Position numbers and translations under genes: made by a program
In this document: in pieces, positions 1 to 64,000 of the stretch
Layout: the number at the start of each line of letters is the position of its first letter
Numbering within the stretch: position 1 is the stretch's first letter
Sequence record: NZ_CP110904.1
Direction: 5' to 3' (one strand)
Source of the DNA: a plasmid
Length of the DNA: 64,000 nt
Notes under the pieces: model-generated
The model's database searches: none
What the model was told of the DNA's origin: nothing
Seen by the model: only the letters and a program-made list of their open reading frames with translations

Positions 1-117
1 GCCGGGTTGATGACCAGACCATTGCTTTTGCGTGCGCCGTTACCGGAACGCTCCAGGTAAGTGCGCAGGCTGATATCGTTGTTAGCGGTTTTTACATCAT
101 TTTCGATAGTGGACATT
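1..117 (-). CDS. hypothetical protein, N-terminal fragment (gene runs off the window start)
   Basis: ATG at 115-117 on the minus strand. Translation MSTIENDVKTANNDISLRTYLERSGNGARKSNGLVINP... Preceded by the shared GGTTATTAG promoter module. No family recognised. Confidence 0.4.
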
Positions 118-165
118 GTGGCCTTCCTTTTAATTTTTCGTTTAGGGTGGTTGTTCGCTACAACA

Positions 166-200
166 CAACAATACCAGGTTCGATTCATTTCCTAATAACC
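166..200 (-). promoter_or_regulatory. promoter module copy 0: GGTTATTAGG box, 14-nt spacer, TGGTATTGT extended -10
   Basis: In gene sense the sequence reads GGTTATTAGGaaatgaatcgaaccTGGTATTGT, about 45 nt upstream of the ATG at 117. It matches the same architecture as eight other copies. Confidence 0.5.
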
Positions 201-213
201 TGAGGCGAAAAAA

Positions 214-224
214 AAAGTAACTTT
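214..224. repeat. AAAGTAACTTT palindromic repeat, copy a
   Basis: Exact 11-bp palindrome, extended on the right by TTTTCCCGG. Intergenic. Confidence 0.6.
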
Positions 225-330
225 TTTTCCCGGGGTAATAGTACGTGATCCGTCCGTTTTAATTTTTCGCTAAGGAGGCCAAATTTAACTTTAGTGTGAA
301 ATCGGGTACCAAAAAGCCGGAATTTATCGA

Positions 331-341
331 AAAGTTACTTT
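331..341. repeat. AAAGTTACTTT palindromic repeat, copy b
   Basis: Exact 11-bp palindrome within GAAAAGTTACTTTTCCG. Intergenic. Confidence 0.6.
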
Positions 342-447
342 TCCGTCTGCAAGAACCCACAATAATGCAGATCCGTCAGCATGAAAGGTGTGACATGCGC
401 TGAAGGGAAGATGAGTAAGAGGGGAACTGCGGCGTCACACGGCATCT

Positions 448-458
448 AAAGTTACTTT
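448..458. repeat. AAAGTTACTTT palindromic repeat, copy c
   Basis: Exact palindrome. Intergenic. Confidence 0.6.
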
Positions 459-1022
459 TCCAAAATATGGAATGGCAATCTATCTATCGCTATAAAGGAA
501 TAACCGGGATCACTGTCGAACATCTCAACGCGGGGCAGGTAGAATGAGGGAATTAAAATCGGGCCAGGCTAAATCTGCCCGACCATCGGGAAAGGATACG
601 GCGGCATGGGTCTTACACGAGATAATGCGAATGTATGGTCTTTTCCGGTTGCGACTGTTGGGTTTCTTTCTCACCTGTGGCTAACCGTCGGTATTCGGCG
701 TCACAAAACATCCGTAAGTTGGTAAAGACTTTCTCCATAAACTCAGCGTGAGCAAACGACTCACCCGGGGATTGTGTACGTTCTTTCATACATTCCTTTT
801 TAATCATGTCGACACCTTCGGCACAGGTTGCAGCGGGTACGTCAGCGGGTCACCAGCTGGCGCTGATAATTCGTGAATCCGGAATAGTATTCTACCCTGT
901 TCGCATGCCACATCTGGTCGATAAGCGGGGAATTTCAATCCTATATTGAACCCAGCGACCACCGCAGGGAGAAGGGGCACATGACTTGTTTGTCCGTCCG
1001 GTCTCGGCATAAGGAGCGAGCC

Positions 1023-1277
1023 ATGAGCAAAGAGACTCTGTCACTGGCAACCCGTTACGCGGGCAACTCCTCTGTGATTTCGGAAATGCAGACAGCGCTG
1101 GACGTAATGCCGCTGGTGACGGAAGCCGTTCAGAGCGTGTGCGAACGGGTTGAATGTGAGCCCACTGAATTTCTGGACGCGATGGCGCTTGTAAAACGTT
1201 TCCTGCTGGCAAAACAAGATGAACTCCGTGCGGAAAGCGTTTCAATCCGCAAGCAGCTGGGTGAGATGGGGGAATAA
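1023..1277 (+). CDS. hypothetical small protein (85 aa from the internal ATG; the ORF track extends it to 981)
   Basis: RBS AAGGAG lies 7 nt before the ATG at 1023. First of six co-directional small genes. The stop overlaps the next start (TAATG). Confidence 0.5.
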   Translation: MSKETLSLATRYAGNSSVISEMQTALDVMPLVTEAVQSVCERVECEPTEFLDAMALVKRFLLAKQDELRAESVSIRKQLGEMGE

Positions 1278-1687
1278 TGATGATTAAGTCTACTATCAGC
1301 AACGATGCGCTTCGCACCCGTATTCAGGCGCTGCGTAAAACCAGTGCAAACACCCTTGTCAGCACGGCGAAATTCGACGCTGATGCGCTGGAGGACCTCC
1401 TGCGCCTGCGTACCGCAGTGAAGCTGAGACGAGTACACGTGGTCCAGAGTGGCACCTGCGACTGCGAGGAGCCCTGTGAATGCATGCCCGGGCTGTATGT
1501 AACCGTCGACTCCGGCGTGGGTCACGGCCAGGCGGTCTGGACTTACCGGGACGACGGAAAATCCGGTCTGGCGTACTGGTGCGAATTTATGGGACTCGCT
1601 CCATTCTGGGCCGAAGACCAGATGCATGCCGCCGAACTGCTTCGCGAGAAACTGGCCCCTGACCCGACGGTTTCAACAGCGACATGA
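1277..1687 (+). CDS. hypothetical protein with a Cys cluster (CDCEEPCEC)
   Basis: 136-aa ORF, GGGGGA RBS, translationally coupled to its neighbours. Confidence 0.5.
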   Translation: MMIKSTISNDALRTRIQALRKTSANTLVSTAKFDADALEDLLRLRTAVKLRRVHVVQSGTCDCEEPCECMPGLYVTVDSGVGHGQAVWTYRDDGKSGLAYWCEFMGLAPFWAEDQMHAAELLREKLAPDPTVSTAT

Positions 1688-1995
1688 CACGGCTGCACTC
1701 TCCCCCTGGGAGCCGCACTACGCGGCTCTGTTTGACCGAGAACACTATGACCGATAACAATGAAAAGCACGTTAACGCGATCCATATGAAGGGCAACGAT
1801 AACGCGAAAAAAGATGAGGCCGACAAAGCAACGGCACTGGTCCAGATGCGTATGACCCCGGAGAAAAAATCACGCTATGTCCGTGAGGCGAAGCGTAATG
1901 GCCTGACTATCTCGGCATGGATTCAGCGTCATATGGATCAGGTATGTGATGAGTCAGACGTAAACTATCTAAAGAAAAAGGCTGGCGAGCAATAG
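1684..1995 (+). CDS. small protein with a ribbon-helix-helix-like C-terminal half (MTPEKKSRYVREAKRNGLTISAWIQRHMD)
   Basis: ATGA overlap with the upstream stop. Paralogous to 3078-3440. An alternative start is at 1744. Confidence 0.5.
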   Translation: MTRLHSPPGSRTTRLCLTENTMTDNNEKHVNAIHMKGNDNAKKDEADKATALVQMRMTPEKKSRYVREAKRNGLTISAWIQRHMDQVCDESDVNYLKKKAGEQ

Positions 1996-2019
1996 GCGAC
2001 AGTCCACCAGCAGCAGCGA

Positions 2020-2030
2020 AAAGTTACTTT
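2020..2030. repeat. AAAGTTACTTT palindromic repeat, copy d
   Basis: Sits in GAAAAGTTACTTTCCCGGTTGCC. Intergenic, 90 nt upstream of the 2120 ATG. Confidence 0.6.
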
Positions 2031-2119
2031 CCCGGTTGCCTGAAAAGGACCGCATACTGCAAACACAAGGTGTGAACATCACACCCCCGCCCCGGCGGCT
2101 CCGGGCAAAGGAGTATCCA

Positions 2120-2452
2120 ATGAAACTTTCCCGCCAGACCACGAACGACACTGCTGTAATCGAAGGTACCCGCAGCCACTTCTGGGGTCGCTCGCTCTAC
2201 TTCATCATTGAGAATGCGCCCAGGGCACACCTCGTCGCTATTGATGAATTGCTGGATGCAGCGGGTTGGGAAAGCGATCACTGTCCAAACTACGAAGATG
2301 ACGATGCGTTTGGGCATGCCGGTTACAGCTGCGGGTACATGATTGAGATAGATGACGTGGCACGCTTCAGGGCTGACTATAAGCGCCTCAAAAAGCAGAT
2401 TGCCGCCCATATCGCCGCCCAGCGTAAAGCCGCAGCCAAACAGACGGCATGA
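2120..2452 (+). CDS. hypothetical acidic protein (110 aa)
   Basis: RBS AAGGAG lies 7 nt upstream of the ATG at 2120. The ORF track extends it to 2036. Confidence 0.5.
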   Translation: MKLSRQTTNDTAVIEGTRSHFWGRSLYFIIENAPRAHLVAIDELLDAAGWESDHCPNYEDDDAFGHAGYSCGYMIEIDDVARFRADYKRLKKQIAAHIAAQRKAAAKQTA

Positions 2453-2496
2453 ATTTTAATGCAAGCGTTGAGCCTGCATCTAAAAGGAACTGTGCA

Positions 2497-3066
2497 ATGA
2501 CCGAACAACTATCGGATGAAAAACTGCACCAGCTGGAAGGTGCTGCCGCAAATTACCGTACGACATACCAGGCGCACCTCGCTAATCCACTGGATGGCTC
2601 CGCAGTACAGGACTGGGATGAAGCGACCCGTCAACTAATGGCGGTCATCAATTACGATGAAGCCAATATTATCGCGCACCTACTGGCTCGCCGGGATGCA
2701 GATCTTGCCAGGCATGAAAGCGACATGACCCGGGCTATCGCAGCTTGGCAGACGGCATCCGTGAAGCTGTCCGAGCAGGCCAGCCAGCAACCAGAATTCC
2801 ACCTCCGCCGTGTTGGTGGGGACGAGGAGCTCTATGCCCCTTGTGGAAAAGATTATCCACGGGGAAGAGCGTACTACGTTAAGCCGGTAGTGAGCCTGGT
2901 TACCGTAAATTGTCCGCCCTGCGACCAATGCTTTGATTCTGCCGACGCCGCAACGGCCTACCGGGATGAGCAGTGGAGACATGTGCTGAGTGAAGCTGGT
3001 GTGCTGGTTACGCCGGGGGAGACAGCCCCGGTTCAGCCCACTGAAGACAAGCCGCTTTCCAAATAG
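2497..3066 (+). CDS. hypothetical protein (189 aa), C-terminal CPPCDQC motif
   Basis: RBS AAAAGGAA before the ATG at 2497. The ORF track gives 2449. Confidence 0.45.
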   Translation: MTEQLSDEKLHQLEGAAANYRTTYQAHLANPLDGSAVQDWDEATRQLMAVINYDEANIIAHLLARRDADLARHESDMTRAIAAWQTASVKLSEQASQQPEFHLRRVGGDEELYAPCGKDYPRGRAYYVKPVVSLVTVNCPPCDQCFDSADAATAYRDEQWRHVLSEAGVLVTPGETAPVQPTEDKPLSK

Positions 3067-3077
3067 TGCGATTGAAA

Positions 3078-3440
3078 ATGAAAACGAAGATGAAACAGCC
3101 CAAATCTGCACTTCAGAATGCGATGAAGGGCGAAGAGCCTGCGAGCGTACAAATTCAGATGCGTGCCACTGTAACAAGAAAAGAACGCTATAAGGCGCAG
3201 GCAATTCAGGAGGATCTGAATTTAACCGAATGGATGGCGAATCATCTGGACGCCGTCTGTGACGCCGCCGAAGGAAAGGCATCCGTCAGCATCTTTTCCC
3301 CGGTTGTACCGGAGAAGATCCCAGACAGCGTCTACCAGGTCATCTATCAGGAATGCGGCGGGTTCGTGGACTGCGATGCGAATGCCCAGACGATCTGGAA
3401 TGCCTGCCGCCAGGCCATTCTGAAAAACGTGAAAGACTGA
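3078..3440 (+). CDS. small protein with an RHH-like core (QMRATVTRKERYKAQAIQEDLNLTEWMANHLD), paralog of 1684-1995
   Basis: The two proteins align over about 35 aa. A GTG alternative at 3066 overlaps the upstream stop. Confidence 0.5.
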   Translation: MKTKMKQPKSALQNAMKGEEPASVQIQMRATVTRKERYKAQAIQEDLNLTEWMANHLDAVCDAAEGKASVSIFSPVVPEKIPDSVYQVIYQECGGFVDCDANAQTIWNACRQAILKNVKD

Positions 3441-3479
3441 ATACCCGGCGTCATTTTACCGGATGCAGCAAGGACAAAC

Positions 3480-3686
3480 ATGACCATAATTGAACGCCGT
3501 GCAGAGATGCGCCAGACGGCCATTAAAGCTCTGCTGGATGCTGAAGAAGCACTGACCGCACTGGCTATGTCCTATGAGCTACAGCCCAATGAGAAGACCA
3601 GTGCATGTCATCCACAAACCAGTACTCTCTCCACGACCAGCCAGGTTCGGAAATTGCGGCGGGTCCTCGAAAAATTGAGGCGTTGA
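3480..3686 (+). CDS. hypothetical small protein
   Basis: 68-aa ORF. Weak support. Confidence 0.25.
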   Translation: MTIIERRAEMRQTAIKALLDAEEALTALAMSYELQPNEKTSACHPQTSTLSTTSQVRKLRRVLEKLRR

Positions 3687-3825
3687 GAATTAAACAGGAC
3701 GCAGGAGGAGGTACCCAGTGCGAGCCGCAGCCGTTCTGGGGAGAATTTTAATCCGACGGTATTCCACTGAGACTGTTGAATGCCTTGGGTAATTGAGTGG
3801 CGGTCTGCCACCGAACGGAAGGAAA

Positions 3826-3860
3826 AAAGGGTTTCCCCGACCGGAGAAACCCTTTTCTAA
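3826..3860. terminator. bidirectional rho-independent terminator
   Basis: Stem AAAGGGTTTC...GAAACCCTTT flanked by T-runs on both strands. It ends the plus-strand operon and the minus-strand relBE-hok operon. Confidence 0.6.
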
Positions 3861-3920
3861 AGGTGCTATTGGCTTGCTGGCCACATCTGAATCGAGGGGG
3901 GTTCCCCCCCCCTCTTTCAG

Positions 3921-4079
3921 CTACTTACCGGATTCGTAGTCCATCACAGCCGACACTTCCCGCGTACCGTCTTTCAGCCGCAGTTCGCAGAGCGAATTGC
4001 GCGTAAGCCAGGTGAATATCAACAGCGTAAGACATACTATCAATACGCACAAAACAACGGGTTGGTTCGGCAGTTTCAT
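3921..4079 (-). CDS. hokD: Hok/Gef-family small membrane toxin (HokD/RelF-like, 52 aa)
   Basis: Translation [52 protein letters not shown]. This is a typical Hok single-TM peptide, located immediately downstream of relE as in the K-12 relBEF arrangement. Confidence 0.7.
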
Positions 4080-4149
4080 GGCTTCTTCTCCTGTCAACGC
4101 AAAGCAGAAGTGTCACCATCGGTGCGAAACAGAGATGTCATGCTTTGGT

Positions 4150-4437
4150 TCAGAGAATGCGTTTGACCGCCTCGCTATATACTTCCGAGCGTTCTCTTTT
4201 CCCAACAGAAATCACGAAAACGACAACTTTCTCGTCTATAACCTGGTATACAAGGCGATAGCCTGAAGACCGGAGCTTAATCTTGTAACAATCAGGCATA
4301 CCACGGAGCTTGTTTGCTTCAATCCGGGGTGACTCAAGTACTTCAACCAGCTTCTTTTTCAACTGTTCACGTACCGTCGAGCCCAGCTTTCGCCATTCCT
4401 TTAGTGCCCGCTCGTCAAAATCCAGAAAATACGCCAT
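4150..4437 (-). CDS. relE: RelE mRNA interferase toxin
   Basis: The 95-aa translation matches E. coli RelE almost residue for residue, as recalled. Confidence 0.9.
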   Translation of the reverse strand: MAYFLDFDERALKEWRKLGSTVREQLKKKLVEVLESPRIEANKLRGMPDCYKIKLRSSGYRLVYQVIDEKVVVFVISVGKRERSEVYSEAVKRIL

Positions 4438-4676
4438 CAGAGTTCATCCAGCGTCACACGTACTGGCTTAGGATTACGAAGTCGTTCTTTCACTATCTCC
4501 ACAAGTTCAGCATCTTCATCACTCAGGAGTGTCTGTTTGAACGGCAAGCGTTCATTGTCAGCGATATACTCGAGCATGAGACGAAGCGCTTCAGAAGGAG
4601 TTACGCCCATTTTTTCAAGCGCGGCGTAAGAACGCGCTTTAAGTTCATCGTCAATACGTAGGTTAATGCTACCCAT
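4437..4676 (-). CDS. relB: RelB antitoxin
   Basis: The 79-aa translation MGSINLRIDDELKARSYA... matches E. coli RelB. It overlaps relE by 1 nt. Confidence 0.9.
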   Translation of the reverse strand: MGSINLRIDDELKARSYAALEKMGVTPSEALRLMLEYIADNERLPFKQTLLSDEDAELVEIVKERLRNPKPVRVTLDEL

Positions 4677-4688
4677 GTCTTACACCCC

Positions 4689-4714
4689 TTGTAATTACAA
4701 ATGTCATTACAAGT
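4689..4714 (-). promoter_or_regulatory. relBE operator/promoter (TTGTAATTACAA-type palindromes)
   Basis: CTTGTAATTACAAATGTCATTACAAG lies immediately upstream of relB. Confidence 0.5.
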
Positions 4715-4938
4715 ATCGCACTACAACATGCTTAGGGCAAGTCACGAAGTAAGTCAGAAAGTAGTCGTAAGAACGGTGATCACTGTCCGCTTTGTGCCAG
4801 AAGCGGACTTTTTAAAAATATTGCGTGCCCAACAATTGGGCGCAGGTCACATCAAGTACCCTCAGAATTATAGAGAATACCTGAAATTTTTGTAGAGCGA
4901 GGTTTGTTACCCTGCCCGACCAGCGACATGTGGTTAGT

Positions 4939-5862
4939 TTAGTGATCAGAAATGTCGAGCGTTTGGTCGTTCATTGACGCGGGATCTTCCAACGGTTCCA
5001 CATGAGTGGTGATATGGATAAAAGGCAGTGCGGTGCGGATATCATTCTCTATACGCTCGGCCCAGTCGTGCCCATATTGAACAGTCCATCGCCCAGGAAC
5101 TAGGATGTGCATTGTCATAAACGCCCGCCCGCCAGCCTGGCGTGTACGTAGTGCATGGAAATCAAGCCCCTGTTCACGATATCCTGCCAGCAGTGACTCG
5201 ATTTTTTTGAGTTCTTCCGTGGGTAGCGATACGTCCATCAGACCTGCAGCTGAACGACTCATAAGCTGATAACCAGTCCAAACGATGTTGGCTGCGACCA
5301 GCAATGCAACGATCGGATCGACCCAAAACCAGCCGGTCAGATAAACCAGTCCGACACCAAAAATGACACCGACCGACGTCCAGACATCGGTCAGCAGGTG
5401 ATGAGCATCTGCCTCAAGAGTGATAGAGTTGTGCTGCCTGCCAGCCCTTAACAAAATGCGAGCCGTCACAAAATTAAGGATTGATGCGACTGTTGAAACC
5501 AGTAATCCGAGACCAATCTCCTCAAGCGGCTGTGGAGTTAACATCCGCTCAACTGCGGTATAGGCGATACTGGCTGCCGCCAATAGGATCAGAAATCCTT
5601 CGAAAGCACTCGAGAAATATTCGGCTTTGCCGTGCCCATATGCATGGTTCTCATCGGCCGGAAGCGCAGCCAAGGTCAGCATCCAGAGCGCCATTAGGGC
5701 TCCTGCGAGGTTAACTACGGATTCGATGGCATCAGATAGCAGACCGACCGAACCGGTCATTTTCCACGCCACACCTTTGAGTCCGATAGTGGCAATAGCC
5801 GTGGCAATGGAAAGCCAAGCGTAGTGCGTCAGCGGACGAGGTAACCCTTTTGTTTTAGTCAT
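4939..5862 (-). CDS. cation diffusion facilitator (CDF) family metal efflux transporter
   Basis: 307 aa with six TM helices, an HxxxD-like metal-site context, and the cytoplasmic C-terminal domain typical of CzcD/FieF-type transporters. Confidence 0.85.
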
Positions 5863-6061
5863 TATTAACTTCCTAAAATAGGACGACTAACTCACATTTC
5901 TATCCATGATAGATAATTAAACAATCATTTCGCCATGAATATTTTTTCGTTTTTATTAAATTTAATTAAAAAGTCTCTGCAAGTGCTGTTTCATCTTCTA
6001 GTAAACTAAATTTTATTTTTAGGGTTTTCTTCAACTTGAAGTAATATTATCTCACAACAGA

Positions 6062-6673
6062 TTAGTCACTTAGGTTAACTGAGCGGCTTTTATATTTTTC
6101 AATTAAAATATGCAAAACTCCCATTGCACCATGTGCATAAAAATAGACCTCAATGAAAGTAGTAAAGAACTTATGCCAGTGGATTACTGTTTCAGCCAGA
6201 TTTGACTGCATGGTATTCAACAAGAACCATAGGCCACCTGAAAGTGCTACAATTAGCAATGCTAGAACTCCAAATCCTTGGATTGTACTGGCAATACCTC
6301 CCGAATGTGCATCGGGCAGTCGGAAACTAGTCAACGTTTTTATATCTTGCTTAATACCACTAAAGTCAAGCCCTACCCATGAAAAATAATAAGTAAAACC
6401 TCTTTGAGTAAGCATCCAACTTAACATAATAAAACCACAAATAATCAGTCCTAACCCTGAAATAATGTGCATCCAGGTTATAACTCCTTCAAGACTATGT
6501 TCACCAATTGCTTCGGTCTCTGTCAGATTAGAGTTAATAATTTGTGATAATATTAGAAATGCCACAATGATGTGAAGAATACGAAAAAAAGGAGCGTAAT
6601 CATGGGGTAATAGATTCCAGAGTCGCAATTTCATTAATGAGTCCTTAGTAAATTTATCGATGATCTTAATCAT
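6062..6673 (-). CDS. integral membrane protein, possibly cytochrome b561-like
   Basis: 203 aa with four predicted TM helices and several conserved His residues. It lies in a very AT-rich island. Confidence 0.4.
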   Translation of the reverse strand: MIKIIDKFTKDSLMKLRLWNLLPHDYAPFFRILHIIVAFLILSQIINSNLTETEAIGEHSLEGVITWMHIISGLGLIICGFIMLSWMLTQRGFTYYFSWVGLDFSGIKQDIKTLTSFRLPDAHSGGIASTIQGFGVLALLIVALSGGLWFLLNTMQSNLAETVIHWHKFFTTFIEVYFYAHGAMGVLHILIEKYKSRSVNLSD

Positions 6674-7085
6674 ACAAAAGAATTATTAGGATAACCTTAA
6701 TTCTTAAAATTGCAGCAGGCATTAGTTCACCTCTGATATGGCCACTTGCGAAATGGGAATGGTAACTGTTATTACTATGTGTTTACTTGCTGTTCTTGTT
6801 ACGCAGCCCCTTAAACACATTACTTTCAAATATGATTTCCTGCTGGGTTTAAATATGTGTCTTTCTATAGTGCGGCAACCTATTTTTACACCAACTCATG
6901 AATTAAATAAGAATCATAAATTAAATGAGAGGTTTAATTCTCTTGCTTAACACGATGATATTAAATGGAAATTTTAATTTTTGTAATTTATTAAACAGTT
7001 AGAATGAGACATGGTAAATACGATCTTCCTTTAGATAATTCTGATAGCACTTTTTCTACTGGGCAGTCTGCAATGTCCGCTTCTC

Positions 7086-8310
7086 GCTGTGAGTTCAATG
7101 GGTCGATGCAACGCTATCCTTAATCAAGGGGGACGTTGTCATGAAACGAAGAACTCGGATTAACTACACGCCAGAGCAGAAGGCAATTATCTGGGACAGA
7201 TATAAGCAAGGTGATTCTCTACATGATATCGCCAGAATGTTCGACAGATATCATTCTTCCATTATGCCCACTATCCACCAGACAGGCGGCTACCGTCCTC
7301 CCGTGCGAAAACGGCACCGATTAGCGCTTTCGCTTGATGAAAGAGAGGAGATATCCAGAGGGCTGGTAGCAAAACTCAGCATCAGGGACATCGCCGCCAA
7401 ATTATCAAGAGCGCCCTCAACGATTAGCCGCGAGGTCAGGAGGCACAGTGGTGCAAAACAATACCGAGCAGCAAAAGCCGATGCTACTGCGTGGGAAAAT
7501 GCGCTGAGACCAAAACCGTGCAAGCTAATTGAAAGCCCCGCATTGTGTAAAATCATTGCAGAGAAGATGCATCAGGACTGGTCGCCGGAACAGATCGCCG
7601 GTTGGCTGAAACGTTGTTATCCGGATAATCAGGAAATGCATGTGTCACACGAAACGATTTATAAAACGCTTTTTATACAAACCCGGGGAGCATTAAAAAA
7701 AGAGCTGCAGCAATGCCTCAGAAGCGGAAGAGCAGTGCGTAGATCCAGAACGTCATCGCTTAAAGGGAAAGGATTAGGGTCAATCCCGAACACGATACCT
7801 ATCAGCGAAAGGCCACCAGAGGCGGCTGACAGAGCCATTCCAGGTCACTGGGAAGGTGACTTGATTCAGGGCTCGAAAAACTCCTATATAATCACCCTCG
7901 TAGAACGTCATTCCCGTTTTGTTATGCTGGCGAAGATCAGAGACAACAAGACCATAACGGTTATATCTGCACTCATCAGACAAGCCCGGGAATTACCTGC
8001 TGAACTTTATAAAACATTAACCTGGGACCGGGGCGCTGAAATGACCAGCCACACCCGGTTTACTGTAGCCACAGATATTCAGGTTTACTTCTGCGATCCT
8101 CAATCCCCCTGGCAACGTGGCTCAAATGAAAATACGAACAGATTGCTCAGACAATATTTTCCAAAAGGAACTGACTTATCGGTTCACAGCCAGCAAAGAC
8201 TTAACAGTGTTGCCAGACAGCTCAACGAAAGGCCGAGAAAAACGCTAGACTATGAATCACCCGCAGAACGGTTCAATAAGTGTGTTGCGTCCATCAGTTG
8301 AACTCACAGC
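7086..8310 (+). mobile_element. IS30-family insertion sequence (about 1225 bp)
   Basis: Terminal inverted repeats GCTGTGAGTTCAATGGGTCGATGCAACGC and GCTGTGAGTTCAACTGATGGACGCAACAC resemble the IS30 IRs. A single transposase ORF fills the element. Confidence 0.8.
7141..8301 (+). CDS. IS30-family DDE transposase
   Basis: 386 aa, collinear with the IS30 transposase (HWEGDL, TLVERHSR, DRG and FCDPQSPWQRGSNENTN motifs). Confidence 0.9.
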   Translation: MKRRTRINYTPEQKAIIWDRYKQGDSLHDIARMFDRYHSSIMPTIHQTGGYRPPVRKRHRLALSLDEREEISRGLVAKLSIRDIAAKLSRAPSTISREVRRHSGAKQYRAAKADATAWENALRPKPCKLIESPALCKIIAEKMHQDWSPEQIAGWLKRCYPDNQEMHVSHETIYKTLFIQTRGALKKELQQCLRSGRAVRRSRTSSLKGKGLGSIPNTIPISERPPEAADRAIPGHWEGDLIQGSKNSYIITLVERHSRFVMLAKIRDNKTITVISALIRQARELPAELYKTLTWDRGAEMTSHTRFTVATDIQVYFCDPQSPWQRGSNENTNRLLRQYFPKGTDLSVHSQQRLNSVARQLNERPRKTLDYESPAERFNKCVASIS

Positions 8311-8499
8311 TCTTAGCGGACATTAGCATAGGCTATTTACCATAACGCCGCATTACGCGTACCGCTCAGACGGCCTGAGCGCGTTTCTGACGTGTCCCCG
8401 TTAAAAACAGTAACAAACCACCCGAAAATGCACGCCAGAAACGCTACGTAAGAATCTATCCTATGACTGGATATGCACTCAACTGAATAACGCCTGGTT

Positions 8500-9840
8500 T
8501 CAGTCCATTTTATCGGGATCAGCCTTCTTTCTGGGTAATTTAGGGGGCTTCACTTGCTGATTACTTTGCGTGCGGCGCGTGAGCCAAGGATGGTCAGCTT
8601 TAGGTTTTACGTAGAATTTTGAGCGTAAATCAAAACGGGCATTATCCACACGTTCATGGACACTTTTTTCATCATCCAGTGGTATAGGCTCCGGGCCATC
8701 AACATATTTTTCCCATCCCAACGCTTTCCCATCATACAGAACCTTAATTTCACCGTTAAAGCTTTCGCATACCGTGACAACCGAATGCCGAAGTCGATAT
8801 CCCCGGCCTTCACTGCGAATCTGAAACGCACTGCTTTTGTACTGGAAAGTGAGATTTTTGGAGAGAACGCGCTTCGCCTGGAGGCTGAAGATATAACCCA
8901 GTTCCTCTTCAGAATGGTGTACATCAAGATGGGCGTTATCAGCAATACGAGGCGGCGTAGCAAACCGGTTGTTATAGGCTTCAATAAAGGTCGGCAACCA
9001 TGCGTTTGCTGTTTCAATATCACTGATACCCTGAAGCCGCATTTCTTTGACCAGCCTGTCCTGCAGTGTCTGATTGGCACGCTCTACCCGCCCTTTTGCC
9101 TGCGGGCTGTTGGCATGGATTGGCTCGATGCCCAGTGTCTTTATCGCACGTGTGAACTGAGTCAACTCTCCTTCCCGCTCCGGGTTATTTACTCTGAATA
9201 TACTGTGTCTGTCAGAATAGAGAGCCAGTGGTACGCCATGATCATTAAGGTAACCCCGGAGGGTTTCCATGTAAGCCCGGGTTGTTTCTGCAGGAGCGAA
9301 TCGTAGCGCCATCAGAGCGCTGGTAGCATCATCGATAAAGACTATCAGTGTGCATTTGGGGCCCCGACCTTCAAACCAGTCATGAGGCGAGCCATCAATC
9401 TGGATGAGTTCACCGTAGGATGGGCGCCGCATCCGGCGCTGATAAATTCGGGCAAACTTACGACGACGTTCGCGCCATATGCCCTCCTCTACCATCCACT
9501 TCCTGAGAGTTTCAATGGATAAACACAAGCCGTGTATCTCGCGCAATTTTTCGCACGCAAGCGTAGGTCCAAAATCAGCGTAGCGGCCTTTGAGGAGTGA
9601 AATTACTGTTGCTCTGAATTCGGTAGAAAAGGAATTATTGGGACGCTTTCCACGTCGGCGGGAAACTAGACCAGAAGGCCCTTCATTTCTATACCGTTGC
9701 ACCAGACGTTTAACCTGCCGAATAGAAATGCCAATGCGTGCCGCAGCTTGTTCCTGAGTAATATGGCGATTAAGTGACTCCTGAATAATGTGAAGTCGGT
9801 CGAGTTCCTTATGACTCATCGTAACAGTCTCTTTGATCAT
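8500..9840 (-). CDS. rve-type DDE transposase, probably ISNCY (IS1202-group)-like
   Basis: 446 aa with an N-terminal HTH and an integrase-core domain (DGS...D...E). Element ends not resolved. Confidence 0.65.
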   Translation of the reverse strand: MIKETVTMSHKELDRLHIIQESLNRHITQEQAAARIGISIRQVKRLVQRYRNEGPSGLVSRRRGKRPNNSFSTEFRATVISLLKGRYADFGPTLACEKLREIHGLCLSIETLRKWMVEEGIWRERRRKFARIYQRRMRRPSYGELIQIDGSPHDWFEGRGPKCTLIVFIDDATSALMALRFAPAETTRAYMETLRGYLNDHGVPLALYSDRHSIFRVNNPEREGELTQFTRAIKTLGIEPIHANSPQAKGRVERANQTLQDRLVKEMRLQGISDIETANAWLPTFIEAYNNRFATPPRIADNAHLDVHHSEEELGYIFSLQAKRVLSKNLTFQYKSSAFQIRSEGRGYRLRHSVVTVCESFNGEIKVLYDGKALGWEKYVDGPEPIPLDDEKSVHERVDNARFDLRSKFYVKPKADHPWLTRRTQSNQQVKPPKLPRKKADPDKMD

Positions 9841-10273
9841 GAAAAATCCCCCAGAGAATTGTCTGGGGACATTTTAGAATGGTTCAAAGGGGACATTACA
9901 GCTTGGTGTTAACACATGGCTTCTTCTCCTTGCATTTTTGCAGGTAAGAGGCTAACCTTTAATGTGACTAGCATCAGGGGCCTCGGGTTAATTTGAAAAA
10001 ATTACTCGGGGCTTTCTGCTTTTTACCACAGTCAAACAGTGATTCTGCTGGCTGGGGCAAAAGCCTCCAGCACCGAAGCCATTATACCACCCAGCCCCCT
10101 TCAAACGAACAGGTCGACCGCCTAAATATTTAATAAGTAAGTATTTCAGGTTTTGCTGCCTCGCAGGCCGTAACAGCGGACGGCTGACGTAATCGCTGAC
10201 GAAACAGACGGATGCAAATCTCTACACTCAACGCCGCCAGCCCGTCCGGTCCCCCGCTTCTTTCCGGCTGTAA

Positions 10274-10879
10274 TCAGTCAGTCTTCGAACCCGCGATCAG
10301 TGACAAACGGTGAGCACGAACACAACTGTGCATTAGGCTATCCGGGTAATGGGCGATTTTCTCCAGTTTCTCATCGAGGCGGGTATACGTCAGTCGCCTG
10401 ATTTTCGTTAGTTCCTCGTGAAGCCAGCGTTTGATAAAGGGATTGCTGGAAAGCAGCACCAAATCGGAGTCCTCCACTTCATCAAAAAGCCAGACGGGTT
10501 TTGCCGGAGTAAGACGATAGAGCCAGGGACGCGAATAGTCCCCCGTCGCAATCAGGAACCAGACAACAATGCCAAGTGCGAGCTCCATGACCAGCATCAG
10601 GGTAAACTGAATATCCCGGACGTCAGGCTCTCCGGTAAAGCTCATCAGTCGGTCGCCAGTTGCCACACGCTGGATAATACATACCAGCATCAGCAGAGCA
10701 AGCAAAAGCCCCATGAGCAGCCCGCCATTCACCTCAAAAGTAGCTTTCTGGACGCGATCAGGCGGTACCTGTCTACGGTAGCGGCCGACCACTTCGCCGA
10801 TCAGTTCCCTGATGGCCATGCGTTCTTCATCGACCGTTGTTGCGGTATATCCGGACGGGTCCGATTCAGTTTGGTTCAT
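10274..10879 (-). CDS. hypothetical membrane protein (two TM helices)
   Basis: Starts at MNQTESD with RBS GGAGAGGG. The ORF track gives 10894. Confidence 0.5.
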   Translation of the reverse strand: MNQTESDPSGYTATTVDEERMAIRELIGEVVGRYRRQVPPDRVQKATFEVNGGLLMGLLLALLMLVCIIQRVATGDRLMSFTGEPDVRDIQFTLMLVMELALGIVVWFLIATGDYSRPWLYRLTPAKPVWLFDEVEDSDLVLLSSNPFIKRWLHEELTKIRRLTYTRLDEKLEKIAHYPDSLMHSCVRAHRLSLIAGSKTD

Positions 10880-11115
10880 GTACCCTCTCCTCACTCTGAA
10901 AATTAATGGTCACAGACACGCTGATCATACCCGGTGAACGGGAGCTAGTTTGCGGGTTAAGGGCTCGAAAAAAACGGGATTAAAGAGGGAAATGACAGCA
11001 GGAAGGTGGGATGCAATGAGCTGTTTTGTTTCCCTACAGTTAAGTGGGGGGGGAAACTGCCATCACCGGAATACGCTGAGAACGGAACGGGCCAAACCGA
11101 TAAGATGGACGGGCG

Positions 11116-11397
11116 CTATTTTGATTCCAATATTCGGGATTTTTCTTCCCGCGTCGCCAAACGGGCACTTCCGGAACGGTCGCGGATGAGTAGCGGCTTA
11201 TCTTTTTTCCAGCTACTTATCGCCGTTTCCCCGAACCGACGCGGCGCATTGCGGTTCCAGCTGGCGATAACGTGGTTATCGTAAACCTCCTGAATAACGA
11301 CAGAATGAAGAGTTACTGTCTTAATGGTGGTATTGCCCATTTTGGTTCGGAAGAGTGACCAAACGGTCATCCCCGCCTCCAACTGACTGAGTTTCAT
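11116..11397 (-). CDS. hypothetical protein
   Basis: 93-aa ORF. Confidence 0.35.
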   Translation of the reverse strand: MKLSQLEAGMTVWSLFRTKMGNTTIKTVTLHSVVIQEVYDNHVIASWNRNAPRRFGETAISSWKKDKPLLIRDRSGSARLATREEKSRILESK

Positions 11398-11517
11398 CTT
11401 TGCTCCGGTGATATCGGGGAAGTCGACGTGGTGACGTATTTAATCATAATCACTCACAGCGGATAATGCCGCCAGGTAACAGGGTACTGTCAGCCCAGGC
11501 ATGAGCAGTCCTTACGG

Positions 11518-11694
11518 CTATCGTGATTCGGCCAGTGTGCGGGTAATAGTCGCACGCTGACGCTGACGCTCAGCCTTACGCTGGCTGCGGCGGTAAAGCG
11601 GTTTCGCAGCAGCATAACGGCAATCCTCCGGGTAGTACCAGCAGCAGCCACAGGGCTCAGGCTGCGGTTTTCCGGCAAGTCCAAATGGTTTCAT
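11518..11694 (-). CDS. small Cys/Arg-rich protein (58 aa)
   Basis: Translation MKPFGLAGKPQPEPCGCCWYYPEDCRYAAAKPLYRRSQRKAERQRQRATITRTLAESR. It is missing from the ORF track (below 60 aa), which instead lists an overlapping frame. Confidence 0.3.
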   Translation of the reverse strand: MKPFGLAGKPQPEPCGCCWYYPEDCRYAAAKPLYRRSQRKAERQRQRATITRTLAESR

Positions 11695-11704
11695 AATGTC
11701 ACCT

Positions 11705-12058
11705 TTAAATGGAAATATTGTTCAGTTCCCGGCCTTCAGACACGGGTTCATTAATGAAGCGGCGTTGCATAAACAGGTACAGATAACCCTCTGTCGAGAA
11801 CATACAAAGATTCTCAGTAATACAGGCATCGAGATATTCTGTGTCGCTCTGGAGTCGTTTAATGACGCTCATCTGGTTAGCCGCCGACTGAATCAGCGGA
11901 TAGCCATTAACAGCACGATGAATACCTGAGCGGAATAACGAACGAGCCTTTCCAATCTTTTCCCGAGCAGCGGTCATTTCCATCTCGATAACCGACTGTC
12001 GCGCAAGATTAATAGCATCGCCGGATAATTCCGCAAAGCTGACCAGAGACTTATTCAT
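11705..12058 (-). CDS. hypothetical protein (117 aa)
   Basis: Has its own promoter-module copy with a perfect TGATATAAT extended -10. Confidence 0.55.
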   Translation of the reverse strand: MNKSLVSFAELSGDAINLARQSVIEMEMTAAREKIGKARSLFRSGIHRAVNGYPLIQSAANQMSVIKRLQSDTEYLDACITENLCMFSTEGYLYLFMQRRFINEPVSEGRELNNISI

Positions 12059-12086
12059 CTAAAACTCCTTTCAGAAATGTGAGCTC

Positions 12087-12119
12087 ATTATATCAATACG
12101 GCCTCTGGCCCAAATAACC
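12087..12119 (-). promoter_or_regulatory. promoter module copy 1
   Basis: GGTTATTTGG, 14-nt spacer, TGATATAAT. Confidence 0.55.
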
Positions 12120-12241
12120 CGTGGTGAAATATTTTGACGAATATCTGAAAAGTGAAAATGGCAACCGGGAAAAGGACGGGTTTTATTTTAAGTGTGCCGA
12201 TGACGTCTGACAGGGGAATTAAATTTGACGGTCTTTGATTT

Positions 12242-12279
12242 AAAAAAAGGTAGAAGGAGGTCACCTGGACACCTCCTTC
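12242..12279 (-). terminator. rho-independent terminator
   Basis: Stem GAAGGAGGT...ACCTCCTTC followed by a U8 run on the minus strand, after the stop at 12288. Confidence 0.6.
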
Positions 12280-12287
12280 TCCGGCGC

Positions 12288-12566
12288 TCAGTTTGAGAAT
12301 ACGTTAACGCTGTAGCGTCTACCGAGCACCTCGGCAGTGGTATCCACAATTTTCTGAATATCATCGGTAATCGCGGGTTTACTGAATGCGACAGTATGCA
12401 GTTCGCCAGCTTGTTCCGCCGTCGCGCCATCATGAAAGCGGCTGGCATCGTACAGCTGGACCCGGAGCGTCCGGGTGTGATCAACATGGGGCAATGTTCT
12501 TCTCCTGTTCAGCCAGTCGCCATAAGCGTTAATAATCACTTTCTTCCGGTTGCGGCTGAGTGACAA
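12288..12566 (-). CDS. hypothetical protein (92 aa)
   Basis: ORF followed by a terminator. Its start overlaps the upstream gene by 38 nt in a different frame. Confidence 0.4.
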   Translation of the reverse strand: MSLSRNRKKVIINAYGDWLNRRRTLPHVDHTRTLRVQLYDASRFHDGATAEQAGELHTVAFSKPAITDDIQKIVDTTAEVLGRRYSVNVFSN

Positions 12567-12753
12567 ACTGGTACTTTACTCCATTAGGGACACCAACGGC
12601 TTTTGCTACGGATTCACACAGCAGCGACAGGTCATTCAGCGTCATCGGATATTCGATGTCGACTGAATATAGGGCCCCGGCATTCTCGGCGTCTTCGATG
12701 TTTTTAAACTGGGCGCTGAAAATGGCGACGGTAGAAATTTCAATGTTGTGCAT
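12529..12753 (-). CDS. small acidic protein, paralog of 19126-19350 (EYPMTLNDLSLLCESVAKA family)
   Basis: 74 aa with RBS AAGGA. About 45 percent identical to the second copy. Confidence 0.6.
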   Translation of the reverse strand: MHNIEISTVAIFSAQFKNIEDAENAGALYSVDIEYPMTLNDLSLLCESVAKAVGVPNGVKYQFVTQPQPEESDY

Positions 12754-12768
12754 GAGTCAGTCCTTATG

Positions 12769-12792
12769 AAAAAAAAGCCACCGAAAGGTGGC
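12769..12792 (-). terminator. rho-independent terminator
   Basis: GCCACCGAAAGGTGGC hairpin followed by a U8 run on the minus strand. Confidence 0.6.
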
Positions 12793-12802
12793 TGAGTAAA
12801 AG

Positions 12803-13006
12803 TTACTGCGCCTGGCTGGCCTTGTCCGCATTTTTGGTGTAACCAACTCGGGCAATGACGACGGCAATTGCAAGGAGAGCAGCGAGACCGCCGTAGAATA
12901 CAGATCGGGAAACATCGGCGAACATATCGCTCAAGTTATCAACGCCGAGGAGAAATACACAGATAATGACGATAAAGCGAACTGGTTTGCTATAAAACAA
13001 TTTCAT
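12803..13006 (-). CDS. small membrane protein (67 aa, 2 TM)
   Basis: Hydrophobic ORF with a terminator immediately downstream. Confidence 0.5.
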   Translation of the reverse strand: MKLFYSKPVRFIVIICVFLLGVDNLSDMFADVSRSVFYGGLAALLAIAVVIARVGYTKNADKASQAQ

Positions 13007-13065
13007 CAGTAGCTATCCTTCTGGGGTGAAATGACAACAGCATTACACCACATCAGATACCGTTT

Positions 13066-13100
13066 TTTTTTCGCTAACGGGCCTATTTTGACCAGAAAAA
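13066..13100. promoter_or_regulatory. conserved CGTTAGCGGGCCTATTTTGAC element (one of two copies)
   Basis: About 24 bp are shared with 20021-20060. Both lie upstream of small membrane-protein genes. Confidence 0.35.
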
Positions 13101-13198
13101 AATAGCGCCTCAGGGTTGGCAATGGCGAGGTTCTTTTCGAGGTACCTGTGGTCATCCCGTCCTGATATCAGAGAGAAAAACGGTTCCAATTGAAAAAT

Positions 13199-13492
13199 TT
13201 AGTCGCGTTCGATGGACCTCAGGAGATCACTCCCAGTGGCGCTCAGCTTGACCTGATAATAACTTCCCGGTAAAGGCCGCTGGGACGGATTAACCAGCTC
13301 AACCAACCCAAGCCGAAAGAGGACCGGGGTGCTACGGCATCGCACATCATCCGATGCCCCCCTATACATCCGGCATTCCCGGGCCCGACGAAATTCACCG
13401 CAGATCTCATACTTCGTTCCGCTTGCCAGACGATGCAACACATAGATTTGGGCCTGTGTAAGCGGGGAAATAGGTCGCTTTGTGTCAGCCAT
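13199..13492 (-). CDS. hypothetical protein (97 aa)
   Basis: ORF only. Confidence 0.4.
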   Translation of the reverse strand: MADTKRPISPLTQAQIYVLHRLASGTKYEICGEFRRARECRMYRGASDDVRCRSTPVLFRLGLVELVNPSQRPLPGSYYQVKLSATGSDLLRSIERD

Positions 13493-13575
13493 AATACTCC
13501 TTTTAAGGTGGGTCTGTTCGGCTGGCTGAAAGATCAGGGACAGACCATGTTAGACCGATACAGCCTGTGACTCGT

Positions 13576-14067
13576 TTATCCATTCACCAGCGTTATTTTT
13601 GTAGGGGATACTTTGAGACTAAAAGCCTTAAGTTTCTTTTCGATTGCGAGTTCAAACCACTCAAGCGGTACAGTAACTGTACTATCATCTCCTCCCATAA
13701 TCTGATCAGACTCATAATTCCAATCTTCATCAAGCGACGGATTCATTCCACGGGCATAGATAGCTGTATCTCGGGAGACAGGACTTCCATCCAGAGAAGC
13801 ATTGGTAATCAGACAGACGCCATGACCTTTTACCAGAGTAATCTGAGGGGTCAGACGGGTCTGAACCATATGCTTTGGCGATGGCCAGAAAACTTCCCCT
13901 GCCAGGCAAGCTTCTTTTTCCGTCTTACCAGCTTCGTTAAGAGGCACCCCCCCCGGATAATTTGTTGGCTCAAAAAGCTGATCAACGGTTGCAAGGAATT
14001 GCTCCGCTGACTGGATTTCTTTAAGCAGTTTTTTTACCCCTGAAATCTCGAATGTTAATCTGCTCAT
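13576..14067 (-). CDS. hypothetical protein (163 aa)
   Basis: Third gene of a three-gene minus-strand operon. Confidence 0.5.
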   Translation of the reverse strand: MSRLTFEISGVKKLLKEIQSAEQFLATVDQLFEPTNYPGGVPLNEAGKTEKEACLAGEVFWPSPKHMVQTRLTPQITLVKGHGVCLITNASLDGSPVSRDTAIYARGMNPSLDEDWNYESDQIMGGDDSTVTVPLEWFELAIEKKLKAFSLKVSPTKITLVNG

Positions 14068-14071
14068 CTGA

Positions 14072-14530
14072 TTATTCTCCGCAATCCGGCGCTAGCATCA
14101 AATGCTTGGTTGCCAAGAGCAGCTCTTTGACGTCAGCAGGAGAAACCTCCCCATTGCCTTCGACAGCGTCCTGTAAACGCTGACGCGTCGCCTGAATCGT
14201 ATCAGACGACAGAGATGCAAGTTTGCTCAATACCGCGTTAGCTTTTTCCACTGCGGGATACAGGGCTTCTGAGGTGGTATTGTCTACATCATTATCGAAG
14301 ACCAGCTCAGACTCCATATTAATATTGTCTTCAAGCCAGCTAGAAAGAATATCAAGAAAAGACATGACTTTATTAATCTGCATTTTTTGCCCTCGGTTGG
14401 TGTAAACCCAATATAACAAACCGACTCTCCCGGCTAATAACCCAAAGAGCAAAAAAATAGATAAATTAGATAGGACAGAATTTAGTTTAAAAAGGTGTAA
14501 AGACAGACCCGCTATAAATAAACTCAGCAC
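14072..14530 (-). CDS. hypothetical membrane-anchored protein (152 aa)
   Basis: N-terminal TM helix. Confidence 0.5.
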   Translation of the reverse strand: MLSLFIAGLSLHLFKLNSVLSNLSIFLLFGLLAGRVGLLYWVYTNRGQKMQINKVMSFLDILSSWLEDNINMESELVFDNDVDNTTSEALYPAVEKANAVLSKLASLSSDTIQATRQRLQDAVEGNGEVSPADVKELLLATKHLMLAPDCGE

Positions 14531-14581
14531 TGAAGGAAAAAACCTTCCATATCGGAAGGCTTATGGTGCATCAGGTAAAAA

Positions 14582-14962
14582 CTACTGCTGCTTCTGGAAC
14601 GCGACGAACGTCGCGAAAACAGCTATCAACACTGCCATGAAGTAAACCAGGTATGAGCCGGATTGCCAGATATTTACGCCGAAAAAAGAAAGTAACTTTC
14701 CGTCCGGGATAATAGAAAAAGCCAGGTTCCATAATCCGGTCAGTACAACCTGAGCGATAATCATTTTTCCCAGCGCACCCAGTTCCTGAGTTGCATACAT
14801 TGCAGCCATTACAAATGTCAGAACTACCACAAGGAGAGCAGACAAAGCCACAACCGAAATGCTCAGTCCGACGGACGTAAATATAATGGCTTCTTTAAAA
14901 GCCAGACCTGTAAACCCCCAGATCAGAATGACTAAAATGAAAAACAACAGGATAAATTTCAT
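14582..14962 (-). CDS. hypothetical polytopic membrane protein (126 aa)
   Basis: Four TM helices. Contains AAAGTAACTTT copy e. Confidence 0.5.
   Translation of the reverse strand: MKFILLFFILVILIWGFTGLAFKEAIIFTSVGLSISVVALSALLVVVLTFVMAAMYATQELGALGKMIIAQVVLTGLWNLAFSIIPDGKLLSFFGVNIWQSGSYLVYFMAVLIAVFATFVAFQKQQ
14689..14699. repeat. AAAGTAACTTT palindromic repeat, copy e (inside a gene)
   Basis: Exact palindrome. Confidence 0.5.
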
Positions 14963-15005
14963 TAAAATTGCGTCCCTCTTTCAGTGGTAGAATCTGGCTA
15001 CGATG

Positions 15006-16062
15006 GGCTTTGTTGAATAAATCAGATTTCGGGTAAGTCTCCCCCGTAGCGGGTTGTGTTTTCAGGCAATACGCACGCTTTCAGGCATACCTGCTTTCGT
15101 CATTTTGTTCAGCGCTCGTACCAGGGCCATAGCCTCCGCAACCTGACCATCGTAGTCACGCAGCGTCAGTGAACCCCCGAACAGCTGTTTTACCCGGTAC
15201 ATCGCCGTTTCCGCTATCGAGCGACGATTGTAATCTGTTGTCCATTTCCACCGCGCATTACTCCCGGTCATTCGCTGATTAGCCACTGCACGGTTACGGT
15301 CTGCATATTCACCGGGCCAGTAACCCGCACCTTTTCGGGGAGGGATAAGCGCGCTGATTTTCTTACGCCGCAGTTCATCGTGACATAGCCGGGTATCGTA
15401 AGCGCCATCGGCGGCGGCTGACCTGATTTTCCGGTGGGTTTGCCGGATTAACCCGGGGAAGGCCTCTGAGTCCGTAACGTTGTTCAGCGACAGGTCAGCG
15501 CAGATGATTTCATGTGTTTTACTGTCAACGGCGAGATGCAGCTTACGCCAGATACGGCGGCGTTCCTGGCCATGCTTTTTGACTTTCCACTCGCCTTCAC
15601 CGAAGACCTTCAGCCCGGTGGAATCAATTACCAGGTGTGCGATTTCACCCCGGGTGGGCGTTTTGAAACTGACATTAACCGACTTTGCCCGCCTGCTGAC
15701 ACAGCTGTAATCCGGGCAGCGTAGCGGAACGTTCATCAGAGAAAAAATGGAATCAATAAAGCCCTGCGCAGCCCGCAGGGTCAGCCTGAATACGCGTTTA
15801 ATGACCAGCACAGTCGTGATGGCAAGGTCAGAATAGCGCTGAGGTCTGCCTCGTGAAGAAGGTGTTGCTGACTCATACCAGGCCTGAATAGCTTCATCAT
15901 CCAGCCAGAAAGTTATGGAGCCACGGTTGATGAGGGCTTTATTGTAGGTGGGCCAGTTGGTGATTTTGAACTTTTGCTTTGCCACGGAACGGTCTGCGTT
16001 GTCGGGAAGATGCGTGATCTGATCCTTCAACTCAGCAAAAGTTCGATTTATTCAACAAAGCC
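15006..16062 (-). mobile_element. IS903-like element (IS5 family), 1057 bp, with a 9-bp target-site duplication GCTACGATG
   Basis: 18-bp inverted repeats GGCTTTGTTGAATAAATC. Direct repeats at 14997-15005 and 16063-16071. Confidence 0.9.
15062..16030 (-). CDS. IS903-type DDE transposase
   Basis: 322 aa with the IS5-family LHLAVD and ADGAYD motifs. Confidence 0.9.
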   Translation of the reverse strand: MKDQITHLPDNADRSVAKQKFKITNWPTYNKALINRGSITFWLDDEAIQAWYESATPSSRGRPQRYSDLAITTVLVIKRVFRLTLRAAQGFIDSIFSLMNVPLRCPDYSCVSRRAKSVNVSFKTPTRGEIAHLVIDSTGLKVFGEGEWKVKKHGQERRRIWRKLHLAVDSKTHEIICADLSLNNVTDSEAFPGLIRQTHRKIRSAAADGAYDTRLCHDELRRKKISALIPPRKGAGYWPGEYADRNRAVANQRMTGSNARWKWTTDYNRRSIAETAMYRVKQLFGGSLTLRDYDGQVAEAMALVRALNKMTKAGMPESVRIA

Positions 16063-16112
16063 GCTACGATGTCAAAGGCCAGCCTACCACTCGCAGAATG
16101 TATAACATGAGG

Positions 16113-16361
16113 TTAAATACAAATCCGTTCACAGGCCCGTTTCAGTGTTTCTTTGGTATGACATTGTGTGGCCTGATTTAACTGTGTCCGGATATGCTGC
16201 TCATCATGGCCGTCAGCAACAAAGAGTTTGATTTTACTTTCAAGACGGCTCATTGCTTCGTACAATTTCGCTTCTTTATTGTTCTTCATGAAGCGAAGAA
16301 CGTAATCCGCAATAATATGCACAGGCGGTGTTTTGATTTCACGGGAGCGATTGCTGGTCAT
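16113..16361 (-). CDS. hypothetical protein (82 aa)
   Basis: ORF. Confidence 0.4.
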   Translation of the reverse strand: MTSNRSREIKTPPVHIIADYVLRFMKNNKEAKLYEAMSRLESKIKLFVADGHDEQHIRTQLNQATQCHTKETLKRACERICI

Positions 16362-16394
16362 GATTCTTTCTAATTTTTTGTATTGAAAATACCG

Positions 16395-16649
16395 TTATAC
16401 GGTGCCACCACATTTAAGCCAACCTTTTCCGGTTGTATAAGAAATGCGACCGTCCTTAATTAGCGATTGCAAACGGCGGTCAAGAATCCGCAATGGTTGC
16501 GGATTGCTTTCCCTAGCGGCAATCCTGTGACACTCTGCTTTGATTTCTCCGGCAAATAATGTCGCGAACGGCTTAGGAACCGGGGTTAGAACTTCGATGA
16601 GTGCCTTGTCCAGCGCCAGATATTCATCCATGTTTATGTCCTTACACAT
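16395..16649 (-). CDS. hypothetical protein (84 aa)
   Basis: Has a degenerate promoter-module copy upstream. Confidence 0.45.
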   Translation of the reverse strand: MCKDINMDEYLALDKALIEVLTPVPKPFATLFAGEIKAECHRIAARESNPQPLRILDRRLQSLIKDGRISYTTGKGWLKCGGTV

Positions 16650-16674
16650 AATAAACTAACTATGATTTAACTAA

Positions 16675-16706
16675 TTATACCGAATCGGGGTACGAACCGA
16701 ATAACC
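16675..16706 (-). promoter_or_regulatory. promoter module copy 8 (degenerate)
   Basis: AGGTTATTCG, 16-nt spacer, GGTATAAT. Confidence 0.4.
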
Positions 16707-16786
16707 TACAGGTTGGAAAATCAACTTCCCCGGTATATCCATTGAGAGTCTGTCAGCCTGTGCAACGACATCAGGCTGATCGCCAC

Positions 16787-17401
16787 TCACCCGCTAATAA
16801 CAATGGCCTGCTCCGGTTGTGGCTGGCGATCCCCCCGCAGTGCCTCAGACTCTCTGAGACGGGCTGATGGCATCGTCATTGCCTTAAACCCCTCTTCCCG
16901 CGTACGCACCAGCATCCCCCACGAATAGGTTTCACAGACATCGTTCTCTAAATTGGGTTCGGTCGACAGCAGGGACTCCATCTTCGGTTCGATGTGTACC
17001 GGCGCAATGTTTTTATAGACAGGGTGAACACGATACTCTTCAGACGCCTGTGCCCGGTAGCTCCCTTGCGCCAGCAGCACGTCATGGGAAACCAGGTCAT
17101 ATTCCGTATCTTCGACAAAGGTCTTCAGGGTGTGCGTTATTTTGCCGTATCCTTCAATATTCCAGACGGAGACCATCGTAAACTCTTCTAACGCTCGGGG
17201 AATTTTGACCAGAAATCCATTCAATGCCTTGCGACCCTTCAGCATACCCACCAGGTATTGCTTGTTCGGATAAGGGCGCATCGCAACCAGGTCATTTCCT
17301 GTCAGGTGAAGCGACAGTTCCGTGACGCTCACGGAATCCAGCGTGCAGAGATTTCCCATCGGATGCAGGATTTTAGGTACCAGGTGTAAAAACATCGTCA
17401 T
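16787..17401 (-). CDS. hypothetical protein (204 aa)
   Basis: Last gene of the ASCH-HNH operon. Confidence 0.5.
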   Translation of the reverse strand: MTMFLHLVPKILHPMGNLCTLDSVSVTELSLHLTGNDLVAMRPYPNKQYLVGMLKGRKALNGFLVKIPRALEEFTMVSVWNIEGYGKITHTLKTFVEDTEYDLVSHDVLLAQGSYRAQASEEYRVHPVYKNIAPVHIEPKMESLLSTEPNLENDVCETYSWGMLVRTREEGFKAMTMPSARLRESEALRGDRQPQPEQAIVISG

Positions 17402-17425
17402 TATCCTCGTTTATTATGGTTTCAA

Positions 17426-17962
17426 TTATTTCGGTGTCGCTTGATACATTTCGAACCAGAAGACAATCGGCTTCTCCGTGACTTCAATTAATCCAAATCG
17501 CTCTGCGGTCCTGAAGTTGACGCTGTATGCCCTGGCGCGTTCTACCTGGCGGCTTATTTCTTTCCGCATTCCTTCAACACTCAATGCACCTTTAAAGAGA
17601 TTGCAGGGGGCGCAAGCCGGAAAAAGATTTTCGATTGCATGCAGTTCAGGATGCATGACCTTACCGGTACTTCGAGCCTGGTGTGTCACTCGACTTCCAG
17701 CGGGGGCTCTGACCATTTCAAAATCCCGCCTCACCGGTTCAACATGATCGGCATGCCAGCCTTTTTCCGGCAGAGTACAGCCGCAATAGGCACACCGACC
17801 ACCAAATTTCAAACGCAGTTCGGCTCGTTGCTCTTTGGATATTTTATTTTTGGGCTTTGAAAATCGCCCATCATCAGATTTAACCTTCGGGAGGAGTTCT
17901 GAAAAATTGGGTAATTCGATTACTGAGCCTTTGTTATTTAGAACTTTCACCGGACCTCCCAA
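17426..17962 (-). CDS. HNH endonuclease
   Basis: CAYCGC...HADHVEP...H...N...CAPCN beta-beta-alpha-metal zinc-finger motif. Confidence 0.8.
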   Translation of the reverse strand: MGGPVKVLNNKGSVIELPNFSELLPKVKSDDGRFSKPKNKISKEQRAELRLKFGGRCAYCGCTLPEKGWHADHVEPVRRDFEMVRAPAGSRVTHQARSTGKVMHPELHAIENLFPACAPCNLFKGALSVEGMRKEISRQVERARAYSVNFRTAERFGLIEVTEKPIVFWFEMYQATPK

Positions 17963-17983
17963 CCATATTAAGACGGTTTTTTA

Positions 17984-18292
17984 TTAAATTTCCTGAATTA
18001 GTTTTCGGATTTTAATCAGGTGTGGTCGGCTTAATTTACATAGCTGTTCGGTCGCGGCATCCAGAGTGGGGAATACATGGGCCTCATTAATATCCACTGT
18101 CCAGTATTTCGCCTTCCCTTCCCCCAGATCAGATTCAAAATAATTTCGCTTTACTCCGACCTGCTTTGGTCTTCCATTTATCCTGATAATCTCGTGCCGC
18201 TCATCGAAGATAAAACCATCACCGACTAACGTCAGAAGAACAAAAGGACCTTCGGGTTTTTCCGTACCCAGCGAACTCACCTCATTATTCAT
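17984..18292 (-). CDS. hypothetical protein (102 aa)
   Basis: Overlaps the upstream gene by 4 nt. Confidence 0.45.
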   Translation of the reverse strand: MNNEVSSLGTEKPEGPFVLLTLVGDGFIFDERHEIIRINGRPKQVGVKRNYFESDLGEGKAKYWTVDINEAHVFPTLDAATEQLCKLSRPHLIKIRKLIQEI

Positions 18293-18987
18293 GCGACTTC
18301 CCCAGCAATGCGCTCAAAATTGATGACCCACACCCACGGGTTGGCCTGCCAACTGTCTTCTCCATAGGTGTCTTTCCAAAGGCTGCGGAAGCCAAGAAAA
18401 TGCTTATCGCCAATAACACAACATTCGGTTGGGGCTCCTTCAGCTTTCGCATCCTCTTCGCTGATGCTGTTTAACCGCTCTACTCGCAAATCGGTGATTT
18501 CCAGTACTATACGGCTGGCCCAGCGAGGCATATGGATAGAAGGTGTCCACGCACCTTCGAACTTCATATTTTCTGTACGGGGCTTCCAGTCGGCCTCATC
18601 AGGGATCGACCACAGCCCATAATCCCCCGAACGCTGTTCACAGCTCGCACGGTAAATGCGGGCTGCTTCAGATCTGTCCATCACAATGTTGTCATTCCAG
18701 TCCACCGCGCACGCATCTTCATTCCCGAGCAAGGAAAACGCTTCACGTACAGTAATACGGTCGCCAACTACACCGTACGGACAGGCGCGAAGCGCCGAAT
18801 TTGGCTGAGTTCCTGTTGGAAGCCACCAGTCATGCGTATGCCCACGATGTCGCGGTGTTTGCGCAGGCCTTGCCGACCATTCAGGTGAACTGTACTGAGG
18901 CTCTATAATCCGCCGCGTCTGTGTTTTCTGGTTTGCCAGAATTGCCCTGACCATTTCATCTTTAAAAAGCATTCCACGTGTCTTCAC
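18289..18987 (-). CDS. ASCH (PUA-like) domain protein
   Basis: N-terminal MLFKDEMVRAILANQKTQTRR and C-terminal NPWVWVINFER are typical of ASCH beta-barrel domains. The start is uncertain: GTG at 18987, ATG at 18972, or the ORF-track start at 19020. Confidence 0.5.
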   Translation of the reverse strand: MKTRGMLFKDEMVRAILANQKTQTRRIIEPQYSSPEWSARPAQTPRHRGHTHDWWLPTGTQPNSALRACPYGVVGDRITVREAFSLLGNEDACAVDWNDNIVMDRSEAARIYRASCEQRSGDYGLWSIPDEADWKPRTENMKFEGAWTPSIHMPRWASRIVLEITDLRVERLNSISEEDAKAEGAPTECCVIGDKHFLGFRSLWKDTYGEDSWQANPWVWVINFERIAGEVA

Positions 18988-19125
18988 TGTGGTTTCTCCT
19001 TTCACACATGGTTCACACATTGAGAAGCCTATCCATCTTTATTCGCCCATCCCTGGAAACGACAGTCGTTACACGGTCGCGGGACTCTACATCCCTTCCT
19101 GAAAACGTGGTGTACACACCCCGAA

Positions 19126-19350
19126 TTAATCTTCATCCGCTTCCACTACCGGCTCGGTCGTAATTTCATATTTCACGCAACCAGGTGCATCCAACGCTTT
19201 CGCGACAGACTCACACAGCAATGACAAATCATTCAGGGTCATCGGATATTCAACTTCCAGGCTGTAAAGTGCATTGGCGCTGGAGGCAGTGGCCTTGTCA
19301 GCGTGGCAGGCATTAAAAATGAAAACGGTATTTTTTTCTTGAATAGTCAT
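19126..19350 (-). CDS. small acidic protein, paralog of 12529-12753
   Basis: 74 aa, shares the EYPMTLNDLSLLCESVAKA core. Confidence 0.6.
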   Translation of the reverse strand: MTIQEKNTVFIFNACHADKATASSANALYSLEVEYPMTLNDLSLLCESVAKALDAPGCVKYEITTEPVVEADED

Positions 19351-19407
19351 AGTGCAATCCTCTGGATAATTAGCCCTGTTTTCAGGACGGTTTTCGATTA
19401 AAATTAT

Positions 19408-19902
19408 CTATTCTTTTTTATTACTTACTGAAATCTGTTGAACAGGTTCTGACTGATCATTTTCTCCGACCGGTGTTTTGTCGACAAATGACCATTCTTG
19501 TTTGGGTTCTTTATATAAAGCACTAGCCTCAGTATTCATCCATGATTCAAAAGCAACATAAGTCATGCCTTCCTCACTAACGCGGGCCTTAAAAACCTCC
19601 CAAGCTTGCAGATCAAGCGGCTGGTACTCTTTCAGCGACTGGTCAAGCCATCCCTTCCAGATTTCCTTACGATGTTTAAAATGAGGTATAGCCAGGTATG
19701 CATAACTACCCGCAACACAAATTAAATACAGGAAGCCGCTCCATAGAGAGGAATTGAAAAAAATCTGACTAGGGAAAATACATGCCACTATGGCAATAAT
19801 TAATAGCAGGTGTTCCTTACCAGTGGGCTTATTAAATTCCCAGTTGATTGAAATGCCCCTTATCTTCCTTAAGTTCCTTTTTTTATCCTCTTTATCGGTC
19901 AT
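19408..19902 (-). CDS. membrane protein (164 aa, 2-3 TM)
   Basis: ORF with hydrophobic segments. Confidence 0.5.
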   Translation of the reverse strand: MTDKEDKKRNLRKIRGISINWEFNKPTGKEHLLLIIAIVACIFPSQIFFNSSLWSGFLYLICVAGSYAYLAIPHFKHRKEIWKGWLDQSLKEYQPLDLQAWEVFKARVSEEGMTYVAFESWMNTEASALYKEPKQEWSFVDKTPVGENDQSEPVQQISVSNKKE

Positions 19903-19950
19903 ATATCAGTCCCTAATAGTTTTAAAATGGATGTTGTTAGTCTGATGAAA

Positions 19951-19961
19951 AAAGTTACTTT
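19951..19961. repeat. AAAGTTACTTT palindromic repeat, copy f
   Basis: Intergenic. Confidence 0.6.
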
Positions 19962-20020
19962 TCAAACCCGCACCGTAACGGACTTCACCCCTGCGAGCAT
20001 TACACCACACACATTTCATC

Positions 20021-20060
20021 TATTTTTCCGTTAACGGGGCTATTTTCACGCTTTTTTAGG
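20021..20060. promoter_or_regulatory. CCGTTAACGGGGCTATTTTCAC element (second copy; contains the perfect dyad CCGTTAACGG)
   Basis: See 13066-13100. Confidence 0.35.
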
Positions 20061-20083
20061 TCTGTCTGATTGTGCTAATTGCC

Positions 20084-22465
20084 TCACGCCAGCAGGCGGA
20101 CCAGACGATTCAGCAGAGGCCTTAACAGTGCCGCAGTACTCTCCCGGCAATCATCCACATGCCGGAATCCCGTCTTTTTCGAAGACTGGGGACCGGACAG
20201 CATCCTCAGCGCCCAAATAACCTCCCGTAAGGTTTCGTCGTACTCCTGGGAAATACACCTGGCTAACGTCGTCAGAAAGCGTTTTCTGACAGCCCGGTAA
20301 TACAACCGTTCCTCCGGTTGCATTGATTGAGGCTTAATCCGCAGGTTACAGAGAGTCAGTACAGCGTCGAGCAGACCGGCTTTCAGTTCGTCACCCGTCC
20401 GGGCCAGATGTTGCTGGCGTTCGTTCTCCAGTTGCGTCGTGATCCATGCCCCAAGAGGCGTTCGGTTGTGGGTGTGCAGCGCCACACAGGCCGCAACACA
20501 GCACCAGAAGCGCAGTTTCTGCCGCTGCCCCCGCAGTTTACGGGCAACGAGCAGGCGGTAATCGCAGTCGGTCAGGATCTTGAAACGGTGGCTGACGAGC
20601 AGGGACGGCAGCGGCGTCTGGTCGTTAATGCCAAGACGTGAAAAGGCCTGCCCGCGTTGAGCGAGGCGGTGGTACACCGCACCTTTCCCCCGGGAAATTC
20701 GGACGGCGCCGTATCTAAGCAGGTACTGTGCCGCCGCCACGGGGGTAAACTCACCGTCAGACACACGCTGGCGTAATCCGTCATATTCATGCCAGATAAT
20801 CCAGGACGCAGTGTCTTCATCGACCGTCAGCTCATCCTCTTCTTCGAATGCAACGATGTTCAGGCTTTCCCCGCTGCTCAGCAGGCTGCGGGAAGCACGG
20901 TCATCCTCCCGACCGTCAAAATAGGCCATTTCGGCAGACGGATCAGACAGCCCGTCAAATGACGTCCCGATACGGCCTTCCGGCAACTTCATCCAGCGTG
21001 GTGCTGGCATCGGCGTGCGGGGTACGGGTTGCATAGCTGGCTCATCGTCGAGCAGATCCAGTGCCCCCCCTTCCCACACCTGGCGGTAAAGTTCGATGGC
21101 GCGAAATGGTCGCGGGTTAAAGCAATGCAGTGACCAGAGAAAGTCGATATGCAGCACGTTGGCTTCCTGCACCAGTCGAAACTGCGGCTCCGCCATGCGG
21201 CGGTTATGCGCCGTATCTTCGACCTCGCCAGAAAGTAACTTTTCCCGCACCGCTGCGGCCCGCTGGGCCTCCACGTAATCGAGGCTGCAACAGATATGGA
21301 ACAGTCGTTCGGTCAGGGACGACGAGAAAACATTGGGCTGAAGACGCACATACCCGCCCTCAAACACTTTGCGGCCGATATAATCCCGAAGGCTCCAGTC
21401 GTACTGGATTTTGGTCAGGAAACGCTGAAGGCGGTTTAGACCAGCCTGGTAGCCGTACTTCTCAGGATCAGTGCGGAGTAAGGTTTCCATCGAGTGGTCA
21501 ATGCCGACGGCGCAGCATAGCGAGCATCCATAGCGAGCGCCGCAGGCAGAAGACCGGGCCGTGTATTTCTCCGGCGTCCAGATACATTCCCCGGTCGCGT
21601 CTTTGTAAAGCGTGGCGAGGCTGAAGTTGTCCGGCAAAAAGCTTGGCAGCGGAAATCGCGCCAGCGAACCACAGGCCATCAGAAATGACCAGATATCCTG
21701 TGTCCGCCACTCTTTCACCGGGTACAGTTCGCCGCCGAGCTCCGTGAGCGAGACGCTGTCCGACTGCCCGCCCATTCTGAGGATGTTGCCTGCCCGACGG
21801 GCGCTCTCATCATCGCGGGAACCCAGCATCAGGCACACTTTGTTGCGGACGGAAGCTGGTGCATTTTTTAAATAACGGGCTTTGGCCTGGCGCAGTGGAG
21901 AGCGTTTGAGATCTGTAGAGCATTGACGCGTATTGGAATTTGTCCAGGTCGGAAGTCCGCGTCCGGTCAGAATGCGTCCGACCCAGCTCTGGGTCATGGA
22001 CGGGTGGGCCACCAGGACGGTCACGGGCAGTTGCTGTTCGGCAATAAAGGCTCGGAGCTGGCTGAGAACCTGCGTGGACTGATGATGCATCTCAGGGTTT
22101 TCAATCTGGGTGTTGGAGATCTGAATGAAGTGGTGCTGGCTGACGTTCGACCCGTTCCGTACGGCACGGATCAGGGCCATGAGGAACAGGTGCAGTAGCG
22201 AGTGGGAGTCTTTCCCGCCGCTGTAGCCGACGCACATGGTCCAGCCTTCGGTAATCGCATGATAAATGGCACTGGTTGCCGTCGTCACGCGCGATGCGAG
22301 ACTGACCGGCTCACCGGCATCGGTATAATTCAGATCCGCATCGGTCTTCAGTGTTTGCCAGACATCGCCCCATTTATCCTGCGTCAGAATGGCAGCGTTA
22401 GCCGCCTCAGAAAATTGAATTTCTGAGGGTAATTCAAGGAATGTTTCTTTTATTTCGATATACAT
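20084..22465 (-). CDS. PAPS-reductase / DndC / IbrA-superfamily PP-loop ATP pyrophosphatase with a roughly 400-aa C-terminal extension (793 aa)
   Basis: PP-loop SGGKDS at residue 82 (CVGYSGGKDSHSLL) and a Cys cluster CGARYGCSLCC of the DndC/CysH iron-sulfur type. The C-terminal half has no recognisable family. Confidence 0.7.
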   Translation of the reverse strand: MYIEIKETFLELPSEIQFSEAANAAILTQDKWGDVWQTLKTDADLNYTDAGEPVSLASRVTTATSAIYHAITEGWTMCVGYSGGKDSHSLLHLFLMALIRAVRNGSNVSQHHFIQISNTQIENPEMHHQSTQVLSQLRAFIAEQQLPVTVLVAHPSMTQSWVGRILTGRGLPTWTNSNTRQCSTDLKRSPLRQAKARYLKNAPASVRNKVCLMLGSRDDESARRAGNILRMGGQSDSVSLTELGGELYPVKEWRTQDIWSFLMACGSLARFPLPSFLPDNFSLATLYKDATGECIWTPEKYTARSSACGARYGCSLCCAVGIDHSMETLLRTDPEKYGYQAGLNRLQRFLTKIQYDWSLRDYIGRKVFEGGYVRLQPNVFSSSLTERLFHICCSLDYVEAQRAAAVREKLLSGEVEDTAHNRRMAEPQFRLVQEANVLHIDFLWSLHCFNPRPFRAIELYRQVWEGGALDLLDDEPAMQPVPRTPMPAPRWMKLPEGRIGTSFDGLSDPSAEMAYFDGREDDRASRSLLSSGESLNIVAFEEEDELTVDEDTASWIIWHEYDGLRQRVSDGEFTPVAAAQYLLRYGAVRISRGKGAVYHRLAQRGQAFSRLGINDQTPLPSLLVSHRFKILTDCDYRLLVARKLRGQRQKLRFWCCVAACVALHTHNRTPLGAWITTQLENERQQHLARTGDELKAGLLDAVLTLCNLRIKPQSMQPEERLYYRAVRKRFLTTLARCISQEYDETLREVIWALRMLSGPQSSKKTGFRHVDDCRESTAALLRPLLNRLVRLLA
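21232..21242. repeat. AAAGTAACTTT palindromic repeat, copy g (inside the 793-aa gene)
   Basis: Exact palindrome followed by TTTTCCCGC. Confidence 0.5.
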
Positions 22466-22642
22466 ATTATTTCCTGAATTTTGGCTTTCGCTGCATTATC
22501 GCGTTATTTATTAAACCCATCTAATATCTTCAGTGCAATATGTGAAGATAAAATTAGTTAAATTGGAATTATGCCAATTTAACTAAATAGCACTGAACAA
22601 ATAGAATTACGCGGCAATAAATATATTATCTTTACCACGCTC

Positions 22643-23089
22643 TCACGAATACTGCTGGGTAATTAAAACCGTCGTATTTGATTCCAGCTCTGCCAACGGA
22701 ATTCTGGGGGTATTGAGCATCATGTCATCACCGCAATGGCGGGGTACAGCCGTCAGTTGAAATGATTCTTTCATGACCCGGATGGAAGTTGTTTCCGTGC
22801 GAGAGGACGGCATGACGTCCCGGAGCATGGTTTCCTGCCCGTTACTGTCACTTTCAATAAATGCAGCCTTCGCCATGAGTTCCTCAATGTCCTCTTCCGA
22901 TGTTTCGGACCAGAGGCAGTCATAGAAGAAAAACTCTGCAACGTACAAATCATTCTCTTTCACGTATGCCGCCAGTTCACGGATACGCTGAGCCAGCGAT
23001 GTATCAATGGAAAAGAAGACGCTTTGCGGGACTTCACTCGCAAATTCATTGATGCAGCTAGCGGACGCAATCAAAAGTTTATTGAACAT
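22643..23089 (-). CDS. hypothetical acidic protein (148 aa)
   Basis: RBS GGAG 6 nt before the ATG at 23089. The ORF track gives 23125. Confidence 0.5.
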   Translation of the reverse strand: MFNKLLIASASCINEFASEVPQSVFFSIDTSLAQRIRELAAYVKENDLYVAEFFFYDCLWSETSEEDIEELMAKAAFIESDSNGQETMLRDVMPSSRTETTSIRVMKESFQLTAVPRHCGDDMMLNTPRIPLAELESNTTVLITQQYS

Positions 23090-23135
23090 TTCAGCTCTCC
23101 ATGCCACCGGCTGTCCCGGTGGCAATCTAGGGTTA

Positions 23136-23942
23136 TCAGGCAGTCACGGGGCACAATACGTCCAGCGAAGGCAGCAATTTGCTCAGGCTGTCGTACACGA
23201 CGGGCGTCAGTTCGGTGACGCTGTGAAGCGCCATGCTGGTGTTGTCTTCTTCGCTGAGAATGATGACTCCATCCTCATCAGGATCGTCAGAAGTACTCTC
23301 GTCCGAGGCCAGGCGGTGGCGTGCAACGTCATAAGGCGATTCAGACGCTTTGCAGCTCATCAGATAGCATTCTGTGTATGTGTTTTCGTGGTTATACTGG
23401 TTCACTTTCACCAACGCATACTGAACACCGGCATCATGGGCTTCGTTCATCAGGCGGGAAAAATTAAAGCCTTCCTCATAGTGGTGTGTATCTTTAGTCA
23501 CCACGATTGTCGCACCGCCGAACTCGTTTTCGCGTGGTCGGTCGCAGACGAAAGCGGCATTGATTGTGACCATTTCAGGCAGGTTAAACACCGACAACAC
23601 GGCAGTTGTTACCGCGATTGCGTGGTCGAGGTTAATGCTTTCATCATGGCTGATTGCCAGACCGCTACCGGTGATTTCCGCTTTGAGTTCCAGCTCGTAA
23701 TTGTCTTCTGGTGACTCCGGCTGACCAAAAGTCGGCTCAAACGGATCGCACTCCGGGTGGTTCTGAATAATACCCAGGACCAGCAGTTCAGTGAGGGAAC
23801 ACTCTGAAGCAGGTTTAGACAGCAGGTGATCACCTTCCGACACATCCGTGTCCGTAACATACGCAATCGCGTCCAGAGCCATCTGAGCCTGTTCCTGTGA
23901 ACAGAGAATTGTGAAGGATGCCTGAGTGTAATTATTTGCCAT
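23136..23942 (-). CDS. hypothetical acidic protein (268 aa)
   Basis: RBS AAGGAG. Has its own promoter-module copy. Confidence 0.55.
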   Translation of the reverse strand: MANNYTQASFTILCSQEQAQMALDAIAYVTDTDVSEGDHLLSKPASECSLTELLVLGIIQNHPECDPFEPTFGQPESPEDNYELELKAEITGSGLAISHDESINLDHAIAVTTAVLSVFNLPEMVTINAAFVCDRPRENEFGGATIVVTKDTHHYEEGFNFSRLMNEAHDAGVQYALVKVNQYNHENTYTECYLMSCKASESPYDVARHRLASDESTSDDPDEDGVIILSEEDNTSMALHSVTELTPVVYDSLSKLLPSLDVLCPVTA

Positions 23943-23987
23943 TGCATAACTCCTTATTTAATTAAGTGTGATTGCTGTCTGTGAATA

Positions 23988-24022
23988 GATAATATCAAAA
24001 CAGATACCCGCACCTAATAACC
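23988..24022 (-). promoter_or_regulatory. promoter module copy 2
   Basis: GGTTATTAGG, 16-nt spacer, TGATATTAT. Confidence 0.55.
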
Positions 24023-24171
24023 CGAAATGAAATATTTTCGAAGTTTTTATAGAGAAGACAGGCGCCATATTTATTAATCCAGCCATTATTTAGAGGGCGG
24101 CATTAAGTAATTATGCGGAAAAAATAAAAAACCGCCACAAGGGCGGCATTTATTAAATGGGAAAGATTCAG

Positions 24172-24435
24172 TTATAAGGTATGTGTCAGGGCGGAAACAA
24201 TGATCCGGTCTGGTAACAGTGATTGAAGGGACGCCGACGAAATGACAAGTGCCTTTTCAATGTGTGCCTCTCCGTCGGCGATATGTCGCCGGAATGCCGC
24301 TTCTGCTTCACCGGAGGAGTCGGCTTCAACCAGCATCACTTCTTCCTCATCATCAAACATCATGCGGCCTGAGATAATATACAGTCGGCTTAAGTCCGGG
24401 AGATTTACAGCGTTGCCCTGTTTGTTAATCATCAT
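24172..24435 (-). CDS. hypothetical acidic protein (88 aa)
   Basis: RBS GGAGAAAAA before the ATGATG start. Confidence 0.45.
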   Translation of the reverse strand: MMINKQGNAVNLPDLSRLYIISGRMMFDDEEEVMLVEADSSGEAEAAFRRHIADGEAHIEKALVISSASLQSLLPDRIIVSALTHTL

Positions 24436-24491
24436 TTTTCTCCGTCTGCAATTTTTAAATTTGTCAGTTCTGCTACGGGTAAAATACACCA

Positions 24492-24824
24492 TCAGCCCTG
24501 TAAACCCGGACAGGTATCAACGTAGCTCATCGGTTTGCCAATCGCGGCGCTTAGGCGAAGGATTTCGCCGATGGAGACGTACCGCAGCATTTCAGAACGC
24601 CCGTGTTTCTGGTATTCATCCACCGACATGGTGCGCCAGTCCTTGTGCGGTGTGTTTTTGCACAACTGCCAGTTGTCGACAGTGGTCGGGCGACGCAGGA
24701 CATACACACCCAGCGAAGGCGTGAGGCCTAAGCCAAATGACTGCTGCACCACAATACGCACTTCAGAGCCGTCGGGGCGTTTCAGTGTCTGAGTAATTTT
24801 AGTGATGAGCTGTTCGGATTCCAT
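24492..24824 (-). CDS. hypothetical protein (110 aa)
   Basis: Has a promoter-module copy upstream. Confidence 0.5.
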   Translation of the reverse strand: MESEQLITKITQTLKRPDGSEVRIVVQQSFGLGLTPSLGVYVLRRPTTVDNWQLCKNTPHKDWRTMSVDEYQKHGRSEMLRYVSIGEILRLSAAIGKPMSYVDTCPGLQG

Positions 24825-24863
24825 ACTATTAACCTCGACCGTCAGTTGGGTTGCTGTAGGGAT

Positions 24864-24896
24864 ATTTTAGCAAAGTCGGTTCACTGGCTAATAAGT
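24864..24896 (-). promoter_or_regulatory. promoter module copy 3
   Basis: CTTATTAGCC, 14-nt spacer, TGCTAAAAT. Confidence 0.5.
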
Positions 24897-25158
24897 ACAA
24901 AGCGAAATTTTTAAAAATAGAGGAATAAAACAGGAAGAGAACAAATCTGGAAACAGCAAAATCACATTATCCGATTGCAATTCATTTCACATTTGACATA
25001 TTCGGAATTAAGTACGCAACGAACCTGCATCGTCTGGTATAAAAGTATATTTCAAATATTCAGGTTATTATCTGAAGTAAAATACTCTCTGCCCCGGTTG
25101 CAATACCAGACGGAACACAAGACGTTATGAAGAGCCTGTCCCGGTTCAAAAGCTGCGG

Positions 25159-25389
25159 CTAATTTTTTCTGACCCACTTAACGAGAATGCCAGCCAGAGT
25201 CACAGTCAGCATCAATGCCCATACTGAAGAAATAAAGTTAAGCAATGGAATACGCTCAGAATAATCACAGGTACTGGATGGGTCACTGGCAAATTTACAG
25301 ATAAATTCGGGATCAAGCCCCCAGTAAACGAAAGAAAATAACACAACGAGCGATACACTGATTTTAAAGATTTTTTCGCTTGTCATCAT
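25159..25389 (-). CDS. small membrane protein (76 aa)
   Basis: Two TM helices. Confidence 0.45.
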   Translation of the reverse strand: MMTSEKIFKISVSLVVLFSFVYWGLDPEFICKFASDPSSTCDYSERIPLLNFISSVWALMLTVTLAGILVKWVRKN

Positions 25390-25426
25390 TTATCATCTCA
25401 ATCCAGGAGGTTATATAAACCTGAAA

Positions 25427-25870
25427 CTATTTCAGCCGTGTTTCGAACTGGTAAGGAATTTTCTGGACGGTTTTCATCAGATCAAAAATCGCCGGATGAG
25501 CCGGATTTAAAAGGTAGTTAAACTCCACCGGAGATAATGCACTGGGAATACGCAGGGCAACAGAAGAGCCACTTTCAGCCCAGTTATCGCCATACAGGGC
25601 AAGTTCTGCGGGCGCATCTTCACTTGCCCAGCCCGGCGGCAGCAGGTTCAAGTCAAAGGCCTGGATCTGGTCATCCGGGACATCAATGCTCAGCAGCGTG
25701 TAAGCGTCCAGAAGCTGCGGGGCATTGATATGCACCAGCGTCTCCAGCATGGTCAGAGAGGCCGTCTCGGACAGATAGACAAGTGCTGTGCCGACACTGT
25801 TCCAGCGGCCTCCCGCTTCTTTCGCACCTAATCCCGACCATGCAGTCGTAATATAGCGGGTCTTGGTCAT
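25427..25870 (-). CDS. RES-domain toxin
   Basis: GGRWN...TASLTMLETLVH...LLNPAHP signature of RES-domain toxins. An alternative GTG start at 25885 overlaps the antitoxin stop. Confidence 0.8.
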   Translation of the reverse strand: MTKTRYITTAWSGLGAKEAGGRWNSVGTALVYLSETASLTMLETLVHINAPQLLDAYTLLSIDVPDDQIQAFDLNLLPPGWASEDAPAELALYGDNWAESGSSVALRIPSALSPVEFNYLLNPAHPAIFDLMKTVQKIPYQFETRLK

Positions 25871-25881
25871 CCGATACAGGA

Positions 25882-26328
25882 TCACGAATAGACTCCGTGT
25901 TCAATACGGGTGATCAGGCGCATCACTTCGAGTGCGCCGGTTTCCGAAGAGACAACATCTGCCGGAGTCTTCCAGCTCAAGCCACGGTTTGGCTCGTTCA
26001 TCCATTTCTGTGCTGCCTCTTTGTCGCCTTCGAACAGCTCTACAGCCCGTTCAATGACGCGAATAATACGCACCAGACGTTCGCTCTGATCCGCAGTGAA
26101 ACGGGCTTTTACGCTGCGATTGAAGGTGGTGTTCGGAATGCCGGACATTTTGCGCAGTTCCGACGGCGTGATGTTCGCCCATTCAGAAATGGAATGAGCG
26201 ACTTTACCTTCCAGTCCGTGGCTAATTTTGTCCATCAGCGCAATGCCGTCATTATCCAGACCCACCACCTGCCATAAGCCGTGCGGGTTCATTTTGGATA
26301 AATCTGGAGAAAAAACTTTCATAGTCAT
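25882..26328 (-). CDS. Xre-like antitoxin with a DUF2384 (MbcA/ParS-type) C-terminal domain
   Basis: C-terminus WMNEPNRGLSWKTPADVVSSETGALEVMRLITRIEHGVYS. RBS GGGAGG before the ATG at 26328. Confidence 0.8.
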   Translation of the reverse strand: MTMKVFSPDLSKMNPHGLWQVVGLDNDGIALMDKISHGLEGKVAHSISEWANITPSELRKMSGIPNTTFNRSVKARFTADQSERLVRIIRVIERAVELFEGDKEAAQKWMNEPNRGLSWKTPADVVSSETGALEVMRLITRIEHGVYS

Positions 26329-26404
26329 AACCGACCCTCCCATTTGGGATGTCAATTATACCATATGGGTGACTACTGGCAATATTTTCACCTTTCTCAT
26401 AACG

Positions 26405-26713
26405 TCAGTTCGTCACCCGGCTGACTCTGGCATGGGCATTGCCCTGAATGTTCCAGTACAGCCCAGCCGGAAGCTCTGCGGCCCAGGTTGCCCCCCGTTC
26501 CGACATTTGTTCGGGCGTTTCCAGCCATCCACGCGGAATAGTACCGGTGGTGTCACCGATAACCCGCGAGACGCAGGCGGCAACGCGGACGCCGCCGGGG
26601 ACATCACAGCCGGATTCAACGATGTGCATCACTTCCATTAATGCGCCGTACGCTTCAACACGGTCGCCCTTTTGCAGTTCAATGGGGGAAACCTGTTCAG
26701 TCAAATTCTTCAT
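26405..26713 (-). CDS. hypothetical protein (102 aa)
   Basis: RBS GGGAG before the MKNLTEQ start. Confidence 0.45.
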   Translation of the reverse strand: MKNLTEQVSPIELQKGDRVEAYGALMEVMHIVESGCDVPGGVRVAACVSRVIGDTTGTIPRGWLETPEQMSERGATWAAELPAGLYWNIQGNAHARVSRVTN

Positions 26714-26888
26714 GCTCACACTCCCTTCAGTGATTAAAATTGTCGCCGTCGTTTTTAAGGCATCCGGGAGAAGAATCCTGGTGGCCATTACGCCGGTATG
26801 TTGCTGAATCATTTTCTGTCAGCGCCGTCGCCGCAGGACATCCCCGCTGGCGTCACTTCCGGCTGCTGGCCAGGCTAAACCGCCCAGC

Positions 26889-28158
26889 TCATCCCCCTTC
26901 CCGCAGTTCATCACGGTAAAGGGCAACCAGGTCATCGAGTATCGGGCTGCTCTGGTATCCCGGCATTTCTGTAAACAGGCTGCGCGAGATCCCGAGCCAT
27001 TCCATTATTTTGTCCGTTGCATACCAACGTCTGCCGAGCCGCTCAGCGGCAACCGGTACTTTGTGCAGACCGGCAAATGGCTCAACTACCAGATCACCAG
27101 GCCTGGTGAGGAACTCGATCAGGAATGCGGCGAGTCGAGTGGGTGACGTTGCACCGTGCAGCGGAAACCCCAGTTCGCGGGCGATGCGATGGCAGAGCCG
27201 CGTATCCGGGCAGGCATTGCCAAACATAAGCGTATTTTTGGGGATAGTCCCTTCTGTCTTATTGCCGAAGGCGCCATTTTTAAGCTGGTAAGCGCCATCC
27301 CCGTAAAATGTAGTGCGGTTTTCGCCGCCGGACGCCTGCAATTTCTGATGCTGCTCTGAATGAGGCTGGAGAACGCGCATGTTGTTCGAACGAACCTTTT
27401 GCGCGTCATTAGTAAACCACAGCACCGGCTCGTAAGACGAACAGAGCTGAACACGCTGTTTACACGCCCAGTGAGTCGGCGACGGGGGTTTCGCTCGGTT
27501 CACCCAGTTCAGTCTGTCCATCAGCTCAAGACCCAGCTTATCGCACAGCGCCAGTGTCAGTCTTTCCAGATACAGAGAGCGCGATGGCCTGCCTGGATTA
27601 AAGCTGTCCTGCGTCACATTGAGCGCCACGCTGCCCCCCGGCACGAGCTGCTTCACGATAGGCTCAAGAATCCGCAGCAGCCAGTCAATATACGCCTGCT
27701 CACCGCGTCCGCCGCCGTGCCCGTAATTTCGGGCATTACGCAGCAGGAACGGGGGCGACGTAAGGCAGAGATGGATTTGCTCATTGATGTTGCTGAAGAA
27801 CGCGTACGCATTCCCGAAGACCGATGCCCCGAGCGAAGTTGAGAAGCCAACGACGCACAGTTTGTCCCAGGACTCATGCAGCTTCTTGTCATTTTTGAAG
27901 GCATAGCGCCAGACGCCCCGCTTTTCCGGGACACGCTCGATCACCCCGGCCTGCCGCAGCGTCTGCTGATACCAGCGAACCTGATGCTTGACGCCGCTGG
28001 TTCGCATTTTGTCCGAGCCGAACGCCTTCATTTTCTGTAGTTCTGCATCCGACATCCCCGTTTCGCGTTGTACCTCGCGATACAGCTCTTCGTTCGTTAA
28101 CGGGGTGTCTGACGCGGCATAGATCCGCGCAATCAAATCGCTGTTAAGGTTGCTCATC
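26889..28158 (-). CDS. beta-class DNA methyltransferase (N6A/N4C, SPPF motif), orphan
   Basis: Motif IV TSPPF precedes the C-terminal motif I (VVEPFAGLH...YATD). The N-terminal roughly 90 aa form an extra domain. No adjacent nuclease gene. Confidence 0.8.
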
Positions 28159-28755
28159 AGCCATCCTTGAAAAACGGACCAGGGCGGCTTCACACTGCTC
28201 TTTACCCCACGAGTCCTGCCAGTCGCACAGGTGGAGATATTTGCGTTCGAGTGCTTCCATTTCATCGAGATTTGAACTCGATAATCCCGCCCAGACGTCG
28301 TGCCAGCACACATCGTAAGTAACGCCTGCCGGTGGGCAGTATTCCAGAGCATCCGCATGGATGATTTCAACACGGGGATCGTGGGCAAAGGCCTCGGCAA
28401 CCAGGTTAATCACATCCTGCGACTTCTCAATGACAGTCACGTTGTTAACTTCCGGCTTCTGAAGAATGGCGTGCAGCACCATCCCCAGCCCCAGTCCGTT
28501 GATCAGGACGTGCCCTGTCGCTCGCTTTATGAACTCCTGACAGAGTTGGATTTCGTATGGCAAATTGGTCATCACCACATTTCTGCCATTTGAAAGGCGG
28601 CGATAGTTACCGGGCTGTAAAACCGCGTCGATATCCTCCGTAGCGGCACGGAGGAAAAGGCTAACCGCCTTATCTTTGGAGATTTCGAAGCTGTCCAGTG
28701 TCCAGGCACCGGATGTTCCATCTTTAACAGGTAAATTAGAAAAGCAACTCTTCAT
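28144..28755 (-). CDS. small class-I SAM-dependent methyltransferase-like protein (203 aa), tandem paralog A
   Basis: Rossmann motif I VLINGLGLGMVLHA and post-I DPRVEIIHADALEY. Confidence 0.6.
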   Translation of the reverse strand: MKSCFSNLPVKDGTSGAWTLDSFEISKDKAVSLFLRAATEDIDAVLQPGNYRRLSNGRNVVMTNLPYEIQLCQEFIKRATGHVLINGLGLGMVLHAILQKPEVNNVTVIEKSQDVINLVAEAFAHDPRVEIIHADALEYCPPAGVTYDVCWHDVWAGLSSSNLDEMEALERKYLHLCDWQDSWGKEQCEAALVRFSRMADEQP

Positions 28756-28816
28756 CAGTCATCCTTAAAATGGATTCAGTTCAACGTAAGTGGGCGCAGG
28801 AAGACGGTGAAGCAGG

Positions 28817-29452
28817 TCACTTCCCTTTCTGCATCAGGGACTCCAGTGACGATTCCAGCGCCGCGAAACGAATCAGGGCAGCTTCACACTGCTCTTTACC
28901 CCACGAGTCCTGCCAGTCGCACAGGTGGAGATATTTGCGTTCGAGCGCTTCCATTTCATCAAGATTTGATCTCGAAAAATCTGGCCAGATATCATGCCAG
29001 CACACATTGAAGGTAACGCCTGCCGGTGGGCAGTATTTCAGAGCATCCGCAAGGATAATTTCAACGCGGGGATCGTGAGCAAATGCTTTGGAAACCAGGT
29101 TCATCACATCCTGAGACTTCTCAATGACGGTCACGTGGGTCACGTCAGGCTTCTGAAGAATGGCGTGCAGCACCATTCCCAGCCCCAGTCCGTTAATCAG
29201 GATGCGTCCAGTTGCTCGCTCAATGAAAGCTTCACAGGTACGGATCTCCATCGGCGTATTGGACATCACCACTTCGTTATCACAGGACAAACGCCGGTAG
29301 ACGCCTGCCGGGATATATTCATCCTGATCCTTTGTATATTCGGCGCGAAGCTTCAGGGTCTGCGCTTTTTCTGGCGTAATCACAAAGGAGTCCAGCGTCC
29401 AGTTACCGGATTTCCCGTTTTTCACCGGCAGCTCAGCAAATTTACTTTTCAT
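28817..29452 (-). CDS. small class-I SAM-dependent methyltransferase-like protein (211 aa), tandem paralog B
   Basis: About 70 percent identical to 28144-28755. Confidence 0.6.
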   Translation of the reverse strand: MKSKFAELPVKNGKSGNWTLDSFVITPEKAQTLKLRAEYTKDQDEYIPAGVYRRLSCDNEVVMSNTPMEIRTCEAFIERATGRILINGLGLGMVLHAILQKPDVTHVTVIEKSQDVMNLVSKAFAHDPRVEIILADALKYCPPAGVTFNVCWHDIWPDFSRSNLDEMEALERKYLHLCDWQDSWGKEQCEAALIRFAALESSLESLMQKGK

Positions 29453-29567
29453 ACTGATAACCTTAATTTCGAATCATTCTGTTGCCGGGAAATTACCACA
29501 TAACCCTCGGGCTGGGCAGGCAAGATCGCGTTACAACGGACGGCGGCTGACGCAACCGTCCACGGGT

Positions 29568-29825
29568 TCACAGGTAACGAAGTAGGATCTCCGCATCCTC
29601 CGGTGGCAGCTGTTGGCAGCTCTTCACTTGATAGAAGAATTCCCCGCCAAGATCATACACTCCGCCGTCTTCAAAACTCAGTGCTTCGACCTCGTCGCGA
29701 CACTCATTCAGTAATGCCGTCTGGCTGGCGTTTGCCTCAGTATCGCTGGCGACAAGCTTCACGCTGGAATGCTCATACTCGCCATTCCGGCATACAATTT
29801 TGACAATGAAGTTTTTTTCAGGCAT
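29568..29825 (-). CDS. hypothetical acidic protein (85 aa)
   Basis: RBS GGGAGG 6 nt before the ATG at 29825. Confidence 0.45.
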   Translation of the reverse strand: MPEKNFIVKIVCRNGEYEHSSVKLVASDTEANASQTALLNECRDEVEALSFEDGGVYDLGGEFFYQVKSCQQLPPEDAEILLRYL

Positions 29826-29888
29826 CTGCGCCTCCCGGCTGGTTAGGGGTTTATTCAGCGTTGCCCCGGCGTCCGGGGCAAGACTCAA

Positions 29889-30323
29889 TCAACCCTTGAT
29901 GAAACTCTGGCCGAAAGAAGGATTGGCTTTAAACTGGTGCTCCTTTATGATTTTTTTCATCATCTGAGAGCATTTCTTGATCGATTTGGTGCTGGCATCC
30001 GTGACTTCAGCCATCTTGCGGATAAAGCGATTCACCTGATACTGCGCCTCAGCATCTTGGCTGAGGGCTTCACTGTGGATGCGGTCTTCATGCTGCGCAA
30101 TCAACAGCACATAGCAGCGGAGACCTGTGGCGGTGCTCACGCGCTGGCTGATCGTGATTTCCGCCGAGCGGGTAGACTGGACGACAGAGAGAGAGACTCT
30201 CGATAATTCGCCGTCCCGGAAAATAGCCGGAGTAAGACCATTAATATCCTCGCGGGAATAATTCAGAGAGTCCAGAATGGAAAATAAATCACAGGTGGTA
30301 AAATCGAATTCCTGAATGCTCAT
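29889..30323 (-). CDS. hypothetical protein (144 aa)
   Basis: Has a promoter-module copy upstream. Confidence 0.5.
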   Translation of the reverse strand: MSIQEFDFTTCDLFSILDSLNYSREDINGLTPAIFRDGELSRVSLSVVQSTRSAEITISQRVSTATGLRCYVLLIAQHEDRIHSEALSQDAEAQYQVNRFIRKMAEVTDASTKSIKKCSQMMKKIIKEHQFKANPSFGQSFIKG

Positions 30324-30367
30324 ATCGCCTCCGACGCTTCATTATTTGTTGGCATTGCCTGTAGATA

Positions 30368-30400
30368 TATAATACCAGGTTGGGTTCAAAACCTAATAAC
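30368..30400 (-). promoter_or_regulatory. promoter module copy 4
   Basis: GGTTATTAGG, 14-nt spacer, TGGTATTAT. Confidence 0.55.
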
Positions 30401-30458
30401 CCGGAAGAGAATATTTTGAAGAAAATCTCAGGCATCCATGCCGTGAATTAAGCTGGCA

Positions 30459-30836
30459 CTATTCTGAAATAATATCACCAAGGCTGGTGGTAAATTCTCT
30501 TTTGACGGATTCAGTAAACGGCACTCGCTCAATATATTTATAATTCGTGGCATAGGTGTTGGTGTCTAAAGTCCGGGAGATCTCATCATCAATCGGGTCT
30601 TCAAACATATCAATGCGCACATCGATATGCTGCGTGCCTTCTGCGGTAGGATGTGACAGGCTGCACGACACTTCGATATAGCGATCTTTCTGCTCCGCGA
30701 CAAACGTCCAGAAACCTGCATTAAAGTCGGTTGATGCACCGTGACGTTTAAATACAACATCAGATACGGAATAACCGACAGCATTAAGAAGGGAAATGAA
30801 ATTAAGCTGACTGGAAATGATATCTAATTTATTCAT
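30459..30836 (-). CDS. hypothetical acidic protein (125 aa)
   Basis: Has a promoter-module copy upstream. Confidence 0.5.
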   Translation of the reverse strand: MNKLDIISSQLNFISLLNAVGYSVSDVVFKRHGASTDFNAGFWTFVAEQKDRYIEVSCSLSHPTAEGTQHIDVRIDMFEDPIDDEISRTLDTNTYATNYKYIERVPFTESVKREFTTSLGDIISE

Positions 30837-30850
30837 GATGTCTCCTGTTG

Positions 30851-30893
30851 GTATGTGGCAATTATACCAGGACGCGCTCGACGGCTAATAACC
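30851..30893 (-). promoter_or_regulatory. promoter module copy 5
   Basis: GGTTATTAGCC, 14-nt spacer, TGGTATAAT. Confidence 0.55.
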
Positions 30894-31029
30894 TGCGGCA
30901 AAATTTTTCCGAATAGTTGATGATGTGATTGATAGCTTTAAAAATTAGGAGGATTGTTTATAAGAAGGAATATAACCAGAGGATTTGAAATTTAATACAC
31001 CATGCCGACTGACCACGTCTAATTTTTCA

Positions 31030-31040
31030 AAAGTTACTTT
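31030..31040. repeat. AAAGTTACTTT palindromic repeat, copy h
   Basis: Sits in CAAAAGTTACTTTTCCCGGCTGCC, nearly identical to the extended form of copy d. Confidence 0.6.
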
Positions 31041-31226
31041 TCCCGGCTGCCCTGATCCCACGTCGCTAAGACCCGGTATACTCAGGCATTCTGCCCGGAA
31101 GGCAATTGGCTTCGGTGATCGGGTATTAAAATAGGGCCAGTCTGTTTTTCTGCGAGTTTCGCGCTCTGTTGATGGCGTGAAATCACCTTTTCCGGATGCC
31201 CTCCCTGGCTGTCCGGTGCGCTGGCG

Positions 31227-32408
31227 CTACGCCCAGCGGTATGGGGTAAAATAGGTCTCGTTAACTTCAAGAAATTCGGTCAGGGAATTCATCGCTCTCG
31301 TGTCGTATGCAGTCACAATAAAACGGTAACCGTCCACCGTTTCGATGTAACTGATCCCCCGTGGCGTGCTGCTGGCATTCACCACTTCCGCCGTCATCAT
31401 AAACTGGCCTTGCGGGAATTCCTGTGACAGGTAGATAAATCCGGTGGTTGCTGATGACGGGGTGGCATTCATCAGCACACCGTTAAATTGCTGGCCGTGT
31501 CGCGCCGGGATCAATGTGCTGTCCGCCGTCGCCTGATTCAGCAGCTGCCGGATCAGGGTTTCCTCTTTATATGAGCTGTAAGCGCGGACATCGTCTTCAG
31601 CCCCGGAGCGTGAGCAAACACCTACATGTGCAAGCCGCCGGTATTCGTTACGCATGTAGGCATGACAGGATGCACCCGCTCGCCCCTGAAGGGTGACACC
31701 AAAATCTTCACACAGCATCAGAACCTGGCGCAGATTGTTGTCATATACCGTCGCAGTAAGGGCCAGGTTATAACTGACGAATGTCAGCTCAAAAACCCGT
31801 GTATGCATGTCACTAACGTGTGCCTCCATCCGGATCAGCGGCTTTTCAGTCAGCGGATATGGAGTGCCGTTCACGCAGTACGGGGTAACGCCGCTAAAAC
31901 ACTCGCCGATCACGCTAGCAATGACTACGTCGGCGTCAATGACAGCCGGTGCCGGGACATAGATCTGAAACTGTCCTTCCGTGCCAGATTGGGTAAGGAC
32001 GGGGAACAAACGCGGGGAATTAAGCTGCTCAAGGTCAGCATTGATCAGTTCTGTCCAGCTGGGTTTCCCGGTGGGTGCATCGAGGCGCAGGCCCAGGTTA
32101 TCGCAGAAGTCGACGATCTGCCGGGAGTGTTCCACCATCACTGCCCCGGAGAGAGTCAGACCGTGCGTCGTCATCTTCAGCTCACTCGTCCGTGTCTGGG
32201 TATTCTGGGACCAGGGCTGTAAAGAAAGTGTCGTCCGGCTTAGTGAAGGTATAATTGTTTCATTCAGTGGGTCGATCAGTTGGCAATGCGCATTCAGCCG
32301 GGGGACAAGGGCATCAAATATGAAGCTTGCCTGTTGTTTAGTGCTGGCCTGAATATAAAACATCGCATCCGTGCCTGCATCCCTGGATAAAATACCGAAA
32401 AGTTTCAT
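31227..32408 (-). CDS. hypothetical 393-aa protein with an internal two-fold repeat, in the HigA position
   Basis: Lies 8 bp downstream of the HigB-like gene. No HTH detected. Halves similar (DFCDNLGLRLDAPTG vs LCEDFGVTLQGRAG). Confidence 0.5.
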   Translation of the reverse strand: MKLFGILSRDAGTDAMFYIQASTKQQASFIFDALVPRLNAHCQLIDPLNETIIPSLSRTTLSLQPWSQNTQTRTSELKMTTHGLTLSGAVMVEHSRQIVDFCDNLGLRLDAPTGKPSWTELINADLEQLNSPRLFPVLTQSGTEGQFQIYVPAPAVIDADVVIASVIGECFSGVTPYCVNGTPYPLTEKPLIRMEAHVSDMHTRVFELTFVSYNLALTATVYDNNLRQVLMLCEDFGVTLQGRAGASCHAYMRNEYRRLAHVGVCSRSGAEDDVRAYSSYKEETLIRQLLNQATADSTLIPARHGQQFNGVLMNATPSSATTGFIYLSQEFPQGQFMMTAEVVNASSTPRGISYIETVDGYRFIVTAYDTRAMNSLTEFLEVNETYFTPYRWA

Positions 32409-32416
32409 TTTTTACC

Positions 32417-32713
32417 TTAATGGATTAGCGATTTATAATCATGCGCCGACAGGTGAACGTTATGTACGCCATCATTCCACACAAAGAATAACCGATATTT
32501 TGAATTAACTCGAATGGAAGAGTACCGGTTTGCGGTCATCCTTAAGCGTTCGTAACGCAAACTACTTGATAACAATTCGCGTTCGTTTTTTACATTATTT
32601 AACGTTTTCAGTCTGCATGAAATCGCATTTAACAGATCAGCAGGAATACCTGCTGTGGACTTTCCATTACGGAAAAAGCTTTCCAGCCGTCTGTCTTTAA
32701 ATGAATGGATCAT
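32417..32713 (-). CDS. HigB-like (RelE/ParE superfamily, killer-protein type) toxin
   Basis: 98 aa, alignable end to end with Rts1 HigB (MI.SFK..L...F..G....G.PA ... DG....V.L.DYH). Confidence 0.65.
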   Translation of the reverse strand: MIHSFKDRRLESFFRNGKSTAGIPADLLNAISCRLKTLNNVKNERELLSSSLRYERLRMTANRYSSIRVNSKYRLFFVWNDGVHNVHLSAHDYKSLIH

Positions 32714-32776
32714 ATCTTCCTCCGTAATGGAATGAGTAAAATTAAATAAGAATTATAAAAGCCTGAAGCTGATTTA

Positions 32777-33244
32777 TTAAATCCCGAGAATTCTGGCTGC
32801 GACCGTTAGTTGTTTATCACTTAATGGATATTTCCGTGATAACGTCGATTTCAGACTGTTCAGAAAGCTGTTCTCCCCGTCTTGCTGTGTGATGGCGTCA
32901 ACCAGTTCCTGATTGCTCTTACACCACAGATTGAACGCGGAAGTCTTTGATTGTACAGCACGCTGACGCACTACTGCCTGAGCTGCTGAAATCTTGCGTG
33001 CCGCTTCCGGGTATGTGCGATATAACGCGGAAAGGGTGTAACATGTACGGGTTGTGACCAGGCTATAGCCCGTACCATTACATGCCATGCAGCGGCTCCT
33101 ATAAAAGTGTTTACGCTCACCACGGCCTTTGCATTTATTGCAAGTGACCCGATAAATATATTCCCCGGTGCCTTTTACTGAATCAATACACTGAATCTTA
33201 GCGTTGTCGATTTCAATTCCGCTCTGGTCAAAGTATTTATCCAT
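32777..33244 (-). CDS. DnaJ-type zinc-finger (CxxCxGxG ... CxxCNGTG) protein, 155 aa
   Basis: Contains CNKCKGRGE...CMACNGTG. Homologous N-terminal module to 60250-60969. Confidence 0.55.
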   Translation of the reverse strand: MDKYFDQSGIEIDNAKIQCIDSVKGTGEYIYRVTCNKCKGRGERKHFYRSRCMACNGTGYSLVTTRTCYTLSALYRTYPEAARKISAAQAVVRQRAVQSKTSAFNLWCKSNQELVDAITQQDGENSFLNSLKSTLSRKYPLSDKQLTVAARILGI

Positions 33245-33264
33245 TTTTGATTCCTCAGGTTTGG

Positions 33265-33306
33265 TCTGAAGTAATCATGACAGATTGGTCTCGCTGGCTA
33301 ATAACC
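33265..33306 (-). promoter_or_regulatory. promoter module copy 6
   Basis: GGTTATTAGCC box. Weaker -10 (TGTCATGAT). Confidence 0.4.
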
Positions 33307-33916
33307 TGAATGAAAGATTTTTAAAAATAATTTTGCAGCACTGCTAAAGGCAGTTTATATATGCAGGATTCAATTTTACTGAGAAATATTTTCGGAAGTA
33401 TCTGTTTACAAATACCAAAAAAAAAACCAATGAGGTCTTAATTACATCCTTAATGGGCATGGTTATTTTACATCCTTATGAGTAGCAATGCTTATGTGTT
33501 AATTTAACAACACCATATGCGTCTAAGGAACTTCCTATCCGCCTTCATGAAGCTTTTTTCCGGTTACCAGTAAGGGCCATATGACTGGCAAATATTCCGC
33601 TCGCGGTATACCGAAGTTCCGAGAGGATGGCGAAACGGCAGAATGCTACAGTAAAGGAGAAATGTTAGCTATAAAACGGTGGCACAGGGTCGGGATACTC
33701 GCGGGCTGAAATGGCAGATTCAGTTTGTCTTCCGGCTGTAGCGTCCCTTCCCCACTCACAAGACCCATCTTAACCGAAGGTGTCGCAGCCTTTCTCCCAG
33801 ACGCTCGACGATTCCTGGGTTTAAGGTCACGAAACAATGGTCATGCACACCGGCTTTCAACTGGCACAAATGTGATTACGAAACACTCGTTAATGCCCTC
33901 CCGGTAAGCCTTTAGA

Positions 33917-33927
33917 AAAGTTACTTT
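33917..33927. repeat. AAAGTTACTTT palindromic repeat, copy i
   Basis: Intergenic. Confidence 0.6.
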
Positions 33928-34058
33928 TCTAAGATTAAAATGGACTATTTTAATTATAGTTTGGATATGAATTTTTAAAAAAATAAATGCCTTCAACTTA
34001 TTTGGAAAATAAGCCGGAATGTTAGAGTGTTCTCATTCAAAAAAGAGGAGAACCAACC

Positions 34059-34835
34059 ATGCCAAAATGTCTATTACCTGCCGAGCTTGCGGAAATTGTC
34101 TGTGGATTACTGGTGCAACCCACATTAATGAATGAATTAAAAACACCGGAGTCGCATAAAGCATTTATGCAGGATATCGCTGAGCTGGTGGCGAAACATT
34201 GCGGAGGAGAGATTGACGGTGTGATCATGCCGGTGGATCGCGATGAATCAAGCCAGGCCGATTATCTGACCTCTCCGGATGTAACCCCTTATCTCGTCGT
34301 ATCTCCCGGCGCGGACATGCACTCCCTCACCGATAATGTCTGGCGTCACCATGCCCGAGATGGCTGGCTTGACCATATCAAAGGCAGCGACGAAGAAAGC
34401 CCTGATGAATTGCCGACGCATAAAGAGTGCTCAGTTCGCCGCTACGCCCTCCAGCGGATGCTCCTTCAGACACAAACCAACCATGCTAATCTTCCCTCGC
34501 AGGTGGTACGAATGCGTGATTACTGCAACCTCGACGACGAACAGCCCGGGTCTTCAGCAGAGTTTATCGTTACTATGGCGCTCGGCGGTCATGCCCAGCT
34601 GGCAGTTCAGGATGTGGAATCACGCCTGGTAATGGCCCTGACGTTGTTAATTGAAAATGGTGTTCCCTCGGTCCATGTAAACGCGGGTGACACTGACCCT
34701 TCAGTTCTGCACGTCCAGGCTGCTCACGGCGGCATGGTCCTTTCAACTGACTCCCTGAATCATAAATTCGGTATTTCGCCGCCTGACAGGTATACCAACG
34801 GTCGCCCTGGCTTATTAGTTAAAGCAGCCTCCTGA
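34059..34835 (+). CDS. hypothetical protein (258 aa), tandem paralog 1
   Basis: RBS AGGAG. About 30 percent identical to 34984-35760 (shared HCGG and HxxAAHxGxVL motifs). Confidence 0.55.
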   Translation: MPKCLLPAELAEIVCGLLVQPTLMNELKTPESHKAFMQDIAELVAKHCGGEIDGVIMPVDRDESSQADYLTSPDVTPYLVVSPGADMHSLTDNVWRHHARDGWLDHIKGSDEESPDELPTHKECSVRRYALQRMLLQTQTNHANLPSQVVRMRDYCNLDDEQPGSSAEFIVTMALGGHAQLAVQDVESRLVMALTLLIENGVPSVHVNAGDTDPSVLHVQAAHGGMVLSTDSLNHKFGISPPDRYTNGRPGLLVKAAS

Positions 34836-34922
34836 TTCATTAATTACAAATCTGTCCTTTTTTAATTCCATAATTCGCTCTTTATTTAAAGGGCGAATAT
34901 ATTTTTAAAAAACCTCACCCCA

Positions 34923-34955
34923 GGTTATTAGCCAGCAAACCGAAACTGGTAGAAT
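34923..34955 (+). promoter_or_regulatory. promoter module copy 7 (the only plus-strand copy)
   Basis: GGTTATTAGCC, 14-nt spacer, TGGTAGAAT. Confidence 0.55.
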
Positions 34956-34983
34956 TAACACATCAGATGAAAGGGTGACTATC

Positions 34984-35760
34984 ATGGCTAAATTAATTTC
35001 GACTCGTGAACTGGCAACAATTATTACTGCATTACTGGTAAAACCGGAATTATTGGGCGAGCTGGATTCTCCAGAAAAACATCGCGCACTGATGGAAGAT
35101 CTGGGGCGTGTTGTGGCAGAGCATTGCGGCGGCAATGTCACGGAAATCGCATTGCCGGAAACCGATGGTACGGCAGTTGATGATGCATTGCTGGATGGCC
35201 AGCCTGTCCGCTATCTGGAAACAAAAGAAAGCTCCCCGTATCTCATCGTACACCCTGACGACTCACTACCGTCGCTGACGCAAAACGTTTGGATGCACGC
35301 TGATCCTGATGGCTGGGAAGAACATTTCGATCGCGAGGACAATCCCCTGATGGAGGAGGTGAGTCAGCTGTTCCGCCAGCAGGTGTATGCGCTTCTGACG
35401 CCAGAATCGCAGACAACGCCTTCAGAGATTATCCGGACGTTACAGGACTGGCAACTGGGTGAAATCCAGCTGCCAGAAGAAGACTGTCAGTCCTATCAGG
35501 TGAAGGTGTTGTTAGAAGAGAAAAACATTCAGTGTGAAGTGGTGAATGAATCCGGCACGACTTGTTTCGGCCTCATTTTTGAGATCGATCGGGGTGTACC
35601 GACGCTGCACATCGACACGGGCAGTGATTCACTGCTGCATATTCACGCGGCACATGACGGCCTTGTTCTGACACCAGATGCACCGAACCACGGATTTGAA
35701 GATGCTCCAGTAGACCGCTTTTCCTATAACAGCCCGTCCCTGTTGGTGCCAGGGGTGTAA
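34984..35760 (+). CDS. hypothetical protein (259 aa), tandem paralog 2
   Basis: RBS AAGGG 8 nt before the ATG at 34984. GTG alternative at 34975. Confidence 0.55.
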   Translation: MAKLISTRELATIITALLVKPELLGELDSPEKHRALMEDLGRVVAEHCGGNVTEIALPETDGTAVDDALLDGQPVRYLETKESSPYLIVHPDDSLPSLTQNVWMHADPDGWEEHFDREDNPLMEEVSQLFRQQVYALLTPESQTTPSEIIRTLQDWQLGEIQLPEEDCQSYQVKVLLEEKNIQCEVVNESGTTCFGLIFEIDRGVPTLHIDTGSDSLLHIHAAHDGLVLTPDAPNHGFEDAPVDRFSYNSPSLLVPGV

Positions 35761-35824
35761 CCTGGCAAACAACACAGAGGTATTTTGGCCCCGGGTGAAA
35801 TAATTCAGGACAGGAGTCAGGCAG

Positions 35825-36022
35825 ATGGGCGATGTTGCCACACTACCACCGAAAATTAACGATGGCGTACTTCGACGCTGGAATGCTCAGCGCGGGCAAC
35901 GAAATGGCCGAGGCGGTAGGTATAAGCGCCTTCCGTCACAAAGCAACCTGAGTAACTGGGTTGTAAGACGTCTGATCGAAGAAATCATAATGGAGGACCG
36001 ACGAAGAGCAGCATCAGGTTGA
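35825..36022 (+). CDS. hypothetical small basic protein
   Basis: ORF only. Confidence 0.25.
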   Translation: MGDVATLPPKINDGVLRRWNAQRGQRNGRGGRYKRLPSQSNLSNWVVRRLIEEIIMEDRRRAASG

Positions 36023-36071
36023 GCAGTATGTTGATCAAGTTATAACTACTGGCGCAGGAGAAGTGGAAGGT

Positions 36072-36221
36072 ATGACCCGCGTCCCGGTAGTTTCCACGAT
36101 GGAACAGCTAATTGCAGGCCGGAAGCAGATAATTTCGGCCACTGGAAAAATGTCTAGATTAATGAGCCAGCGTCTTGCAGATGTTTACCGTGCAATGGTC
36201 GCAGCTGCAAAGGGGGAGTGA
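36072..36221 (+). CDS. hypothetical 49-aa protein
   Basis: RBS GGAGAAGTGGAAGG. TGAGATG overlap with the next gene. Not in the ORF track. Confidence 0.3.
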   Translation: MTRVPVVSTMEQLIAGRKQIISATGKMSRLMSQRLADVYRAMVAAAKGE

Positions 36222-36222
36222 G

Positions 36223-36564
36223 ATGCGTGAATTACTTGGAAAGACAGGGGCAGAACATCAAGCCTCCGTAATGTATCAAACGTTCGGACACCTCGACGCT
36301 AAGCCAGGCGAAAAGCATAAAGGTCACTTCGTTTTTATCAACGGCCAGCACGGCGACCTGAGTGTTGTGCATAGTGAATTTTCATCCTTTGACGAAGGTC
36401 CTGGCTATTTCAGTGACCGTGCCGATTTTATCTGGGAATTGGTTAAAGACGGAGGACTCTGCTCTAAGGTCGGCATCTACCGGTTTGAAGGCGAATACTC
36501 GCTTCCTAAACGCCGGAACGGTAAAAGGTTTTCGGGAAGCGTGACGTGCCTTCAATCATTCTAA
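36223..36564 (+). CDS. hypothetical protein (113 aa)
   Basis: Translationally coupled to 36072-36221. Confidence 0.45.
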   Translation: MRELLGKTGAEHQASVMYQTFGHLDAKPGEKHKGHFVFINGQHGDLSVVHSEFSSFDEGPGYFSDRADFIWELVKDGGLCSKVGIYRFEGEYSLPKRRNGKRFSGSVTCLQSF

Positions 36565-36622
36565 TTTCGTAGAGCATGAGCACCGACTGGTTATCAGTAA
36601 AACGGGGAGCGCCACAGTTCGC

Positions 36623-36928
36623 GTGCAACCTTCCCCATCCATCAACTCGAATGAGTACAGAATAATGACGAACGCTGACGCATCTAACGTTAAGACCAGT
36701 CCAGAATTACCAACTCTCGAACAGGTCTATGCTCTGCTCAAGGAAAACTATAAACCCGCAAGATTTGCTGATCGGGATGGGGAAATCTGGGGGCATGAGT
36801 ATTCATGGAATCTGGCAAAATCAAGCCTGCAAGACCTGGAGAAGTACGGGAAATCGTATGTATCGAAGCATTCCGACCGGATGGGCGATGGATTCAGTTT
36901 TGGTCCTGACCTGGTCATTATTCGCTGA
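36623..36928 (+). CDS. hypothetical protein
   Basis: GTG at 36623 or ATG at 36665. Confidence 0.35.
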   Translation: MQPSPSINSNEYRIMTNADASNVKTSPELPTLEQVYALLKENYKPARFADRDGEIWGHEYSWNLAKSSLQDLEKYGKSYVSKHSDRMGDGFSFGPDLVIIR

Positions 36929-36976
36929 CATGCGCACGGAAGTGAGTAAGATGGCTGGCTGCACCGGAGGACAAGA

Positions 36977-37234
36977 GTGATGAAGGGTAAAAATATCGTG
37001 GCTCGTGTCGTGCGGGAAGCGACCTATAAGTGGGAAACCCGCCACAAGTTAACGCCAGAACAATGCTCTGAAATTAATCAACTGATGCGTCGGCTTTCAG
37101 AACACCTTGCCTGCCCCGTTTGCAAAGCAATGTCCTTAAAGCAACTCAGGCACGCAGAATACATTTTGAAATGCGGAACGTGCGGTGAAGAGTTTCTTAT
37201 CAATAAACGTAAAGAATCGGCTCACGCGAGTTAA
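36977..37234 (+). CDS. zinc-ribbon protein (CPVC ... CGTC)
   Basis: RBS GGAGGA. 85 aa. Confidence 0.5.
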   Translation: MMKGKNIVARVVREATYKWETRHKLTPEQCSEINQLMRRLSEHLACPVCKAMSLKQLRHAEYILKCGTCGEEFLINKRKESAHAS

Positions 37235-37269
37235 GCGCGGTGAATGAGCACAACAGTAAGGTGACAACC

Positions 37270-37569
37270 ATGAAAGAACTGATTTCGGTAGCTCAGGCGG
37301 CTCTGGACTATATCGATGCCTTACCCAGCGACATGGTGGCATCACTCCATACGATGCCTGGCTTTGATCGCGATTGGGCAACAGAAGTCATTGCCGATGC
37401 TATCGTCGAAAGTAACGAGTCCCGGGAACAGATACAGCAGCAGTCGCAGGCAATTCAGTTGCCCGAGACCTGTTTCTTTGATGGCCCGGGCAACACAACA
37501 GAAACGTATTTCCTGGCAGACGATGTCAGAGAGTTACTCCGGTCAGCGGGCGTCCAATTTAGCGAGTGA
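37270..37569 (+). CDS. hypothetical acidic protein (99 aa)
   Basis: RBS AAGGTGA. Confidence 0.45.
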   Translation: MKELISVAQAALDYIDALPSDMVASLHTMPGFDRDWATEVIADAIVESNESREQIQQQSQAIQLPETCFFDGPGNTTETYFLADDVRELLRSAGVQFSE

Positions 37570-37647
37570 TACGGGAAAAGTTCCCAGGCAGTCCGGTCTC
37601 ACATCGGTATTACGCCAGACGCTGTCAACATTAATTCGATTCAGGGC

Positions 37648-38352
37648 ATGACAATGGAAAACACAGTAATACCGACGGTAACAGAAAACGAGATGGAAGA
37701 GGTGATCACCCGTCACACGGCATACGGGCAGGTATCGGTAAGCCGCACGACAACGACGGGGCAGCGCTTGTATGCCTCCGACCTCATTCATAAAGAGGTG
37801 ATTACGCTGACCTTCAGTGAATCAGAGCAGGTTGAGCGCGATGGAGTGATCCGTCATCGGCTGGCGGAAGGCAGACGCCGTTCCCCACTTCTGAAAGTCA
37901 GTCTGTCTCCGGCTCAGTGGGCCTCAATGATCACATCGTTCGGAATGAGTGACGGCGTGCCGTGTACCATTAACAGTTTGATTCGCGGCGACTATGAGCG
38001 CCAGCCGGAGATTGGCTATATTGAGTCGACACGCGAACGTTATGAGCGTCAGATCCGGGAAGCCTCTGAGCGCGAGATGGCGAAAGTGAATGAAAAGCTG
38101 AAAGCACTGGCTTTGCTGGTGGCAAAAGGCAAGGCAGGAAAGCGCGAGCTTGAAGAAGTATATCAGTCTCTGTCCGGCGCAATCGCCAACCTGCCGGTTA
38201 ATCTGGCCTTCAGCACCCAGTTGATGCAGGAATCCATGGACAAAATAGTCTCACACGGCAAGGCCGAACTCGAAGCCTCCGCCATGGGCGTGGCCGCTCG
38301 TCTCGGTATGAAAGAAATTAGCCGCTTGGCCTCGTTGGAAGACAAGAAGTAA
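37648..38352 (+). CDS. hypothetical protein (234 aa), coiled-coil C-terminal half
   Basis: ORF. Confidence 0.5.
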   Translation: MTMENTVIPTVTENEMEEVITRHTAYGQVSVSRTTTTGQRLYASDLIHKEVITLTFSESEQVERDGVIRHRLAEGRRRSPLLKVSLSPAQWASMITSFGMSDGVPCTINSLIRGDYERQPEIGYIESTRERYERQIREASEREMAKVNEKLKALALLVAKGKAGKRELEEVYQSLSGAIANLPVNLAFSTQLMQESMDKIVSHGKAELEASAMGVAARLGMKEISRLASLEDKK

Positions 38353-38361
38353 CCGGTACGA

Positions 38362-38784
38362 TCACCCATAAGCATACCTGCTGCACACATAAGCGGCACA
38401 AAGCTCAGTGGCCAATTCATAGCGTGTTGACATAAACCGTACACACAAATGTGCTTCGTCGTGGCGGGTGCCTGATATGCGGTTCCCGACGCGGCCCCCT
38501 TCTCTCTTTAGCGGTCCACAGGACTCCAGGTAATGCCGGTGGGCTGTATCCAGGACGTTTTCCAGTAGCCGACAGTGGTCGGCGTCATACCCCTTAAGAA
38601 GGTGTTCCAGTTCTGCCATGGCGAGTGCGGGTGGTAACCAGGTGACGCCAAGACGCAAAAATTGGAGCTGCATTTGAATTTGATGGCGATCGGGCGTGAG
38701 ACCCTGCACCCGGGGAGCGCGATAGCAAATTCTCTCCAGTGGAGCGAAATGCGTGATAAACGTTTTCTCAGCAATCTCTGACAT
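38362..38784 (-). CDS. hypothetical protein (140 aa)
   Basis: ORF. Confidence 0.4.
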   Translation of the reverse strand: MSEIAEKTFITHFAPLERICYRAPRVQGLTPDRHQIQMQLQFLRLGVTWLPPALAMAELEHLLKGYDADHCRLLENVLDTAHRHYLESCGPLKREGGRVGNRISGTRHDEAHLCVRFMSTRYELATELCAAYVCSRYAYG

Positions 38785-38871
38785 TCGACTAAATCAGCCT
38801 GTTCCGTTTCTTTCTGGCTACGTTAAGACACCATGAAAAGGCCCCGTATGACGGGGCCGGTTCTGTGGTGT

Positions 38872-39737
38872 TTATTGGATTTGCGGCAGCTCGATCATGA
38901 AGCTGGATTCGCCAACTTTGCCACTGGTGGCCGGGAAGATCGGGATCAGGATGCCATCCCCTTGACCGAAGTCTATTGTGATGTCTTTCGAATCTCCGGG
39001 AATGACAGTCGCCCCATTCATACTGACCGCAAAGGCCGCATCTTTACGGACCGTCAGCGTGCCGGTCTGCACTCCTGTGATCAGCGAACCATCTTTCTTC
39101 CGGATGCTGTTGGTCCGCAGATACGCCAGTGGCTGGTTATCTGATGTCTTCAGCCCCATGCCCACAGCCAGCGTCTTAATGGTATTAAATTCAATCAGGT
39201 TGTTCGGTACGTAGCGGAACCGGCTGCTCTTTGTGGTGCTGTTTCCGGCTTCATCCATTGCTATGGCAGTCAGCACGTAGGAATCTGCATCATCTGTTGC
39301 GGGGAAGATACGCGGGTATCAATGCTGAAGGAGTAGCTGGTTGTGGCCACGACATTCGACTTATTGTCGAGGGTTTCGGATTTAAGGGCAAAAGTCCCCT
39401 CGCCCAGTACCGGCAGTGCCATGGATTTGCCGTAGTACTCACTACCATCAGCGGCAGTGATCCTGTCGGCCACTGTCACCAGGCCGGTGACACTCTGGAA
39501 CATCTGCACATTATCTGATGATCGTGTCACGGTAACGCGCTCGTAGCGGTCGAGACCAGATATCAAGTTCAGCGTAATTGCGCTACCTGGGTTGAGATAC
39601 GCTCTGGAGGGTTCAGCATTCACTTTCGTACCACGTGTGTCGGTGTACGAATAGTTGTACAGCTGAGCCTGACCGCAAAATGGGAACAGCAGTGCCGCAT
39701 AGACGGCGGCGATCAACGGACCTCTGTAAAATTTCAT
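38872..39737 (-). pseudogene. internally deleted, frameshifted member of the ~800-aa secreted Ig-like family
   Basis: Signal peptide plus N-terminal domain (155 aa) joined by a frameshift at about 39270-39276 directly to the conserved C-terminal domain (VPNNLIEFNTIKTLAV...FMIELPQIQ). The ~500-aa core is missing. Confidence 0.7.
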
Positions 39738-39961
39738 TTATGTTCTCCTGGTTGGCCAGGAAATTTTACCCGAAACGTTTTCATCACCCGGGTGATAAGA
39801 GGTGTAATTATTCAGTAAAACAACGCCCGTTTGTGCGCCTTTTGCCAGGCCAGCGAAAGTGACAATATCCGCTGATTAACGGCCCAGAAATACTCTGCTT
39901 AACGAAAAAGTGCCGGAGGTGAATCGTTTAAAATAACGACAAAACAATAGGGGAATACTGA

Positions 39962-42382
39962 ATGAAATATCAGACTATAACTTTGGCTATGGTTTTGCTC
40001 GGCGTCTCAGTTCCGGTAACAGCTCAGATTTATGAATCCAGCTTTACAGATACCAATGGCATTGAAGTACACGCGCCTTCAACCCGGATGCTACTCAATC
40101 CGGCTTCTACCGTAACGCTGACGCTTATTTCTGGATTGGATCGCTTTGTAAACGTTAAAGTGACCCGGGAAACCGGGGCGCAGTTGTACAATACCACCAC
40201 TACCCGTACCGGTGTGGCTGATCGGCTAAAAGCAGCCGACAGCAGTGAATTTTACGGGAAGAAAGTAACTTTACCCGCTCTCGGGGAAGGAAAACTGATC
40301 GTCCAGGTCAACATTTTGGATCTGAATCAGTCAGTGGTAGCTACGTATAACTACAACTGGACAATAGACACCACACCTCCGGCTGCAAATGCCCTTACAG
40401 CAACCACATCACTGGGCACTGGAACTGGAGCGGTATTTAAATTAGGTCTTGAAGCTGTGGCGCAATACAGCTTTTTATCAACGGGCATCGCTGATGCGGT
40501 TGGAATAGATAAAGGCATATTTGAAATCTATCGCGCTAATGGAACCCTTTTCAGCTCAACGCCAATGAAATACAACGTCGGTGACAAGACGATGTACCTG
40601 CCCTACACCTTCGCAAGTGTGAAGCAACCGGGCATCCCTGATAGCAACCTTGACGAAGAATTTCAGGCAAAAGCCAAAATTTACGACACCGCCGGGAATA
40701 TCCGCACGTTACCGACCCAAAAATTTCGGTTTGATAATACAATTGGTGAGATATCCCTTTTCGCTGTTCATGATCCAAATGATGCAACCAGCGTCGTTCC
40801 CGGCGTGAAAAACTACCCGGCCTATAAAGCCGGTATGGTGGTTAACGAAAACCCTATCAGGCTGGTGTATAAAATCCCGAGATCTAACTACCGGGCATAT
40901 GCAGAGGGTGGACTGGAATTTATTAACCTTTATTCGGCTGCAAAAGAAATCGCTTCTGATGCCACCTACAGCTATGTCGAAATGACGCTGCCATTTGGTG
41001 CCTTCAATGGGGATATGGCTCGTATGGCCAACTTTGGACAGTGGGCAGGATACTTCCCGACCTACACGATGACGCTCAACCCGAACGCAAACAAGACGCC
41101 TGCTTTTACTGGCACCTGGGAGGATTTTCAGGATAGCAATGGCACCTGGTATAAGTCGAAGGACTTCGAGACAGTTCTGTCTTCCAGATTGCCGATTAAA
41201 ATCGTCCGGGCAAGATTTAATGTAGAAGCCAGACCGTTTGAGCAGGAAGTTGGGGGACGCCTAACCTGCCGCATTCCGGTTGGCCAGACAAGTTGCGAAG
41301 CTCCTGAGAATTTTGATATGGCGGTAGGGACTCAGGGTTATAACCGTACACTTTATTATGTACGCAGTGTCGCGAACCCTATTCTTCGTTCCGAGCAGTG
41401 GGTTATGACACGCTGGAACAATCAAATCGTCCCAGAAATTGGTGAGATCACCTACAGCCCGACATCTAAGATACTGACTGTTGAAGCTCATCTCAACAGA
41501 GATAATGATTGGTTCGACGGATTCAGACTCCTCGGATTCTATCTTACCGATAAGAACTCCAAACAGCGCATGACGCCTGTGGGAGTCGAAAAGTCCAGAA
41601 ACGCGGGTAACTACACGATTGAGTATGACCTTTCCCGGCAGTCTGAAGGGCAATACAACGTTGAAGTGAATATTCAGGATCGTTTCGGTAACCAGACAAA
41701 CAAAACCTATGGCGTGATAGCTCTCGATGCCACACCCCCAACGGTTGCTATTACCTTCGAAGGGAAGCCGGTAAAGGATGACACCGTCGTCTATGGTCTG
41801 GAAAATCTGCGCATTGCACTGAGCGATAACCTGACCACACCTCGCATTACTCGTCTCCAGCTAACTGGCGGACCGACATCAGACAATGTTGAACTCAGTT
41901 GGTCACCTGCTGGTAAAGACATATACTCGCCGGAATATCCGCGCATATTCCCGAATTTCGAGCCCTCTGAAAACTATGCTCTCAGTGTGACAGTGTCGGA
42001 CAGCCAGTCCAACACAAAAACTTACACACAGAAGTTCAGTTATCTCCCGAACAACTTGGTACAGCTGCATAACCTTCGAACCCTTGCAGTAAAGTCGGCG
42101 CTCAAAACCTCTGATAACGTGCCACTTGCCTATCTGTCTACAAACATGCTCCGCAAGACTAACGGTGAAATAGCCAAAGGCTTACAGAACGCGACCCTCT
42201 CAGTACGTAAGGATGCCAACTTCGGGATAGTGTTTAATGGAGCGGAGGCAGCTCCTGGGGAGTCTGTAAATGTTAATATCGACATGGGTATGGGTGATAA
42301 TCTTCTCATGCCGGTTTATCCATCAGAGAACGGCAAGACCGGAGCCGCTGAGTTTATGATCCAAATTGATGAGCTGAAGTAA
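39962..42382 (+). CDS. secreted Ig-like repeat protein, family member 1 (806 aa)
   Basis: Sec signal peptide (cleavage at about VTAQ-I), conserved N-terminal domain (ISGLDR motif), divergent beta-rich core, conserved C-terminal domain YLPNNLVQLHNLRTLAV...DELK. RBS AGGGGA. Confidence 0.7.
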   Translation: MKYQTITLAMVLLGVSVPVTAQIYESSFTDTNGIEVHAPSTRMLLNPASTVTLTLISGLDRFVNVKVTRETGAQLYNTTTTRTGVADRLKAADSSEFYGKKVTLPALGEGKLIVQVNILDLNQSVVATYNYNWTIDTTPPAANALTATTSLGTGTGAVFKLGLEAVAQYSFLSTGIADAVGIDKGIFEIYRANGTLFSSTPMKYNVGDKTMYLPYTFASVKQPGIPDSNLDEEFQAKAKIYDTAGNIRTLPTQKFRFDNTIGEISLFAVHDPNDATSVVPGVKNYPAYKAGMVVNENPIRLVYKIPRSNYRAYAEGGLEFINLYSAAKEIASDATYSYVEMTLPFGAFNGDMARMANFGQWAGYFPTYTMTLNPNANKTPAFTGTWEDFQDSNGTWYKSKDFETVLSSRLPIKIVRARFNVEARPFEQEVGGRLTCRIPVGQTSCEAPENFDMAVGTQGYNRTLYYVRSVANPILRSEQWVMTRWNNQIVPEIGEITYSPTSKILTVEAHLNRDNDWFDGFRLLGFYLTDKNSKQRMTPVGVEKSRNAGNYTIEYDLSRQSEGQYNVEVNIQDRFGNQTNKTYGVIALDATPPTVAITFEGKPVKDDTVVYGLENLRIALSDNLTTPRITRLQLTGGPTSDNVELSWSPAGKDIYSPEYPRIFPNFEPSENYALSVTVSDSQSNTKTYTQKFSYLPNNLVQLHNLRTLAVKSALKTSDNVPLAYLSTNMLRKTNGEIAKGLQNATLSVRKDANFGIVFNGAEAAPGESVNVNIDMGMGDNLLMPVYPSENGKTGAAEFMIQIDELK
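40262..40272. repeat. AAAGTAACTTT palindromic repeat, copy j (inside a gene)
   Basis: Exact palindrome. Confidence 0.45.
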
Positions 42383-42485
42383 CCATAAAAAGCCGTCAGT
42401 CACTCTGGCGGCTTTTTTTCGTGACGCCATTTCCTGCATTTTCTCCGCTCTCTCTCCTCATAACTCTGTAGCCGCTTGCGTCAAA

Positions 42486-42496
42486 AAAGTAACTTT
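42486..42496. repeat. AAAGTAACTTT palindromic repeat, copy k
   Basis: 200 bp upstream of the origin iterons. Confidence 0.6.
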
Positions 42497-42701
42497 TTCT
42501 ACAAGGGAAGAAGTGTGCTAGTGCGGTTCTTAGAACGGATCGGAATTTACTCACATTTCGATCGTAATGCTTCATGACGTCTCTGTGCATAGTTATCAAC
42601 AGGATAGAATAATAATAAAGATCAATATAGGATCAATAGCAGATCAAAAAGGAATAACGATCCTCGCAGGCCAGTAATATCGGGGCTCTCAGCGGATCGC
42701 C

Positions 42702-42806
42702 ATCCACTGTACAGGGGGCGAAATACACTATGTCGGGTAATCCATCCACTATACAGGGTGCATAATCCACTATACCGGGTGGATTCGATACACTATACCG
42801 GGTAGG
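42702..42806 (+). repeat. RepFIB origin iterons (5 copies of ATCCACTATACMGGGTG-like, about 21-bp spacing)
   Basis: Directly upstream of repA. DnaA-box-like TTATGCACA at 42816-42824. Confidence 0.85.
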
Positions 42807-42840
42807 ATGTAGATCTTATGCACAAAACGGATCTTTCTAT

Positions 42841-43722
42841 ATGTCTAGTAATAACAACAAGTTATCTCTTGTCATTGAAGAGTCCCTAAAAGATTCCGGG
42901 GAAGTTATCCAACTGCTTCCCACGCTAAGACAGACCATTCAGCCGAAAGTTTTACTCCGTCTGGGTGTGTTTGTGCCAACACTGAAATCCACGGATAAGG
43001 GTGGCCGGAAGAGTCACCGTATCGATGCCACTGAACCCCTTTCGAGATTATCCATTGTGGAGGGTGAAGGCTACAGCCAGATACAAATTTATGGTCCCCG
43101 CCTCGACATGGACTCTGACTTCAAATCATGGTGTGGGATCGTTTATGCATTGTCTAACCGTCCGCTCGACTCGGAAGGTCAGCTGGAGCTGAATTTCCCG
43201 GAGTTTGCTAAGTTCTGCGGTTTTGACACCAAGCGCATTGATAAACAACTGAAAGAGCGTTTTGATGCTTCATTGACGCGTATTGCCCGAACCAGTATCT
43301 CGTTCATTAAGAAAATACCCGGTACAGACGATCAGATAACGATAAACATGCACCTCGTGGAATCCACGTACTACGACAGTTCCACCGGGAAAATCGTCAT
43401 CAAGCCAAATTCGAAGCTCAATACGCTGTATCGCGTCGACGGTAAAACCCGACTCTACCTGAAGACGTTGCAGAAACTGGCCCGTAAGGAGTCCGCACAG
43501 GCCCTGTATCTGTATCTGGCTGAGTTACCGAGCACCTTTTACCGTATCGGATTTGACCGGCTGCGTGAACGCCTGCAACTGTCCTCACATCTTGGCAACC
43601 AGAATGCCACAGTTAAAAAGGCGCTGGGCCAGCTTAAAGAGATCGGTTTTCTGGAATACTCCATAGACAAAGAAAACGGCGATTATGTACTGAATATTCT
43701 GAAAAGAAACATGAAGCCATGA
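42841..43722 (+). CDS. repA: RepFIB / P1-RepA-family iteron-binding replication initiator
   Basis: 293 aa. Motifs LLRLGVFVP, IDAT, GPRLDMDSDFKSWCGIVYA, FPEFAKFCGF, LRERLQL and IGFLEYS are collinear with P1 RepA as recalled. Confidence 0.9.
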   Translation: MSSNNNKLSLVIEESLKDSGEVIQLLPTLRQTIQPKVLLRLGVFVPTLKSTDKGGRKSHRIDATEPLSRLSIVEGEGYSQIQIYGPRLDMDSDFKSWCGIVYALSNRPLDSEGQLELNFPEFAKFCGFDTKRIDKQLKERFDASLTRIARTSISFIKKIPGTDDQITINMHLVESTYYDSSTGKIVIKPNSKLNTLYRVDGKTRLYLKTLQKLARKESAQALYLYLAELPSTFYRIGFDRLRERLQLSSHLGNQNATVKKALGQLKEIGFLEYSIDKENGDYVLNILKRNMKP

Positions 43723-43766
43723 TAGATGCCGGATAATGCAGCTGCCTGCCGCGTGGGTGGCTGCAT

Positions 43767-44243
43767 TACCCGGAATAGTGGATATTCTTCTCCTTTCCGC
43801 TCTGTTTTTACCCGGTACAGTGGATCTCCACTACACCGGGTAATGTCAGCCCTAAAACTCCGATGCAGCCCTTTCTCTTCAGCCTTACCCTGACGATTCT
43901 GTGTGTTTTTCAACCAAAATGTGAACTATACCCGGTACAGTGGAGCCACGAAAATGTGATCCATACCCGGTATAGTGGATAAGGCCCCTTGCGAACCAGG
44001 CACCGGAAATGTGGCGGCACTGGTTGGCAAGTTTTACCCGGTATAGTGGAGCCCGTTACTGCCTCCGCCCCGGATGGCGTGATGTCACGGGAAGGAAGAT
44101 ATACCCGATAAAGTGGTTCGTGAAGGGTGAACGGCCCTGATAGCACGATGAGGCTGAAATGGAAACTGTACCCGGTATAGTGGAGCCACTAAGATTGCGT
44201 ACCCGGTGGCTGAGAGGGGAATCTTTTCCCGCCACAGTGGAGT
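43767..44243 (-). repeat. incA-like copy-control iteron array downstream of repA (about 9 copies of TACCCGGTATAGTGGAG, mostly opposite in orientation to the origin set)
   Basis: Spacing is irregular. Confidence 0.85.
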
Positions 44244-44309
44244 AGCTGATATCGTCGAAAATGTCTTAACCACAATACGGCCATTCTGTTGCTGCACTAA
44301 AGAAATGCA

Positions 44310-44825
44310 TCATCGAGTCTCAGGTGTTTTAAGTTGGTAAACCCCCTTCCACCAGGTGTCGAAAGAGACGCTATCATCGCAGCGCATAAACATGCCGTTA
44401 TGCCTTGCGACAACGCTGAGAGAACCTTTATTTTTACCGCAGGTCTTCTCAAAAGACTCTGTAGCTTTAATAAAAGTTTCACCATCCGTGATGGTCGGGG
44501 AATCCAGTTCCTTCGCCAGCCATGACGGATAGCTGTCAGCATTAACCCATACAAGGCGTTCCACAACTGAAAAGAGTACGCCGACAAGGCCAACCGCCCA
44601 GAGCGTAATAACCAGTAAACGTAAAATTCGCAGGACTATGAATTTTGAATGCTGTAAAGGCGAGACAAGAAATGGCAACGATATCATGACTGTGAGCATG
44701 ACTGATGACGCCAGCAACGTGTATAACAATGCCCATGATTTCACATAGGCCGAAAACGCGATCATCAAGCCAATAAGAACAAAGAGCGGTGCAGCGCTTT
44801 TCAGACTACCCATGTTTATTTTCAT
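44310..44825 (-). CDS. membrane protein (171 aa, about 4 TM)
   Basis: ORF. Confidence 0.5.
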   Translation of the reverse strand: MKINMGSLKSAAPLFVLIGLMIAFSAYVKSWALLYTLLASSVMLTVMISLPFLVSPLQHSKFIVLRILRLLVITLWAVGLVGVLFSVVERLVWVNADSYPSWLAKELDSPTITDGETFIKATESFEKTCGKNKGSLSVVARHNGMFMRCDDSVSFDTWWKGVYQLKTPETR

Positions 44826-45013
44826 TATTTTGATGCTCCATTTTGTACGAGTTTAGAGATACTACGTTTAAAATCATCTACGGCCTCAAAAAAGGTTCGT
44901 GGATGACGTTATTGGTTTTTTATATTGTACCATTGGTGAGCGTTTACCTTTTTACCCTTTAATTAAGGCACCAGGATTCGCCCCTGAAAAAACGAATTCC
45001 ATGAGGTTAATGT

Positions 45014-45178
45014 ATGTCACACAATATTTTTATAGCTGAGTTTGATGATGGACTTCGGATGTACGGTATCAATGACGGTACAGCCTGCCATATGCATGCT
45101 TTTTTGTTTCAGACCCAGGCGCAAGTAGAACACTGGCTGGGAAGCGGTGATCGTGATACCCGCAAGTTACCTGTAATG
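45014..45178 (+). pseudogene. 5-prime part of a roughly 108-aa gene split by IS insertion (the 3-prime part is at 47811-47976)
   Basis: Joining across the 4-bp target-site duplication AATG restores one ORF: ...[25 protein letters not shown]...VYGHST. Confidence 0.7.
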
Positions 45179-45189
45179 TGTAGTGGTCA

Positions 45190-46588
<1,399 letters not shown>

Positions 46589-46806
46589 GACAGAGCTCCT
46601 GTGAGGAAACAGAGTTGAATCTCCAGACAGATAACCCGGACAGGACAGTAACGAGACAAGCCGTCAGGCCCTTCTTGAGTCACGCGCATCGGTGAGGAGA
46701 TGCCTCGCATGAAGGCGCTTCCGGCAACCGACGGGTCCAGGGCAGGACACAAAAGGTCGATCGCTGTGTGAGTCAGGATGCGGGAAGGTCTTCACTGCAT
46801 CAGTAA

Positions 46807-47973
<1,167 letters not shown>

Positions 47974-48028
47974 TGAACTTCACGCCTCCAGTCCTGCTGA
48001 CCGACATAGGCAGGACAGGGGTTTACAG

Positions 48029-48045
48029 TACCCGGTACAGTGTAT
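48029..48045. repeat. isolated RepFIB iteron-like copy (TACCCGGTACAGTGTAT)
   Basis: 4 kb from the main arrays. Confidence 0.5.
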
Positions 48046-48283
48046 CGCCTTGCTGAACCCGTGTTTGCTGCTGCTGGCCCAGCGGACGGATGCTGGGAAA
48101 GTCAAAGATGATCAGTTTTAGATCCGCGTTCGCGGGGATAATTATTCCTACTGGAATGTTAGCTACAGCGTTAGAATCCATTTTGTTGCCTCACCTTACA
48201 AGGGCGATTAACCGTCTTAATGGCAGCATTCGCCCGATCAGGCCGCAGGGGTAACAACTTGTGGTCTTTTTCGTACACAAGGA

Positions 48284-48562
48284 GTGTTTATGCCTTACAT
48301 CCCCGAAACACTGGAAGGAACGTTTTTCCGCAAGACTATTGAAACATCACCGGAAGGTGAAAGCCTGTACTGGTTTCGCCGTGCAGATGGCATAGAATTC
48401 GCCGTCATTGAGTCGGCTCGCTACCCAGGCAATGATGCCGTGGTAATTTGCGGGGACGGGCGCCCAACAGGCAACACGATTTCAGAATCGCTTTTTGTCA
48501 TTACTGATGACATGCGGGCGCTTCCCCGTGGCGTGTATGAACAGGAGGCGCATGATGCCTAA
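48284..48562 (+). CDS. hypothetical protein (92 aa)
   Basis: RBS AAGGAG. Confidence 0.5.
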   Translation: MFMPYIPETLEGTFFRKTIETSPEGESLYWFRRADGIEFAVIESARYPGNDAVVICGDGRPTGNTISESLFVITDDMRALPRGVYEQEAHDA

Positions 48563-48947
48563 CCAGATCCCGAACAACCCTACACTTCCGAAGAATTTCG
48601 ACATTACGCCTAACGAGAAGCGCAGCAAGGCCCAGCTCGATGCCTGGTGGGATCATCCTTACTGCGTCACCCATAACGAGAAATTTCACGTGTACTGTCT
48701 GAACGGCGGGGCGTGGGATAGGCCGACATGGCTGGCTCAGGCTGACACGTATGATGAGGCCTGTGAACTGGCAGAACGGAAACAAGCTGAGTGGGTGGCA
48801 CGCCGGGAACAGCCTATTTACTATATGACCTTTGAGCCGCCTTTTCAGATGGTGCGACAGCCGCAACGCCCTGATCATGATGCTGTAGTAGTTGTGTCGT
48901 TCGAAACGAAGGAAGAACTGGACGCCTGGAGCGCAGCGCAGCAATAA
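48552..48947 (+). CDS. hypothetical protein (131 aa)
   Basis: ATGATG start overlapping the upstream stop. Confidence 0.5.
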   Translation: MMPNQIPNNPTLPKNFDITPNEKRSKAQLDAWWDHPYCVTHNEKFHVYCLNGGAWDRPTWLAQADTYDEACELAERKQAEWVARREQPIYYMTFEPPFQMVRQPQRPDHDAVVVVSFETKEELDAWSAAQQ

Positions 48948-49037
48948 AAAAGCCTCCCGTTTAGGCGCCTCTTAAGGATGGGTTTTCGTGGCTAAAGATG
49001 AAAAGCAACACGCTTCCCGGTTAGGAGAGTTGCCCAA

Positions 49038-49054
49038 ATCCACTATGCCGGGTG
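49038..49054. repeat. isolated RepFIB iteron-like copy (ATCCACTATGCCGGGTG)
   Basis: Origin-type orientation. Confidence 0.5.
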
Positions 49055-49236
49055 AATGATGTGTTGATCCATGCTGACGGGTAGGTGTATGGGCAGATCC
49101 GCAGAGAGCGGCAGGCCAGTTTCATTTGCGGTTTTAGTGATGGGACATCAGGTTATCCACAAAAACGGTGCATAAACCTGTGACCGGAATCTGGATAAGA
49201 TGGGATAATCATCATCGCGGTGCCATTACCTTGAAA

Positions 49237-49260
49237 GGGTGACCCGGTACCGGGTCACCC
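49237..49260 (-). terminator. hairpin GGGTGACCCGGTACCGGGTCACCC after the family member 2 stop
   Basis: Perfect 10-bp stem with a weak U tract. Confidence 0.4.
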
Positions 49261-49270
49261 TGCCTCGCTT

Positions 49271-51727
49271 TTACTTCAGTTCCTCGATATTCAGCATAAA
49301 TTCTGACGTTCCGCTGACGCCGGAAATCGATGGGAAAATCGGGAAGCTGCGGCTGTCACCCAGACCCAGATCCAGCTGAACGTTTTTGCTCTCCCCTGGT
49401 GCTGCGGAAACCCCATTCACCGTAACGCCGAAGGCCGCATCCTTACGTACCGTCAGTATCGCGTCCTGTTTCCCTGTTGCGATAGAACCGTCCTTCTTGC
49501 GCAGCTGGCTGGCATACAGTACAGCCAGCGGCGTGTTGTCGGACGTTTTCAGGGCGGTACTGACGGAGATGGTCTTAAGGTTCTCCAGACGTACCAGGTT
49601 GTTCGGCAGGTAGTTAAATTCGACGGCGCTTTCTTTAACGTTGTTCATCTCGTCTTTGGCATACACGGTCAACGTGTAGGTTTCACCGTCATTAAGTGAC
49701 GGGAAGATCTTCGGGTAATTCGGTGTATAGAGATCATTTCCGAGATTTACCCAGGACAACTCAACAGCATCAGATACCGGTCCACCTCGAAGCGTCATGC
49801 GAGTTAACGAGGGTTTGGTCAGAGTATCTGCGAGCTGAATTCGGACGTTTTCCAAGCCGAACACTGTCACGTTGCTGGTGATAGGTTTGTTTTCGTAGTT
49901 GATACTGATGGACGGCGGCGAGTTATCGACCGTCACGGTTTTGTAGGCTAAGCTTCCCGTGTTGCTGAAAGAATCCTGGGCGTTGAGCTGCACGTTATAG
50001 CTGCCCTCCGGGATCTGTTTCAGGTTGAAGTCGTAAGTATAATTCCCGGTTGCTGTGTTACGCCCCGTTTGTTTTCCTGTCACGTTGATATCCGCGTTAT
50101 TGCGGGATTTGTCAGACAACCACACCCGGCTCAGTTTAACGGCATCGAAATACCATCCGTCTCCTGGCTCGTTGACGAATACCTGAAGAATGTTGGTCGC
50201 ATCATTGTAGTTGTAGCCAGTAACTGTGGGCCCCTTTGTATGCCAGGCGATGTTTTCCCAGAGCGGCATGAAGAAGGTGGACTCGGTTGTCGAACGCACT
50301 TCATAGGCAGTATGTATATAGCCGGTGGTACCGTTTGTAATCGCCTGTGTCAGGTCGACAGTACACGACGTTGACCCGGCAGGGATCTTGCAGGTGGCAC
50401 TGCCGGTAATTGCTTGTTCGTAGGGGCGTGCTTGCACAGTGAAACGGATCTTGGTTAGGTTCACCGGCATATCTGAAGCCAGAAAATTTTTCCAGTCGAC
50501 GCTATTGAACCAAGTGCCGTCAGACTTCTGTCGCTCAATCGCAGGACTCCCCCACGCAGGACTTTTTACCGCCGCCGGGTCCCAGTTCAGCCAGGAGGCG
50601 TACTGAGTCAGACCGCCACCGGCCCATTGGTACCTGTTCACAGGGCGATAGTAGTTTCCATCCAGAGTACCCTGTGGGAGCTTCACTTCTACGTACACAT
50701 AGGTCGTGTCTTCTGAAATAACCTTAGAGCCGCCATAATTGTTAAGAATGGTGATGCCGCCGTTACGGTATGGCTGCCAGTTAGTTCGGGGAATACGAAT
50801 GACCATCCGGTACGGGTTTTCGAGTACAGAGAGCCCCCGCACAAACGGTACGTACCCTGAAGAGATCCCTGGAACCACACTCGTACTGACTCGTGAGTCA
50901 TGGACCGCAAAGGGCGTATATTCACCTATCTGGTCATCAAATAAAAAGCGCTGCGGAGGAATATTCAGCGTGTTTCCGGCTTTATCCGTGATGATAAAAT
51001 TGAAGGTGAACTCTTCATTAAGATCGCTGGTGGGCATGCCAGGTTGAGTGACCGCACCCATGATCCAAGGGTAAAAGGCGCGTTTTGCCGCCGAGTCGTA
51101 ACTGAGTTTATTGTCGGATACGACTGCCCCATTACTGCGCTTGATGACCAGCCGGATCTTTTCTATACCATTTGCATCATCCACTCCATCAGCAAAGATA
51201 GAAAACTGTCCAGATCCTCCGCGCCCGAGCTCCCAGAGGGGACCACTCAGTACCATGTCATAGCCTGCGTCCTGGCTCGGGTAAATGCGGGTGTACTTCG
51301 GTGCCGTGGTATCGATGGTGAAATGATACGTAGAGGAACTGACGACGGCTTGCTGGAGATCCAGCGTATCGTTGACGATTGTAAAAGCCCCTTCCCCGAG
51401 AGCAGGTAACATCATGTCCTTACCGTAATACTCCGTGCCGTCTGCTGCCACTATGCGGTCGGCGACGCTTATCTTTGTCGTCAGTGCGGAATACATGACC
51501 TTTTTGTCACTGTCTCTGGTCACACTCACTCGTTCGTACCGGTCGAGGCCGGAGATTAGATTCAGGTTCAGTGTGCTTGCCGGATTGAGATAGCTCAGCG
51601 TGGAAGGCTTAAGCGTCTTTGCCAGCTGATTGGTGTCGGTATACGAATAGCTGAAAATCTGAGCCGCCGCCGGAAAAGCTGAAGCTATGGCCATACCAAT
51701 TATGCAGCCTGCCAGTGTTTTACGCAT
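49271..51727 (-). CDS. secreted Ig-like repeat protein, family member 2 (818 aa)
   Basis: Signal peptide and the same conserved N- and C-terminal domains. RBS GGGAG. Confidence 0.7.
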   Translation of the reverse strand: MRKTLAGCIIGMAIASAFPAAAQIFSYSYTDTNQLAKTLKPSTLSYLNPASTLNLNLISGLDRYERVSVTRDSDKKVMYSALTTKISVADRIVAADGTEYYGKDMMLPALGEGAFTIVNDTLDLQQAVVSSSTYHFTIDTTAPKYTRIYPSQDAGYDMVLSGPLWELGRGGSGQFSIFADGVDDANGIEKIRLVIKRSNGAVVSDNKLSYDSAAKRAFYPWIMGAVTQPGMPTSDLNEEFTFNFIITDKAGNTLNIPPQRFLFDDQIGEYTPFAVHDSRVSTSVVPGISSGYVPFVRGLSVLENPYRMVIRIPRTNWQPYRNGGITILNNYGGSKVISEDTTYVYVEVKLPQGTLDGNYYRPVNRYQWAGGGLTQYASWLNWDPAAVKSPAWGSPAIERQKSDGTWFNSVDWKNFLASDMPVNLTKIRFTVQARPYEQAITGSATCKIPAGSTSCTVDLTQAITNGTTGYIHTAYEVRSTTESTFFMPLWENIAWHTKGPTVTGYNYNDATNILQVFVNEPGDGWYFDAVKLSRVWLSDKSRNNADINVTGKQTGRNTATGNYTYDFNLKQIPEGSYNVQLNAQDSFSNTGSLAYKTVTVDNSPPSISINYENKPITSNVTVFGLENVRIQLADTLTKPSLTRMTLRGGPVSDAVELSWVNLGNDLYTPNYPKIFPSLNDGETYTLTVYAKDEMNNVKESAVEFNYLPNNLVRLENLKTISVSTALKTSDNTPLAVLYASQLRKKDGSIATGKQDAILTVRKDAAFGVTVNGVSAAPGESKNVQLDLGLGDSRSFPIFPSISGVSGTSEFMLNIEELK

Positions 51728-51903
51728 GTGATGCTCCCGGGATGAAATTTGTCCCTATTTTACGAAATCTTTGCTTCTGGCCTTGCTGGTTAGCAGGTGT
51801 ATTTCATGGCTTTAAACTCTTGGAAATGTCCGTTATGACAACGTTGGGGGGCAAAAATTGCCAATGGATTGACCATTGAGATGGATCTGCACCACGGTGA
51901 GGA

Positions 51904-51914
51904 AAAGTAACTTT
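51904..51914. repeat. AAAGTAACTTT palindromic repeat, copy l
   Basis: In the intergenic region between family members 2 and 3. Confidence 0.6.
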
Positions 51915-52041
51915 TTCGTACACGAACAAGCTCTCAAAAATTAATGTTTTGATGTGAATGCCACAGTGCGGAAAATGAAGTTATGGGTGAGGGTTTGGTT
52001 ATATTTCAGCAAGGTGCCGACTTAACGGCACCCTGAAATGT

Positions 52042-54429
52042 TCAAAACTGCGGGAATTCAACGGCAAATTCAGATGTACCAGAAACGCCACTCTTTCCTG
52101 GTGTGACAGAATAAATACGTTCTTCACCCTGCCCCATATCAAAAATGATTGCCTTTGTCTCTCCTGGCTCAACGGTTACGCCAGCTACACTTACCGGGAA
52201 GTCAGCATCTTTCCGCACGGACAGCGTACCGTTTAACTGCCCGGTAATGACAGAACCATCTTTTCGGCGAAGTACGCTTGTCCGGATAAAAGCCAGTGGC
52301 TGGTTATCCGTGGTCTTTAGTGCAGCCGCAGTAGCAAGGGTACGTAGCCTGTCCAGAGTGATCATGTTTGCTGGTTGATAGAGGAAATTGAGCTTTTTCG
52401 AGGACCGGTTTCCAGAGGCATCGACTGCGTGAGCTTCAATTGTATAAATGCCATCCTCTTTTGCTATTACGGGAAAGATACGCGGGTACTCTGGCGTATA
52501 AACTCCTGAGCCCTGACTGGAATAAGCTAATGTCACCTGTTCACTGTTTGGTCCACCGCTCAACACCAGTGATTCAAGCGAGGCGTCACCTGAAGGGTCA
52601 GCTACACTAATTCTGAGGTTTTCTAGTCCCTTAATCAGTTTGCCTTCAGGATCATCATTCAGATACCGGTAGGATATTAGAGGGGCAGTGGAGTCAATGG
52701 TAAGCAAATCATTTATCACGTAGTTTGCCGTGTTGCCCACAAGATCTCTTGCATAGGCGGACAGAACGGTATATTTGCCGTCCGGCAGATCAGCATAGGA
52801 AATGACCGCGTTTTTTGTTTTAAAATCACTCTCTGTCCATGTCCTGGCGGGTAGGTCAATCACATTCCCCGTTTCGGTTTTAAGCACCACGCCAAATTCT
52901 CGGGTATCCCATGCTCCTATTTGCCATCCATTTATCCGGTCATCATCAGTAACCGTCATGGTTACATTTTTATCCATACGGTTAATTTTTACGGCGTTAA
53001 TAACCGGTGGGTTGTTATCCCAAATAACTACGAATGCCCCAGCCAGATTATCATAAATAGCTGTACCGTCTTTACCTGAGACCAGATGGATGTATTGCAT
53101 CCCCTTATCGGAAGTAAAGGTATAATCCACGTTCATGGTACAACCAGTGCTTCCTACCGGGATAAGGCAGTACCAGTTACGGTTCGAATTAGCTGCAACC
53201 CGTTGTACATAGTTACGAGGTTCGGTAGTCACGCGTATTTGGGTAAATTTGGCAGTTCTTACATTCCCAGTAGCACTGCTCCATTTACCGGTATCACTAC
53301 GAAAAATTTCTTTGCTTGTGACCTTTGGTGCAAGTTCCATGGTTGGGGAAGGAGTGAAAGATAACTCAGAGTGATGGTACCGACGAACGCCTCCCGCAAG
53401 TGTCTGGAATTCGTGATAAATATCACCGGTACTGGGGAAAACAAAATTGAACGAATAAATATTATATGTGCTGTCAGAACTTTGATAATTGGCATCTGCC
53501 CACCCAAAGCTTGTTTTATTAGCAGCAGTAAAGTTACTTTTATTCCTGAGTACCCGCAATGATATTGGATTACTGTAAACAGTTATCCCAGCTGAGTAGT
53601 TTTCCCAGGTATTTGTCCTGGTATTAAGCACCTGTAGAACAGAAGGAGGGTTGACCCGATCAATCACACTTTGTCTGCTTACTGATGCTTTATTTCCTGC
53701 CTTGTCATAAACATAAAGGCCCATACGGTATTCAGACTGAGAAGCTGGCGCCAGGGCTGGATCGCTCGCAGTAGTATTTTGGACGGTTACTGAATTATCG
53801 ACCAGGTTAATTACAGCCCCTCTCTTTCGTTCAACGCCGTTCGAATCGACAAGAAAGTACTCAGCCCGGTCGAGACCAGAGCGACTGTCTGAAAGGCCTG
53901 AAAAGACGAGAGCCTGAACAGAGGCATACTGCATACCTGAAGGAACGCTGGTAAAGATGGCTTCGCTACCATATTGCCATCCATTTCGCGTATATCCAAT
54001 TGTGCTAGTTTTAGGGGGAGTGCGGTCGATAGATATAACGTAGTCCCGGCGAGAAATTTCATTATTTTGGAGATCTGTGATCACTTCCCTCAGGGTGTAA
54101 TTATCTTCACCAAACGCAGGGACACTTAACCTTTTTCCATAATAGTCATACCCGCTACTGGAGGTCATACGGTCATCAACCGTAACTTTGCTACTTTTCG
54201 TGCTCCACAAGCTTGCACCGTTGACATTAAGTAACGACAACTGGACGTACCGGTCTAAGCCGGAGATTACATCAGCCTCGAATGAGGTTGCTGGATTAAT
54301 CCACTGCACAGATGGAACAACAATCTTTGGTTGATTCTGAGTGTCATTGAATCTTAACTCTGCAATCTCAGCTTGTGCCGTAAACGAAAAAGCTATGAGT
54401 GGTGCTAAAAGTATCGCCCTGCATTTCAT
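52042..54429 (-). CDS. secreted Ig-like repeat protein, family member 3 (about 795 aa)
   Basis: Starts MKCRAILL with RBS GGGGGAGG. The ORF track gives 54456. Confidence 0.7.
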   Translation of the reverse strand: MKCRAILLAPLIAFSFTAQAEIAELRFNDTQNQPKIVVPSVQWINPATSFEADVISGLDRYVQLSLLNVNGASLWSTKSSKVTVDDRMTSSSGYDYYGKRLSVPAFGEDNYTLREVITDLQNNEISRRDYVISIDRTPPKTSTIGYTRNGWQYGSEAIFTSVPSGMQYASVQALVFSGLSDSRSGLDRAEYFLVDSNGVERKRGAVINLVDNSVTVQNTTASDPALAPASQSEYRMGLYVYDKAGNKASVSRQSVIDRVNPPSVLQVLNTRTNTWENYSAGITVYSNPISLRVLRNKSNFTAANKTSFGWADANYQSSDSTYNIYSFNFVFPSTGDIYHEFQTLAGGVRRYHHSELSFTPSPTMELAPKVTSKEIFRSDTGKWSSATGNVRTAKFTQIRVTTEPRNYVQRVAANSNRNWYCLIPVGSTGCTMNVDYTFTSDKGMQYIHLVSGKDGTAIYDNLAGAFVVIWDNNPPVINAVKINRMDKNVTMTVTDDDRINGWQIGAWDTREFGVVLKTETGNVIDLPARTWTESDFKTKNAVISYADLPDGKYTVLSAYARDLVGNTANYVINDLLTIDSTAPLISYRYLNDDPEGKLIKGLENLRISVADPSGDASLESLVLSGGPNSEQVTLAYSSQGSGVYTPEYPRIFPVIAKEDGIYTIEAHAVDASGNRSSKKLNFLYQPANMITLDRLRTLATAAALKTTDNQPLAFIRTSVLRRKDGSVITGQLNGTLSVRKDADFPVSVAGVTVEPGETKAIIFDMGQGEERIYSVTPGKSGVSGTSEFAVEFPQF
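53530..53540. repeat. AAAGTTACTTT palindromic repeat, copy m (inside a gene)
   Basis: Exact palindrome. Confidence 0.45.
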
Positions 54430-54865
54430 GATTATCCTCCCCCAGTCAGGTATCAATCATACCAAGTGAGCAAGGCTAACTTTTCTGGGAAGGGGATATA
54501 AAAAACAAGAAAAAAAGAGTGAAATGTTCGCCAATAAAAGCAGGAATGCGAAGTGCTTAACATGCACTATTAATCACAGTTTATCTCATCCTGAGTAATA
54601 ACCACTGCTCGGGCTCCCCGCTATCTTGTAGGGAGCCCATAAAGGGAGCAATCTGTACCAACTCCTTTAACAGGTTAGTTTTCAAACCAGGGCGAATCGG
54701 CAGCGTTGGCGGAGTCTTCACTTTGCGGTGACTCTCCCAGAAATTGCACTTCATGTACCGGTTTACTTTTCCCCAGGCTCTGCTGGAAATCATCCATCAT
54801 AAATTCAACATCATTTTGGTCCTCTGGCAGGCCAGGTGAGATTTCAGACATGGTCTTTCCTTCAG

Positions 54866-56542
54866 TTAAAGGCATTCTACATACAGAACACGGACGGAGA
54901 CGGCAGTGTTGTCAAACTCGTTATCGAAGGTGTCCATCCATTCAGCACGGTATCCCTCGCCCAGCAGGTTATCGATCCCCTGAAGGGATAGCGGCAGGAC
55001 GGCCGCTAAACGCCCGCCGGAAACGAGATGAGACGCAGCGGCCAGTAGATGGAGTTTAGCCCGGTTGTCAGCAAAAGGTGGGTTCATCACCACGCAGTCG
55101 AATTTCTGATTTGGGTTCGCTGCTGACCATGCCAGAAAATCGGCCTCCGTTGTATCGTAACCTTTAGCTCGGGAGACCAGACAATTTAGTGTATCCAGTT
55201 CGATGCCGGTAACGTTGACGCTCTTAGGAAAACATTGCAGCAAATCCCCGTGCCCGATGCTTGGCTCTAGCAGTCGCTCCCCCTCCCCGGTCGCAATAAT
55301 GGATGCGACGTATTCACTGAGTCGCAGCGATGAAGGGTAAAACTGGTGGGATACAATATCGGGCATGGCACCCATATGACCGATGAAGCGCATCACTTCG
55401 GTCGGGTCATAATCAAATGTCACATGGTAGCTAGTAATCCGGGCACCGAGGAACCGCAGAACCTCCGCGTTCACCTGCCGCGTTTTATCAGCGAACTCAC
55501 CGGCATAACCGAGCGATGTCCAGCTGGACCATTCCTTTTCATTCCGAGTGAATTCCAGCTCTGCGAGCTGCATCCGTGAATGAAAATCGATGCAGCGTTT
55601 CAGTGCCGGGAACTCCTGCAACGTGGCTTTGTAATGGGCTAAGCGTTCAGTAGGCAGCGCCAGAGGGACAATGGCAGCAAGAATGTTGTTAAGCCGTTCT
55701 GCAATATCAGGATGTACATCAATGTGCATCGAACCATTCTTGTAAACCCGAAAACGAATACTGTTGCCATCCAGGCTGATCCAATTTCTGAACCCAGCAT
55801 GACCAACCATATTCTCAACCATTTTTTTCGTGTCATAGACCGGTTTAACTGTTTCTCCCCGGAAATAAGAACAGATCACCCGCAGTTCCGACAGTGGCAT
55901 GAGTCCTGATTCTTTGAATTCAACTTTAAGTTTTACCCACTTGTCTTTCACCCCTTCACAGACGCCGACGGTGATCATGCGGGTTGAGAAACCAAAAGCT
56001 TTATTGGTTTTGTGGTGACGGCTTAATGATTGAAAAACGGCATAGACGCGCTCTTTAATGAACTGATGCCGGTCATTGAGCAATGTGACAACCGTGGCAA
56101 CTACTGCATCGAGTGTAAACTCAGGGATCTCTTGCGGAGGCCGGTGATACCGGTCAGCAGTAAATTGCTTGTCCCATTCGTTCTTTTTTTCGTCAGACAT
56201 CACGGACAGCACATCGGTAAGGGCCATTACCCGCTTCCAGTACTCAGAACGAAGTGCATTTTCTGCGTACAGGGCATCTGTTTCTGAAATGAGATGGTTA
56301 TAGCCCGAGAGGTAGGAATAGAGCTTCTGATTTCCGTATTTCATAAACTGAGTGGACATGGACCTCAGTAAACTAAGCTCTTCGTTATAGGATTCGACCT
56401 GGCTGGCAATGATGCCAAGCTCTTCCCGCATTTCGGGCAGAAAGTTATCCTCGTTAACACTGAGGCCAGTTAGGGGCATACAAGCGACCAGAGAGTTCCC
56501 TGGGGCGCCAATTTGGGGGAAATTAGATTCAACAGCAGACAT
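54866..56542 (-). CDS. N6-adenine DNA methyltransferase (gamma-class, NPPF) with a roughly 370-aa N-terminal domain of unknown function
   Basis: C-terminal EPSIGHGDLL (motif I) ... DCVVMNPPF (motif IV). RBS AAAGGA. Downstream of the ParB-like gene in the same operon. Confidence 0.75.
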   Translation of the reverse strand: MSAVESNFPQIGAPGNSLVACMPLTGLSVNEDNFLPEMREELGIIASQVESYNEELSLLRSMSTQFMKYGNQKLYSYLSGYNHLISETDALYAENALRSEYWKRVMALTDVLSVMSDEKKNEWDKQFTADRYHRPPQEIPEFTLDAVVATVVTLLNDRHQFIKERVYAVFQSLSRHHKTNKAFGFSTRMITVGVCEGVKDKWVKLKVEFKESGLMPLSELRVICSYFRGETVKPVYDTKKMVENMVGHAGFRNWISLDGNSIRFRVYKNGSMHIDVHPDIAERLNNILAAIVPLALPTERLAHYKATLQEFPALKRCIDFHSRMQLAELEFTRNEKEWSSWTSLGYAGEFADKTRQVNAEVLRFLGARITSYHVTFDYDPTEVMRFIGHMGAMPDIVSHQFYPSSLRLSEYVASIIATGEGERLLEPSIGHGDLLQCFPKSVNVTGIELDTLNCLVSRAKGYDTTEADFLAWSAANPNQKFDCVVMNPPFADNRAKLHLLAAASHLVSGGRLAAVLPLSLQGIDNLLGEGYRAEWMDTFDNEFDNTAVSVRVLYVECL

Positions 56543-56807
56543 AGTATCAGTCCTTTATGTAGGAATTATCTATTACCAGGATATCAACCTCGTTCAAAAA
56601 GCTAATAGGTTGGGCGACATAAAAATCTCGAAAGTTGCGCTGCGGGAGGTAGGACAGACAGATGTCGTTTTAATGAAGAGAAAGCGTGCCGGAGACAGGA
56701 CAAAAAAAAGCCCCTACTTAGTAGGGGCAATGGGCGAGAGCCTGGGTGGCTCGTTCTTGAATATCGTACTTCTAATTATGTGCTACTCATAAGTTGAAAT
56801 GCTTAAT

Positions 56808-57962
56808 TCAAGCCTGTGCTGGTGGTGCTTCAGATTGTGGTTCTCCGCCAGTATTTGTGTTTTTCGCGGATTTGTAAGTCACTTTCTCCCCTTTCAATCG
56901 AGCTTGCCGATTTTCGACCCGGCGAAGCTGCTTGTTTTCTGCTTCAGTGATCTCACTTTGCAGGTTCTTGAGCATCTCCAGCATGCTTCGGTTCAACGTA
57001 AAGGAAATTTCTTCATCTTCGCTGGAGTCGGTCACTTCGGGAAGTTGGATATCACCGAGTTTCTGCAACAAACTCGTAGTGATGAGTTTGACCCCTTCTA
57101 CGGCTTTTGTGGCGAGAACAGGTGGAACACGTGCCGGTTTAAAATCGGAAGGGACAACACGAATACTGCCACGTGGCGTCTTCTTAATCTTGATACCGCT
57201 TGAATCAGCTTTCTCAAGCTCGGCGATCATTTTTTCGATACGAGAGATGGCTTCCGTTTCACCGAACTCATCAATAAGGGATAGGACTGCAACATAGGAA
57301 ATAGCATCGGCATGGATTAATTTTTTGATGTAGACAGAGCATCCGGTCAGACGAATGAGAGCAGCAATGGTTGTACTACTCTTGCCCTCACGTTCGGCAA
57401 TACGATCAAGCGACCATCCGCCCAGCGCCTGAAGACGTCTGTAGGATTCACCCAGTGCCACTGGAGAAAGAGCCAGACCACGGTTCCCGTCAATTGTCGT
57501 CAGTTCGCAGCTGATCTCATCGGCTTTCATCTCGATGCAAAGAATGGTGAGGTCAGTATGTCCTTCTGCCTGAGCCATTAAAGCCGCTTTTAAACGGCAA
57601 TGGCCCTGGCGAACGTACGGAATACCGTCTTTGATCAGAACGCGTATAGGGTCAACGTAATCACCCCGGATGAATGCACACTTGATGTTATTGAGATGAT
57701 CTACGACTTCCGGCAGCTGGTAATATGCCTCCCCCATCCCCATCTCACGGGAGTTGAAGCCTGGCGAGATTTGAACCACTGAAGGGTTGATAGCCCAAGC
57801 TTTTTGTTCAGTGACTTCATTACAAAGGTCAGGGTTCGCGTCGCGGAACTGCTTCATGCCACTGACGAATCGGCCGGAACCTGTCACTGTTGAAAATGAC
57901 ACGAGGGGTGATTTAAAGACCCGTGAGTTAGTTTGCTGGGAATCAGTCATCAGATCACTCAT
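56808..57962 (-). CDS. ParB-like nuclease-domain (ParB/Srx) protein with HTH, 384 aa
   Basis: IRGDYVDPIRVLIKDGIPYVRQGHCRLKAA ParB N-terminal motif followed by an HTH. Confidence 0.7.
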   Translation of the reverse strand: MSDLMTDSQQTNSRVFKSPLVSFSTVTGSGRFVSGMKQFRDANPDLCNEVTEQKAWAINPSVVQISPGFNSREMGMGEAYYQLPEVVDHLNNIKCAFIRGDYVDPIRVLIKDGIPYVRQGHCRLKAALMAQAEGHTDLTILCIEMKADEISCELTTIDGNRGLALSPVALGESYRRLQALGGWSLDRIAEREGKSSTTIAALIRLTGCSVYIKKLIHADAISYVAVLSLIDEFGETEAISRIEKMIAELEKADSSGIKIKKTPRGSIRVVPSDFKPARVPPVLATKAVEGVKLITTSLLQKLGDIQLPEVTDSSEDEEISFTLNRSMLEMLKNLQSEITEAENKQLRRVENRQARLKGEKVTYKSAKNTNTGGEPQSEAPPAQA

Positions 57963-58301
57963 AGATACTCCGTTGTATTCTTTTTTGCCATACCTTTCAT
58001 CTGTGCGTGAATACTACCGGAAAAAAAAATCTCACTTTTTCGTTAAAAAGGTACTTTTGGGGTTTATTCCGAATTTCGCGAAGCAAAACGTTCTGATGCT
58101 CAGACCTAAAAGATTAAATAAACAATTAAAAACAAATGTTTATGCGAGCTAAGAAGGTAGTTAACTTTTTTGCCAAAAAGTGAAAAAAAATAAAAAAATG
58201 TGTCGGAATGAAAATTTCTTTCACAACACCCGCGATTTTCCCTGCTTAAACCTTGTTGGTTGTAATCCGGCTTTCGGTACCATAAGGGTGACATACCGAT
58301 A

Positions 58302-59147
58302 ATGCTTAAAGGAGAATACGCGTTGCGAAAACATACACCAATCATCAAATGGGCGGGGGGTAAAACCAAACTGATGCCATTCATCAGTCAGCATTTCCCA
58401 CATGATCAGAGCCGTCGGTGGGTCGAACCATTTATCGGCGGGGGCGCTGTGTTCCTTAACATGTTTGCCACCGATGCACTCTTGGCAGACAGTAATCCGG
58501 ATCTAATCAATCTGTACCGCAACATCCAGCGGAATAAATCGGCATTCATCAGAGAAGTGAATCTTCTGGCGGAAAGGGAATTTGATAAAGAGGATTACTT
58601 AAAGCTGAGGAACACGTTTAACAGCACCAGTTTGGATGATGCCCCGCTGCAACGAGCAGTCCTTTTCTACGCAATGAACCGACTCGGATATAACGGCCTG
58701 TGTCGTTACAATCTGAAACGTAAGTACTCAGTTCCGTGGGGGAATCGATCCAAGTTAACTCTGGACCCCCAGAAAGTCGATTATCTCTCATTCAGACTTT
58801 CTGGCGTTGAGCTGACAACCGCAGATTTTGGTCTGACGTTGGAGAGTGCTGGTGGTTGTGACCAAATTTATTGCGATCCGCCTTATGATAAAATCAGCAA
58901 AACCAGCTTTGTCAGTTATGACGGCATACCGTTCAATAAGAGCGCACATGTTAAACTGGCGGATATGCTGGTGGCAGCTCATCGTAAAGGGGCTTCAGTG
59001 GCCATATCCAACAGCTTGACTCCCTTTACGCTGGAGCTCTATGAAGAACGCGGTTTTGAAATTCATACTCTCAATGCTTACCGTTCTGTCGGCAGTCAAT
59101 CAAAATCGCGAAAAAAGGAAAAAGAGATCCTGGCTGTCCTTCGTTAA
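58302..59147 (+). CDS. Dam-family (alpha-class, DPPY) N6-adenine DNA methyltransferase
   Basis: IKWAGGKTKL, VEPFIGGGAVFLN, RLGYNGLCRYN and YCDPPYD are collinear with E. coli Dam. A possible TTG start at 58323 follows the AAGGAG RBS. Confidence 0.85.
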   Translation: MLKGEYALRKHTPIIKWAGGKTKLMPFISQHFPHDQSRRWVEPFIGGGAVFLNMFATDALLADSNPDLINLYRNIQRNKSAFIREVNLLAEREFDKEDYLKLRNTFNSTSLDDAPLQRAVLFYAMNRLGYNGLCRYNLKRKYSVPWGNRSKLTLDPQKVDYLSFRLSGVELTTADFGLTLESAGGCDQIYCDPPYDKISKTSFVSYDGIPFNKSAHVKLADMLVAAHRKGASVAISNSLTPFTLELYEERGFEIHTLNAYRSVGSQSKSRKKEKEILAVLR

Positions 59148-59161
59148 GTGACAGTCAGTGG

Positions 59162-59983
59162 TTAGTCGATCGGGCTTATCCATTCCTCAAAGCTCAAAAC
59201 TTCGGAATGGTCCCGACTGGCATAAGGAATAAACTGAAGCTCTTCGATGGACCGCTCCCCTCTCTTACCTTCACAAATAAACGATATAAGCCCCAGATCT
59301 GCAAGTTGGGTAAGAACATGCATGATTCGTACGTTCACCGTCTGCAACTGAAGAGCGTTAGCAATATCGGTAATTTTATGGGAATGGCGCCGAGACTTTC
59401 GCAAATATTCAAAAATGACAAGTTGGGTATTACGTCTCTTCAATAACTTCTCGGTCATAAATTCCTGAATTAACCCCCCAAGTAACACCAAGATCGGCCG
59501 CAGCACACCAGGGAACATCAAAGTATAAGACTGTGATGTTTTGATCAGTGTAAAGGACGTCAGAAAGCTAAAGTTCAGGCGCTTCTTTGAATACGGGATA
59601 TATACGGCCAATGTAGTCGACAAGTGAGTAAGTAATTCTTCCAGATGATCCAATGTGATCATTGCTGTTTTATCGGTATTACGCAGACCGTGATAATCAA
59701 TAAATGCCACTCTGGCACGACTCAGCCATTCATGTATGTTAATGGATACAGTGAACGGAGCATTTTCATCGACAACGTTGGCGGCATGATCAGCGAGCTG
59801 GTTGTGGATTAGCATAGACAGCTGGTAAAACGGAAACCGGCAGGATGGATGACACTGTAGTCCCGTTAGGGTAAGTTTTGTAGTACTCGAGCCATTTAGC
59901 GGAAAAGTAACTTTCCGGGATATAATTTTTGCTGACGCTCTTGCTGACTTGCAGATGAACCCAAGTCCAAGATCATTTTGCAT
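59162..59983 (-). CDS. 273-aa protein with a C-terminal winged-helix, convergent with the Dam-family methyltransferase; candidate restriction endonuclease or methylation-reader
   Basis: RBS GGAG. AT-rich codon usage like the methyltransferase gene. No nuclease motif could be confirmed by eye. Confidence 0.35.
   Translation of the reverse strand: MQNDLGLGFICKSARASAKIISRKVTFPLNGSSTTKLTLTGLQCHPSCRFPFYQLSMLIHNQLADHAANVVDENAPFTVSINIHEWLSRARVAFIDYHGLRNTDKTAMITLDHLEELLTHLSTTLAVYIPYSKKRLNFSFLTSFTLIKTSQSYTLMFPGVLRPILVLLGGLIQEFMTEKLLKRRNTQLVIFEYLRKSRRHSHKITDIANALQLQTVNVRIMHVLTQLADLGLISFICEGKRGERSIEELQFIPYASRDHSEVLSFEEWISPID
59904..59914. repeat. AAAGTAACTTT palindromic repeat, copy n (inside the 5-prime end of a gene)
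   Basis: Exact palindrome followed by CCGGGA. Confidence 0.45.
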
Positions 59984-60249
59984 ACATCACTCCGTTTTAA
60001 CAAAATCGCCTTAACCTGAATGTTAAGGAGAATAAAATTAAATATATAATTAATAAGATTATCATTTTTAATTTAAAAGATTAGTTAATAACGGGTGTTG
60101 AATTTAAAGAAATAGGCATATTTTTCGGAGTTTAAAACCGGGTAAAAACCCGATGCGTGAGCAACAAATTTGACGTGAGTGAGTCGGCACGACAGTGCAG
60201 AAAGCCTGTGGCTAATGAATAAACACCCTGTATTTGGGAGTTCTGTTCA

Positions 60250-60969
60250 CTACGCACTAGGCTTTGTGGTTAATTTAAACACCGTCAGTAATGCGTAGGG
60301 CACAGAGTCAAAATAGTGGATCTTTCTCACCCTTCCGGAAAGATGATAGCTATGCCCCAATAAAACATGATCCTGCACATTACCTGTTAATGCGAATCCA
60401 TCATTCTGCTTTTTGCCTGTAAAAGTAAAAAAGTAGCTGTGGGAGCCTTTTGAAAAAGCAGCTCGCACTTCTGTAAAAATGATATCAATACTCACTACAT
60501 CACCAATGCTGAAAGAATGCTCAACAGGTACATCAGCGTTTTCTGGCAAATCTTTAGAAACGGGTTGGTAAGTTGAGTAGAAAGATTCTAACTGACGAAC
60601 TGTTAAAAAGAGATTGTTGTTTAACTGCTGTGAAATGCTTACTGCAAACTTAGAATTATCGGCTTGTAACAATGCCAGGTGCCCGCTGTGCCTACGTTTC
60701 CAAGCGTCTAGATCGGGATTGCAGCGAAATTCCGGGATAGTTTCAAGAAATTCGATGCCCTCTTTCAGTACCAGTTTTTCCTCTGTGGCCGGTGACGTTT
60801 TGCTTCCATTACATGTCACGCAGACGGCGTTTGCGATTTCTCCTGTCCCTCCGCAGGCAAAGCATTCACGTGTGATCATGGCATAATAGTGCCCATCGTT
60901 ACCGTGGAAAGGCTTTACGACCGCTGGCAATAAATAACCATCGTGAGTAAAAAAAATTGAATGTTTCAT
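60250..60969 (-). CDS. DnaJ-type zinc-finger protein, 239 aa (paralogous N-terminal module to 32777-33244)
   Basis: CFACGGTGE...CVTCNGSKT. Confidence 0.5.
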   Translation of the reverse strand: MKHSIFFTHDGYLLPAVVKPFHGNDGHYYAMITRECFACGGTGEIANAVCVTCNGSKTSPATEEKLVLKEGIEFLETIPEFRCNPDLDAWKRRHSGHLALLQADNSKFAVSISQQLNNNLFLTVRQLESFYSTYQPVSKDLPENADVPVEHSFSIGDVVSIDIIFTEVRAAFSKGSHSYFFTFTGKKQNDGFALTGNVQDHVLLGHSYHLSGRVRKIHYFDSVPYALLTVFKLTTKPSA

Positions 60970-61166
60970 TTTTTAAGGTTCTCCAGACGTCCCTCCACGA
61001 TAAGTAAAGCGTCAGTCACTTTCTGTACATACTGATCATGTCCTTCTTCAAAATGATCAAAGCGCTTACCAGCGTTGATCTCAACAATGTTACGGTCGAG
61101 CGAGGCTTTCGCAATAAGTAAATCGTTAAAAGTATTAATGACGGTAAAATGTACAATCTTGTCCAT
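60966..61166 (-). CDS. hypothetical protein (66 aa)
   Basis: ATGA-coupled to the zinc-finger gene. Confidence 0.4.
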   Translation of the reverse strand: MDKIVHFTVINTFNDLLIAKASLDRNIVEINAGKRFDHFEEGHDQYVQKVTDALLIVEGRLENLKK

Positions 61167-61209
61167 AAATGGTAATCCCCCCATTTTTAGCAGAGGTCAA
61201 TAGTAGAAC

Positions 61210-62037
61210 TTAGGCTGTGCGCAGCTCATGTTGTCTTGGCGTATAACCACCCAGTGCCATATTCGGCCTTTCGTGATTATAAAACCACTGCCATTCTGTC
61301 GCGTAGCGTTGTAATTCATCCAGCGAACAAAATAAATACTGCCCCAGCCAGTCATAACGCACTGTCCGGTTATAGCGCTCAATATAAGCGTTTTGTTGCG
61401 GATTTCCCGGCTGAATAAAGTTGAGTTTTATTCCGTTATCCTCCGCCCAGTTTATTAATTCGTGGCTCGTGTATTCCGGGCCGTTGTCACATCTGATTGC
61501 GGCGGGTTTACCTCGCCATTCAATGATCTGCTCAAGTGTGCGTTTTACCCGACTGGACGGCAGCGAGAAGTCCACTTCTATTGCCAGGGCTTCCCGGTTG
61601 AAGTCATCAATAATGTTCAAAAGCCGAACTGAACGGCCATCTGAAAGCTGATCATGCATGAAGTCCATTGACCAGCATTCGTTGCTGTATTCCGGCACCG
61701 CAAGCGGCTCTGGCTTATCACGCTTCAGCCTCTTTTTAGGTTTGATCCGCATATTCAGTGATAATTCGCAGTAAATTCGATAAACGCGTTTATGGTTCCA
61801 GCGAAAACCTTTCACATTACGCAGGTACAAAAAGCACAAACCAAAACCCCAGTTCCGCTGGCTGCCTGTAATGCGCAGTAGCCAGCCAGCAATACGCTGA
61901 TTTTCTACAGAAAGACGTGGCAGATATCGATAGCACGTTTCACTGACAGAAAAAATCTGGCAGGCCAGGCGGATACTGATTTGCTGCGTGCTGACGGCGT
62001 GTCTGGCCATCTGTCGGCGTTGAGATGGCCTCACCAC
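61210..62037 (-). CDS. IS3-family OrfB (rve integrase core)
   Basis: DDE core (WSMDFMHD ... NGPEY ... [10 protein letters not shown]). Confidence 0.85.
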
Positions 62038-62297
62038 TTTTTTGACATAGCTTCCTGAATAACTTCAGCTTTAAGTCGCTCTTCGGCATACATTTTCTTA
62101 AGACGCCGATTTTCATCTTCCAGTTCTTTGAGACGCGCCATCAGAGAGGCATCCATCCCGCCAAACTTTGACCGCCATTTATAGAAGCTGGCGCTGCTGA
62201 AGCCATGTTCCCGGCACAGCTCAGGGACCGGTGTTCCGGCTTCAGCCTGTTTCAGAATGGTCATGATTTGGCTGTCGGTGAAACGTGATTTTTTCAT
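62031..62297 (-). CDS. IS3-family OrfA (HTH)
   Basis: [50 protein letters not shown] -1 frameshift site AAAAAAG lies at the orfA/orfB overlap. Confidence 0.85.
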
Positions 62298-62384
62298 AGA
62301 GATCTCCTCAGTTGAGATTACGAGAAAATTCTACTTATGAACACACTGCTTTTTCGGGAGGATTACCAAATTATCCTCAGCTAT

Positions 62385-63458
62385 CTACTCATTTGTCAAA
62401 AGGTCACGAATTTCGTTCAGTTCTGTAACCTTAGATTTTGGAATGATGATTGCAGTATTTTCATCATTTAGAAGACTTAATACAAGTTGAAGTTTTGCTT
62501 CATCTAAAGTGATCTTTACACTTTCATTTGTTTTTGTGATTAAAGTGTTACTGACGTTCATAAATAAATTAGAATGCTGTCCGTCTAAAATTAATTCTGT
62601 CAGTTTATTATTGTCTGACATTGTTGACCCTACATTATCAATCAAACCAATAAATTCATTTTTTAACCGTTCAGTTTTTTTATGTGAAAGACGTTTAATA
62701 CCTAACGAACTGCGAGTGATAGACTTTGTTTTAATGTCTTTAGGGTTAATATGTACAGGAGGTTTTTCCTGTTCTTCGAGTGGCTCACTGTTTGTTGCTG
62801 TTTCAACGGTTGTTGGTTTCGATAAATCAAGTACGCCAGAAGATGGCACTAAAAAAGAACAGGACTCCAAGTGTGCAAGGACTTTTGCATGATCATTGGA
62901 ATACTTCAACATGATTTCAATCGCGAGTGTTTTTTTAATAAGGTTTAGGCTGATTAAACGTTGCAGTTCTAAAGGCATATCAAGGATTTTAAGCTGATTG
63001 CGAATCGCTGTGCCAGACCGCTGATAGCGCATAGCAAGGGATTCAACGGTAGAGCCAAGCTTCAGGGTCTCTGCGAGTGCGTAAGCTAGTGCAACGGGAT
63101 TGAGACTGTTATTCCTGTTCCCATCAAGGTTCTCTAGGTATTCTTCGATTTTATCCTTGTAGTGCATAAGTACGACTGAAAAGAGCTGGATGTCAGCTCC
63201 TTCCGCGAGAGCAAGCAATAATGCTCTGTAACGACAATGCCCTTGCCGGACAACGTACTTGGAGTCCTTCTTTACTACCTTAATTAAATCAACACGTCGC
63301 CCCTCTTTATAGGCTTGCTTGAGAGAAATAATTGCCGATTTTACTGGCTCCTGTTCGTAACAAAGATCACCGATTACCGCTTCCCGTGGATTAAATCCAG
63401 GCTCGATAATAAGATCTTTTGGGCTGATTTCAATAATCTGATAGTCGCAATGATTCAT
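62385..63458 (-). CDS. ParB-like nuclease-domain protein 2 (about 357 aa), AT-rich
   Basis: RVDLIKVVKKDSKYVVRQGHCRYRALLLALAEG ParB N-terminal motif. RBS AGGTG before MNHCDYQ. The ORF track gives 63506. Confidence 0.65.
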   Translation of the reverse strand: MNHCDYQIIEISPKDLIIEPGFNPREAVIGDLCYEQEPVKSAIISLKQAYKEGRRVDLIKVVKKDSKYVVRQGHCRYRALLLALAEGADIQLFSVVLMHYKDKIEEYLENLDGNRNNSLNPVALAYALAETLKLGSTVESLAMRYQRSGTAIRNQLKILDMPLELQRLISLNLIKKTLAIEIMLKYSNDHAKVLAHLESCSFLVPSSGVLDLSKPTTVETATNSEPLEEQEKPPVHINPKDIKTKSITRSSLGIKRLSHKKTERLKNEFIGLIDNVGSTMSDNNKLTELILDGQHSNLFMNVSNTLITKTNESVKITLDEAKLQLVLSLLNDENTAIIIPKSKVTELNEIRDLLTNE

Positions 63459-64000
63459 ATAAGCACCTTTTTTTATTACATGATACATTAATGCTCTCAG
63501 ATTCAAACAACTCTGAAGGCATAAAAAACAAAATTTCTTTTAGTGGTTAGGTATCTTACTAATTCAAAAATAGGCTGTTTTAAAAATTAAATTAAAAAGA
63601 AAATCTGAATAGTTTGAATTTATCTTTCTTAATAACTTCATGCTAACTGATATTTTTTCCCGGCTGCATTCTATACAGGGTTTGTATCCAATCCTAAATT
63701 TGTAGGGCCAGAGCTCTTTCTCAGAGGGAATTTATCCCCGTTTTCCACAAGATAGATCAATTCTTTAGATCAATAGAGATCAATAGAGAACAATAAAGAT
63801 CACGACCATTGTAACGTGATGATTTTTAAAAGAAATAGCAATGATCCGGCATTCAGATGCATGCGAAAAGCATTTGATCGAATAAGAAAAGCATTTACTT
63901 GAATTGAAAAGGCATTTAGTTTAATGCGTGAAAAGCATTTGGACGAATAATCTATTCACAGCTAAATGTAGAAAGGGAAAAACATGGTGGGTAAGTTTAA

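Follow-up and report, generated by a model that had tools for sequence, protein, structure and literature searches.

A recurrent box and extended -10 module marks putative, jointly controlled promoters in one block of an IncHI-type plasmid

Why should nearly the same pair of short sequence elements recur upstream of one gene after another on a large plasmid, and what might read them? The question arises from the stretch of 64,000 nucleotides analysed here (the window; sequence record NZ_CP110904.1), which matches the IncHI-type plasmid pP10159-4 with 99.99-100% identity. The window's plasmid is a large IncHI-type resistance plasmid of 228.7 kb. A preliminary description had listed nine copies of the element pair, and all nine positions do hold a module in gene sense, but the count was too low: the window contains 11. 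The motif search over the plasmid and related replicons that had been proposed there returned 13 clear modules in one block, one possible outlier in the count for the whole plasmid, and orthologous modules in IncHI1 and IncHI2. Within the window, GGTTATTAGS occurs seven times against 0.12 expected, a number reached in none of 100 shuffles, and the composite pattern TTATTWG-N15/16-TGnTAnnnT occurs nine times against 0.00 expected. The nine exact boxes of the plasmid all lie within one 38-kb block (record positions 163.3-200.8 kb), two of them directly left of the window (163289 and 164151), and each has promoter geometry in the same orientation as its downstream gene.

The modules share one architecture. 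Furthest upstream lies an AT-rich, UP-like tract (about -60 to -47); then come the box GGTTATTAG (about -39 to -31), a variable spacer of 18 bp and an extended -10 element (TGnTAnnnT), with an A seven nt beyond it; a ribosome binding site and an ATG lie 24-51 nt beyond the end of the -10 element, not 40-60 nt as had been stated earlier. Among 28 sites from three lineages, 24 have an offset of 27 from box to -10, three have 28 and one has 30; the downstream A is present in 23, and the information content of 1.2-1.8 bits per box position in the sequence logo equals or exceeds that of the -10 element. The AT-rich element, which had already been noticed, is confirmed in the same 28 sites as TTT at -21 to -19, AAAWA at -15 to -11 and TT at -9/-8, counted from the box. 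UP elements are A/T-rich with an AAAWWTWTTTT-type consensus at about -60 to -40. In some copies here the AT-rich tract coincides with the T-run of an upstream terminator. TG is found at -15/-14 in 10 of the 11 window modules (the exception, with its box at 16706, has CG) and a TAnnnT hexamer likewise in 10 (the exception, with its box at 33306, has CATGAT), so that the modules possess the TG and TATAAT-like hexamer of extended -10 sigma-70 promoters.

A canonical -35 hexamer, taken as at least 4/6 matches to TTGACA at 16-18 bp from the -10, is absent: the box reaches 3/6 at best (reading TTAGCC). Because they are without this hexamer, the modules escape a generic two-hexamer sigma-70 scan, which returned none of those in 23900-35100. 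The box is asymmetric, about half of the copies forming at best a partial palindrome GGnTAnTAnCC, and it always stands in one orientation at a fixed spacing to the -10. No inverted copy was found near any module, and any exact box on the other strand has its nearest neighbour more than 1.6 kb away. The combination of extended -10, UP-like tract, downstream A, ribosome binding site with ATG and co-oriented gene supports the view of the preliminary description that the copies are promoter-like, and we infer a sigma-70-type promoter family that would head most transcription units of a block of little-known genes about 40 kb long.

Modules 1 to 9 lie on the minus strand of the window. Module 1 (168..222; box GGTTATTAG at 192-200, extended -10 TGGTATTGT at 168-176) heads a gene for a 401-aa protein with ParB-N and HTH_ParB domains, the 5' end of which occupies 1..116 (minus strand; ATG at 116) and which continues past the window's left end. 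Module 2 (12087..12141; extended -10 TGATATAAT) has the box variant GGTTATTTG at 12111-12119 and precedes a 117-aa ORF and three small ORFs (10274..12058, minus), which probably form one operon. Module 3 (14410..14464; exact box 14434-14442, extended -10 TGTTATATT), which had been overlooked, precedes DUF957 and DUF3085 genes (13576..14383, minus). Module 4 (16674..16728) combines the box variant GGTTATTCG at 16698-16706 with a -10 of TATAAT preceded by CG instead of TG, upstream of a basic 78-aa ORF and an 82-aa ORF (16113..16631, minus). The spacer of module 5 (23989..24044; exact box 24014-24022, extended -10 TGATATTAT) is one base longer than in other copies; its unit (20084..23942, minus) would comprise an acidic 268-aa ORF, a 148-aa ORF and a gene for a 793-aa protein with a PAPS-reductase domain. 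Module 6 (24864..24918; extended -10 TGCTAAAAT) carries the box variant ACTTATTAG at 24888-24896, which is kept identically in IncHI1, and precedes 110-aa and 87-aa ORFs (24172..24824, minus) that end at a terminator-like hairpin (24131-24148). The box is accordingly less strictly conserved than first described, being exact in six of the nine copies listed, while those at 12119, 16706 and 24896 differ by 1-2 mismatches.

Module 7 (30369..30423; exact box 30393-30401, extended -10 TGGTATTAT) stands before a longer run of genes (25427..30323, minus; one or more units) with 144-aa and 106-aa ORFs, two paralogous methyltransferase-like ORFs, a 422-aa DNA methyltransferase and a Xre/RES pair. The Xre/RES toxin-antitoxin genes at the end of this run have a canonical promoter of their own. 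Module 8 (30861..30915; exact box 30885-30893, extended -10 TGGTATAAT) precedes an acidic ORF of 125 aa (30459..30836, minus). The weak extended -10 of module 9 (33274..33328; exact box 33298-33306, TGTCATGAT) is kept in all three lineages, and its unit (31227..33244, minus) contains a 155-aa Zn-finger (CXXCXGXG) ORF, a RelE/ParE-like toxin and a 393-aa ORF. Modules 10 and 11 lie on the plus strand: the former (33974..34028; degenerate box ACTTATTTG at 33996-34004, extended -10 TGTTAGAGT), likewise overlooked, precedes a 258-aa ORF (34059-34835, plus), and the latter (34901..34955; exact box 34923-34931, extended -10 TGGTAGAAT), with a terminator-like hairpin upstream (34873-34898), precedes an acidic paralogue of the same length (34984-35760, plus). 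The original characterization as small acidic ORFs fits about half of the first ORFs with respect to acidity; these range from 78 to 425 aa and from pI 4.1 to 9.5, and most modules are followed by multi-gene units.

Orthologous promoters were compared between IncHI1 (pHCM1), IncHI2 and the window's lineage, and R27 also carries modules. While overall identity between these lineages is about 68-83%, it amounts to 94% in the box, 91% in the extended -10, 64% in the spacer and 36-55% in the upstream DNA. The box and the -10 stand out like footprints in orthologous promoters with diverged spacers, and the modules are a trait of the IncHI family located in one block, two points that the preliminary description had missed about the modules. 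These comparisons bear on whether the copies could be remnants of a dispersed repeat or recombination junctions, like the promoter-stem-loop cassettes of T4-type phages, kept by cassette duplication and shuffling. Tandem paralogues with modules of their own (the 258-aa pair at 34059/34984 and the 144-aa/125-aa pair at 30323/30836) would suit such an origin, as would a module-to-module segment at about 24.9-31.0 kb of the window that is missing from IncHI1. We nevertheless regard it as highly improbable: paralogous copies have non-homologous flanks and spacers, the common part of about 9 + 9 bases is too short for homologous recombination, and orthologous copies retain box and -10 amid drifting surroundings. 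Moreover, every copy is correctly placed upstream of a gene, which ties the motif to gene starts, as the preliminary description had supposed, and not to a stray repeat.

The block with the modules adjoins a MOBH relaxase operon in IncHI1, in IncHI2 and in the window's lineage. It comes after mobI-mobH-traD, and nearly all of its genes read toward the relaxase operon; two modules, at 33996 and 34923, point away from the relaxase side. Its content of methyltransferases, toxin-antitoxin pairs and many orphan genes, together with the common strand, agrees with what has been published on leading regions, where genes of this kind occupy one strand (PMC11541004). The roughly 40-kb block next to the relaxase operon is probably the leading region. 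No statement on the direction of IncHI transfer was found in the literature consulted.

What, then, might read the box? Our preferred reading, to which we give a probability of about 0.45, is that these are strong promoters held by a putative plasmid-encoded factor, most likely a repressor, and that they burst into activity after transfer. With their extended -10 and UP-like tract, the promoters could be fired by host RNA polymerase without any plasmid protein once the incoming strand becomes double-stranded. The box, located where sigma region 4 sits, would be the operator of a sequence-specific plasmid protein, most likely a repressor, which would shut off the block as it builds up. The outcome would be a burst of 'establishment' genes in new transconjugants at low cost later. 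The TT at -34/-33 may double as a residual -35, which would explain the fixed spacing. The shared box points to a regulator that probably turns on the block as a set upon entry of the plasmid into a new cell.

Precedent for a repressor comes from the IncW plasmid R388, in which all regulators found are repressors acting on strong promoters, and in which ArdK controls five maintenance promoters whose expression overshoots following transfer (PMC3937220). As in our block, one regulator site is common to several maintenance or establishment promoters there, and the genes are small, poorly characterized and mixed with anti-restriction-type functions. The ArdK promoters are related to the CUP repeats of the IncN plasmid pKM101, which are about 100 bp long. 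The arrangement of a shared module upstream of several genes of one region recurs here, with 13 modules next to a relaxase operon in a presumed leading region; what is conserved here, in contrast, is the -10 together with an asymmetric box of 9 bp where the -35 would be, the sequences are unrelated, and the plasmid is an IncHI plasmid of the MOBH family. In R388 a plasmid repressor restrains the strong promoters, whose output overshoots once the plasmid has been transferred (PMC3937220), and by analogy we propose that the box promoters may be repressed as well.

Expression in R27 can be read in two ways. The ORFs R0062-R0066 and R0069, assigned to box-driven units by position count (a mapping with a possible error of one or two positions), are at background level in microarrays of established cells (PMC7366339, Tables S3/S4). 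These silent ORFs have near-consensus extended -10 elements; we grade the expression evidence as weak. Other ORFs mapped to box units, R0104, R0098 and R0089, show good steady-state expression, which means that any repression would not be uniform.

Alternatively, a plasmid-encoded activator or a factor re-targeting RNA polymerase may act at the box, either as a class II activator whose site overlaps the -35 or through appropriation of sigma in the manner of T4 MotA/AsiA; the modules would then be a plasmid-private class expressed as a timed set. Several putative box-driven R27 ORFs are silent both in established cells and in an htdA mutant, as this alternative would have it, and the missing canonical -35 points the same way. 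Operators are less typically asymmetric and fixed in orientation and spacing than promoter elements or class II activator sites are, and the box's distance of 18 (rarely 19) bp from the -10, although the spacers are fully diverged, is expected if one complex reads both. A precedent exists in MOBH plasmids: AcaCD of IncA/C, like SetCD of SXT/R391, belongs to elements of the same relaxase family as ours, and the shared motif, which in many plasmid promoters overlaps the -35 or immediately precedes it, is a class 2 activator site (PMC4207636). The AcaCD/SetCD boxes, however, drive transfer genes, whereas no box was found here upstream of the tra, partition and mobI/relaxase genes whose intergenic regions were checked, and our promoters have strong extended -10 elements. 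The tra operons of IncHI plasmids are known to be activated by TrhR/TrhY (PMC7366339). A near-consensus extended -10 with an AT-rich tract should need no help, and an incoming plasmid brings no activator with it, so that early genes would be late. Finally, Pfam matches to activator, MotA, AsiA or sigma families numbered zero in about 39 full-length proteins. We consider activation less likely than repression.

The lack of MotA and AsiA domains in these proteins also separates the modules from T4 middle promoters, which likewise have a conserved 9-bp box instead of a -35, set at a constant spacing from a good TAnnnT -10. The centre of the MotA box, TTTGCTTTA, falls at -30, whereas that of GGTTATTAG, which also differs in sequence, falls at -35.

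It is also conceivable, if rather doubtful, that no plasmid factor is involved and that the box is an intrinsic promoter element, or a site for a protein of enterobacterial (Enterobacteriaceae) hosts, that sets strength or physiological control. Module and -10 act as a unit with fixed spacing, the box can be read as TTAG(C/G)N at 16-bp spacing with 2-3/6 matches to TTGACA, and a plasmid regulator could not be named. Furthermore, in an informal comparison CAGGTTATTAGCCAG around the box agrees at 10 of 15 positions with the degenerate Lrp consensus. Against this, nine contiguous bases kept at 94% between lineages of 68-83% identity exceed what region 4 of sigma-70 reads, which makes the earlier suggestion of a dedicated factor or an unusual -35 recognition a fair one. 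Exact boxes are confined to one block of the plasmid. In the K. pneumoniae IncHI1B/FIB lineage, moreover, homologous genes stand behind a different shared module, GGGGTTGAY-N16-TATCCTGG, which suggests lineage-specific recognition instead of a host-wide site.

Searches of proteins of the block and the adjacent backbone against Pfam, NCBIfam, PHROGs and PDB yielded no candidate repressor for the preferred reading, only proteins with a ParB-type HTH, of which there are three paralogues besides the partition ParB. The candidate site of the ParB-like protein behind module 1, as of the paralogues, is a different one from the box, the palindrome AAAGTWACTTT.

KorA/KorB, ArdK and AcaCD are the closest known plasmid regulons. 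KorB of the IncP-1 plasmid RK2 is a ParB-family protein with about a dozen palindromic sites across RK2, and it works together with a second, promoter-proximal repressor. As in RK2, where short operators are used again at many promoters of one plasmid, the box recurs here, but it is not palindromic and does not appear to match OA or OB, and no KorA homologue was detected. The modules also differ from Frpo/ssi sites. Frpo is a long imperfect hairpin that is active in single-stranded DNA, whereas the modules are ordinary duplex promoters in form and have no inverted partner. Common to both are the probable leading-region location and the early expression after transfer (PMC11541004), the latter as proposed here.

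The likeness to KorB lies in the ParB-like gene behind module 1 and in the separate palindrome, which is clustered upstream of that gene and numbers 44 copies plasmid-wide. Any connection between palindrome, ParB-like protein and box promoters is a conjecture. A bolder and distinctly improbable scheme would place a plasmid protein at the -35 position to steer RNA polymerase to the GGTTATTAG promoters, whether by class II activation or by appropriating sigma, perhaps with a KorB-like ParB clamp at the 44 AAAGTWACTTT sites. If true, this would give IncHI plasmids a private promoter class and an entry programme of about 45 establishment genes with phage-like timing.

The box, a conserved 9-bp element (GGTTATTAG) at the -35 place of one composite promoter, recurs in the window far more often than composition predicts: GGTTATTAGS was observed seven times against 0.12 expected, and the composite TTATTWG-N15/16-TGnTAnnnT nine times against 0.00 expected. 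The preliminary description had listed nine near-identical promoter modules, and a module in gene sense is indeed present at all nine sites; three of the boxes, however, are inexact, namely GGTTATTTG at site 12119, GGTTATTCG at site 16706, where CG and not TG stands ahead of the -10, and ACTTATTAG at site 24896. Two further copies, one with an exact box on the minus strand (14434-14442) and one degenerate on the plus strand (33996-34028), had been overlooked, so that the window holds 11 modules (here numbered 1-11 from left to right). The gap from the end of the -10 to the start codon measures 24-51 nt rather than the proposed 40-60 nt, and the label of small acidic ORFs suits only about half of the first downstream ORFs, which span 78-425 aa with pI values of 4.1-9.5. 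Most modules head several genes, and terminator-like hairpins ahead of at least two of them (24131-24148 and 34873-34898) indicate that these head separate units.

The anatomy of the module was derived from an alignment of 28 sites from the window's plasmid, pHCM1 (IncHI1) and one IncHI2 plasmid. With the initial G of the box as position 1, it comprises TTT at positions -21 to -19, AAAWA at -15 to -11, TT at -9 and -8, CA at -2 and -1, the box at 1-9 (1.2-1.8 bits each), C or G at position 10, a variable spacer with a slight GA..C bias at 11-24, and a TGnTATAAT-like extended -10 at 25-33; position 40 is an A in 23 of the 28 sites, with a pyrimidine before it. Taking position 40 as the start would place the box at -39 to -31, with the AT-rich tract at about -60 to -47. 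Most sites (24) have a box-to--10 offset of 27; in three it is 28, and a single site has 30. Compared with TTGACA, the best reading of the box region (TTAGCC, 16-bp spacing) agrees at three of six positions, and when 23900-35100 was scanned for generic two-hexamer sigma-70 promoters, all seven modules of that stretch were missed. The TG of the extended -10 lies within a CCTGG (Dcm-type) site in three modules (168-176, 30369-30377 and 30861-30869), and a cytosine methyltransferase is encoded elsewhere on the same plasmid.

The window corresponds to record positions 165913-228709 of the Citrobacter freundii plasmid pP10159-4 (NZ_MF072964.1; 228,709 bp; type IncHI1B / MOBH / MPF_F) at 99.99-100% identity, the sole large difference being a 1,197-bp IS3-family insertion (orfA/orfB) at window 61171-62367. 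Its segment 23000-35500 is 100% identical to pP10159-4 and to a second C. freundii plasmid, CP078021.1, and shares 99.7% identity with a family of Enterobacteriaceae plasmids of 220-380 kb. The phage collection gave no match to the window segment, and a phage origin of the module was rejected, the composite pattern being found in viral contigs as single, scattered and chance-like matches among the loci listed.

Counts for the whole plasmid rest on pP10159-4, put together from six annotated stretches. It carries nine exact boxes, confined to record 163.3-200.8 kb and two of them just left of the window, which together with four variants make 13 modules plasmid-wide; a further site at record 93019 (AGTTATTAG plus TGTATAAT), which adjoins an IS, is a possible outlier. 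Box-like sites were absent from the intergenic regions checked 5' of tra, partition and mobI/relaxase genes. The block, a run of about 40 kb of little-known genes most of whose units are headed by modules, starts directly past the mobI-mobH(relaxase)-traD operon and its following genes (record 150.7-160.7 kb), and nearly all of its genes read toward this operon, with the exception of two paralogous 258-aa genes diverging at window 33.3-34.0 kb. Some promoters of the block are box-free: a canonical TTGCCA-N16-TATAAT promoter precedes an Xre/RES toxin-antitoxin pair, and two paralogous units have a different common promoter-like module (AAAATAGSCCCGTTARCG ... TGTGGTGTAATGCT; 13039-13089 and 19996-20046, minus strand). 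The copies of this second module precede pairs of paralogous genes (a 67/164-aa ORF, with 74-aa paralogues after it), and one of the two includes the palindrome CCGTTAACGG.

Homologous blocks are present in IncHI1 (~83% identity) and IncHI2 (~68%), and modules occupy orthologous positions in pHCM1, R27 and one IncHI2 plasmid. Over 14 orthologous pairs, identity to the window copy amounts to 94% in the box, 91% in the extended -10, 64% in the spacer, 55% in the 22 bp upstream of the box, 36% further upstream and 66% downstream of the -10. Deviant copies are kept as well: ACTTATTAG persists at the orthologue of 24896, and the -10 variants CATGAT/CATTAT persist at the orthologues of 33306. The conservation of box and -10 amounts to a clear phylogenetic footprint, and selection on the box is as strong as on the -10, across more bases than sigma region 4 touches. 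Judged from the sequences, the modules are very probably co-regulated promoters (probability about 0.85). In the motif search of the whole plasmid all nine exact boxes stand in promoter geometry, every one facing a gene, and it is very improbable that the module is a mere repeat or a recombination junction.

Several explanations can be given for the role of the box in these promoters, and a dedicated trans-acting factor probably reads it. On the one hand, this factor may be a repressor: the extended -10 and the AT-rich tract would render the promoters active with host polymerase alone, and the plasmid would enter a new cell without its regulators. All regulators found in R388 are repressors of strong promoters, and its ArdK controls five maintenance promoters, with an overshoot of expression post-transfer (PMC3937220). 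The full repressor model is put forward tentatively, its chances being somewhat short of even. Alternatively, the box may be an activator or re-targeting site. It is asymmetric, and it keeps one orientation and a fixed distance from the -10 though the spacers have fully diverged, which is expected if one complex reads both box and -10. T4 MotA is an example of a system in which one complex reads the two elements. The same is true of AcaCD in IncA/C (PMC4207636). We consider this alternative doubtful; a dual role would reconcile it with repression, in that the box as a whole would be the operator and its TT (-34/-33) would serve as a residual -35.

The more distant K. pneumoniae IncHI1B/FIB lineage, whose ParB-like protein is 45% identical to that of the window, has no box. 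Homologous genes (DUF957, ParB-like and others) are preceded there by a different common module, GGGGTTGAY-N16-TATCCTGG, found in the K. pneumoniae plasmid pKH1-1 5' of the genes starting at 7937, 10113, 18461 and 19799. In this module (GGGGTTGAY-N16-(TG)nTATCCTGG) a canonical -35 is present; a CCTGG (Dcm-type) site overlaps the -10 in all four copies of pKH1-1. Homologous genes thus appear to run from different promoter signatures in different lineages, which argues for lineage-specific recognition. That the box is an intrinsic promoter element or the site of a host factor is decidedly unlikely.

Searches of the proteins of the block and adjacent backbone (Pfam, NCBIfam, PHROGs, PDB sequence search) returned no DNA-binding domain besides ParB-HTH. 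The ParB-like protein encoded behind module 1 was set aside as a poor candidate for binding the box, because another palindrome, AAAGTWACTTT (core AAAAGTWACTTTT), which is its likely site, clusters 5' of its gene in all lineages, box-less K. pneumoniae included: three copies with a spacing of 117 bp lie directly 5' of module 1 (window 214, 331, 448), and five copies lie 5' of the homologous gene in the K. pneumoniae lineage. Further exact copies at 2020, 14689, 19951, 21232, 31030, 33917, 40262, 42486, 51904, 53530 and 59904 bring the number in the window to 14, and the plasmid holds 44, against 0.16 expected from composition. Copies occur throughout the backbone (the block, tra regions, also within coding sequences) and are few in the resistance region; the palindrome is frequent in the K. 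pneumoniae lineage, pHCM1 (IncHI1), R27 and IncHI2 as well. Its copies are probably the set of sites for a KorB/ParB-type protein, a subject that may merit separate study; the literature searched contained no description of it in a plasmid context. Beyond the Par1 partition ParB there are three ParB-HTH paralogues (401, 384 and 357 aa) at 1-116, 56806-57960 and 62385-63458. For the ParB-like protein, wider relatives in species genomes were matched at only five loci, and tblastn with this query gave one match fewer in the K. pneumoniae lineage than in the box-bearing lineages. A 78-aa basic protein behind module 4 yielded a mean pLDDT of 61 in single-sequence AlphaFold, a model too uncertain to build on. 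TrhR/TrhY/HtdA are unlikely as box factors, because the intergenic regions checked 5' of tra, partition and mobI/relaxase genes are without the box and htdA affects R27 across the whole plasmid (139 of 181 expressed genes; PMC7366339).

Just one relevant set of expression data was found, a microarray study of R27 (PMC7366339). Its R-numbers were mapped by ORF count from the anchors IS10 (R0076 and R0085), hok (R0101) and the H operon (R0115-R0122), with a possible error of one or two. By this mapping, R0062-R0066 and R0069 (the units of modules 9-11 together with the first gene behind module 5) gave background signals (11-118 units) at both temperatures, in the htdA mutant as in the wild type; R0104, R0098 and R0089 (the ParB-like gene and the units of modules 2 and 3) reached 1,000-3,000 units; and at 25 °C the further block genes R0067 and R0071-R0075 rose 5-15 fold when htdA was mutated, a rise common to 139 of 181 expressed genes (PMC7366339). 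Expression of the box-driven R27 ORFs, as positioned by this count, is not uniform across the family. Given the background signals, some box promoters seem silent in established cells in spite of good -10s, a point of little weight, and such silence fits a repressor or an absent activator alike.

Searching the literature for the box string gave matches only in unrelated primers, and no description of the motif was found in publications on the IncHI leading region, promoters or anti-defence. KorA/KorB, ArdK and AcaCD are well-known cases of plasmid-wide regulons in which one operator or activator box is used repeatedly; the present set differs from these in its IncHI family, its box sequence and its replacement of the -35. 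The finding is solid and directly testable, and the principle is not surprising. IncHI plasmids are major resistance vectors (R27/pHCM1 in typhoid, IncHI2 with mcr-1 and ESBL genes), and the block of unstudied genes makes up about a fifth of their backbone. The common box predicts which of these genes are co-expressed, offers a bait for finding the regulator, and suggests a route to testing whether the block is an 'establishment' programme that acts early and against defence; a switch specific to the plasmid could become a target against IncHI establishment in new hosts.

According to annotation and Pfam, the block encodes the protein behind module 1 with ParB-N and HTH_ParB domains, DUF905, DUF957, DUF3085 and DUF6012 proteins, HNH endonucleases, a PAPS-reductase-domain protein (793 aa), a DNA methyltransferase (422 aa) and two small methyltransferase-like paralogues, Xre/RES and RelE/ParE toxin-antitoxin elements, two DnaJ-type zinc-finger proteins and many orphan genes. 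This make-up resembles the pattern published for plasmid leading regions, where methyltransferases, toxin-antitoxin and anti-defence genes lie on one strand (PMC11541004). From its place beside mobI and the relaxase gene and from gene orientation, we infer that the block may enter the recipient first; no report on the transfer polarity of the IncHI oriT was found in the literature searched. One protein of the block (155 aa; 32777-33244) has two CXXCXGXG zinc-finger motifs and a 239-aa paralogue near the right end of the window; its identification as a Q-like antiterminator was rejected, the weak PHROG match (E = 5e-4) being probably a zinc-ribbon artefact. Tandem 258-aa acidic ORFs at 34059-34835 and 34984-35760 have one box module apiece, and the tandem methyltransferase-like ORFs at 28144-28755 and 28817-29452 have in common a DNA stretch of ~409 bp that is 86% identical.

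Follow-up and report, generated by a model that had tools for sequence, protein, structure and literature searches.

An odd-length dyad dispersed over the IncHI-type plasmid backbone: a predicted operator with the orphan ParB-like protein DBP1 as likely reader

The window, i.e. the whole stretch of 64,000 nucleotides analysed here, is part of an IncHI1B plasmid of the pCF_324-2-like type and carries 14 exact copies of the 11-mer AAAGTTACTTT. The set of sites to which they belong is real, specific to the plasmid backbone, invariant across lineages and constantly linked with the promoter of DBP1, an orphan gene of the ParB/KorB family. Judging from sequence, we predict that the word, in its extended form GAAAAGTWACTTTTC, is an operator or loading site of the IncHI-type backbone. 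A dimer of DBP1, the homologue of R0104 of plasmid R27, is its likely reader, an assignment which we hold with about even confidence, and DBP2 and DBP3 may contribute to the reading. An orphan ParB/KorB-like protein controlling the plasmid globally probably docks at the dyad.

Results

Counted on both strands, AAAGTTACTTT occurs 14 times in the window, whereas dinucleotide-preserving shuffles contain 0.04 copies on average and never more than one. The initial annotation had named this comparison as a check, and each of the 14 positions it gave proved correct by exact match (Table 1); its partial copy at 12798 (AAAGTTACTgc) matches nine of the 11 bases. The description of the word as a perfect palindrome has to be amended, since its reverse complement is AAAGTAACTTT and the word therefore is an odd-length dyad, AAAGT-W-ACTTT. 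Likewise, the extension described as frequent, CCCGGYTGCC, is found at two of the 14 copies only (2020 and 31030). Symmetric flanks lengthen the 11-bp core to the 15-bp dyad GAAAAGTWACTTTTC when the 42 copies of the whole plasmid are compared: position -1 is A in 30 and position +11 is T in 31 of them, position -2 is G, A or C but never T, and position +12 is mainly C or T. Variants with one mismatch are few: the window has three, where 1.4 would be expected, and the whole plasmid has 24, of which five have the central base alone changed to G or C.

The complete plasmid was scanned, as the initial annotation had proposed. AAAGTTACTTT is its top 11-mer, and all 42 copies, each in a differing context, lie on the backbone, at a density of about one site per 4 kb and with enrichment between genes. 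The 84-kb resistance and transposon segment has no copy, which has a probability of ~8e-8 if placement is uniform. In agreement with the record annotation, nine copies of the window are intergenic and five are located in coding sequences, as originally described (P = 0.0025 for 9/14, non-coding DNA making up 25.5% of the window). The cluster noticed in the first 460 bp consists of three copies spaced by exactly 117 bp, and these belong to no tandem repeat. Also the proposed proximity to the replication origin was borne out, the copy at 42486 being ~215 bp away from where the iteron-like repeats of RepB begin (42700-42812). Sites adjoin both rep genes and occur in the mobI-trhR (oriT-side) region. 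Simple promoter scans revealed no meaningful overlap between sites and promoter-like hexamers; the copy at 33917 occupies the spacer of a promoter-like match, though this match is weak and no better than chance.

Table 1. Copies of the dyad and genes of ParB-like proteins in the window
Feature	Position	Strand	Description
DBP1 (5' end)	1..116	minus	401-aa orphan ParB/KorB-family protein; record 194955-196160; R27 homologue R0104; proposed binder
Motif copy	214..224	.	Exact; proximal site, ~100 bp upstream of DBP1 start codon (116, minus)
Motif copy	331..341	.	Exact; second DBP1-promoter site, 117 bp from first
Motif copy	448..458	.	Exact; third DBP1-promoter site, 117 bp from second
Motif copy	2020..2030	.	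Exact; intergenic, ~100 bp upstream of DUF5417 gene (2120-2452, plus)
Motif copy	14689..14699	.	Exact; within hypothetical CDS (14582-14962, minus)
Motif copy	19951..19961	.	Exact; intergenic, ~50 bp upstream of gene 19408-19902 (minus)
Motif copy	21232..21242	.	Exact; within PAPS-reductase-family gene (20084-22465, minus)
Motif copy	31030..31040	.	Exact; intergenic, ~195 bp upstream of gene 30459-30836 (minus)
Motif copy	33917..33927	.	Exact; divergent intergenic region, ~140 bp upstream of gene 34059-34835 (plus)
Motif copy	40262..40272	.	Exact; 300 bp into DUF4165 gene (39962-42382, plus)
Motif copy	42486..42496	.	Exact; intergenic, 355 bp upstream of repB start (42841-43722)
Motif copy	51904..51914	.	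Exact; intergenic, ~180 bp upstream of DUF4165 gene (49271-51727, minus)
Motif copy	53530..53540	.	Exact; within Ig-like repeat protein gene (52042-54429, minus)
DBP2	56808..57962	minus	384-aa orphan ParB-like paralogue; R27 homologue R0042
Motif variant	58047..58057	.	One mismatch, AAAGGTACTTT; ~85 bp upstream of DBP2 start codon
Motif copy	59904..59914	.	Exact; ~70 bp into hypothetical gene (59162-59983, minus)
DBP3	62388..63458	minus	357-aa, third orphan ParB-like paralogue

The scan of relatives, also proposed at the outset, identified AAAGTTACTTT as the top over-represented 11-mer in all eight IncHI-type lineages examined, four of them beyond IncHI1B, IncHI1, IncHI2 and the pNDM-MAR-like type. 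Yersinia plasmids are among the eight; IncHI1 has 14 copies in 41 kb, and the complete pNDM-MAR-like plasmid has 71. Within this plasmid family the motif is found without any change, and it is missing from the 40 kb of IncC backbone that were searched. For seven of 27 comparable sites the MAR-type plasmid has a counterpart at the projected position, six of them to the exact base, where ~0.6 would be expected by chance. In the intragenic copies among these seven, which keep their place in orthologous genes, synonymous positions are frozen and variation is limited to the central A/T; their flanks are 53-59% identical (dcm, 78%). The word is under selection as DNA, even within genes. In our literature search, we came across no description of this motif in IncHI plasmids.

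DBP1 matches Pfam HTH_ParB above the cut-off as well as TIGR00180, and its sequence matches ParB DNA-binding domains in the PDB. By its AlphaFold2 model, DBP1 has a ParB fold: the model matches CTP-bound ParB, KorB-KorA-DNA (8qa9) and Noc-NBS with a Foldseek probability of 1.00, the KorB-KorA-operator complex being the best match by TM-score. DBP1 orthologues hardly vary in the recognition-helix segment SEQH(L/I/V)R(Q/K), in which DBP2 and DBP3 differ. DBP1 is monocistronic, and its neighbours include no ParA or KorA-like partner. One to six copies of the motif are located ~90-870 bp upstream of the DBP1 orthologue in 8/8 lineages, the orthologues ranging from 35 to 100% in protein identity, and the densest clusters of both complete plasmids are found there (three copies in 235 bp and six copies in 750 bp). 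In a genome-wide scan, each enterobacterial contig with a ParB-like gene carried the site pair directly upstream of a DBP1 homologue. When four lineages are aligned, the proximal site stands out as an invariant AAAAAAAGTWACTTTTT island in otherwise diverged sequence; the second site is kept in IncHI1B, IncHI1 and IncHI2 and the third is present in this lineage only.

The DBP2 homologue of the pNDM-MAR-like plasmid has exact copies at -117 and farther upstream. R0042 is co-induced with tra genes in R27 (PMC7366339). DBP3 has no separate orthologue on the pNDM-MAR-like plasmid, matches there being the DBP2 and DBP1 homologues only.

Discussion

The initial annotation had regarded the word as an operator of a global regulator or as a site of a partition or handcuffing protein. 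Operator function remains the best-supported reading, given backbone specificity, presence in eight lineages and selection at the DNA level, and the site stays a predicted one. Two parts of the proposal did not hold. The suggested RHH-like binders (1747-1995, 3090-3440) have no homologue on the complete relative with 71 copies, and a role in partition is disfavoured, since the Par1 ParAB promoter lacks a copy and the operon has its own tandem array, which differs between lineages. Among the ParB-like candidates named, the Par1 ParB, having that array, loses ground, and the orphan DBP1 is favoured as predicted binder.

If so, the ParB-type helix-turn-helix of DBP1 would dock onto the dyad, autoregulation would act through the one to six sites that precede the DBP1 gene, and by means of 40-70 further dispersed sites the protein would repress or organise the whole backbone. 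It might do so directly at promoters or by nucleating, spreading or sliding from distal sites; KorB acts this way from OB operators in RK2. We infer DBP1 as the binder from position and co-occurrence only, and repression of transcription through binding is likewise a prediction. A CTP-dependent clamp behaviour of DBP1 is doubtful, because members of the DBP family carry other residues in place of the catalytic Box II and Box III glutamates of ParB. In R27, deletions removing both orphan ParB-like genes leave the plasmid stable (PMC4853401). As a deletion spanning R0104 was obtained and the plasmid remained stable, DBP1 alone is not an essential repressor.

Every motif-bearing plasmid retains DBP2, Par1 ParB and dozens of other core proteins, so that co-occurrence does not single out DBP1. 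The dyad could be the operator of a core regulator outside the DBP family, with the DBP1 gene among the targets under its tightest control; TrhR/TrhY and HtdA are candidates, as are the numerous small backbone proteins that are uncharacterised. We consider this unlikely. One copy is located 76 bp upstream of trhR, another within trhR and one ~200 bp upstream of the mobI-side operon; the GT-N-AC centre recalls the generic core of GntR-type operators, a lead only; and in IncC a dispersed site is bound by a ParB-family member other than the one encoded near it. However, the window proteins scanned gave no match to any further sequence-specific DNA-binding domain, the sites span the leading region, both rep genes and many non-tra genes, unlike a tra-specific regulon, the htdA-side tra promoter is without a copy, and the densest clusters sit at orphan ParB-like genes. 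Distinctly less probable are dispersed parS sites of the Par1 partition ParB (record 15530-16534), although this ParB is encoded on both complete plasmids and parS sets typically include dispersed intragenic sites. The parA promoter region has no copy in either complete plasmid, and the Par1 operon is adjoined by its own array, 9.5 x 54 bp in pCF_324-2 and, in the MAR type, 25 x 66 bp, with another 2.4 copies flanking the operon on its opposite side. These arrays are unrelated in sequence and co-vary with a ParB of 49% identity, while the 11-mer is invariant. Moreover, Par1 ParB belongs to type Ia (P1/F-like; Pfam PF08775), whose relatives have centromeres adjoining the operon. The precedent for the parS reading is IncC, whose partition ParB binds 14 scattered palindromes (PMC10954446), but there one parS overlaps the -10 of PparA, unlike in IncHI.

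Recruitment by the plasmid of a conserved Enterobacterales protein, nucleoid-associated or regulatory, is improbable, if somewhat less so than Par1 parS. A host reader would not co-evolve with the plasmid, in line with a word that is absolutely invariant while the proteins of the lineages are only 35-50% identical and plasmid-specific cis sites (Par1 arrays, IncC parS) have diverged. But we know of no enterobacterial factor with this consensus, and neither the 84 kb of accessory DNA present in the same cell nor the 40 kb of IncC backbone, for which the hosts are the same, contain the word. Nor is a host reader needed, as a regulon of many sites can freeze specificity and the recognition helix of DBP1 itself hardly varies. 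Hardly credible at all is a word that is no protein-binding site but a restriction-modification target, or else a by-product either of peptide or codon bias (K-V-T-L or K-L-L) or of some mobile or repetitive element. Several intragenic copies do encode K-K-L-L-L in signal peptides, and the plasmid encodes several DNA methyltransferases. Half of the copies are intergenic, however, codon choice is frozen within the word at synonymous sites and drifts in the flanks, 5-bp arms around a single base give no useful hairpin, and the differing contexts of all 42 copies exclude a longer repeat unit. Nor does a 300-fold enrichment suit restriction-modification targets, which are shorter sequences with a tendency to be avoided. 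Differing contexts, positional conservation and frozen synonymous positions largely refute this reading.

With regard to known systems, the operator/loading-site reading with DBP1 as predicted reader resembles KorB-OB of IncP plasmids RK2/RP4. The KorB operator TTTAGCSGCTAAA is an almost invariant 13-bp odd-length palindrome of 6+1+6 geometry, which the IncHI dyad shares; about a dozen OB copies are spread over the backbone in promoter-adjoining, distant and intragenic positions, and their reader is a ParB-fold protein repressing its own operon too. The IncHI dyad is unrelated to OB in sequence and has 42-71 copies against 12. KorB is the ParB partner of ParA (IncC) in a partition pair and acts together with KorA and TrbA, whereas monocistronic DBP1 has no adjoining ParA or KorA-like partner, the Box II and Box III glutamates are missing from the DBP family, and binding by DBP1 is a prediction. 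Noc-NBS, MatP-matS and SlmA-SBS similarly comprise tens of 12-14-bp palindromes per replicon, many of them intragenic, with a dimeric reader that organises DNA rather than regulating single promoters; Noc is, like DBP1, a ParB-family protein without a ParA partner. All three act on the chromosome and are bound up with cell division or Ter organisation, to which nothing links the IncHI dyad.

Dispersed parS of IncC/IncA, a sister MOBH plasmid family, has a palindromic and fully conserved core, TTTCACATGTGAAA, in 14 copies over the conserved backbone, four of them within ORFs and one overlapping the promoter of the binder's operon (PMC10954446). Our k-mer approach recovered this set de novo. EMSA identified the binder as the partition ParB of parAB053, which has a KorB domain, and the sites function as centromeres (PMC10954446). 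The IncC sites are thus those of the partition ParB rather than of the orphan DBP1 homologue, which counts against the DBP1 reading, and at the IncC locus examined no site lies directly upstream of that homologue. In IncHI, by contrast, the partition operon carries a tandem array of its own but no copy of the motif, orphan ParB-like genes are where the sites cluster, and the dyad is odd-length and of other sequence. With HerB (YfjB), encoded in the leading region of F plasmids (PMC13370423), the IncHI case finally shares an orphan ParB-like protein with a ParB N-terminal domain and HTH, encoded in the apparent leading region of a conjugative plasmid. HerB has 71.5 kDa with a novel D4 dimerisation domain and binds the host chromosome, and it has yielded no sequence motif (PMC13370423), whereas IncHI plasmids carry a sharply defined motif on the plasmid itself.

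Copy number, shape and flanks of the motif

A search of both strands of the window for the 11-mer AAAGTTACTTT returned 14 exact copies, all at the positions listed by the initial annotation and none elsewhere. Against 100 dinucleotide-preserving shuffles of the window, in which a mean of 0.04 and a maximum of one match occurred, this observation is real and far beyond chance. The division into nine intergenic and five coding copies agrees with the annotation of the record and has a P value of 0.0025, the non-coding share of the window being 25.5%.

The shape of the word differs from what had been described. It is not a perfect palindrome, since its reverse complement is AAAGTAACTTT; it is therefore an odd-length dyad, AAAGT-W-ACTTT. 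The supposedly frequent extension (...TCCCGGYTGCC) is present at 2/14 copies only, at 2020 and 31030. A partial copy had been noted at 12798; the site exists and matches at 9/11 bases, and the other two differ. Symmetric flanks were found among the 42 copies of the parent-type plasmid pCF_324-2: position -1 is A in 30/42 and +11 is T in 31/42, T is never seen at -2 (G, A or C), and +12 is mostly C or T, with GAAAAGTWACTTTTC as the extended consensus. One-mismatch variants are scarce: the window has three (1.4 expected) and the whole plasmid 24, among which five change solely the central base, to G or C.

Confinement to the plasmid backbone

At 99.7-100% identity, the window matches large conjugative plasmids from Citrobacter, Klebsiella, Leclercia and other Enterobacterales, and it is colinear with pCF_324-2 of Citrobacter freundii (CP078021.1; 258,843 bp; IncHI1B, MOBH, MPF_F) from position 196,045 on. 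Colinearity is broken by scattered SNPs and by a 1.2-kb insertion at approximately 61.2-62.4 kb of the window. This insertion relative to CP078021.1 lies just downstream of the third ParB-like paralogue, and its two ORFs (see table) look like an IS orfA/orfB pair.

Complete pCF_324-2 was assembled from six pieces for counting. It holds 42 exact copies, all in different sequence contexts, and the word is its most over-represented 11-mer. The second-ranked words were rejected as partners of the motif; they derive from the other RepB replicon (its iterons) and from the 54-bp array of Par1, the true ParA/ParB partition operon of the plasmid. No copies were found between 66.7 and 150.3 kb of pCF_324-2, the segment of resistance genes, integrons and transposons (P ~8e-8 for the gap under uniform placement), and the word thus belongs to the conserved backbone. 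Both transfer regions and both rep genes make up this backbone, together with the long same-strand gene block that fills the window. Counted by hand against the annotation, 22 of the 42 copies of pCF_324-2 lie in coding sequences. Positions are mixed: some copies lie 50-350 bp from start codons, others far from starts and others inside genes. Both rep genes have adjoining copies, one to four lying near them, and the mobI-trhR intergenic region has two copies in each of three lineages. In the related IncA/C and SXT/R391 elements, oriT adjoins mobI. Promoter and terminator scans of the sites gave signals not above shuffles.

Conservation across lineages

DBP1 is one of three orphan ParB-like paralogues (DBP1, DBP2, DBP3) of the plasmid. 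When it was compared with the plasmid collection by tblastn, its homologues fell in discrete identity classes: IncHI1-type Salmonella plasmids (~91% identity), IncHI2 (~64%), pNDM-MAR-like Klebsiella plasmids (~35%) and IncC (~32%). Words were counted in a 41-kb locus around one representative of each class. The 11-mer ranks first in IncHI1, with 14 copies, and in IncHI2, with 6, and the pNDM-MAR-like locus has 10; zero copies were found in the IncC locus around the DBP1 homologue. A few kb downstream of the pNDM-MAR-like DBP1 homologue lies a CRISPR-associated gene cluster (Cas6-like, helicase, Csf2), and the repeat array beside it explains the other over-represented words of that locus.

A protein search added four more lineages, one from Yersinia intermedia, with DBP1 homologues of 44-57% identity; the word is top-ranked in each, with 5-7 copies per 21 kb. 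On the complete pNDM-MAR-like plasmid p_dm770b_NDM1 (251 kb), it is again the top 11-mer, with 71 copies. Extending the search to the complete plasmid and its relatives, as the initial annotation had suggested, found the word on both complete plasmids and top-ranked in further IncHI-type lineages. Across eight lineages, with protein identities down to 35%, the word does not vary. Nine copies within 8 kb were also seen in the Candidatus Babeliales MAG OY970310.1 (L054), an unrelated AT-rich genome; this cluster is probably a local repeat or chance.

Selection on the DNA

The word was masked at all 42 sites and each position projected onto the pNDM-MAR-like plasmid by translated flank alignments. 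Usable homologous flank was available at 27 sites; in seven of these a copy stands where the projection places it, in six to the exact base, compared to approximately 0.6 expected by chance. Two of the conserved positions are in rsp and one each in trhU, trhN, trhH and the cytosine methyltransferase gene; the remaining one is the DBP1-proximal site. Intragenic copies encode K-V-T-(L/F) or K-L-L, and within the word their synonymous positions are fixed: Lys is encoded by AAA or AAG depending on frame, Val only by GTA or GTT, Thr by ACT, and Leu by TTA and then CTT. In the flanking codons, nucleotide identity has fallen to 53-59% (78% for dcm). The methyltransferase gene still encodes an unchanged protein there, though nearly every flanking synonymous site differs. 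The sole change tolerated within the word is the central A/T. Frozen synonymous sites between drifting flanks rule out a peptide or codon bias as the cause of the word and show a function at the DNA level. Judged from these comparisons of sequence, the IncHI-type backbone carries the word as a functional DNA element. At the other 20 of the 27 comparable sites the word has turned over, and total copy number is still high. Selection on number or density, besides particular positions, is suggested.

Some intragenic copies also form the K-K-L-L-L start of N-terminal signal peptides, where codons and site share the same DNA; this overlapping arrangement is kept in the diverged relative.

DBP proteins as candidate readers of the motif

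Besides DBP1-3, the plasmid encodes the separate Par1 ParA/ParB pair and a ParM/ParR pair. DBP1-3 and the orphan 'ParB' of IncC constitute one family (28-38% identity), distinct from Par1 ParB and from the KorB-type partition ParB of IncC. The Pfam cut-off for the ParB HTH (PF17762, 22.6 bits) is passed by DBP1 (23.6 bits) and DBP2 (25.9 bits), with DBP3 at 21.4 bits, and a profile of DBP1 orthologues matches the DNA-binding domains of Caulobacter ParB and Bacillus Spo0J in the PDB; these scores and matches identify a ParB-type HTH of the ParB/Srx family in DBP proteins. An AlphaFold2 model of DBP1 is confident over residues 13-250. Foldseek searches with this model matched CTP/CDP-bound ParB, KorB and Noc (E-values 1e-6 to 1e-7) as well as Caulobacter ParB-parS and Noc-NBS, the best TM-score being that to the RK2 KorB-KorA-operator complex 8qa9. 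DBP1 is accordingly modelled with the N-terminal ParB/Srx fold.

Aligned to canonical KorB-type ParB, Box II of the DBP proteins reads G(A/H)CRxRA versus GERRxRA, with the glycine and second arginine invariant and the glutamate and first arginine replaced. In Box III (canonical ENxQRExL), the glutamate and arginine are replaced. Due to the altered Box II and the missing Box III glutamate, clamp behaviour of DBP proteins appears doubtful. Orthologues of DBP1 share a nearly invariant segment of the recognition helix, SEQH(L/I/V)R(Q/K), with H184 and R186 invariant, which fits an invariant DNA target; DBP2 and DBP3 differ in this segment.

Copies lie upstream of the DBP1 gene in 8/8 lineages (see table), and nowhere else on either complete plasmid are they packed as densely. 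When four lineages are aligned, the proximal site stands out as an invariant AAAAAAAGTWACTTTTT stretch amid diverged sequence. These would be sites upstream of the binder's own gene solely if DBP1 is the binder. We scanned genomes of all species for two copies 111-141 bp apart. Among the matches listed, every enterobacterial contig with a ParB-like hit has the pair directly upstream of a DBP1 homologue. The matches listed were dominated by chance pairs and regularly spaced repeat arrays of AT-rich genomes; within them, the scan confirmed the DBP1 link in enterobacterial contigs and did not extend the family. In the window, a one-mismatch copy precedes the DBP2 start by 85 bp, and exact copies precede the pNDM-MAR-like homologue of DBP2, at -117 and farther out, so that DBP2 is a possible co-reader. 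Copies at 214, 331 and 448 of the window follow one another at exactly 117 bp, a figure that recurs on the pNDM-MAR-like plasmid at 102128/102245 of its record and at -117 from the DBP2 homologue. The triplet was rejected as a tandem repeat; the spacing, approximately 11 helical turns in unrelated places, could reflect phasing or coincidence.

Since the motif does not vary within the family, co-variation of word and reader offered no guide; the IncC sites differ from the IncHI word, but belong to another ParB. We consider the chances about even that a DBP-family protein reads the word. R0042, the DBP2 homologue of R27, is highly expressed and co-induced with tra genes in all conjugation-promoting conditions (25 degrees C, log phase, htdA mutant; PMC7366339), which ties the DBP family to the transfer programme.

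Alternative explanations

According to the initial annotation, the word is most simply an operator of a plasmid-encoded global regulator or a site of a partition or handcuffing protein, with RHH-like and ParB-like proteins as candidates. The idea of a plasmid-encoded regulator is partly supported, with ParB-like proteins as the favoured candidates. The RHH-like proteins of the window were rejected as common binder, because no homologue is present on the complete pNDM-MAR-like plasmid with its 71 copies. Partition is disfavoured as well. No ParA gene adjoins the DBP genes, the motif is missing from the Par1 operon, and 6-kb deletions of R27 that cover R0104, the DBP1 homologue (Del7), and R0042 (Del1) were obtained and left the plasmids fully stable (PMC4853401). 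The parS of a ParABS system, with a cognate ParB, a ParA partner and sites needed for stability, hence fits this set poorly. The one deletion of 19 attempted that was never obtained, deletion 18 (R27 168,601-175,050, R0199-R0205; PMC4853401), was dismissed as a clue to DBP function since it does not cover the ParB-like genes. Par1 ParB is an unlikely reader, no copy being found in the parA promoter region of either complete plasmid. Moreover, the Par1 arrays of pCF_324-2 and of the pNDM-MAR-like plasmid are unrelated in sequence, whereas the 11-mer is constant; the Par1 cis-array thus co-varies with its 49%-identical ParB and the 11-mer does not. These tandem arrays are probably the Par1 centromere or operator.

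REP or MITE-like repeats are contradicted by the 42 differing contexts, by the 22/42 copies in coding sequences and by arms of 5 bp around one base. Iterons or other replication-control repeats do not account for a dispersed motif, and the iterons of both RepB replicons have other sequences. Tus-Ter sites are asymmetric and approximately 23 bp long, and the sole resemblance of the word to Ter is GTAAC; a symmetric consensus, 42-71 copies and both central-base states speak against them. A restriction-modification target and a peptide-driven bias were likewise considered and rejected.

Coordinates of features on the window, pCF_324-2 and related plasmids (L003, L009, L010 and L012 are sequence pieces with their own coordinates; positions with a minus sign are relative to the DBP1 start)
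Feature	Sequence	Position	Strand	Remark
DBP1	window	1-116 (5' end)	minus	401-aa protein
DBP2	window	56808-57962	minus	orphan paralogue
DBP3	window	62388-63458	minus	orphan paralogue
Insertion ORF	window	62031-62297	minus	88 aa
Insertion ORF	window	61210-62037	minus	275 aa
Iteron-like repeats TACCCGGTAYAGTGGAG	window	42700-42812 and 43764-44242		~11 copies; flank repB (42841-43722)
Iterons GAAAAGCATTTGCATGAATGG of other RepB replicon	record	1575-2054		8 iterons
Copy in signal peptide	pCF_324-2 record	30384		trhU
Copy in signal peptide	pCF_324-2 record	151819		thermonuclease
Copy in signal peptide	pCF_324-2 record	175826		trhH
Par1 array	pCF_324-2, L003	13466-13978		9.5 x 54 bp, just upstream of parA; outside window
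Par1 array	pNDM-MAR-like, L012	10144-11783		25 x 66 bp, upstream of parA
Par1 array	pNDM-MAR-like, L012	15079-15234		2.4 copies, beyond parB
CRISPR-associated cluster	pNDM-MAR-like, L009	24091-29008		Cas6-like, helicase, Csf2
IncC parS core	p_dm330_NDM1, L010	7 positions between 664 and 27443
IncC DBP1 homologue	L010	19944-20882
Sites upstream of DBP1	window's lineage	-108, -225, -342
Sites upstream of DBP1	IncHI1	-105, -223
Sites upstream of DBP1	IncHI2	-101, -227
Sites upstream of DBP1	four intermediate lineages	between -89 and -300
Sites upstream of DBP1	pNDM-MAR-like	-121 to -870		six copies

Discussion

A near-invariant word, found far above chance and conserved at the DNA level when intragenic, is what a ParB/KorB-type site set looks like, and on these sequence features we file the motif as the putative dispersed binding-site set of a plasmid ParB/KorB-type protein. 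DBP1 dimers would dock on the dyad, repress their own DBP1 gene and, from the dispersed sites, repress or organise the whole backbone, either by direct promoter occlusion or through nucleated higher-order or sliding complexes, as KorB does. Whatever goes beyond the existence of the sites and the selection on them we infer throughout. A bolder reading, which we regard as rather unlikely, is that in the IncHI superfamily a ParA-less, KorA-less ParB-like protein with 40-70 docking sites coats, silences or marks the whole 200-300-kb plasmid. Selection would then act on site number and density, and individual positions would be irrelevant. Such a system might switch off expression of the backbone early after the plasmid enters a new host, might set the own plasmid DNA apart from other DNA, and might run without CTP hydrolysis; it would be a plasmid-scale analogue of Noc-NBS, neither partition nor promoter-by-promoter control.

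IncHI1, IncHI2 and pNDM-MAR-type plasmids carry multidrug resistance of typhoid Salmonella, mcr and NDM genes, and also hybrid virulence-resistance traits in Klebsiella. Control of IncHI backbones is partly understood and includes H-NS/Hha, HtdA and TrhR/TrhY. An invariant 15-bp word (cf. GAAAAGTTACTTTTC) in 42-71 copies, selected even within coding sequence, points to a missing control layer, for which one protein family (R0104/R0042) and one probe provide a handle. If an orphan ParB-like protein is the reader, IncHI plasmids would have a plasmid-wide ParB-type network like those of RK2 and IncC but, in contrast to these, uncoupled from partition. The word is also a compact marker of IncHI-type backbone DNA and a possible target for decoy or CRISPR-based curing. 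No report of this word, or of any dispersed motif, for IncHI plasmids was found in the literature searched, which left most subscription journals uncovered. Full-text searches with the word and its sub-words gave irrelevant matches only, and searches on IncHI/R27 ParB-like proteins, centromeres and regulators yielded no mention of the motif. The element is sharply defined, apparently undescribed and carried by a plasmid family of clinical importance.

The closest known systems are KorB with its operators (OB) on RK2 and the dispersed parS of IncC/IncA. A 6+1+6 odd-length geometry is common to the KorB operator and the IncHI dyad, whose copies, like OB, lie near starts, far from starts and inside genes. 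The dispersed parS of IncC, described in 2024, is a 22-bp inverted repeat (core TTTCACATGTGAAA) that occurs 14 times; four copies fall within ORFs and one overlaps the -10 of PparA, and the partition ParB binds the repeat in EMSA (PMC10954446). Our k-mer approach recovered this core de novo as the top word, which validates the method; none of the copies in the locus lies directly upstream of the IncC DBP1 homologue. The IncHI set differs from IncC parS in sequence, in its odd length and in a copy number 3-5 times higher, and the IncHI word is absent from the partition operon and clusters at ParA-less orphan ParB-like genes. HerB/YfjB, an orphan of the F-plasmid leading region, binds the host chromosome with no detectable motif (PMC13370423). 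Within the ParB family, Noc-NBS sets the precedent of a protein that has tens of dispersed sites and no ParA.

Follow-up and report, generated by a model that had tools for sequence, protein, structure and literature searches.

DndC, the sulfurtransferase of the DndABCDE DNA phosphorothioation system, is an Fe-S ATP pyrophosphatase, and its partner DndA can be replaced by IscS (PMC8569181). All four proven phosphorothioate (PT) systems need a PAPS-reductase-domain protein together with a P-loop NTPase, and isolates that carry a PAPS-reductase gene without the NTPase partner show no PT (PMC12914056). Related domains have found other uses. In BREX type 4, BrxP shows that the PAPS-reductase domain may be joined to further modules and drawn into new sets of partners (PMC12914056). 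In phages, an anti-defence role has been proposed for Aca-regulated PAPS reductases, and the PAPS-Dam fusion of Vibrio phage p0018 gives resistance to a host Dnd system (Piel et al.).

Here we describe a gene for a large relative of DndC, which stands alone on conjugative plasmids. The 64-kb window, i.e., the whole stretch of plasmid DNA analysed (record NZ_CP110904.1), is IncHI plasmid backbone and, over this stretch, identical to IncHI-type plasmids such as pECO-109b.

Locus and upstream ORFs

The gene occupies 20084..22465 on the minus strand (stop codon at 20084-20086) and appears in the ORF list of the window as an intact reading frame of 793 aa, with a GC content of 57.5% vs 48.6% for the window. 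In RefSeq, the product is named 'phosphoadenosine phosphosulfate reductase family protein'. Upstream on the same strand lie a 148-aa ORF (22643..23089, minus; counted from ATG, or 160 aa from a TTG further upstream) and a 268-aa ORF (23136..23942, minus). This is the set of ORFs listed in the initial annotation, and both upstream products are indeed acidic as described there (pI 4.33 and 4.20, respectively). The 148-aa ORF has no family match. For the 268-aa ORF, Pfam, NCBIfam, PADLOC, PHROG and PDB returned zero matches, and a comparison with DndB found the two unrelated. The 177-bp AT-rich spacer reported in front of the DndC-like gene was recovered as well (22466..22642, 29.9% GC). It contains a perfect 13-bp inverted repeat at 22554-22586, followed by TTTTAT, that may terminate the acidic pair, serve as an operator, or do both.

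Farther upstream, a terminator-like GC hairpin with a T-run (24131..24147, minus) ends the preceding gene and marks the upstream boundary of the unit formed by the acidic ORFs and the DndC-like gene. The hairpin and the 229-bp gap that follows it (35% GC) fit an own transcription start of the acidic pair, but a consensus promoter scan of the gap found no strong promoter. Both acidic ORFs are limited to IncHI-type plasmids, and the DndC-like homologues of IncC, MOBF and Burkholderia elements have no counterpart beside them. For this reason the suggestion that they are parts of the system is not supported; they are lineage-specific neighbours, neither core parts nor family-wide partners.

A DndC-like core and a family-specific C-terminal region

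HMM, alignment and fold data place a PP-loop ATP-pyrophosphatase/DndC-like catalytic domain at residues 56-344 (21434..22300, minus). It is preceded by an acidic leader (residues 1-55; 22301..22465, minus; pI 4.05), of which residues 1-27 are poorly modelled and a DKW motif at residues 30-32 is conserved. The PP-loop SGGKDS comprises residues 82-87 (22205-22222, minus) and the Cys cluster CGARYGCSLCC residues 308-318 (21512-21544, minus). The proposal that the N-terminal half is of the DndC/PAPS-reductase type was borne out by profile searches, with matches to PADLOC DndC (E 1.7e-35), NCBIfam PRK06850 (E 2.5e-35), TIGR03183 DndC (E 1.1e-30) and Pfam PAPS_reduct (PF01507), the latter a marginal pass at residues 78-263 (24.1 bits vs a gathering threshold of 22.5). 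The TIGR03183 score of 107 bits stays far below the curated equivalog cut-off of 290.4. For DUF3440, also named as a target for the HMM search, Pfam returned nothing up to E 0.1. The PADLOC model MTase_II (PDLC03333) matches residues 63-337, the BrxP model is marginal (E 8.5e-5), SspD gave no PADLOC hit, and the PHROG PAPS-reductase families match weakly (E 7e-11). There is no Walker A motif in the 793-aa protein.

Aligned against true DndC with hhalign, the protein gave a probability of 100% (E 1e-46, ~27% identity over residues 71-350), and Cys182, Cys294, Cys314 and Cys317 fall on the four cysteines that are invariant among seven true DndC sequences and are taken to bind the [4Fe-4S] cluster of DndC. 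Across 36 family members, down to 24% identity, the PP-loop SGGKDS, C182, C314 and C317 never change, and C294 and C308 rarely do. In Foldseek searches the AF2 model (pLDDT 87.4) matched the PAPS domain of FAD synthase, CysH, APS reductase and TtuA (E 8e-6 to 1e-3); a Rossmann-like adenine-nucleotide alpha-hydrolase fold is predicted by the model.

Beyond the catalytic domain, residues 345-640 (20546..21433, minus) form a conserved middle region. Structure prediction, which had been suggested for the C-terminal part, modelled these residues with a pLDDT of 91.9; neither PDB nor BFVD offered a structural match. The remaining tail (residues 641-793; 20087..20545, minus) is basic (pI 10.2), all-helical and fast-evolving, and is missing in family members of 600-670 aa. 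Envelopes of the DndC HMMs end at 408-445 and the profile-profile alignment at residue 350; the DndC-like core spans about residues 56-445, and residues 446-640 are a conserved, family-specific region. Since homology to the DndC models reaches about residue 445, the unmatched stretch measures about 350 aa and not the 400 aa of the novel C-terminal half initially described, whose lack of a described family nevertheless stands. The size of the protein had likewise been overstated as twice normal, as it is about 1.5 times that of DndC (about 450-550 aa). Its C-terminal 350-450 residues are unrelated to the DndC C-terminus. Judged from its sequence, the 793-aa protein is a member of a distinct family with DndC as its best-matching HMM family.

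Neighbourhood, partners and distribution

The gene lies within 38 consecutive same-strand ORFs (23.6 kb) that also hold an orphan N6/N4 methyltransferase (26889-28400), RES-Xre (25427-26355), RelE (32417-32713) and an HNH endonuclease (17426-17962). With hok/sok also nearby, methyltransferases and toxin-antitoxin modules do accompany the gene on its plasmid, as initially described. HNH and DUF6012 genes are found 2-3 kb downstream of the gene in both IncHI lineages. In pECO-109b the array is transcribed toward the mobI/mobH/traD region, ~12-43 kb distant.

Tblastn with real DndA/B/D/E sequences against the 64-kb window returned nothing, and Pfam and PADLOC scans of 90 window ORFs gave no Dnd, Ssp or BREX partners and no NTPase neighbour. 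No ParB-like gene is among the neighbours; HTH_ParB proteins occur in the window at 56.8 and 62.4 kb only, >34 kb off. The protein differs from SspD and BrxP, which belong to the same catalytic superfamily and act with the NTPases SspC and BrxC, whereas neither these nor SspB or BrxZ/L are present in the window. A co-occurrence check, also proposed earlier, found no DndD/DndE partners beside homologues in 12 other contexts, and no homologue inside a complete dnd, ssp or BREX operon in the contexts examined.

However, a MOBF sister clade carries a bona fide DndB (DGQHR; PF14072, E 2e-45) directly upstream of the homologue. The initial statement that every usual partner is missing therefore fits the lineage studied here, and not the whole family. 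The DndB neighbour ties the family to DNA-modification biology. It also recalls the two-gene logic of IbrA/IbrB, where a DndC-like enzyme is likewise found outside dnd operons, and the DndB/DGQHR partner has a ParB-like fold. IbrA itself, unlike the 793-aa protein, has DUF3440 and is paired with the ParB-like IbrB. In the MOBF plasmid pSA20053897.2, the DndB-93aa-DndC-like module is part of a ~23-kb array with antirestriction, LPD29, JAB/RadC, N6-methylase and DUF4942 genes, which points toward a 2-kb gap adjoining the T4CP and MobF relaxase genes. By inference, this is a classical leading-region layout; for the other lineages, a leading-region location would be an analogy from the MOBF clade only. 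IncC plasmids have a dcm methyltransferase 1.8 kb upstream of the homologue, in a long co-directional array, and an Antirestrict gene (PF03230, ArdA-type) is found directly upstream in one context (L028) and ~1 kb downstream in another (L011). Anti-restriction genes and orphan methyltransferases are recurrent neighbours of the homologues.

The C-terminal half was found in 2,276 of 72,556 plasmid records (PLSDB), 1,991 of them conjugative. The carriers are IncHI, IncC and other conjugative resistance plasmids; in IncHI and IncC, the gene forms part of the backbone. The family comprises 245 clusters at 50% identity, with motifs conserved from 95% to 24% identity. Among 50,697 phage records only AB571791 contained the C-terminal half; this record is named Salmonella enterica, and its 39.8% identity and span equal those of IncC-type plasmid records. 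A search of IMG/VR gave zero relatives. This distribution sets the family apart from the phage PAPS-domain anti-defence proteins, although both have a solitary DndC-like domain that is borne by a mobile element outside any dnd operon, is joined to a second domain and lies beside methyltransferases. The phage proteins are shorter (400-480 aa) and end in a Dam methylase in place of the unmatched C-terminal region; the p0018 fusion has experimental anti-Dnd activity. The gene is dispensable to the plasmid: in an IncHI2 sub-lineage (pMS7884A and relatives) the catalytic half is gone although the plasmids are still typed conjugative, and IS903B insertions into the gene occur in some plasmids.

Proposed function and alternatives

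A literature search found no experiment addressing the 793-aa protein. The best reading of its sequence and context is that of an enzymatically active, nucleic-acid-modifying anti-defence factor of putative chemistry, which most likely would help incoming plasmid DNA to evade host restriction. Spelled out, an active, conjugative-plasmid-specific offshoot of the DndC family would modify plasmid DNA or join the resident Dnd/Ssp machinery, so that the plasmid escapes restriction; in this full form we hold the proposal tentatively, as quite possible if somewhat short of probable. The protein retains the ATP-binding PP-loop and the four DndC-aligned cysteines, with a conserved family-specific region replacing DndC's own C-terminus. 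It would be made in the recipient while the plasmid establishes, and would use ATP and sulfur from the host cysteine desulfurase IscS on plasmid DNA to leave a mark, either phosphorothioate or an adduct of a related sulfur or adenylyl type. It might instead plug into resident Dnd/Ssp machinery. By either route, the plasmid would be spared restriction on entry, PT-dependent Dnd/Ssp-type restriction included. Region 446-640 and the basic tail may serve DNA engagement or partner contacts, the role of DndD/DndE in canonical systems. Against this reading, the NTPase required in all proven PT systems is missing here, and the gene is dispensable to the plasmid. Strains with IncHI2 or IncC plasmids, moreover, are not known to show the Tris-dependent DNA degradation that marks genome-wide PT. 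The single-protein DNA-modification or anti-restriction function initially suggested fits the context, but is weakened by the consistent need of PT for an NTPase partner (PMC12914056).

The boldest version has one polypeptide placing a sulfur mark (phosphorothioate or thiolated base) on transferred plasmid DNA via host IscS and ATP, without any NTPase of the DndD/SspC/BrxC type or a DndE/SspB recognition subunit, and with region 446-640 plus tail as a new DNA-engaging module. On this view, IncHI/IncC resistance plasmids would bring along a 'stealth' DNA-modification enzyme of their own, self-contained and directed against restriction. We consider this version rather unlikely.

Several explanations compete with an active plasmid-protecting enzyme. 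The protein might be a specific anti-Dnd/Ssp factor with no modification of its own, a DndC paralogue that would bind the recipient's DndD/DndE (or SspB/C) and IscS and turn them to the incoming plasmid, or that would block DndFGH-type restriction. Salmonella and E. coli, which host IncHI/IncC-type plasmids, do have Dnd systems. Such a factor would need neither the NTPase nor the DNA-recognition partners that are missing here, would match a phage PAPS-domain protein that is anti-Dnd where the host supplies the remaining pathway, and would suit the DndB homologue adjoining the gene in one clade. Its benefit would, however, be confined to the few hosts with PT systems (dndCD ~4% and sspBCD ~3% of genomes; PMC12914056), yet the gene belongs to the IncHI/IncC backbone, and a Dnd-positive host has a DndC already. 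Moreover, the strict conservation of PP-loop and cysteines suggests catalysis rather than mere binding, and the C-terminus, by which DndC would contact its partners, is not conserved with DndC. This explanation seems unlikely, though by no means far-fetched. Quite unlikely, in our view, is a role in plasmid-borne defence or exclusion, in which the protein would supply the modification by marking plasmid and host DNA, while phage or rival-plasmid DNA left unmarked would fall to a nearby nuclease such as the HNH protein (with DUF6012). PADLOC models do call the protein DndC, the HNH/DUF6012 pair accompanies it in both IncHI lineages, and one study states that further nucleases are encoded near Dnd modification genes and may be the true restriction components (PMC10853773). 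But the homologues in IncC, MOBF, Burkholderia and Vibrio elements lack HNH/DUF6012 as neighbours; anti-restriction genes and orphan methyltransferases recur instead, and the NTPase for PT synthesis is missing here as well.

The target could also be RNA or a small molecule. The protein might thiolate tRNA in the manner of TtcA/TtuA and so adjust host translation to plasmid genes, or it might destroy a defence signal by adenylating it. PP-loop activity is common to the RNA-thiolating ThiI, MnmA, Ncs6 and TtcA (PMC12914056), and the PP-loop, Fe-S enzymes TtuA and TtcA, which thiolate tRNA, are among the fold and HMM hits. The TtcA HMM, however, matches the 793-aa protein at E 6e-3 only, against 1e-31 to 1e-35 for DndC models, and the sister-clade DndB and the accompanying genes for DNA methyltransferases and antirestriction speak for DNA, which makes such a target very unlikely. 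Hardly credible is a sulfate-assimilation PAPS reductase (CysH) or a decaying, functionless remnant. The RefSeq label, the PAPS_reduct match barely above threshold, and truncated or IS-disrupted copies on some plasmids would agree with one or the other. CysH, however, carries a C-terminal catalytic cysteine motif, ECG[LI]H, which is absent from the 793-aa protein (a search for ECG[LIV]H found none), and the cysteine pattern and top HMMs are DndC-type. The intact ORF and the retention of the motifs over the full identity range, on >2,000 plasmids, are unlike a remnant.

IncHI2, IncHI1 and IncC plasmids are main vehicles for mcr, blaNDM, blaCMY and other resistance genes. In their conserved backbone, and on other conjugative plasmids, lies a gene whose present label 'PAPS reductase' is misleading; on present sequence data its product represents an uncharacterised family with a DndC-like core known in kind and a C-terminal region outside any described family. 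Should the protein modify DNA, or disarm Dnd/Ssp-type or classical restriction, it would define a new enzyme-based class of plasmid anti-defence and could reveal whether DndC-type chemistry runs without the NTPase partner now thought obligatory. If true, this would partially explain the broad host range of IncHI/IncC plasmids.

Catalytic domain and C-terminal region of the DndC-like protein

The DndC-like gene (793 codons, 20084-22465, minus strand) is preceded on the same strand by two acidic ORFs of 268 aa (23136-23942, minus strand; pI 4.20) and 148 aa (22643-23089, minus strand; pI 4.33; 160 aa if started at TTG). The motifs SGGKDS and CGARYGCSLCC occupy residues 82-87 and 308-318 of its product, and the coordinates and features of the initial annotation proved correct. 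The assignment of the N-terminal half to the DndC/PAPS-reductase family was borne out by the Pfam, NCBIfam and PADLOC models. The Pfam model PAPS_reduct was passed narrowly (24.1 versus 22.5 bits), and the informative matches were those with NCBIfam PRK06850 (E 2.5e-35, residues 58-445), TIGR03183 DndC (E 1.1e-30, residues 66-408) and the PADLOC DndC models (E 1.7e-35, residues 60-444). The last three all score far under the curated cut-offs of true DndC (107 versus 290 bits). Neither the IbrA-type DUF3440 nor SspD was matched by the Pfam and PADLOC models, and the PADLOC match to BrxP was marginal.

A profile of 36 members of the family, comprising this protein and its homologues, was aligned with one built from seven genuine DndC sequences. 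The two profiles aligned with a probability of 100% (E 1e-46) over residues 71-350 only, and C182, C294, C314 and C317 fell on the four invariant cysteines of DndC. No member down to 24% identity departs from the PP-loop, C182, C314 or C317, and C294 and C308 are near-invariant. Joint conservation of PP-loop and cysteine set speaks for DndC-like catalysis. DndC itself is an Fe-S protein and ATP-pyrophosphatase supplied with sulfur by a cysteine desulfurase, a part in which IscS can replace DndA (PMC8569181). The AlphaFold model, of good confidence (pLDDT 87.4), has an N-domain resembling CysH, the FAD-synthase PAPS domain, APS reductase and the Fe-S sulfurtransferase TtuA. Among PDB sequences, a profile search returned no DndC or SspD structure for comparison. 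The hallmark motif of CysH, ECG[LI]H, is absent. We conclude that the protein is a diverged, probably active PP-loop enzyme of DndC type, and neither a sulfate-assimilation enzyme nor DndC proper.

The initial annotation had further described a novel C-terminal half of 400 aa. This holds only in part, as about 100 of these residues are common to DndC-type models, whereas the remainder, past residue 445, is matched by no Pfam, NCBIfam, PADLOC or PHROG model. Across the family, residues 345-445 are as conserved as the N-domain and residues 446-640 somewhat less so. Residues 641-793 diverge very fast and are lacking in family members of 600-670 aa; this tail is basic (pI 10.2) with long predicted helices. 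Model limits and conservation pattern thus divide the region into three parts: about 100 residues shared with DndC-type models, about 195 that are family-specific and conserved, and a lineage-specific tail of about 150. When residues 345-793 were run exhaustively with phmmer against 1.84 billion representatives, 245 proteins were recovered, among which the tail was matched in close relatives only. In all full-length hits, the match to residues 345-640 starts about 280-420 residues into proteins of 560-900 aa, so that this region occurs only behind a DndC-like domain. No Walker A or NTPase motif was found in the novel region, and its conserved part has no counterpart among solved or viral structures.

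Locus, missing partners and gene array

The DndC-like gene has a GC content of 57.5%, versus 48.6% for the window and 30-40% for the flanking spacers, which suggests acquisition from a GC-richer source. The spacer ahead of the gene (177 bp, 29.9% GC) contains a perfect 13-bp inverted repeat at 22554-22586, TTAGTTAAATTGG-N7-CCAATTTAACTAA, followed by TTTTAT. It folds well when single-stranded (z -3.4) and may serve as terminator or operator. A scan of the whole window gave no further copies of the palindrome beyond chance, and its conservation in IncHI2 is only partial. Between the acidic ORFs and the preceding gene lie a GC-rich, terminator-like hairpin (24131-24147) and a 229-bp AT-rich gap.

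The usual partners had been reported missing, and the searches of the window agree. With a genuine plasmid-borne set of DndB, C, D, E and A as tblastn queries, the DndC-like gene was the sole match. Scanning of the 90 window ORFs with Pfam and PADLOC gave methyltransferases, toxin-antitoxin parts, Ig-like proteins and transposases, and no Dnd, Ssp or BREX component. ParB-type matches were limited to partition-like proteins more than 34 kb away. The two acidic ORFs match nothing in Pfam, NCBIfam, PADLOC, PHROGs or PDB, and show no similarity to DndB or to the upstream genes of homologues elsewhere. Two specific relationships were rejected for the 268-aa ORF, namely that it is a diverged DndB and that it has a relative in the 273-aa ORF preceding the Burkholderia homologue (for both, hhalign probability at most 0.3% and nothing by BLAST). 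As homologues of the acidic ORFs are confined to IncHI-type plasmids (14 clusters for the 268-aa, 16 for the 148-aa ORF), we treat both as lineage-specific neighbours instead of parts of a system. That they are DNA mimics is pure speculation based on their charge.

The gene belongs to an array of 38 consecutive minus-strand ORFs (10274-33837, 23.6 kb), broken solely by an IS at 15062-16030. The array also contains RES-Xre and RelE toxin-antitoxin modules, genes for an HNH endonuclease and for DUF6012, DUF957 and DUF3085 proteins, and an orphan N6/N4 DNA methyltransferase (26889-28400, minus strand). In the latter, the methylase domain follows an Mrr_N domain, which normally serves DNA recognition in type IV restriction enzymes. 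Just past the downstream end lies the sok antitoxin RNA of a hok module (9915-10075, Rfam 81 bits). Elsewhere, the window encodes the Hfq-binding sRNA isrC (47620-47742, Rfam 146 bits) and large proteins with bacterial Ig-like (Big_3_3, Big_3_2) and DUF4165 domains (39962-42382, 49271-51727 and 52042-54456). In the IncC plasmid peH4H, an Ig-like protein gene accompanies the DndC-like gene in the same array, a piece of synteny that IncHI and IncC thus have in common. The IncHI array, as seen in pECO-109b (replicon typed IncHI1A, relaxase MOBH), is transcribed toward a mobI/mobH/traD cluster 12-43 kb distant; MOBH plasmids lie outside the coverage of published leading-region surveys.

Distribution on conjugative elements

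A 4.3-kb stretch of the locus is 99.9-100% identical in large conjugative plasmids of Citrobacter, Klebsiella, Enterobacter and E. coli, and another 215 plasmids match it at 90-95% identity. In E. coli genomes, 111 of the 112 matching places are plasmid-borne. IncHI2A plasmids carry a form of the protein with 76% identity. Of 72,556 plasmid records, 2,276 encode the family-specific half, and 1,991 of these (87%) are typed conjugative; most come from Escherichia, Salmonella, Klebsiella, Enterobacter and Citrobacter, others from Vibrio, Aeromonas and Burkholderia. The single positive record in the phage collection, AB571791, is named Salmonella enterica and looks like a plasmid, as its identity and span equal those of IncC-type plasmids. 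A locus search with a narrower family alignment, which gave only 9 genome loci, found no viral relative in IMG/VR.

Recurrent neighbours of family genes are orphan DNA methyltransferases, LPD29/30, JAB/RadC-like, DUF4942 and toxin-antitoxin genes. An ArdA-type Antirestrict gene lies directly upstream in one locus (L028) and about 1 kb downstream in a MOBF plasmid (L011). The Vibrio homologue adjoins a Prok-E2_D and ThiF (E1-like) gene pair (L029, 2134-3752), which is another accessory module on mobile elements.

Homologues in IncHI2, IncC, MOBF, Burkholderia, Vibrio and metagenomic elements are not found within dnd, ssp or BREX operons. The sole exception to the lack of a Dnd partner is a small clade of MOBF/MPF_F plasmids from Salmonella and Citrobacter. 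Here, a full-length DndB/DGQHR protein (PF14072, E 2e-45) and a 93-aa ORF are encoded ahead of the 669-aa homologue. A 100-aa ORF downstream is paralogous to the 93-aa ORF (42% identical), and the set may constitute a compact four-gene module (L011, 6472-10381; L026, 18472-22381). In pSA20053897.2, the DndB-93aa-DndC-like module is part of an array of about 23 kb, whose genes all point to a 2-kb non-coding gap with the coupling-protein and MobF relaxase genes beyond. This corresponds to a classical leading-region arrangement, with oriT presumed to lie in the gap.

The DndC-like gene is not essential, because a sizeable IncHI2 sub-lineage is typed conjugative despite loss of the first ~310 codons, and some copies carry IS903B insertions. 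In the epidemic-type IncHI2A plasmid pMS7884A (L031, 2271-5452), which exemplifies this sub-lineage, about 1.5 kb of other DNA stands in place of these codons and of the 3' end portion of the 148-aa ORF. The ORF that remains encodes just the non-catalytic C-terminal 470 aa, a form common to many Enterobacter and Citrobacter plasmids.

Proposed function and alternatives

Limitation of the family to conjugative elements and its methyltransferase and antirestriction company suggest a function that serves the plasmid, not the host, and the DndB adjoining the gene in one clade points to DNA modification. Combined with the catalytic conservation, these observations lead us to favour a protein that would protect transferred DNA, whether through its modification or through interference with restriction based on phosphorothioate (PT). 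We hold this general anti-defence or nucleic-acid-modification reading tentatively. The principle is supported by a published phage case, in which a PAPS-domain-Dam fusion makes a Dnd-sensitive Vibrio phage Dnd-resistant; Aca-controlled phage PAPS reductases have likewise been proposed as anti-defence genes. The main objection is chemical. Each of the four established PT systems, Dnd, Ssp, Tdp and BREX type 4, needs a P-loop NTPase in addition to the PAPS-reductase-domain protein; no PT was made by isolates that have only the latter (PMC12914056). The novel C-terminal region might substitute for the NTPase, host parts might be borrowed, or the product might be a different one.

A role exclusively against Dnd or Ssp, reliant on host parts, appears unlikely. 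A plasmid-borne defence system could pair the protein with the HNH endonuclease encoded side by side with a DUF6012 protein (16787-17962 in the window; 12494-13750 in L006). In both IncHI lineages, the pair is located 2-3 kb downstream of the DndC-like gene, and it is not adjacent to homologues in other plasmid groups; we regard such a pairing as rather improbable. RNA or a small molecule as substrate, in a family with one clade whose DndB neighbour points to DNA, has a slim chance of being correct. A literal CysH, in a protein without the CysH motif, or a pseudogene, with PP-loop and cysteines conserved, is barely credible.

Solitary PAPS-reductase/DndC-like proteins of mobile elements are an already recognised theme as anti-defence candidates. 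We found no literature on the gene in IncHI or IncC plasmids, no description of the family and no experiment on it, and the pVCR94 paper is silent on the gene. It has thousands of catalogue entries under a generic, misleading label, in RefSeq as 'phosphoadenosine phosphosulfate reductase family protein' next to two acidic ORFs named 'hypothetical protein'. What is new is a plasmid-specific lineage with a conserved region unmatched in solved or viral structures, encoded by a gene that is part of the backbone in clinically dominant resistance plasmids.
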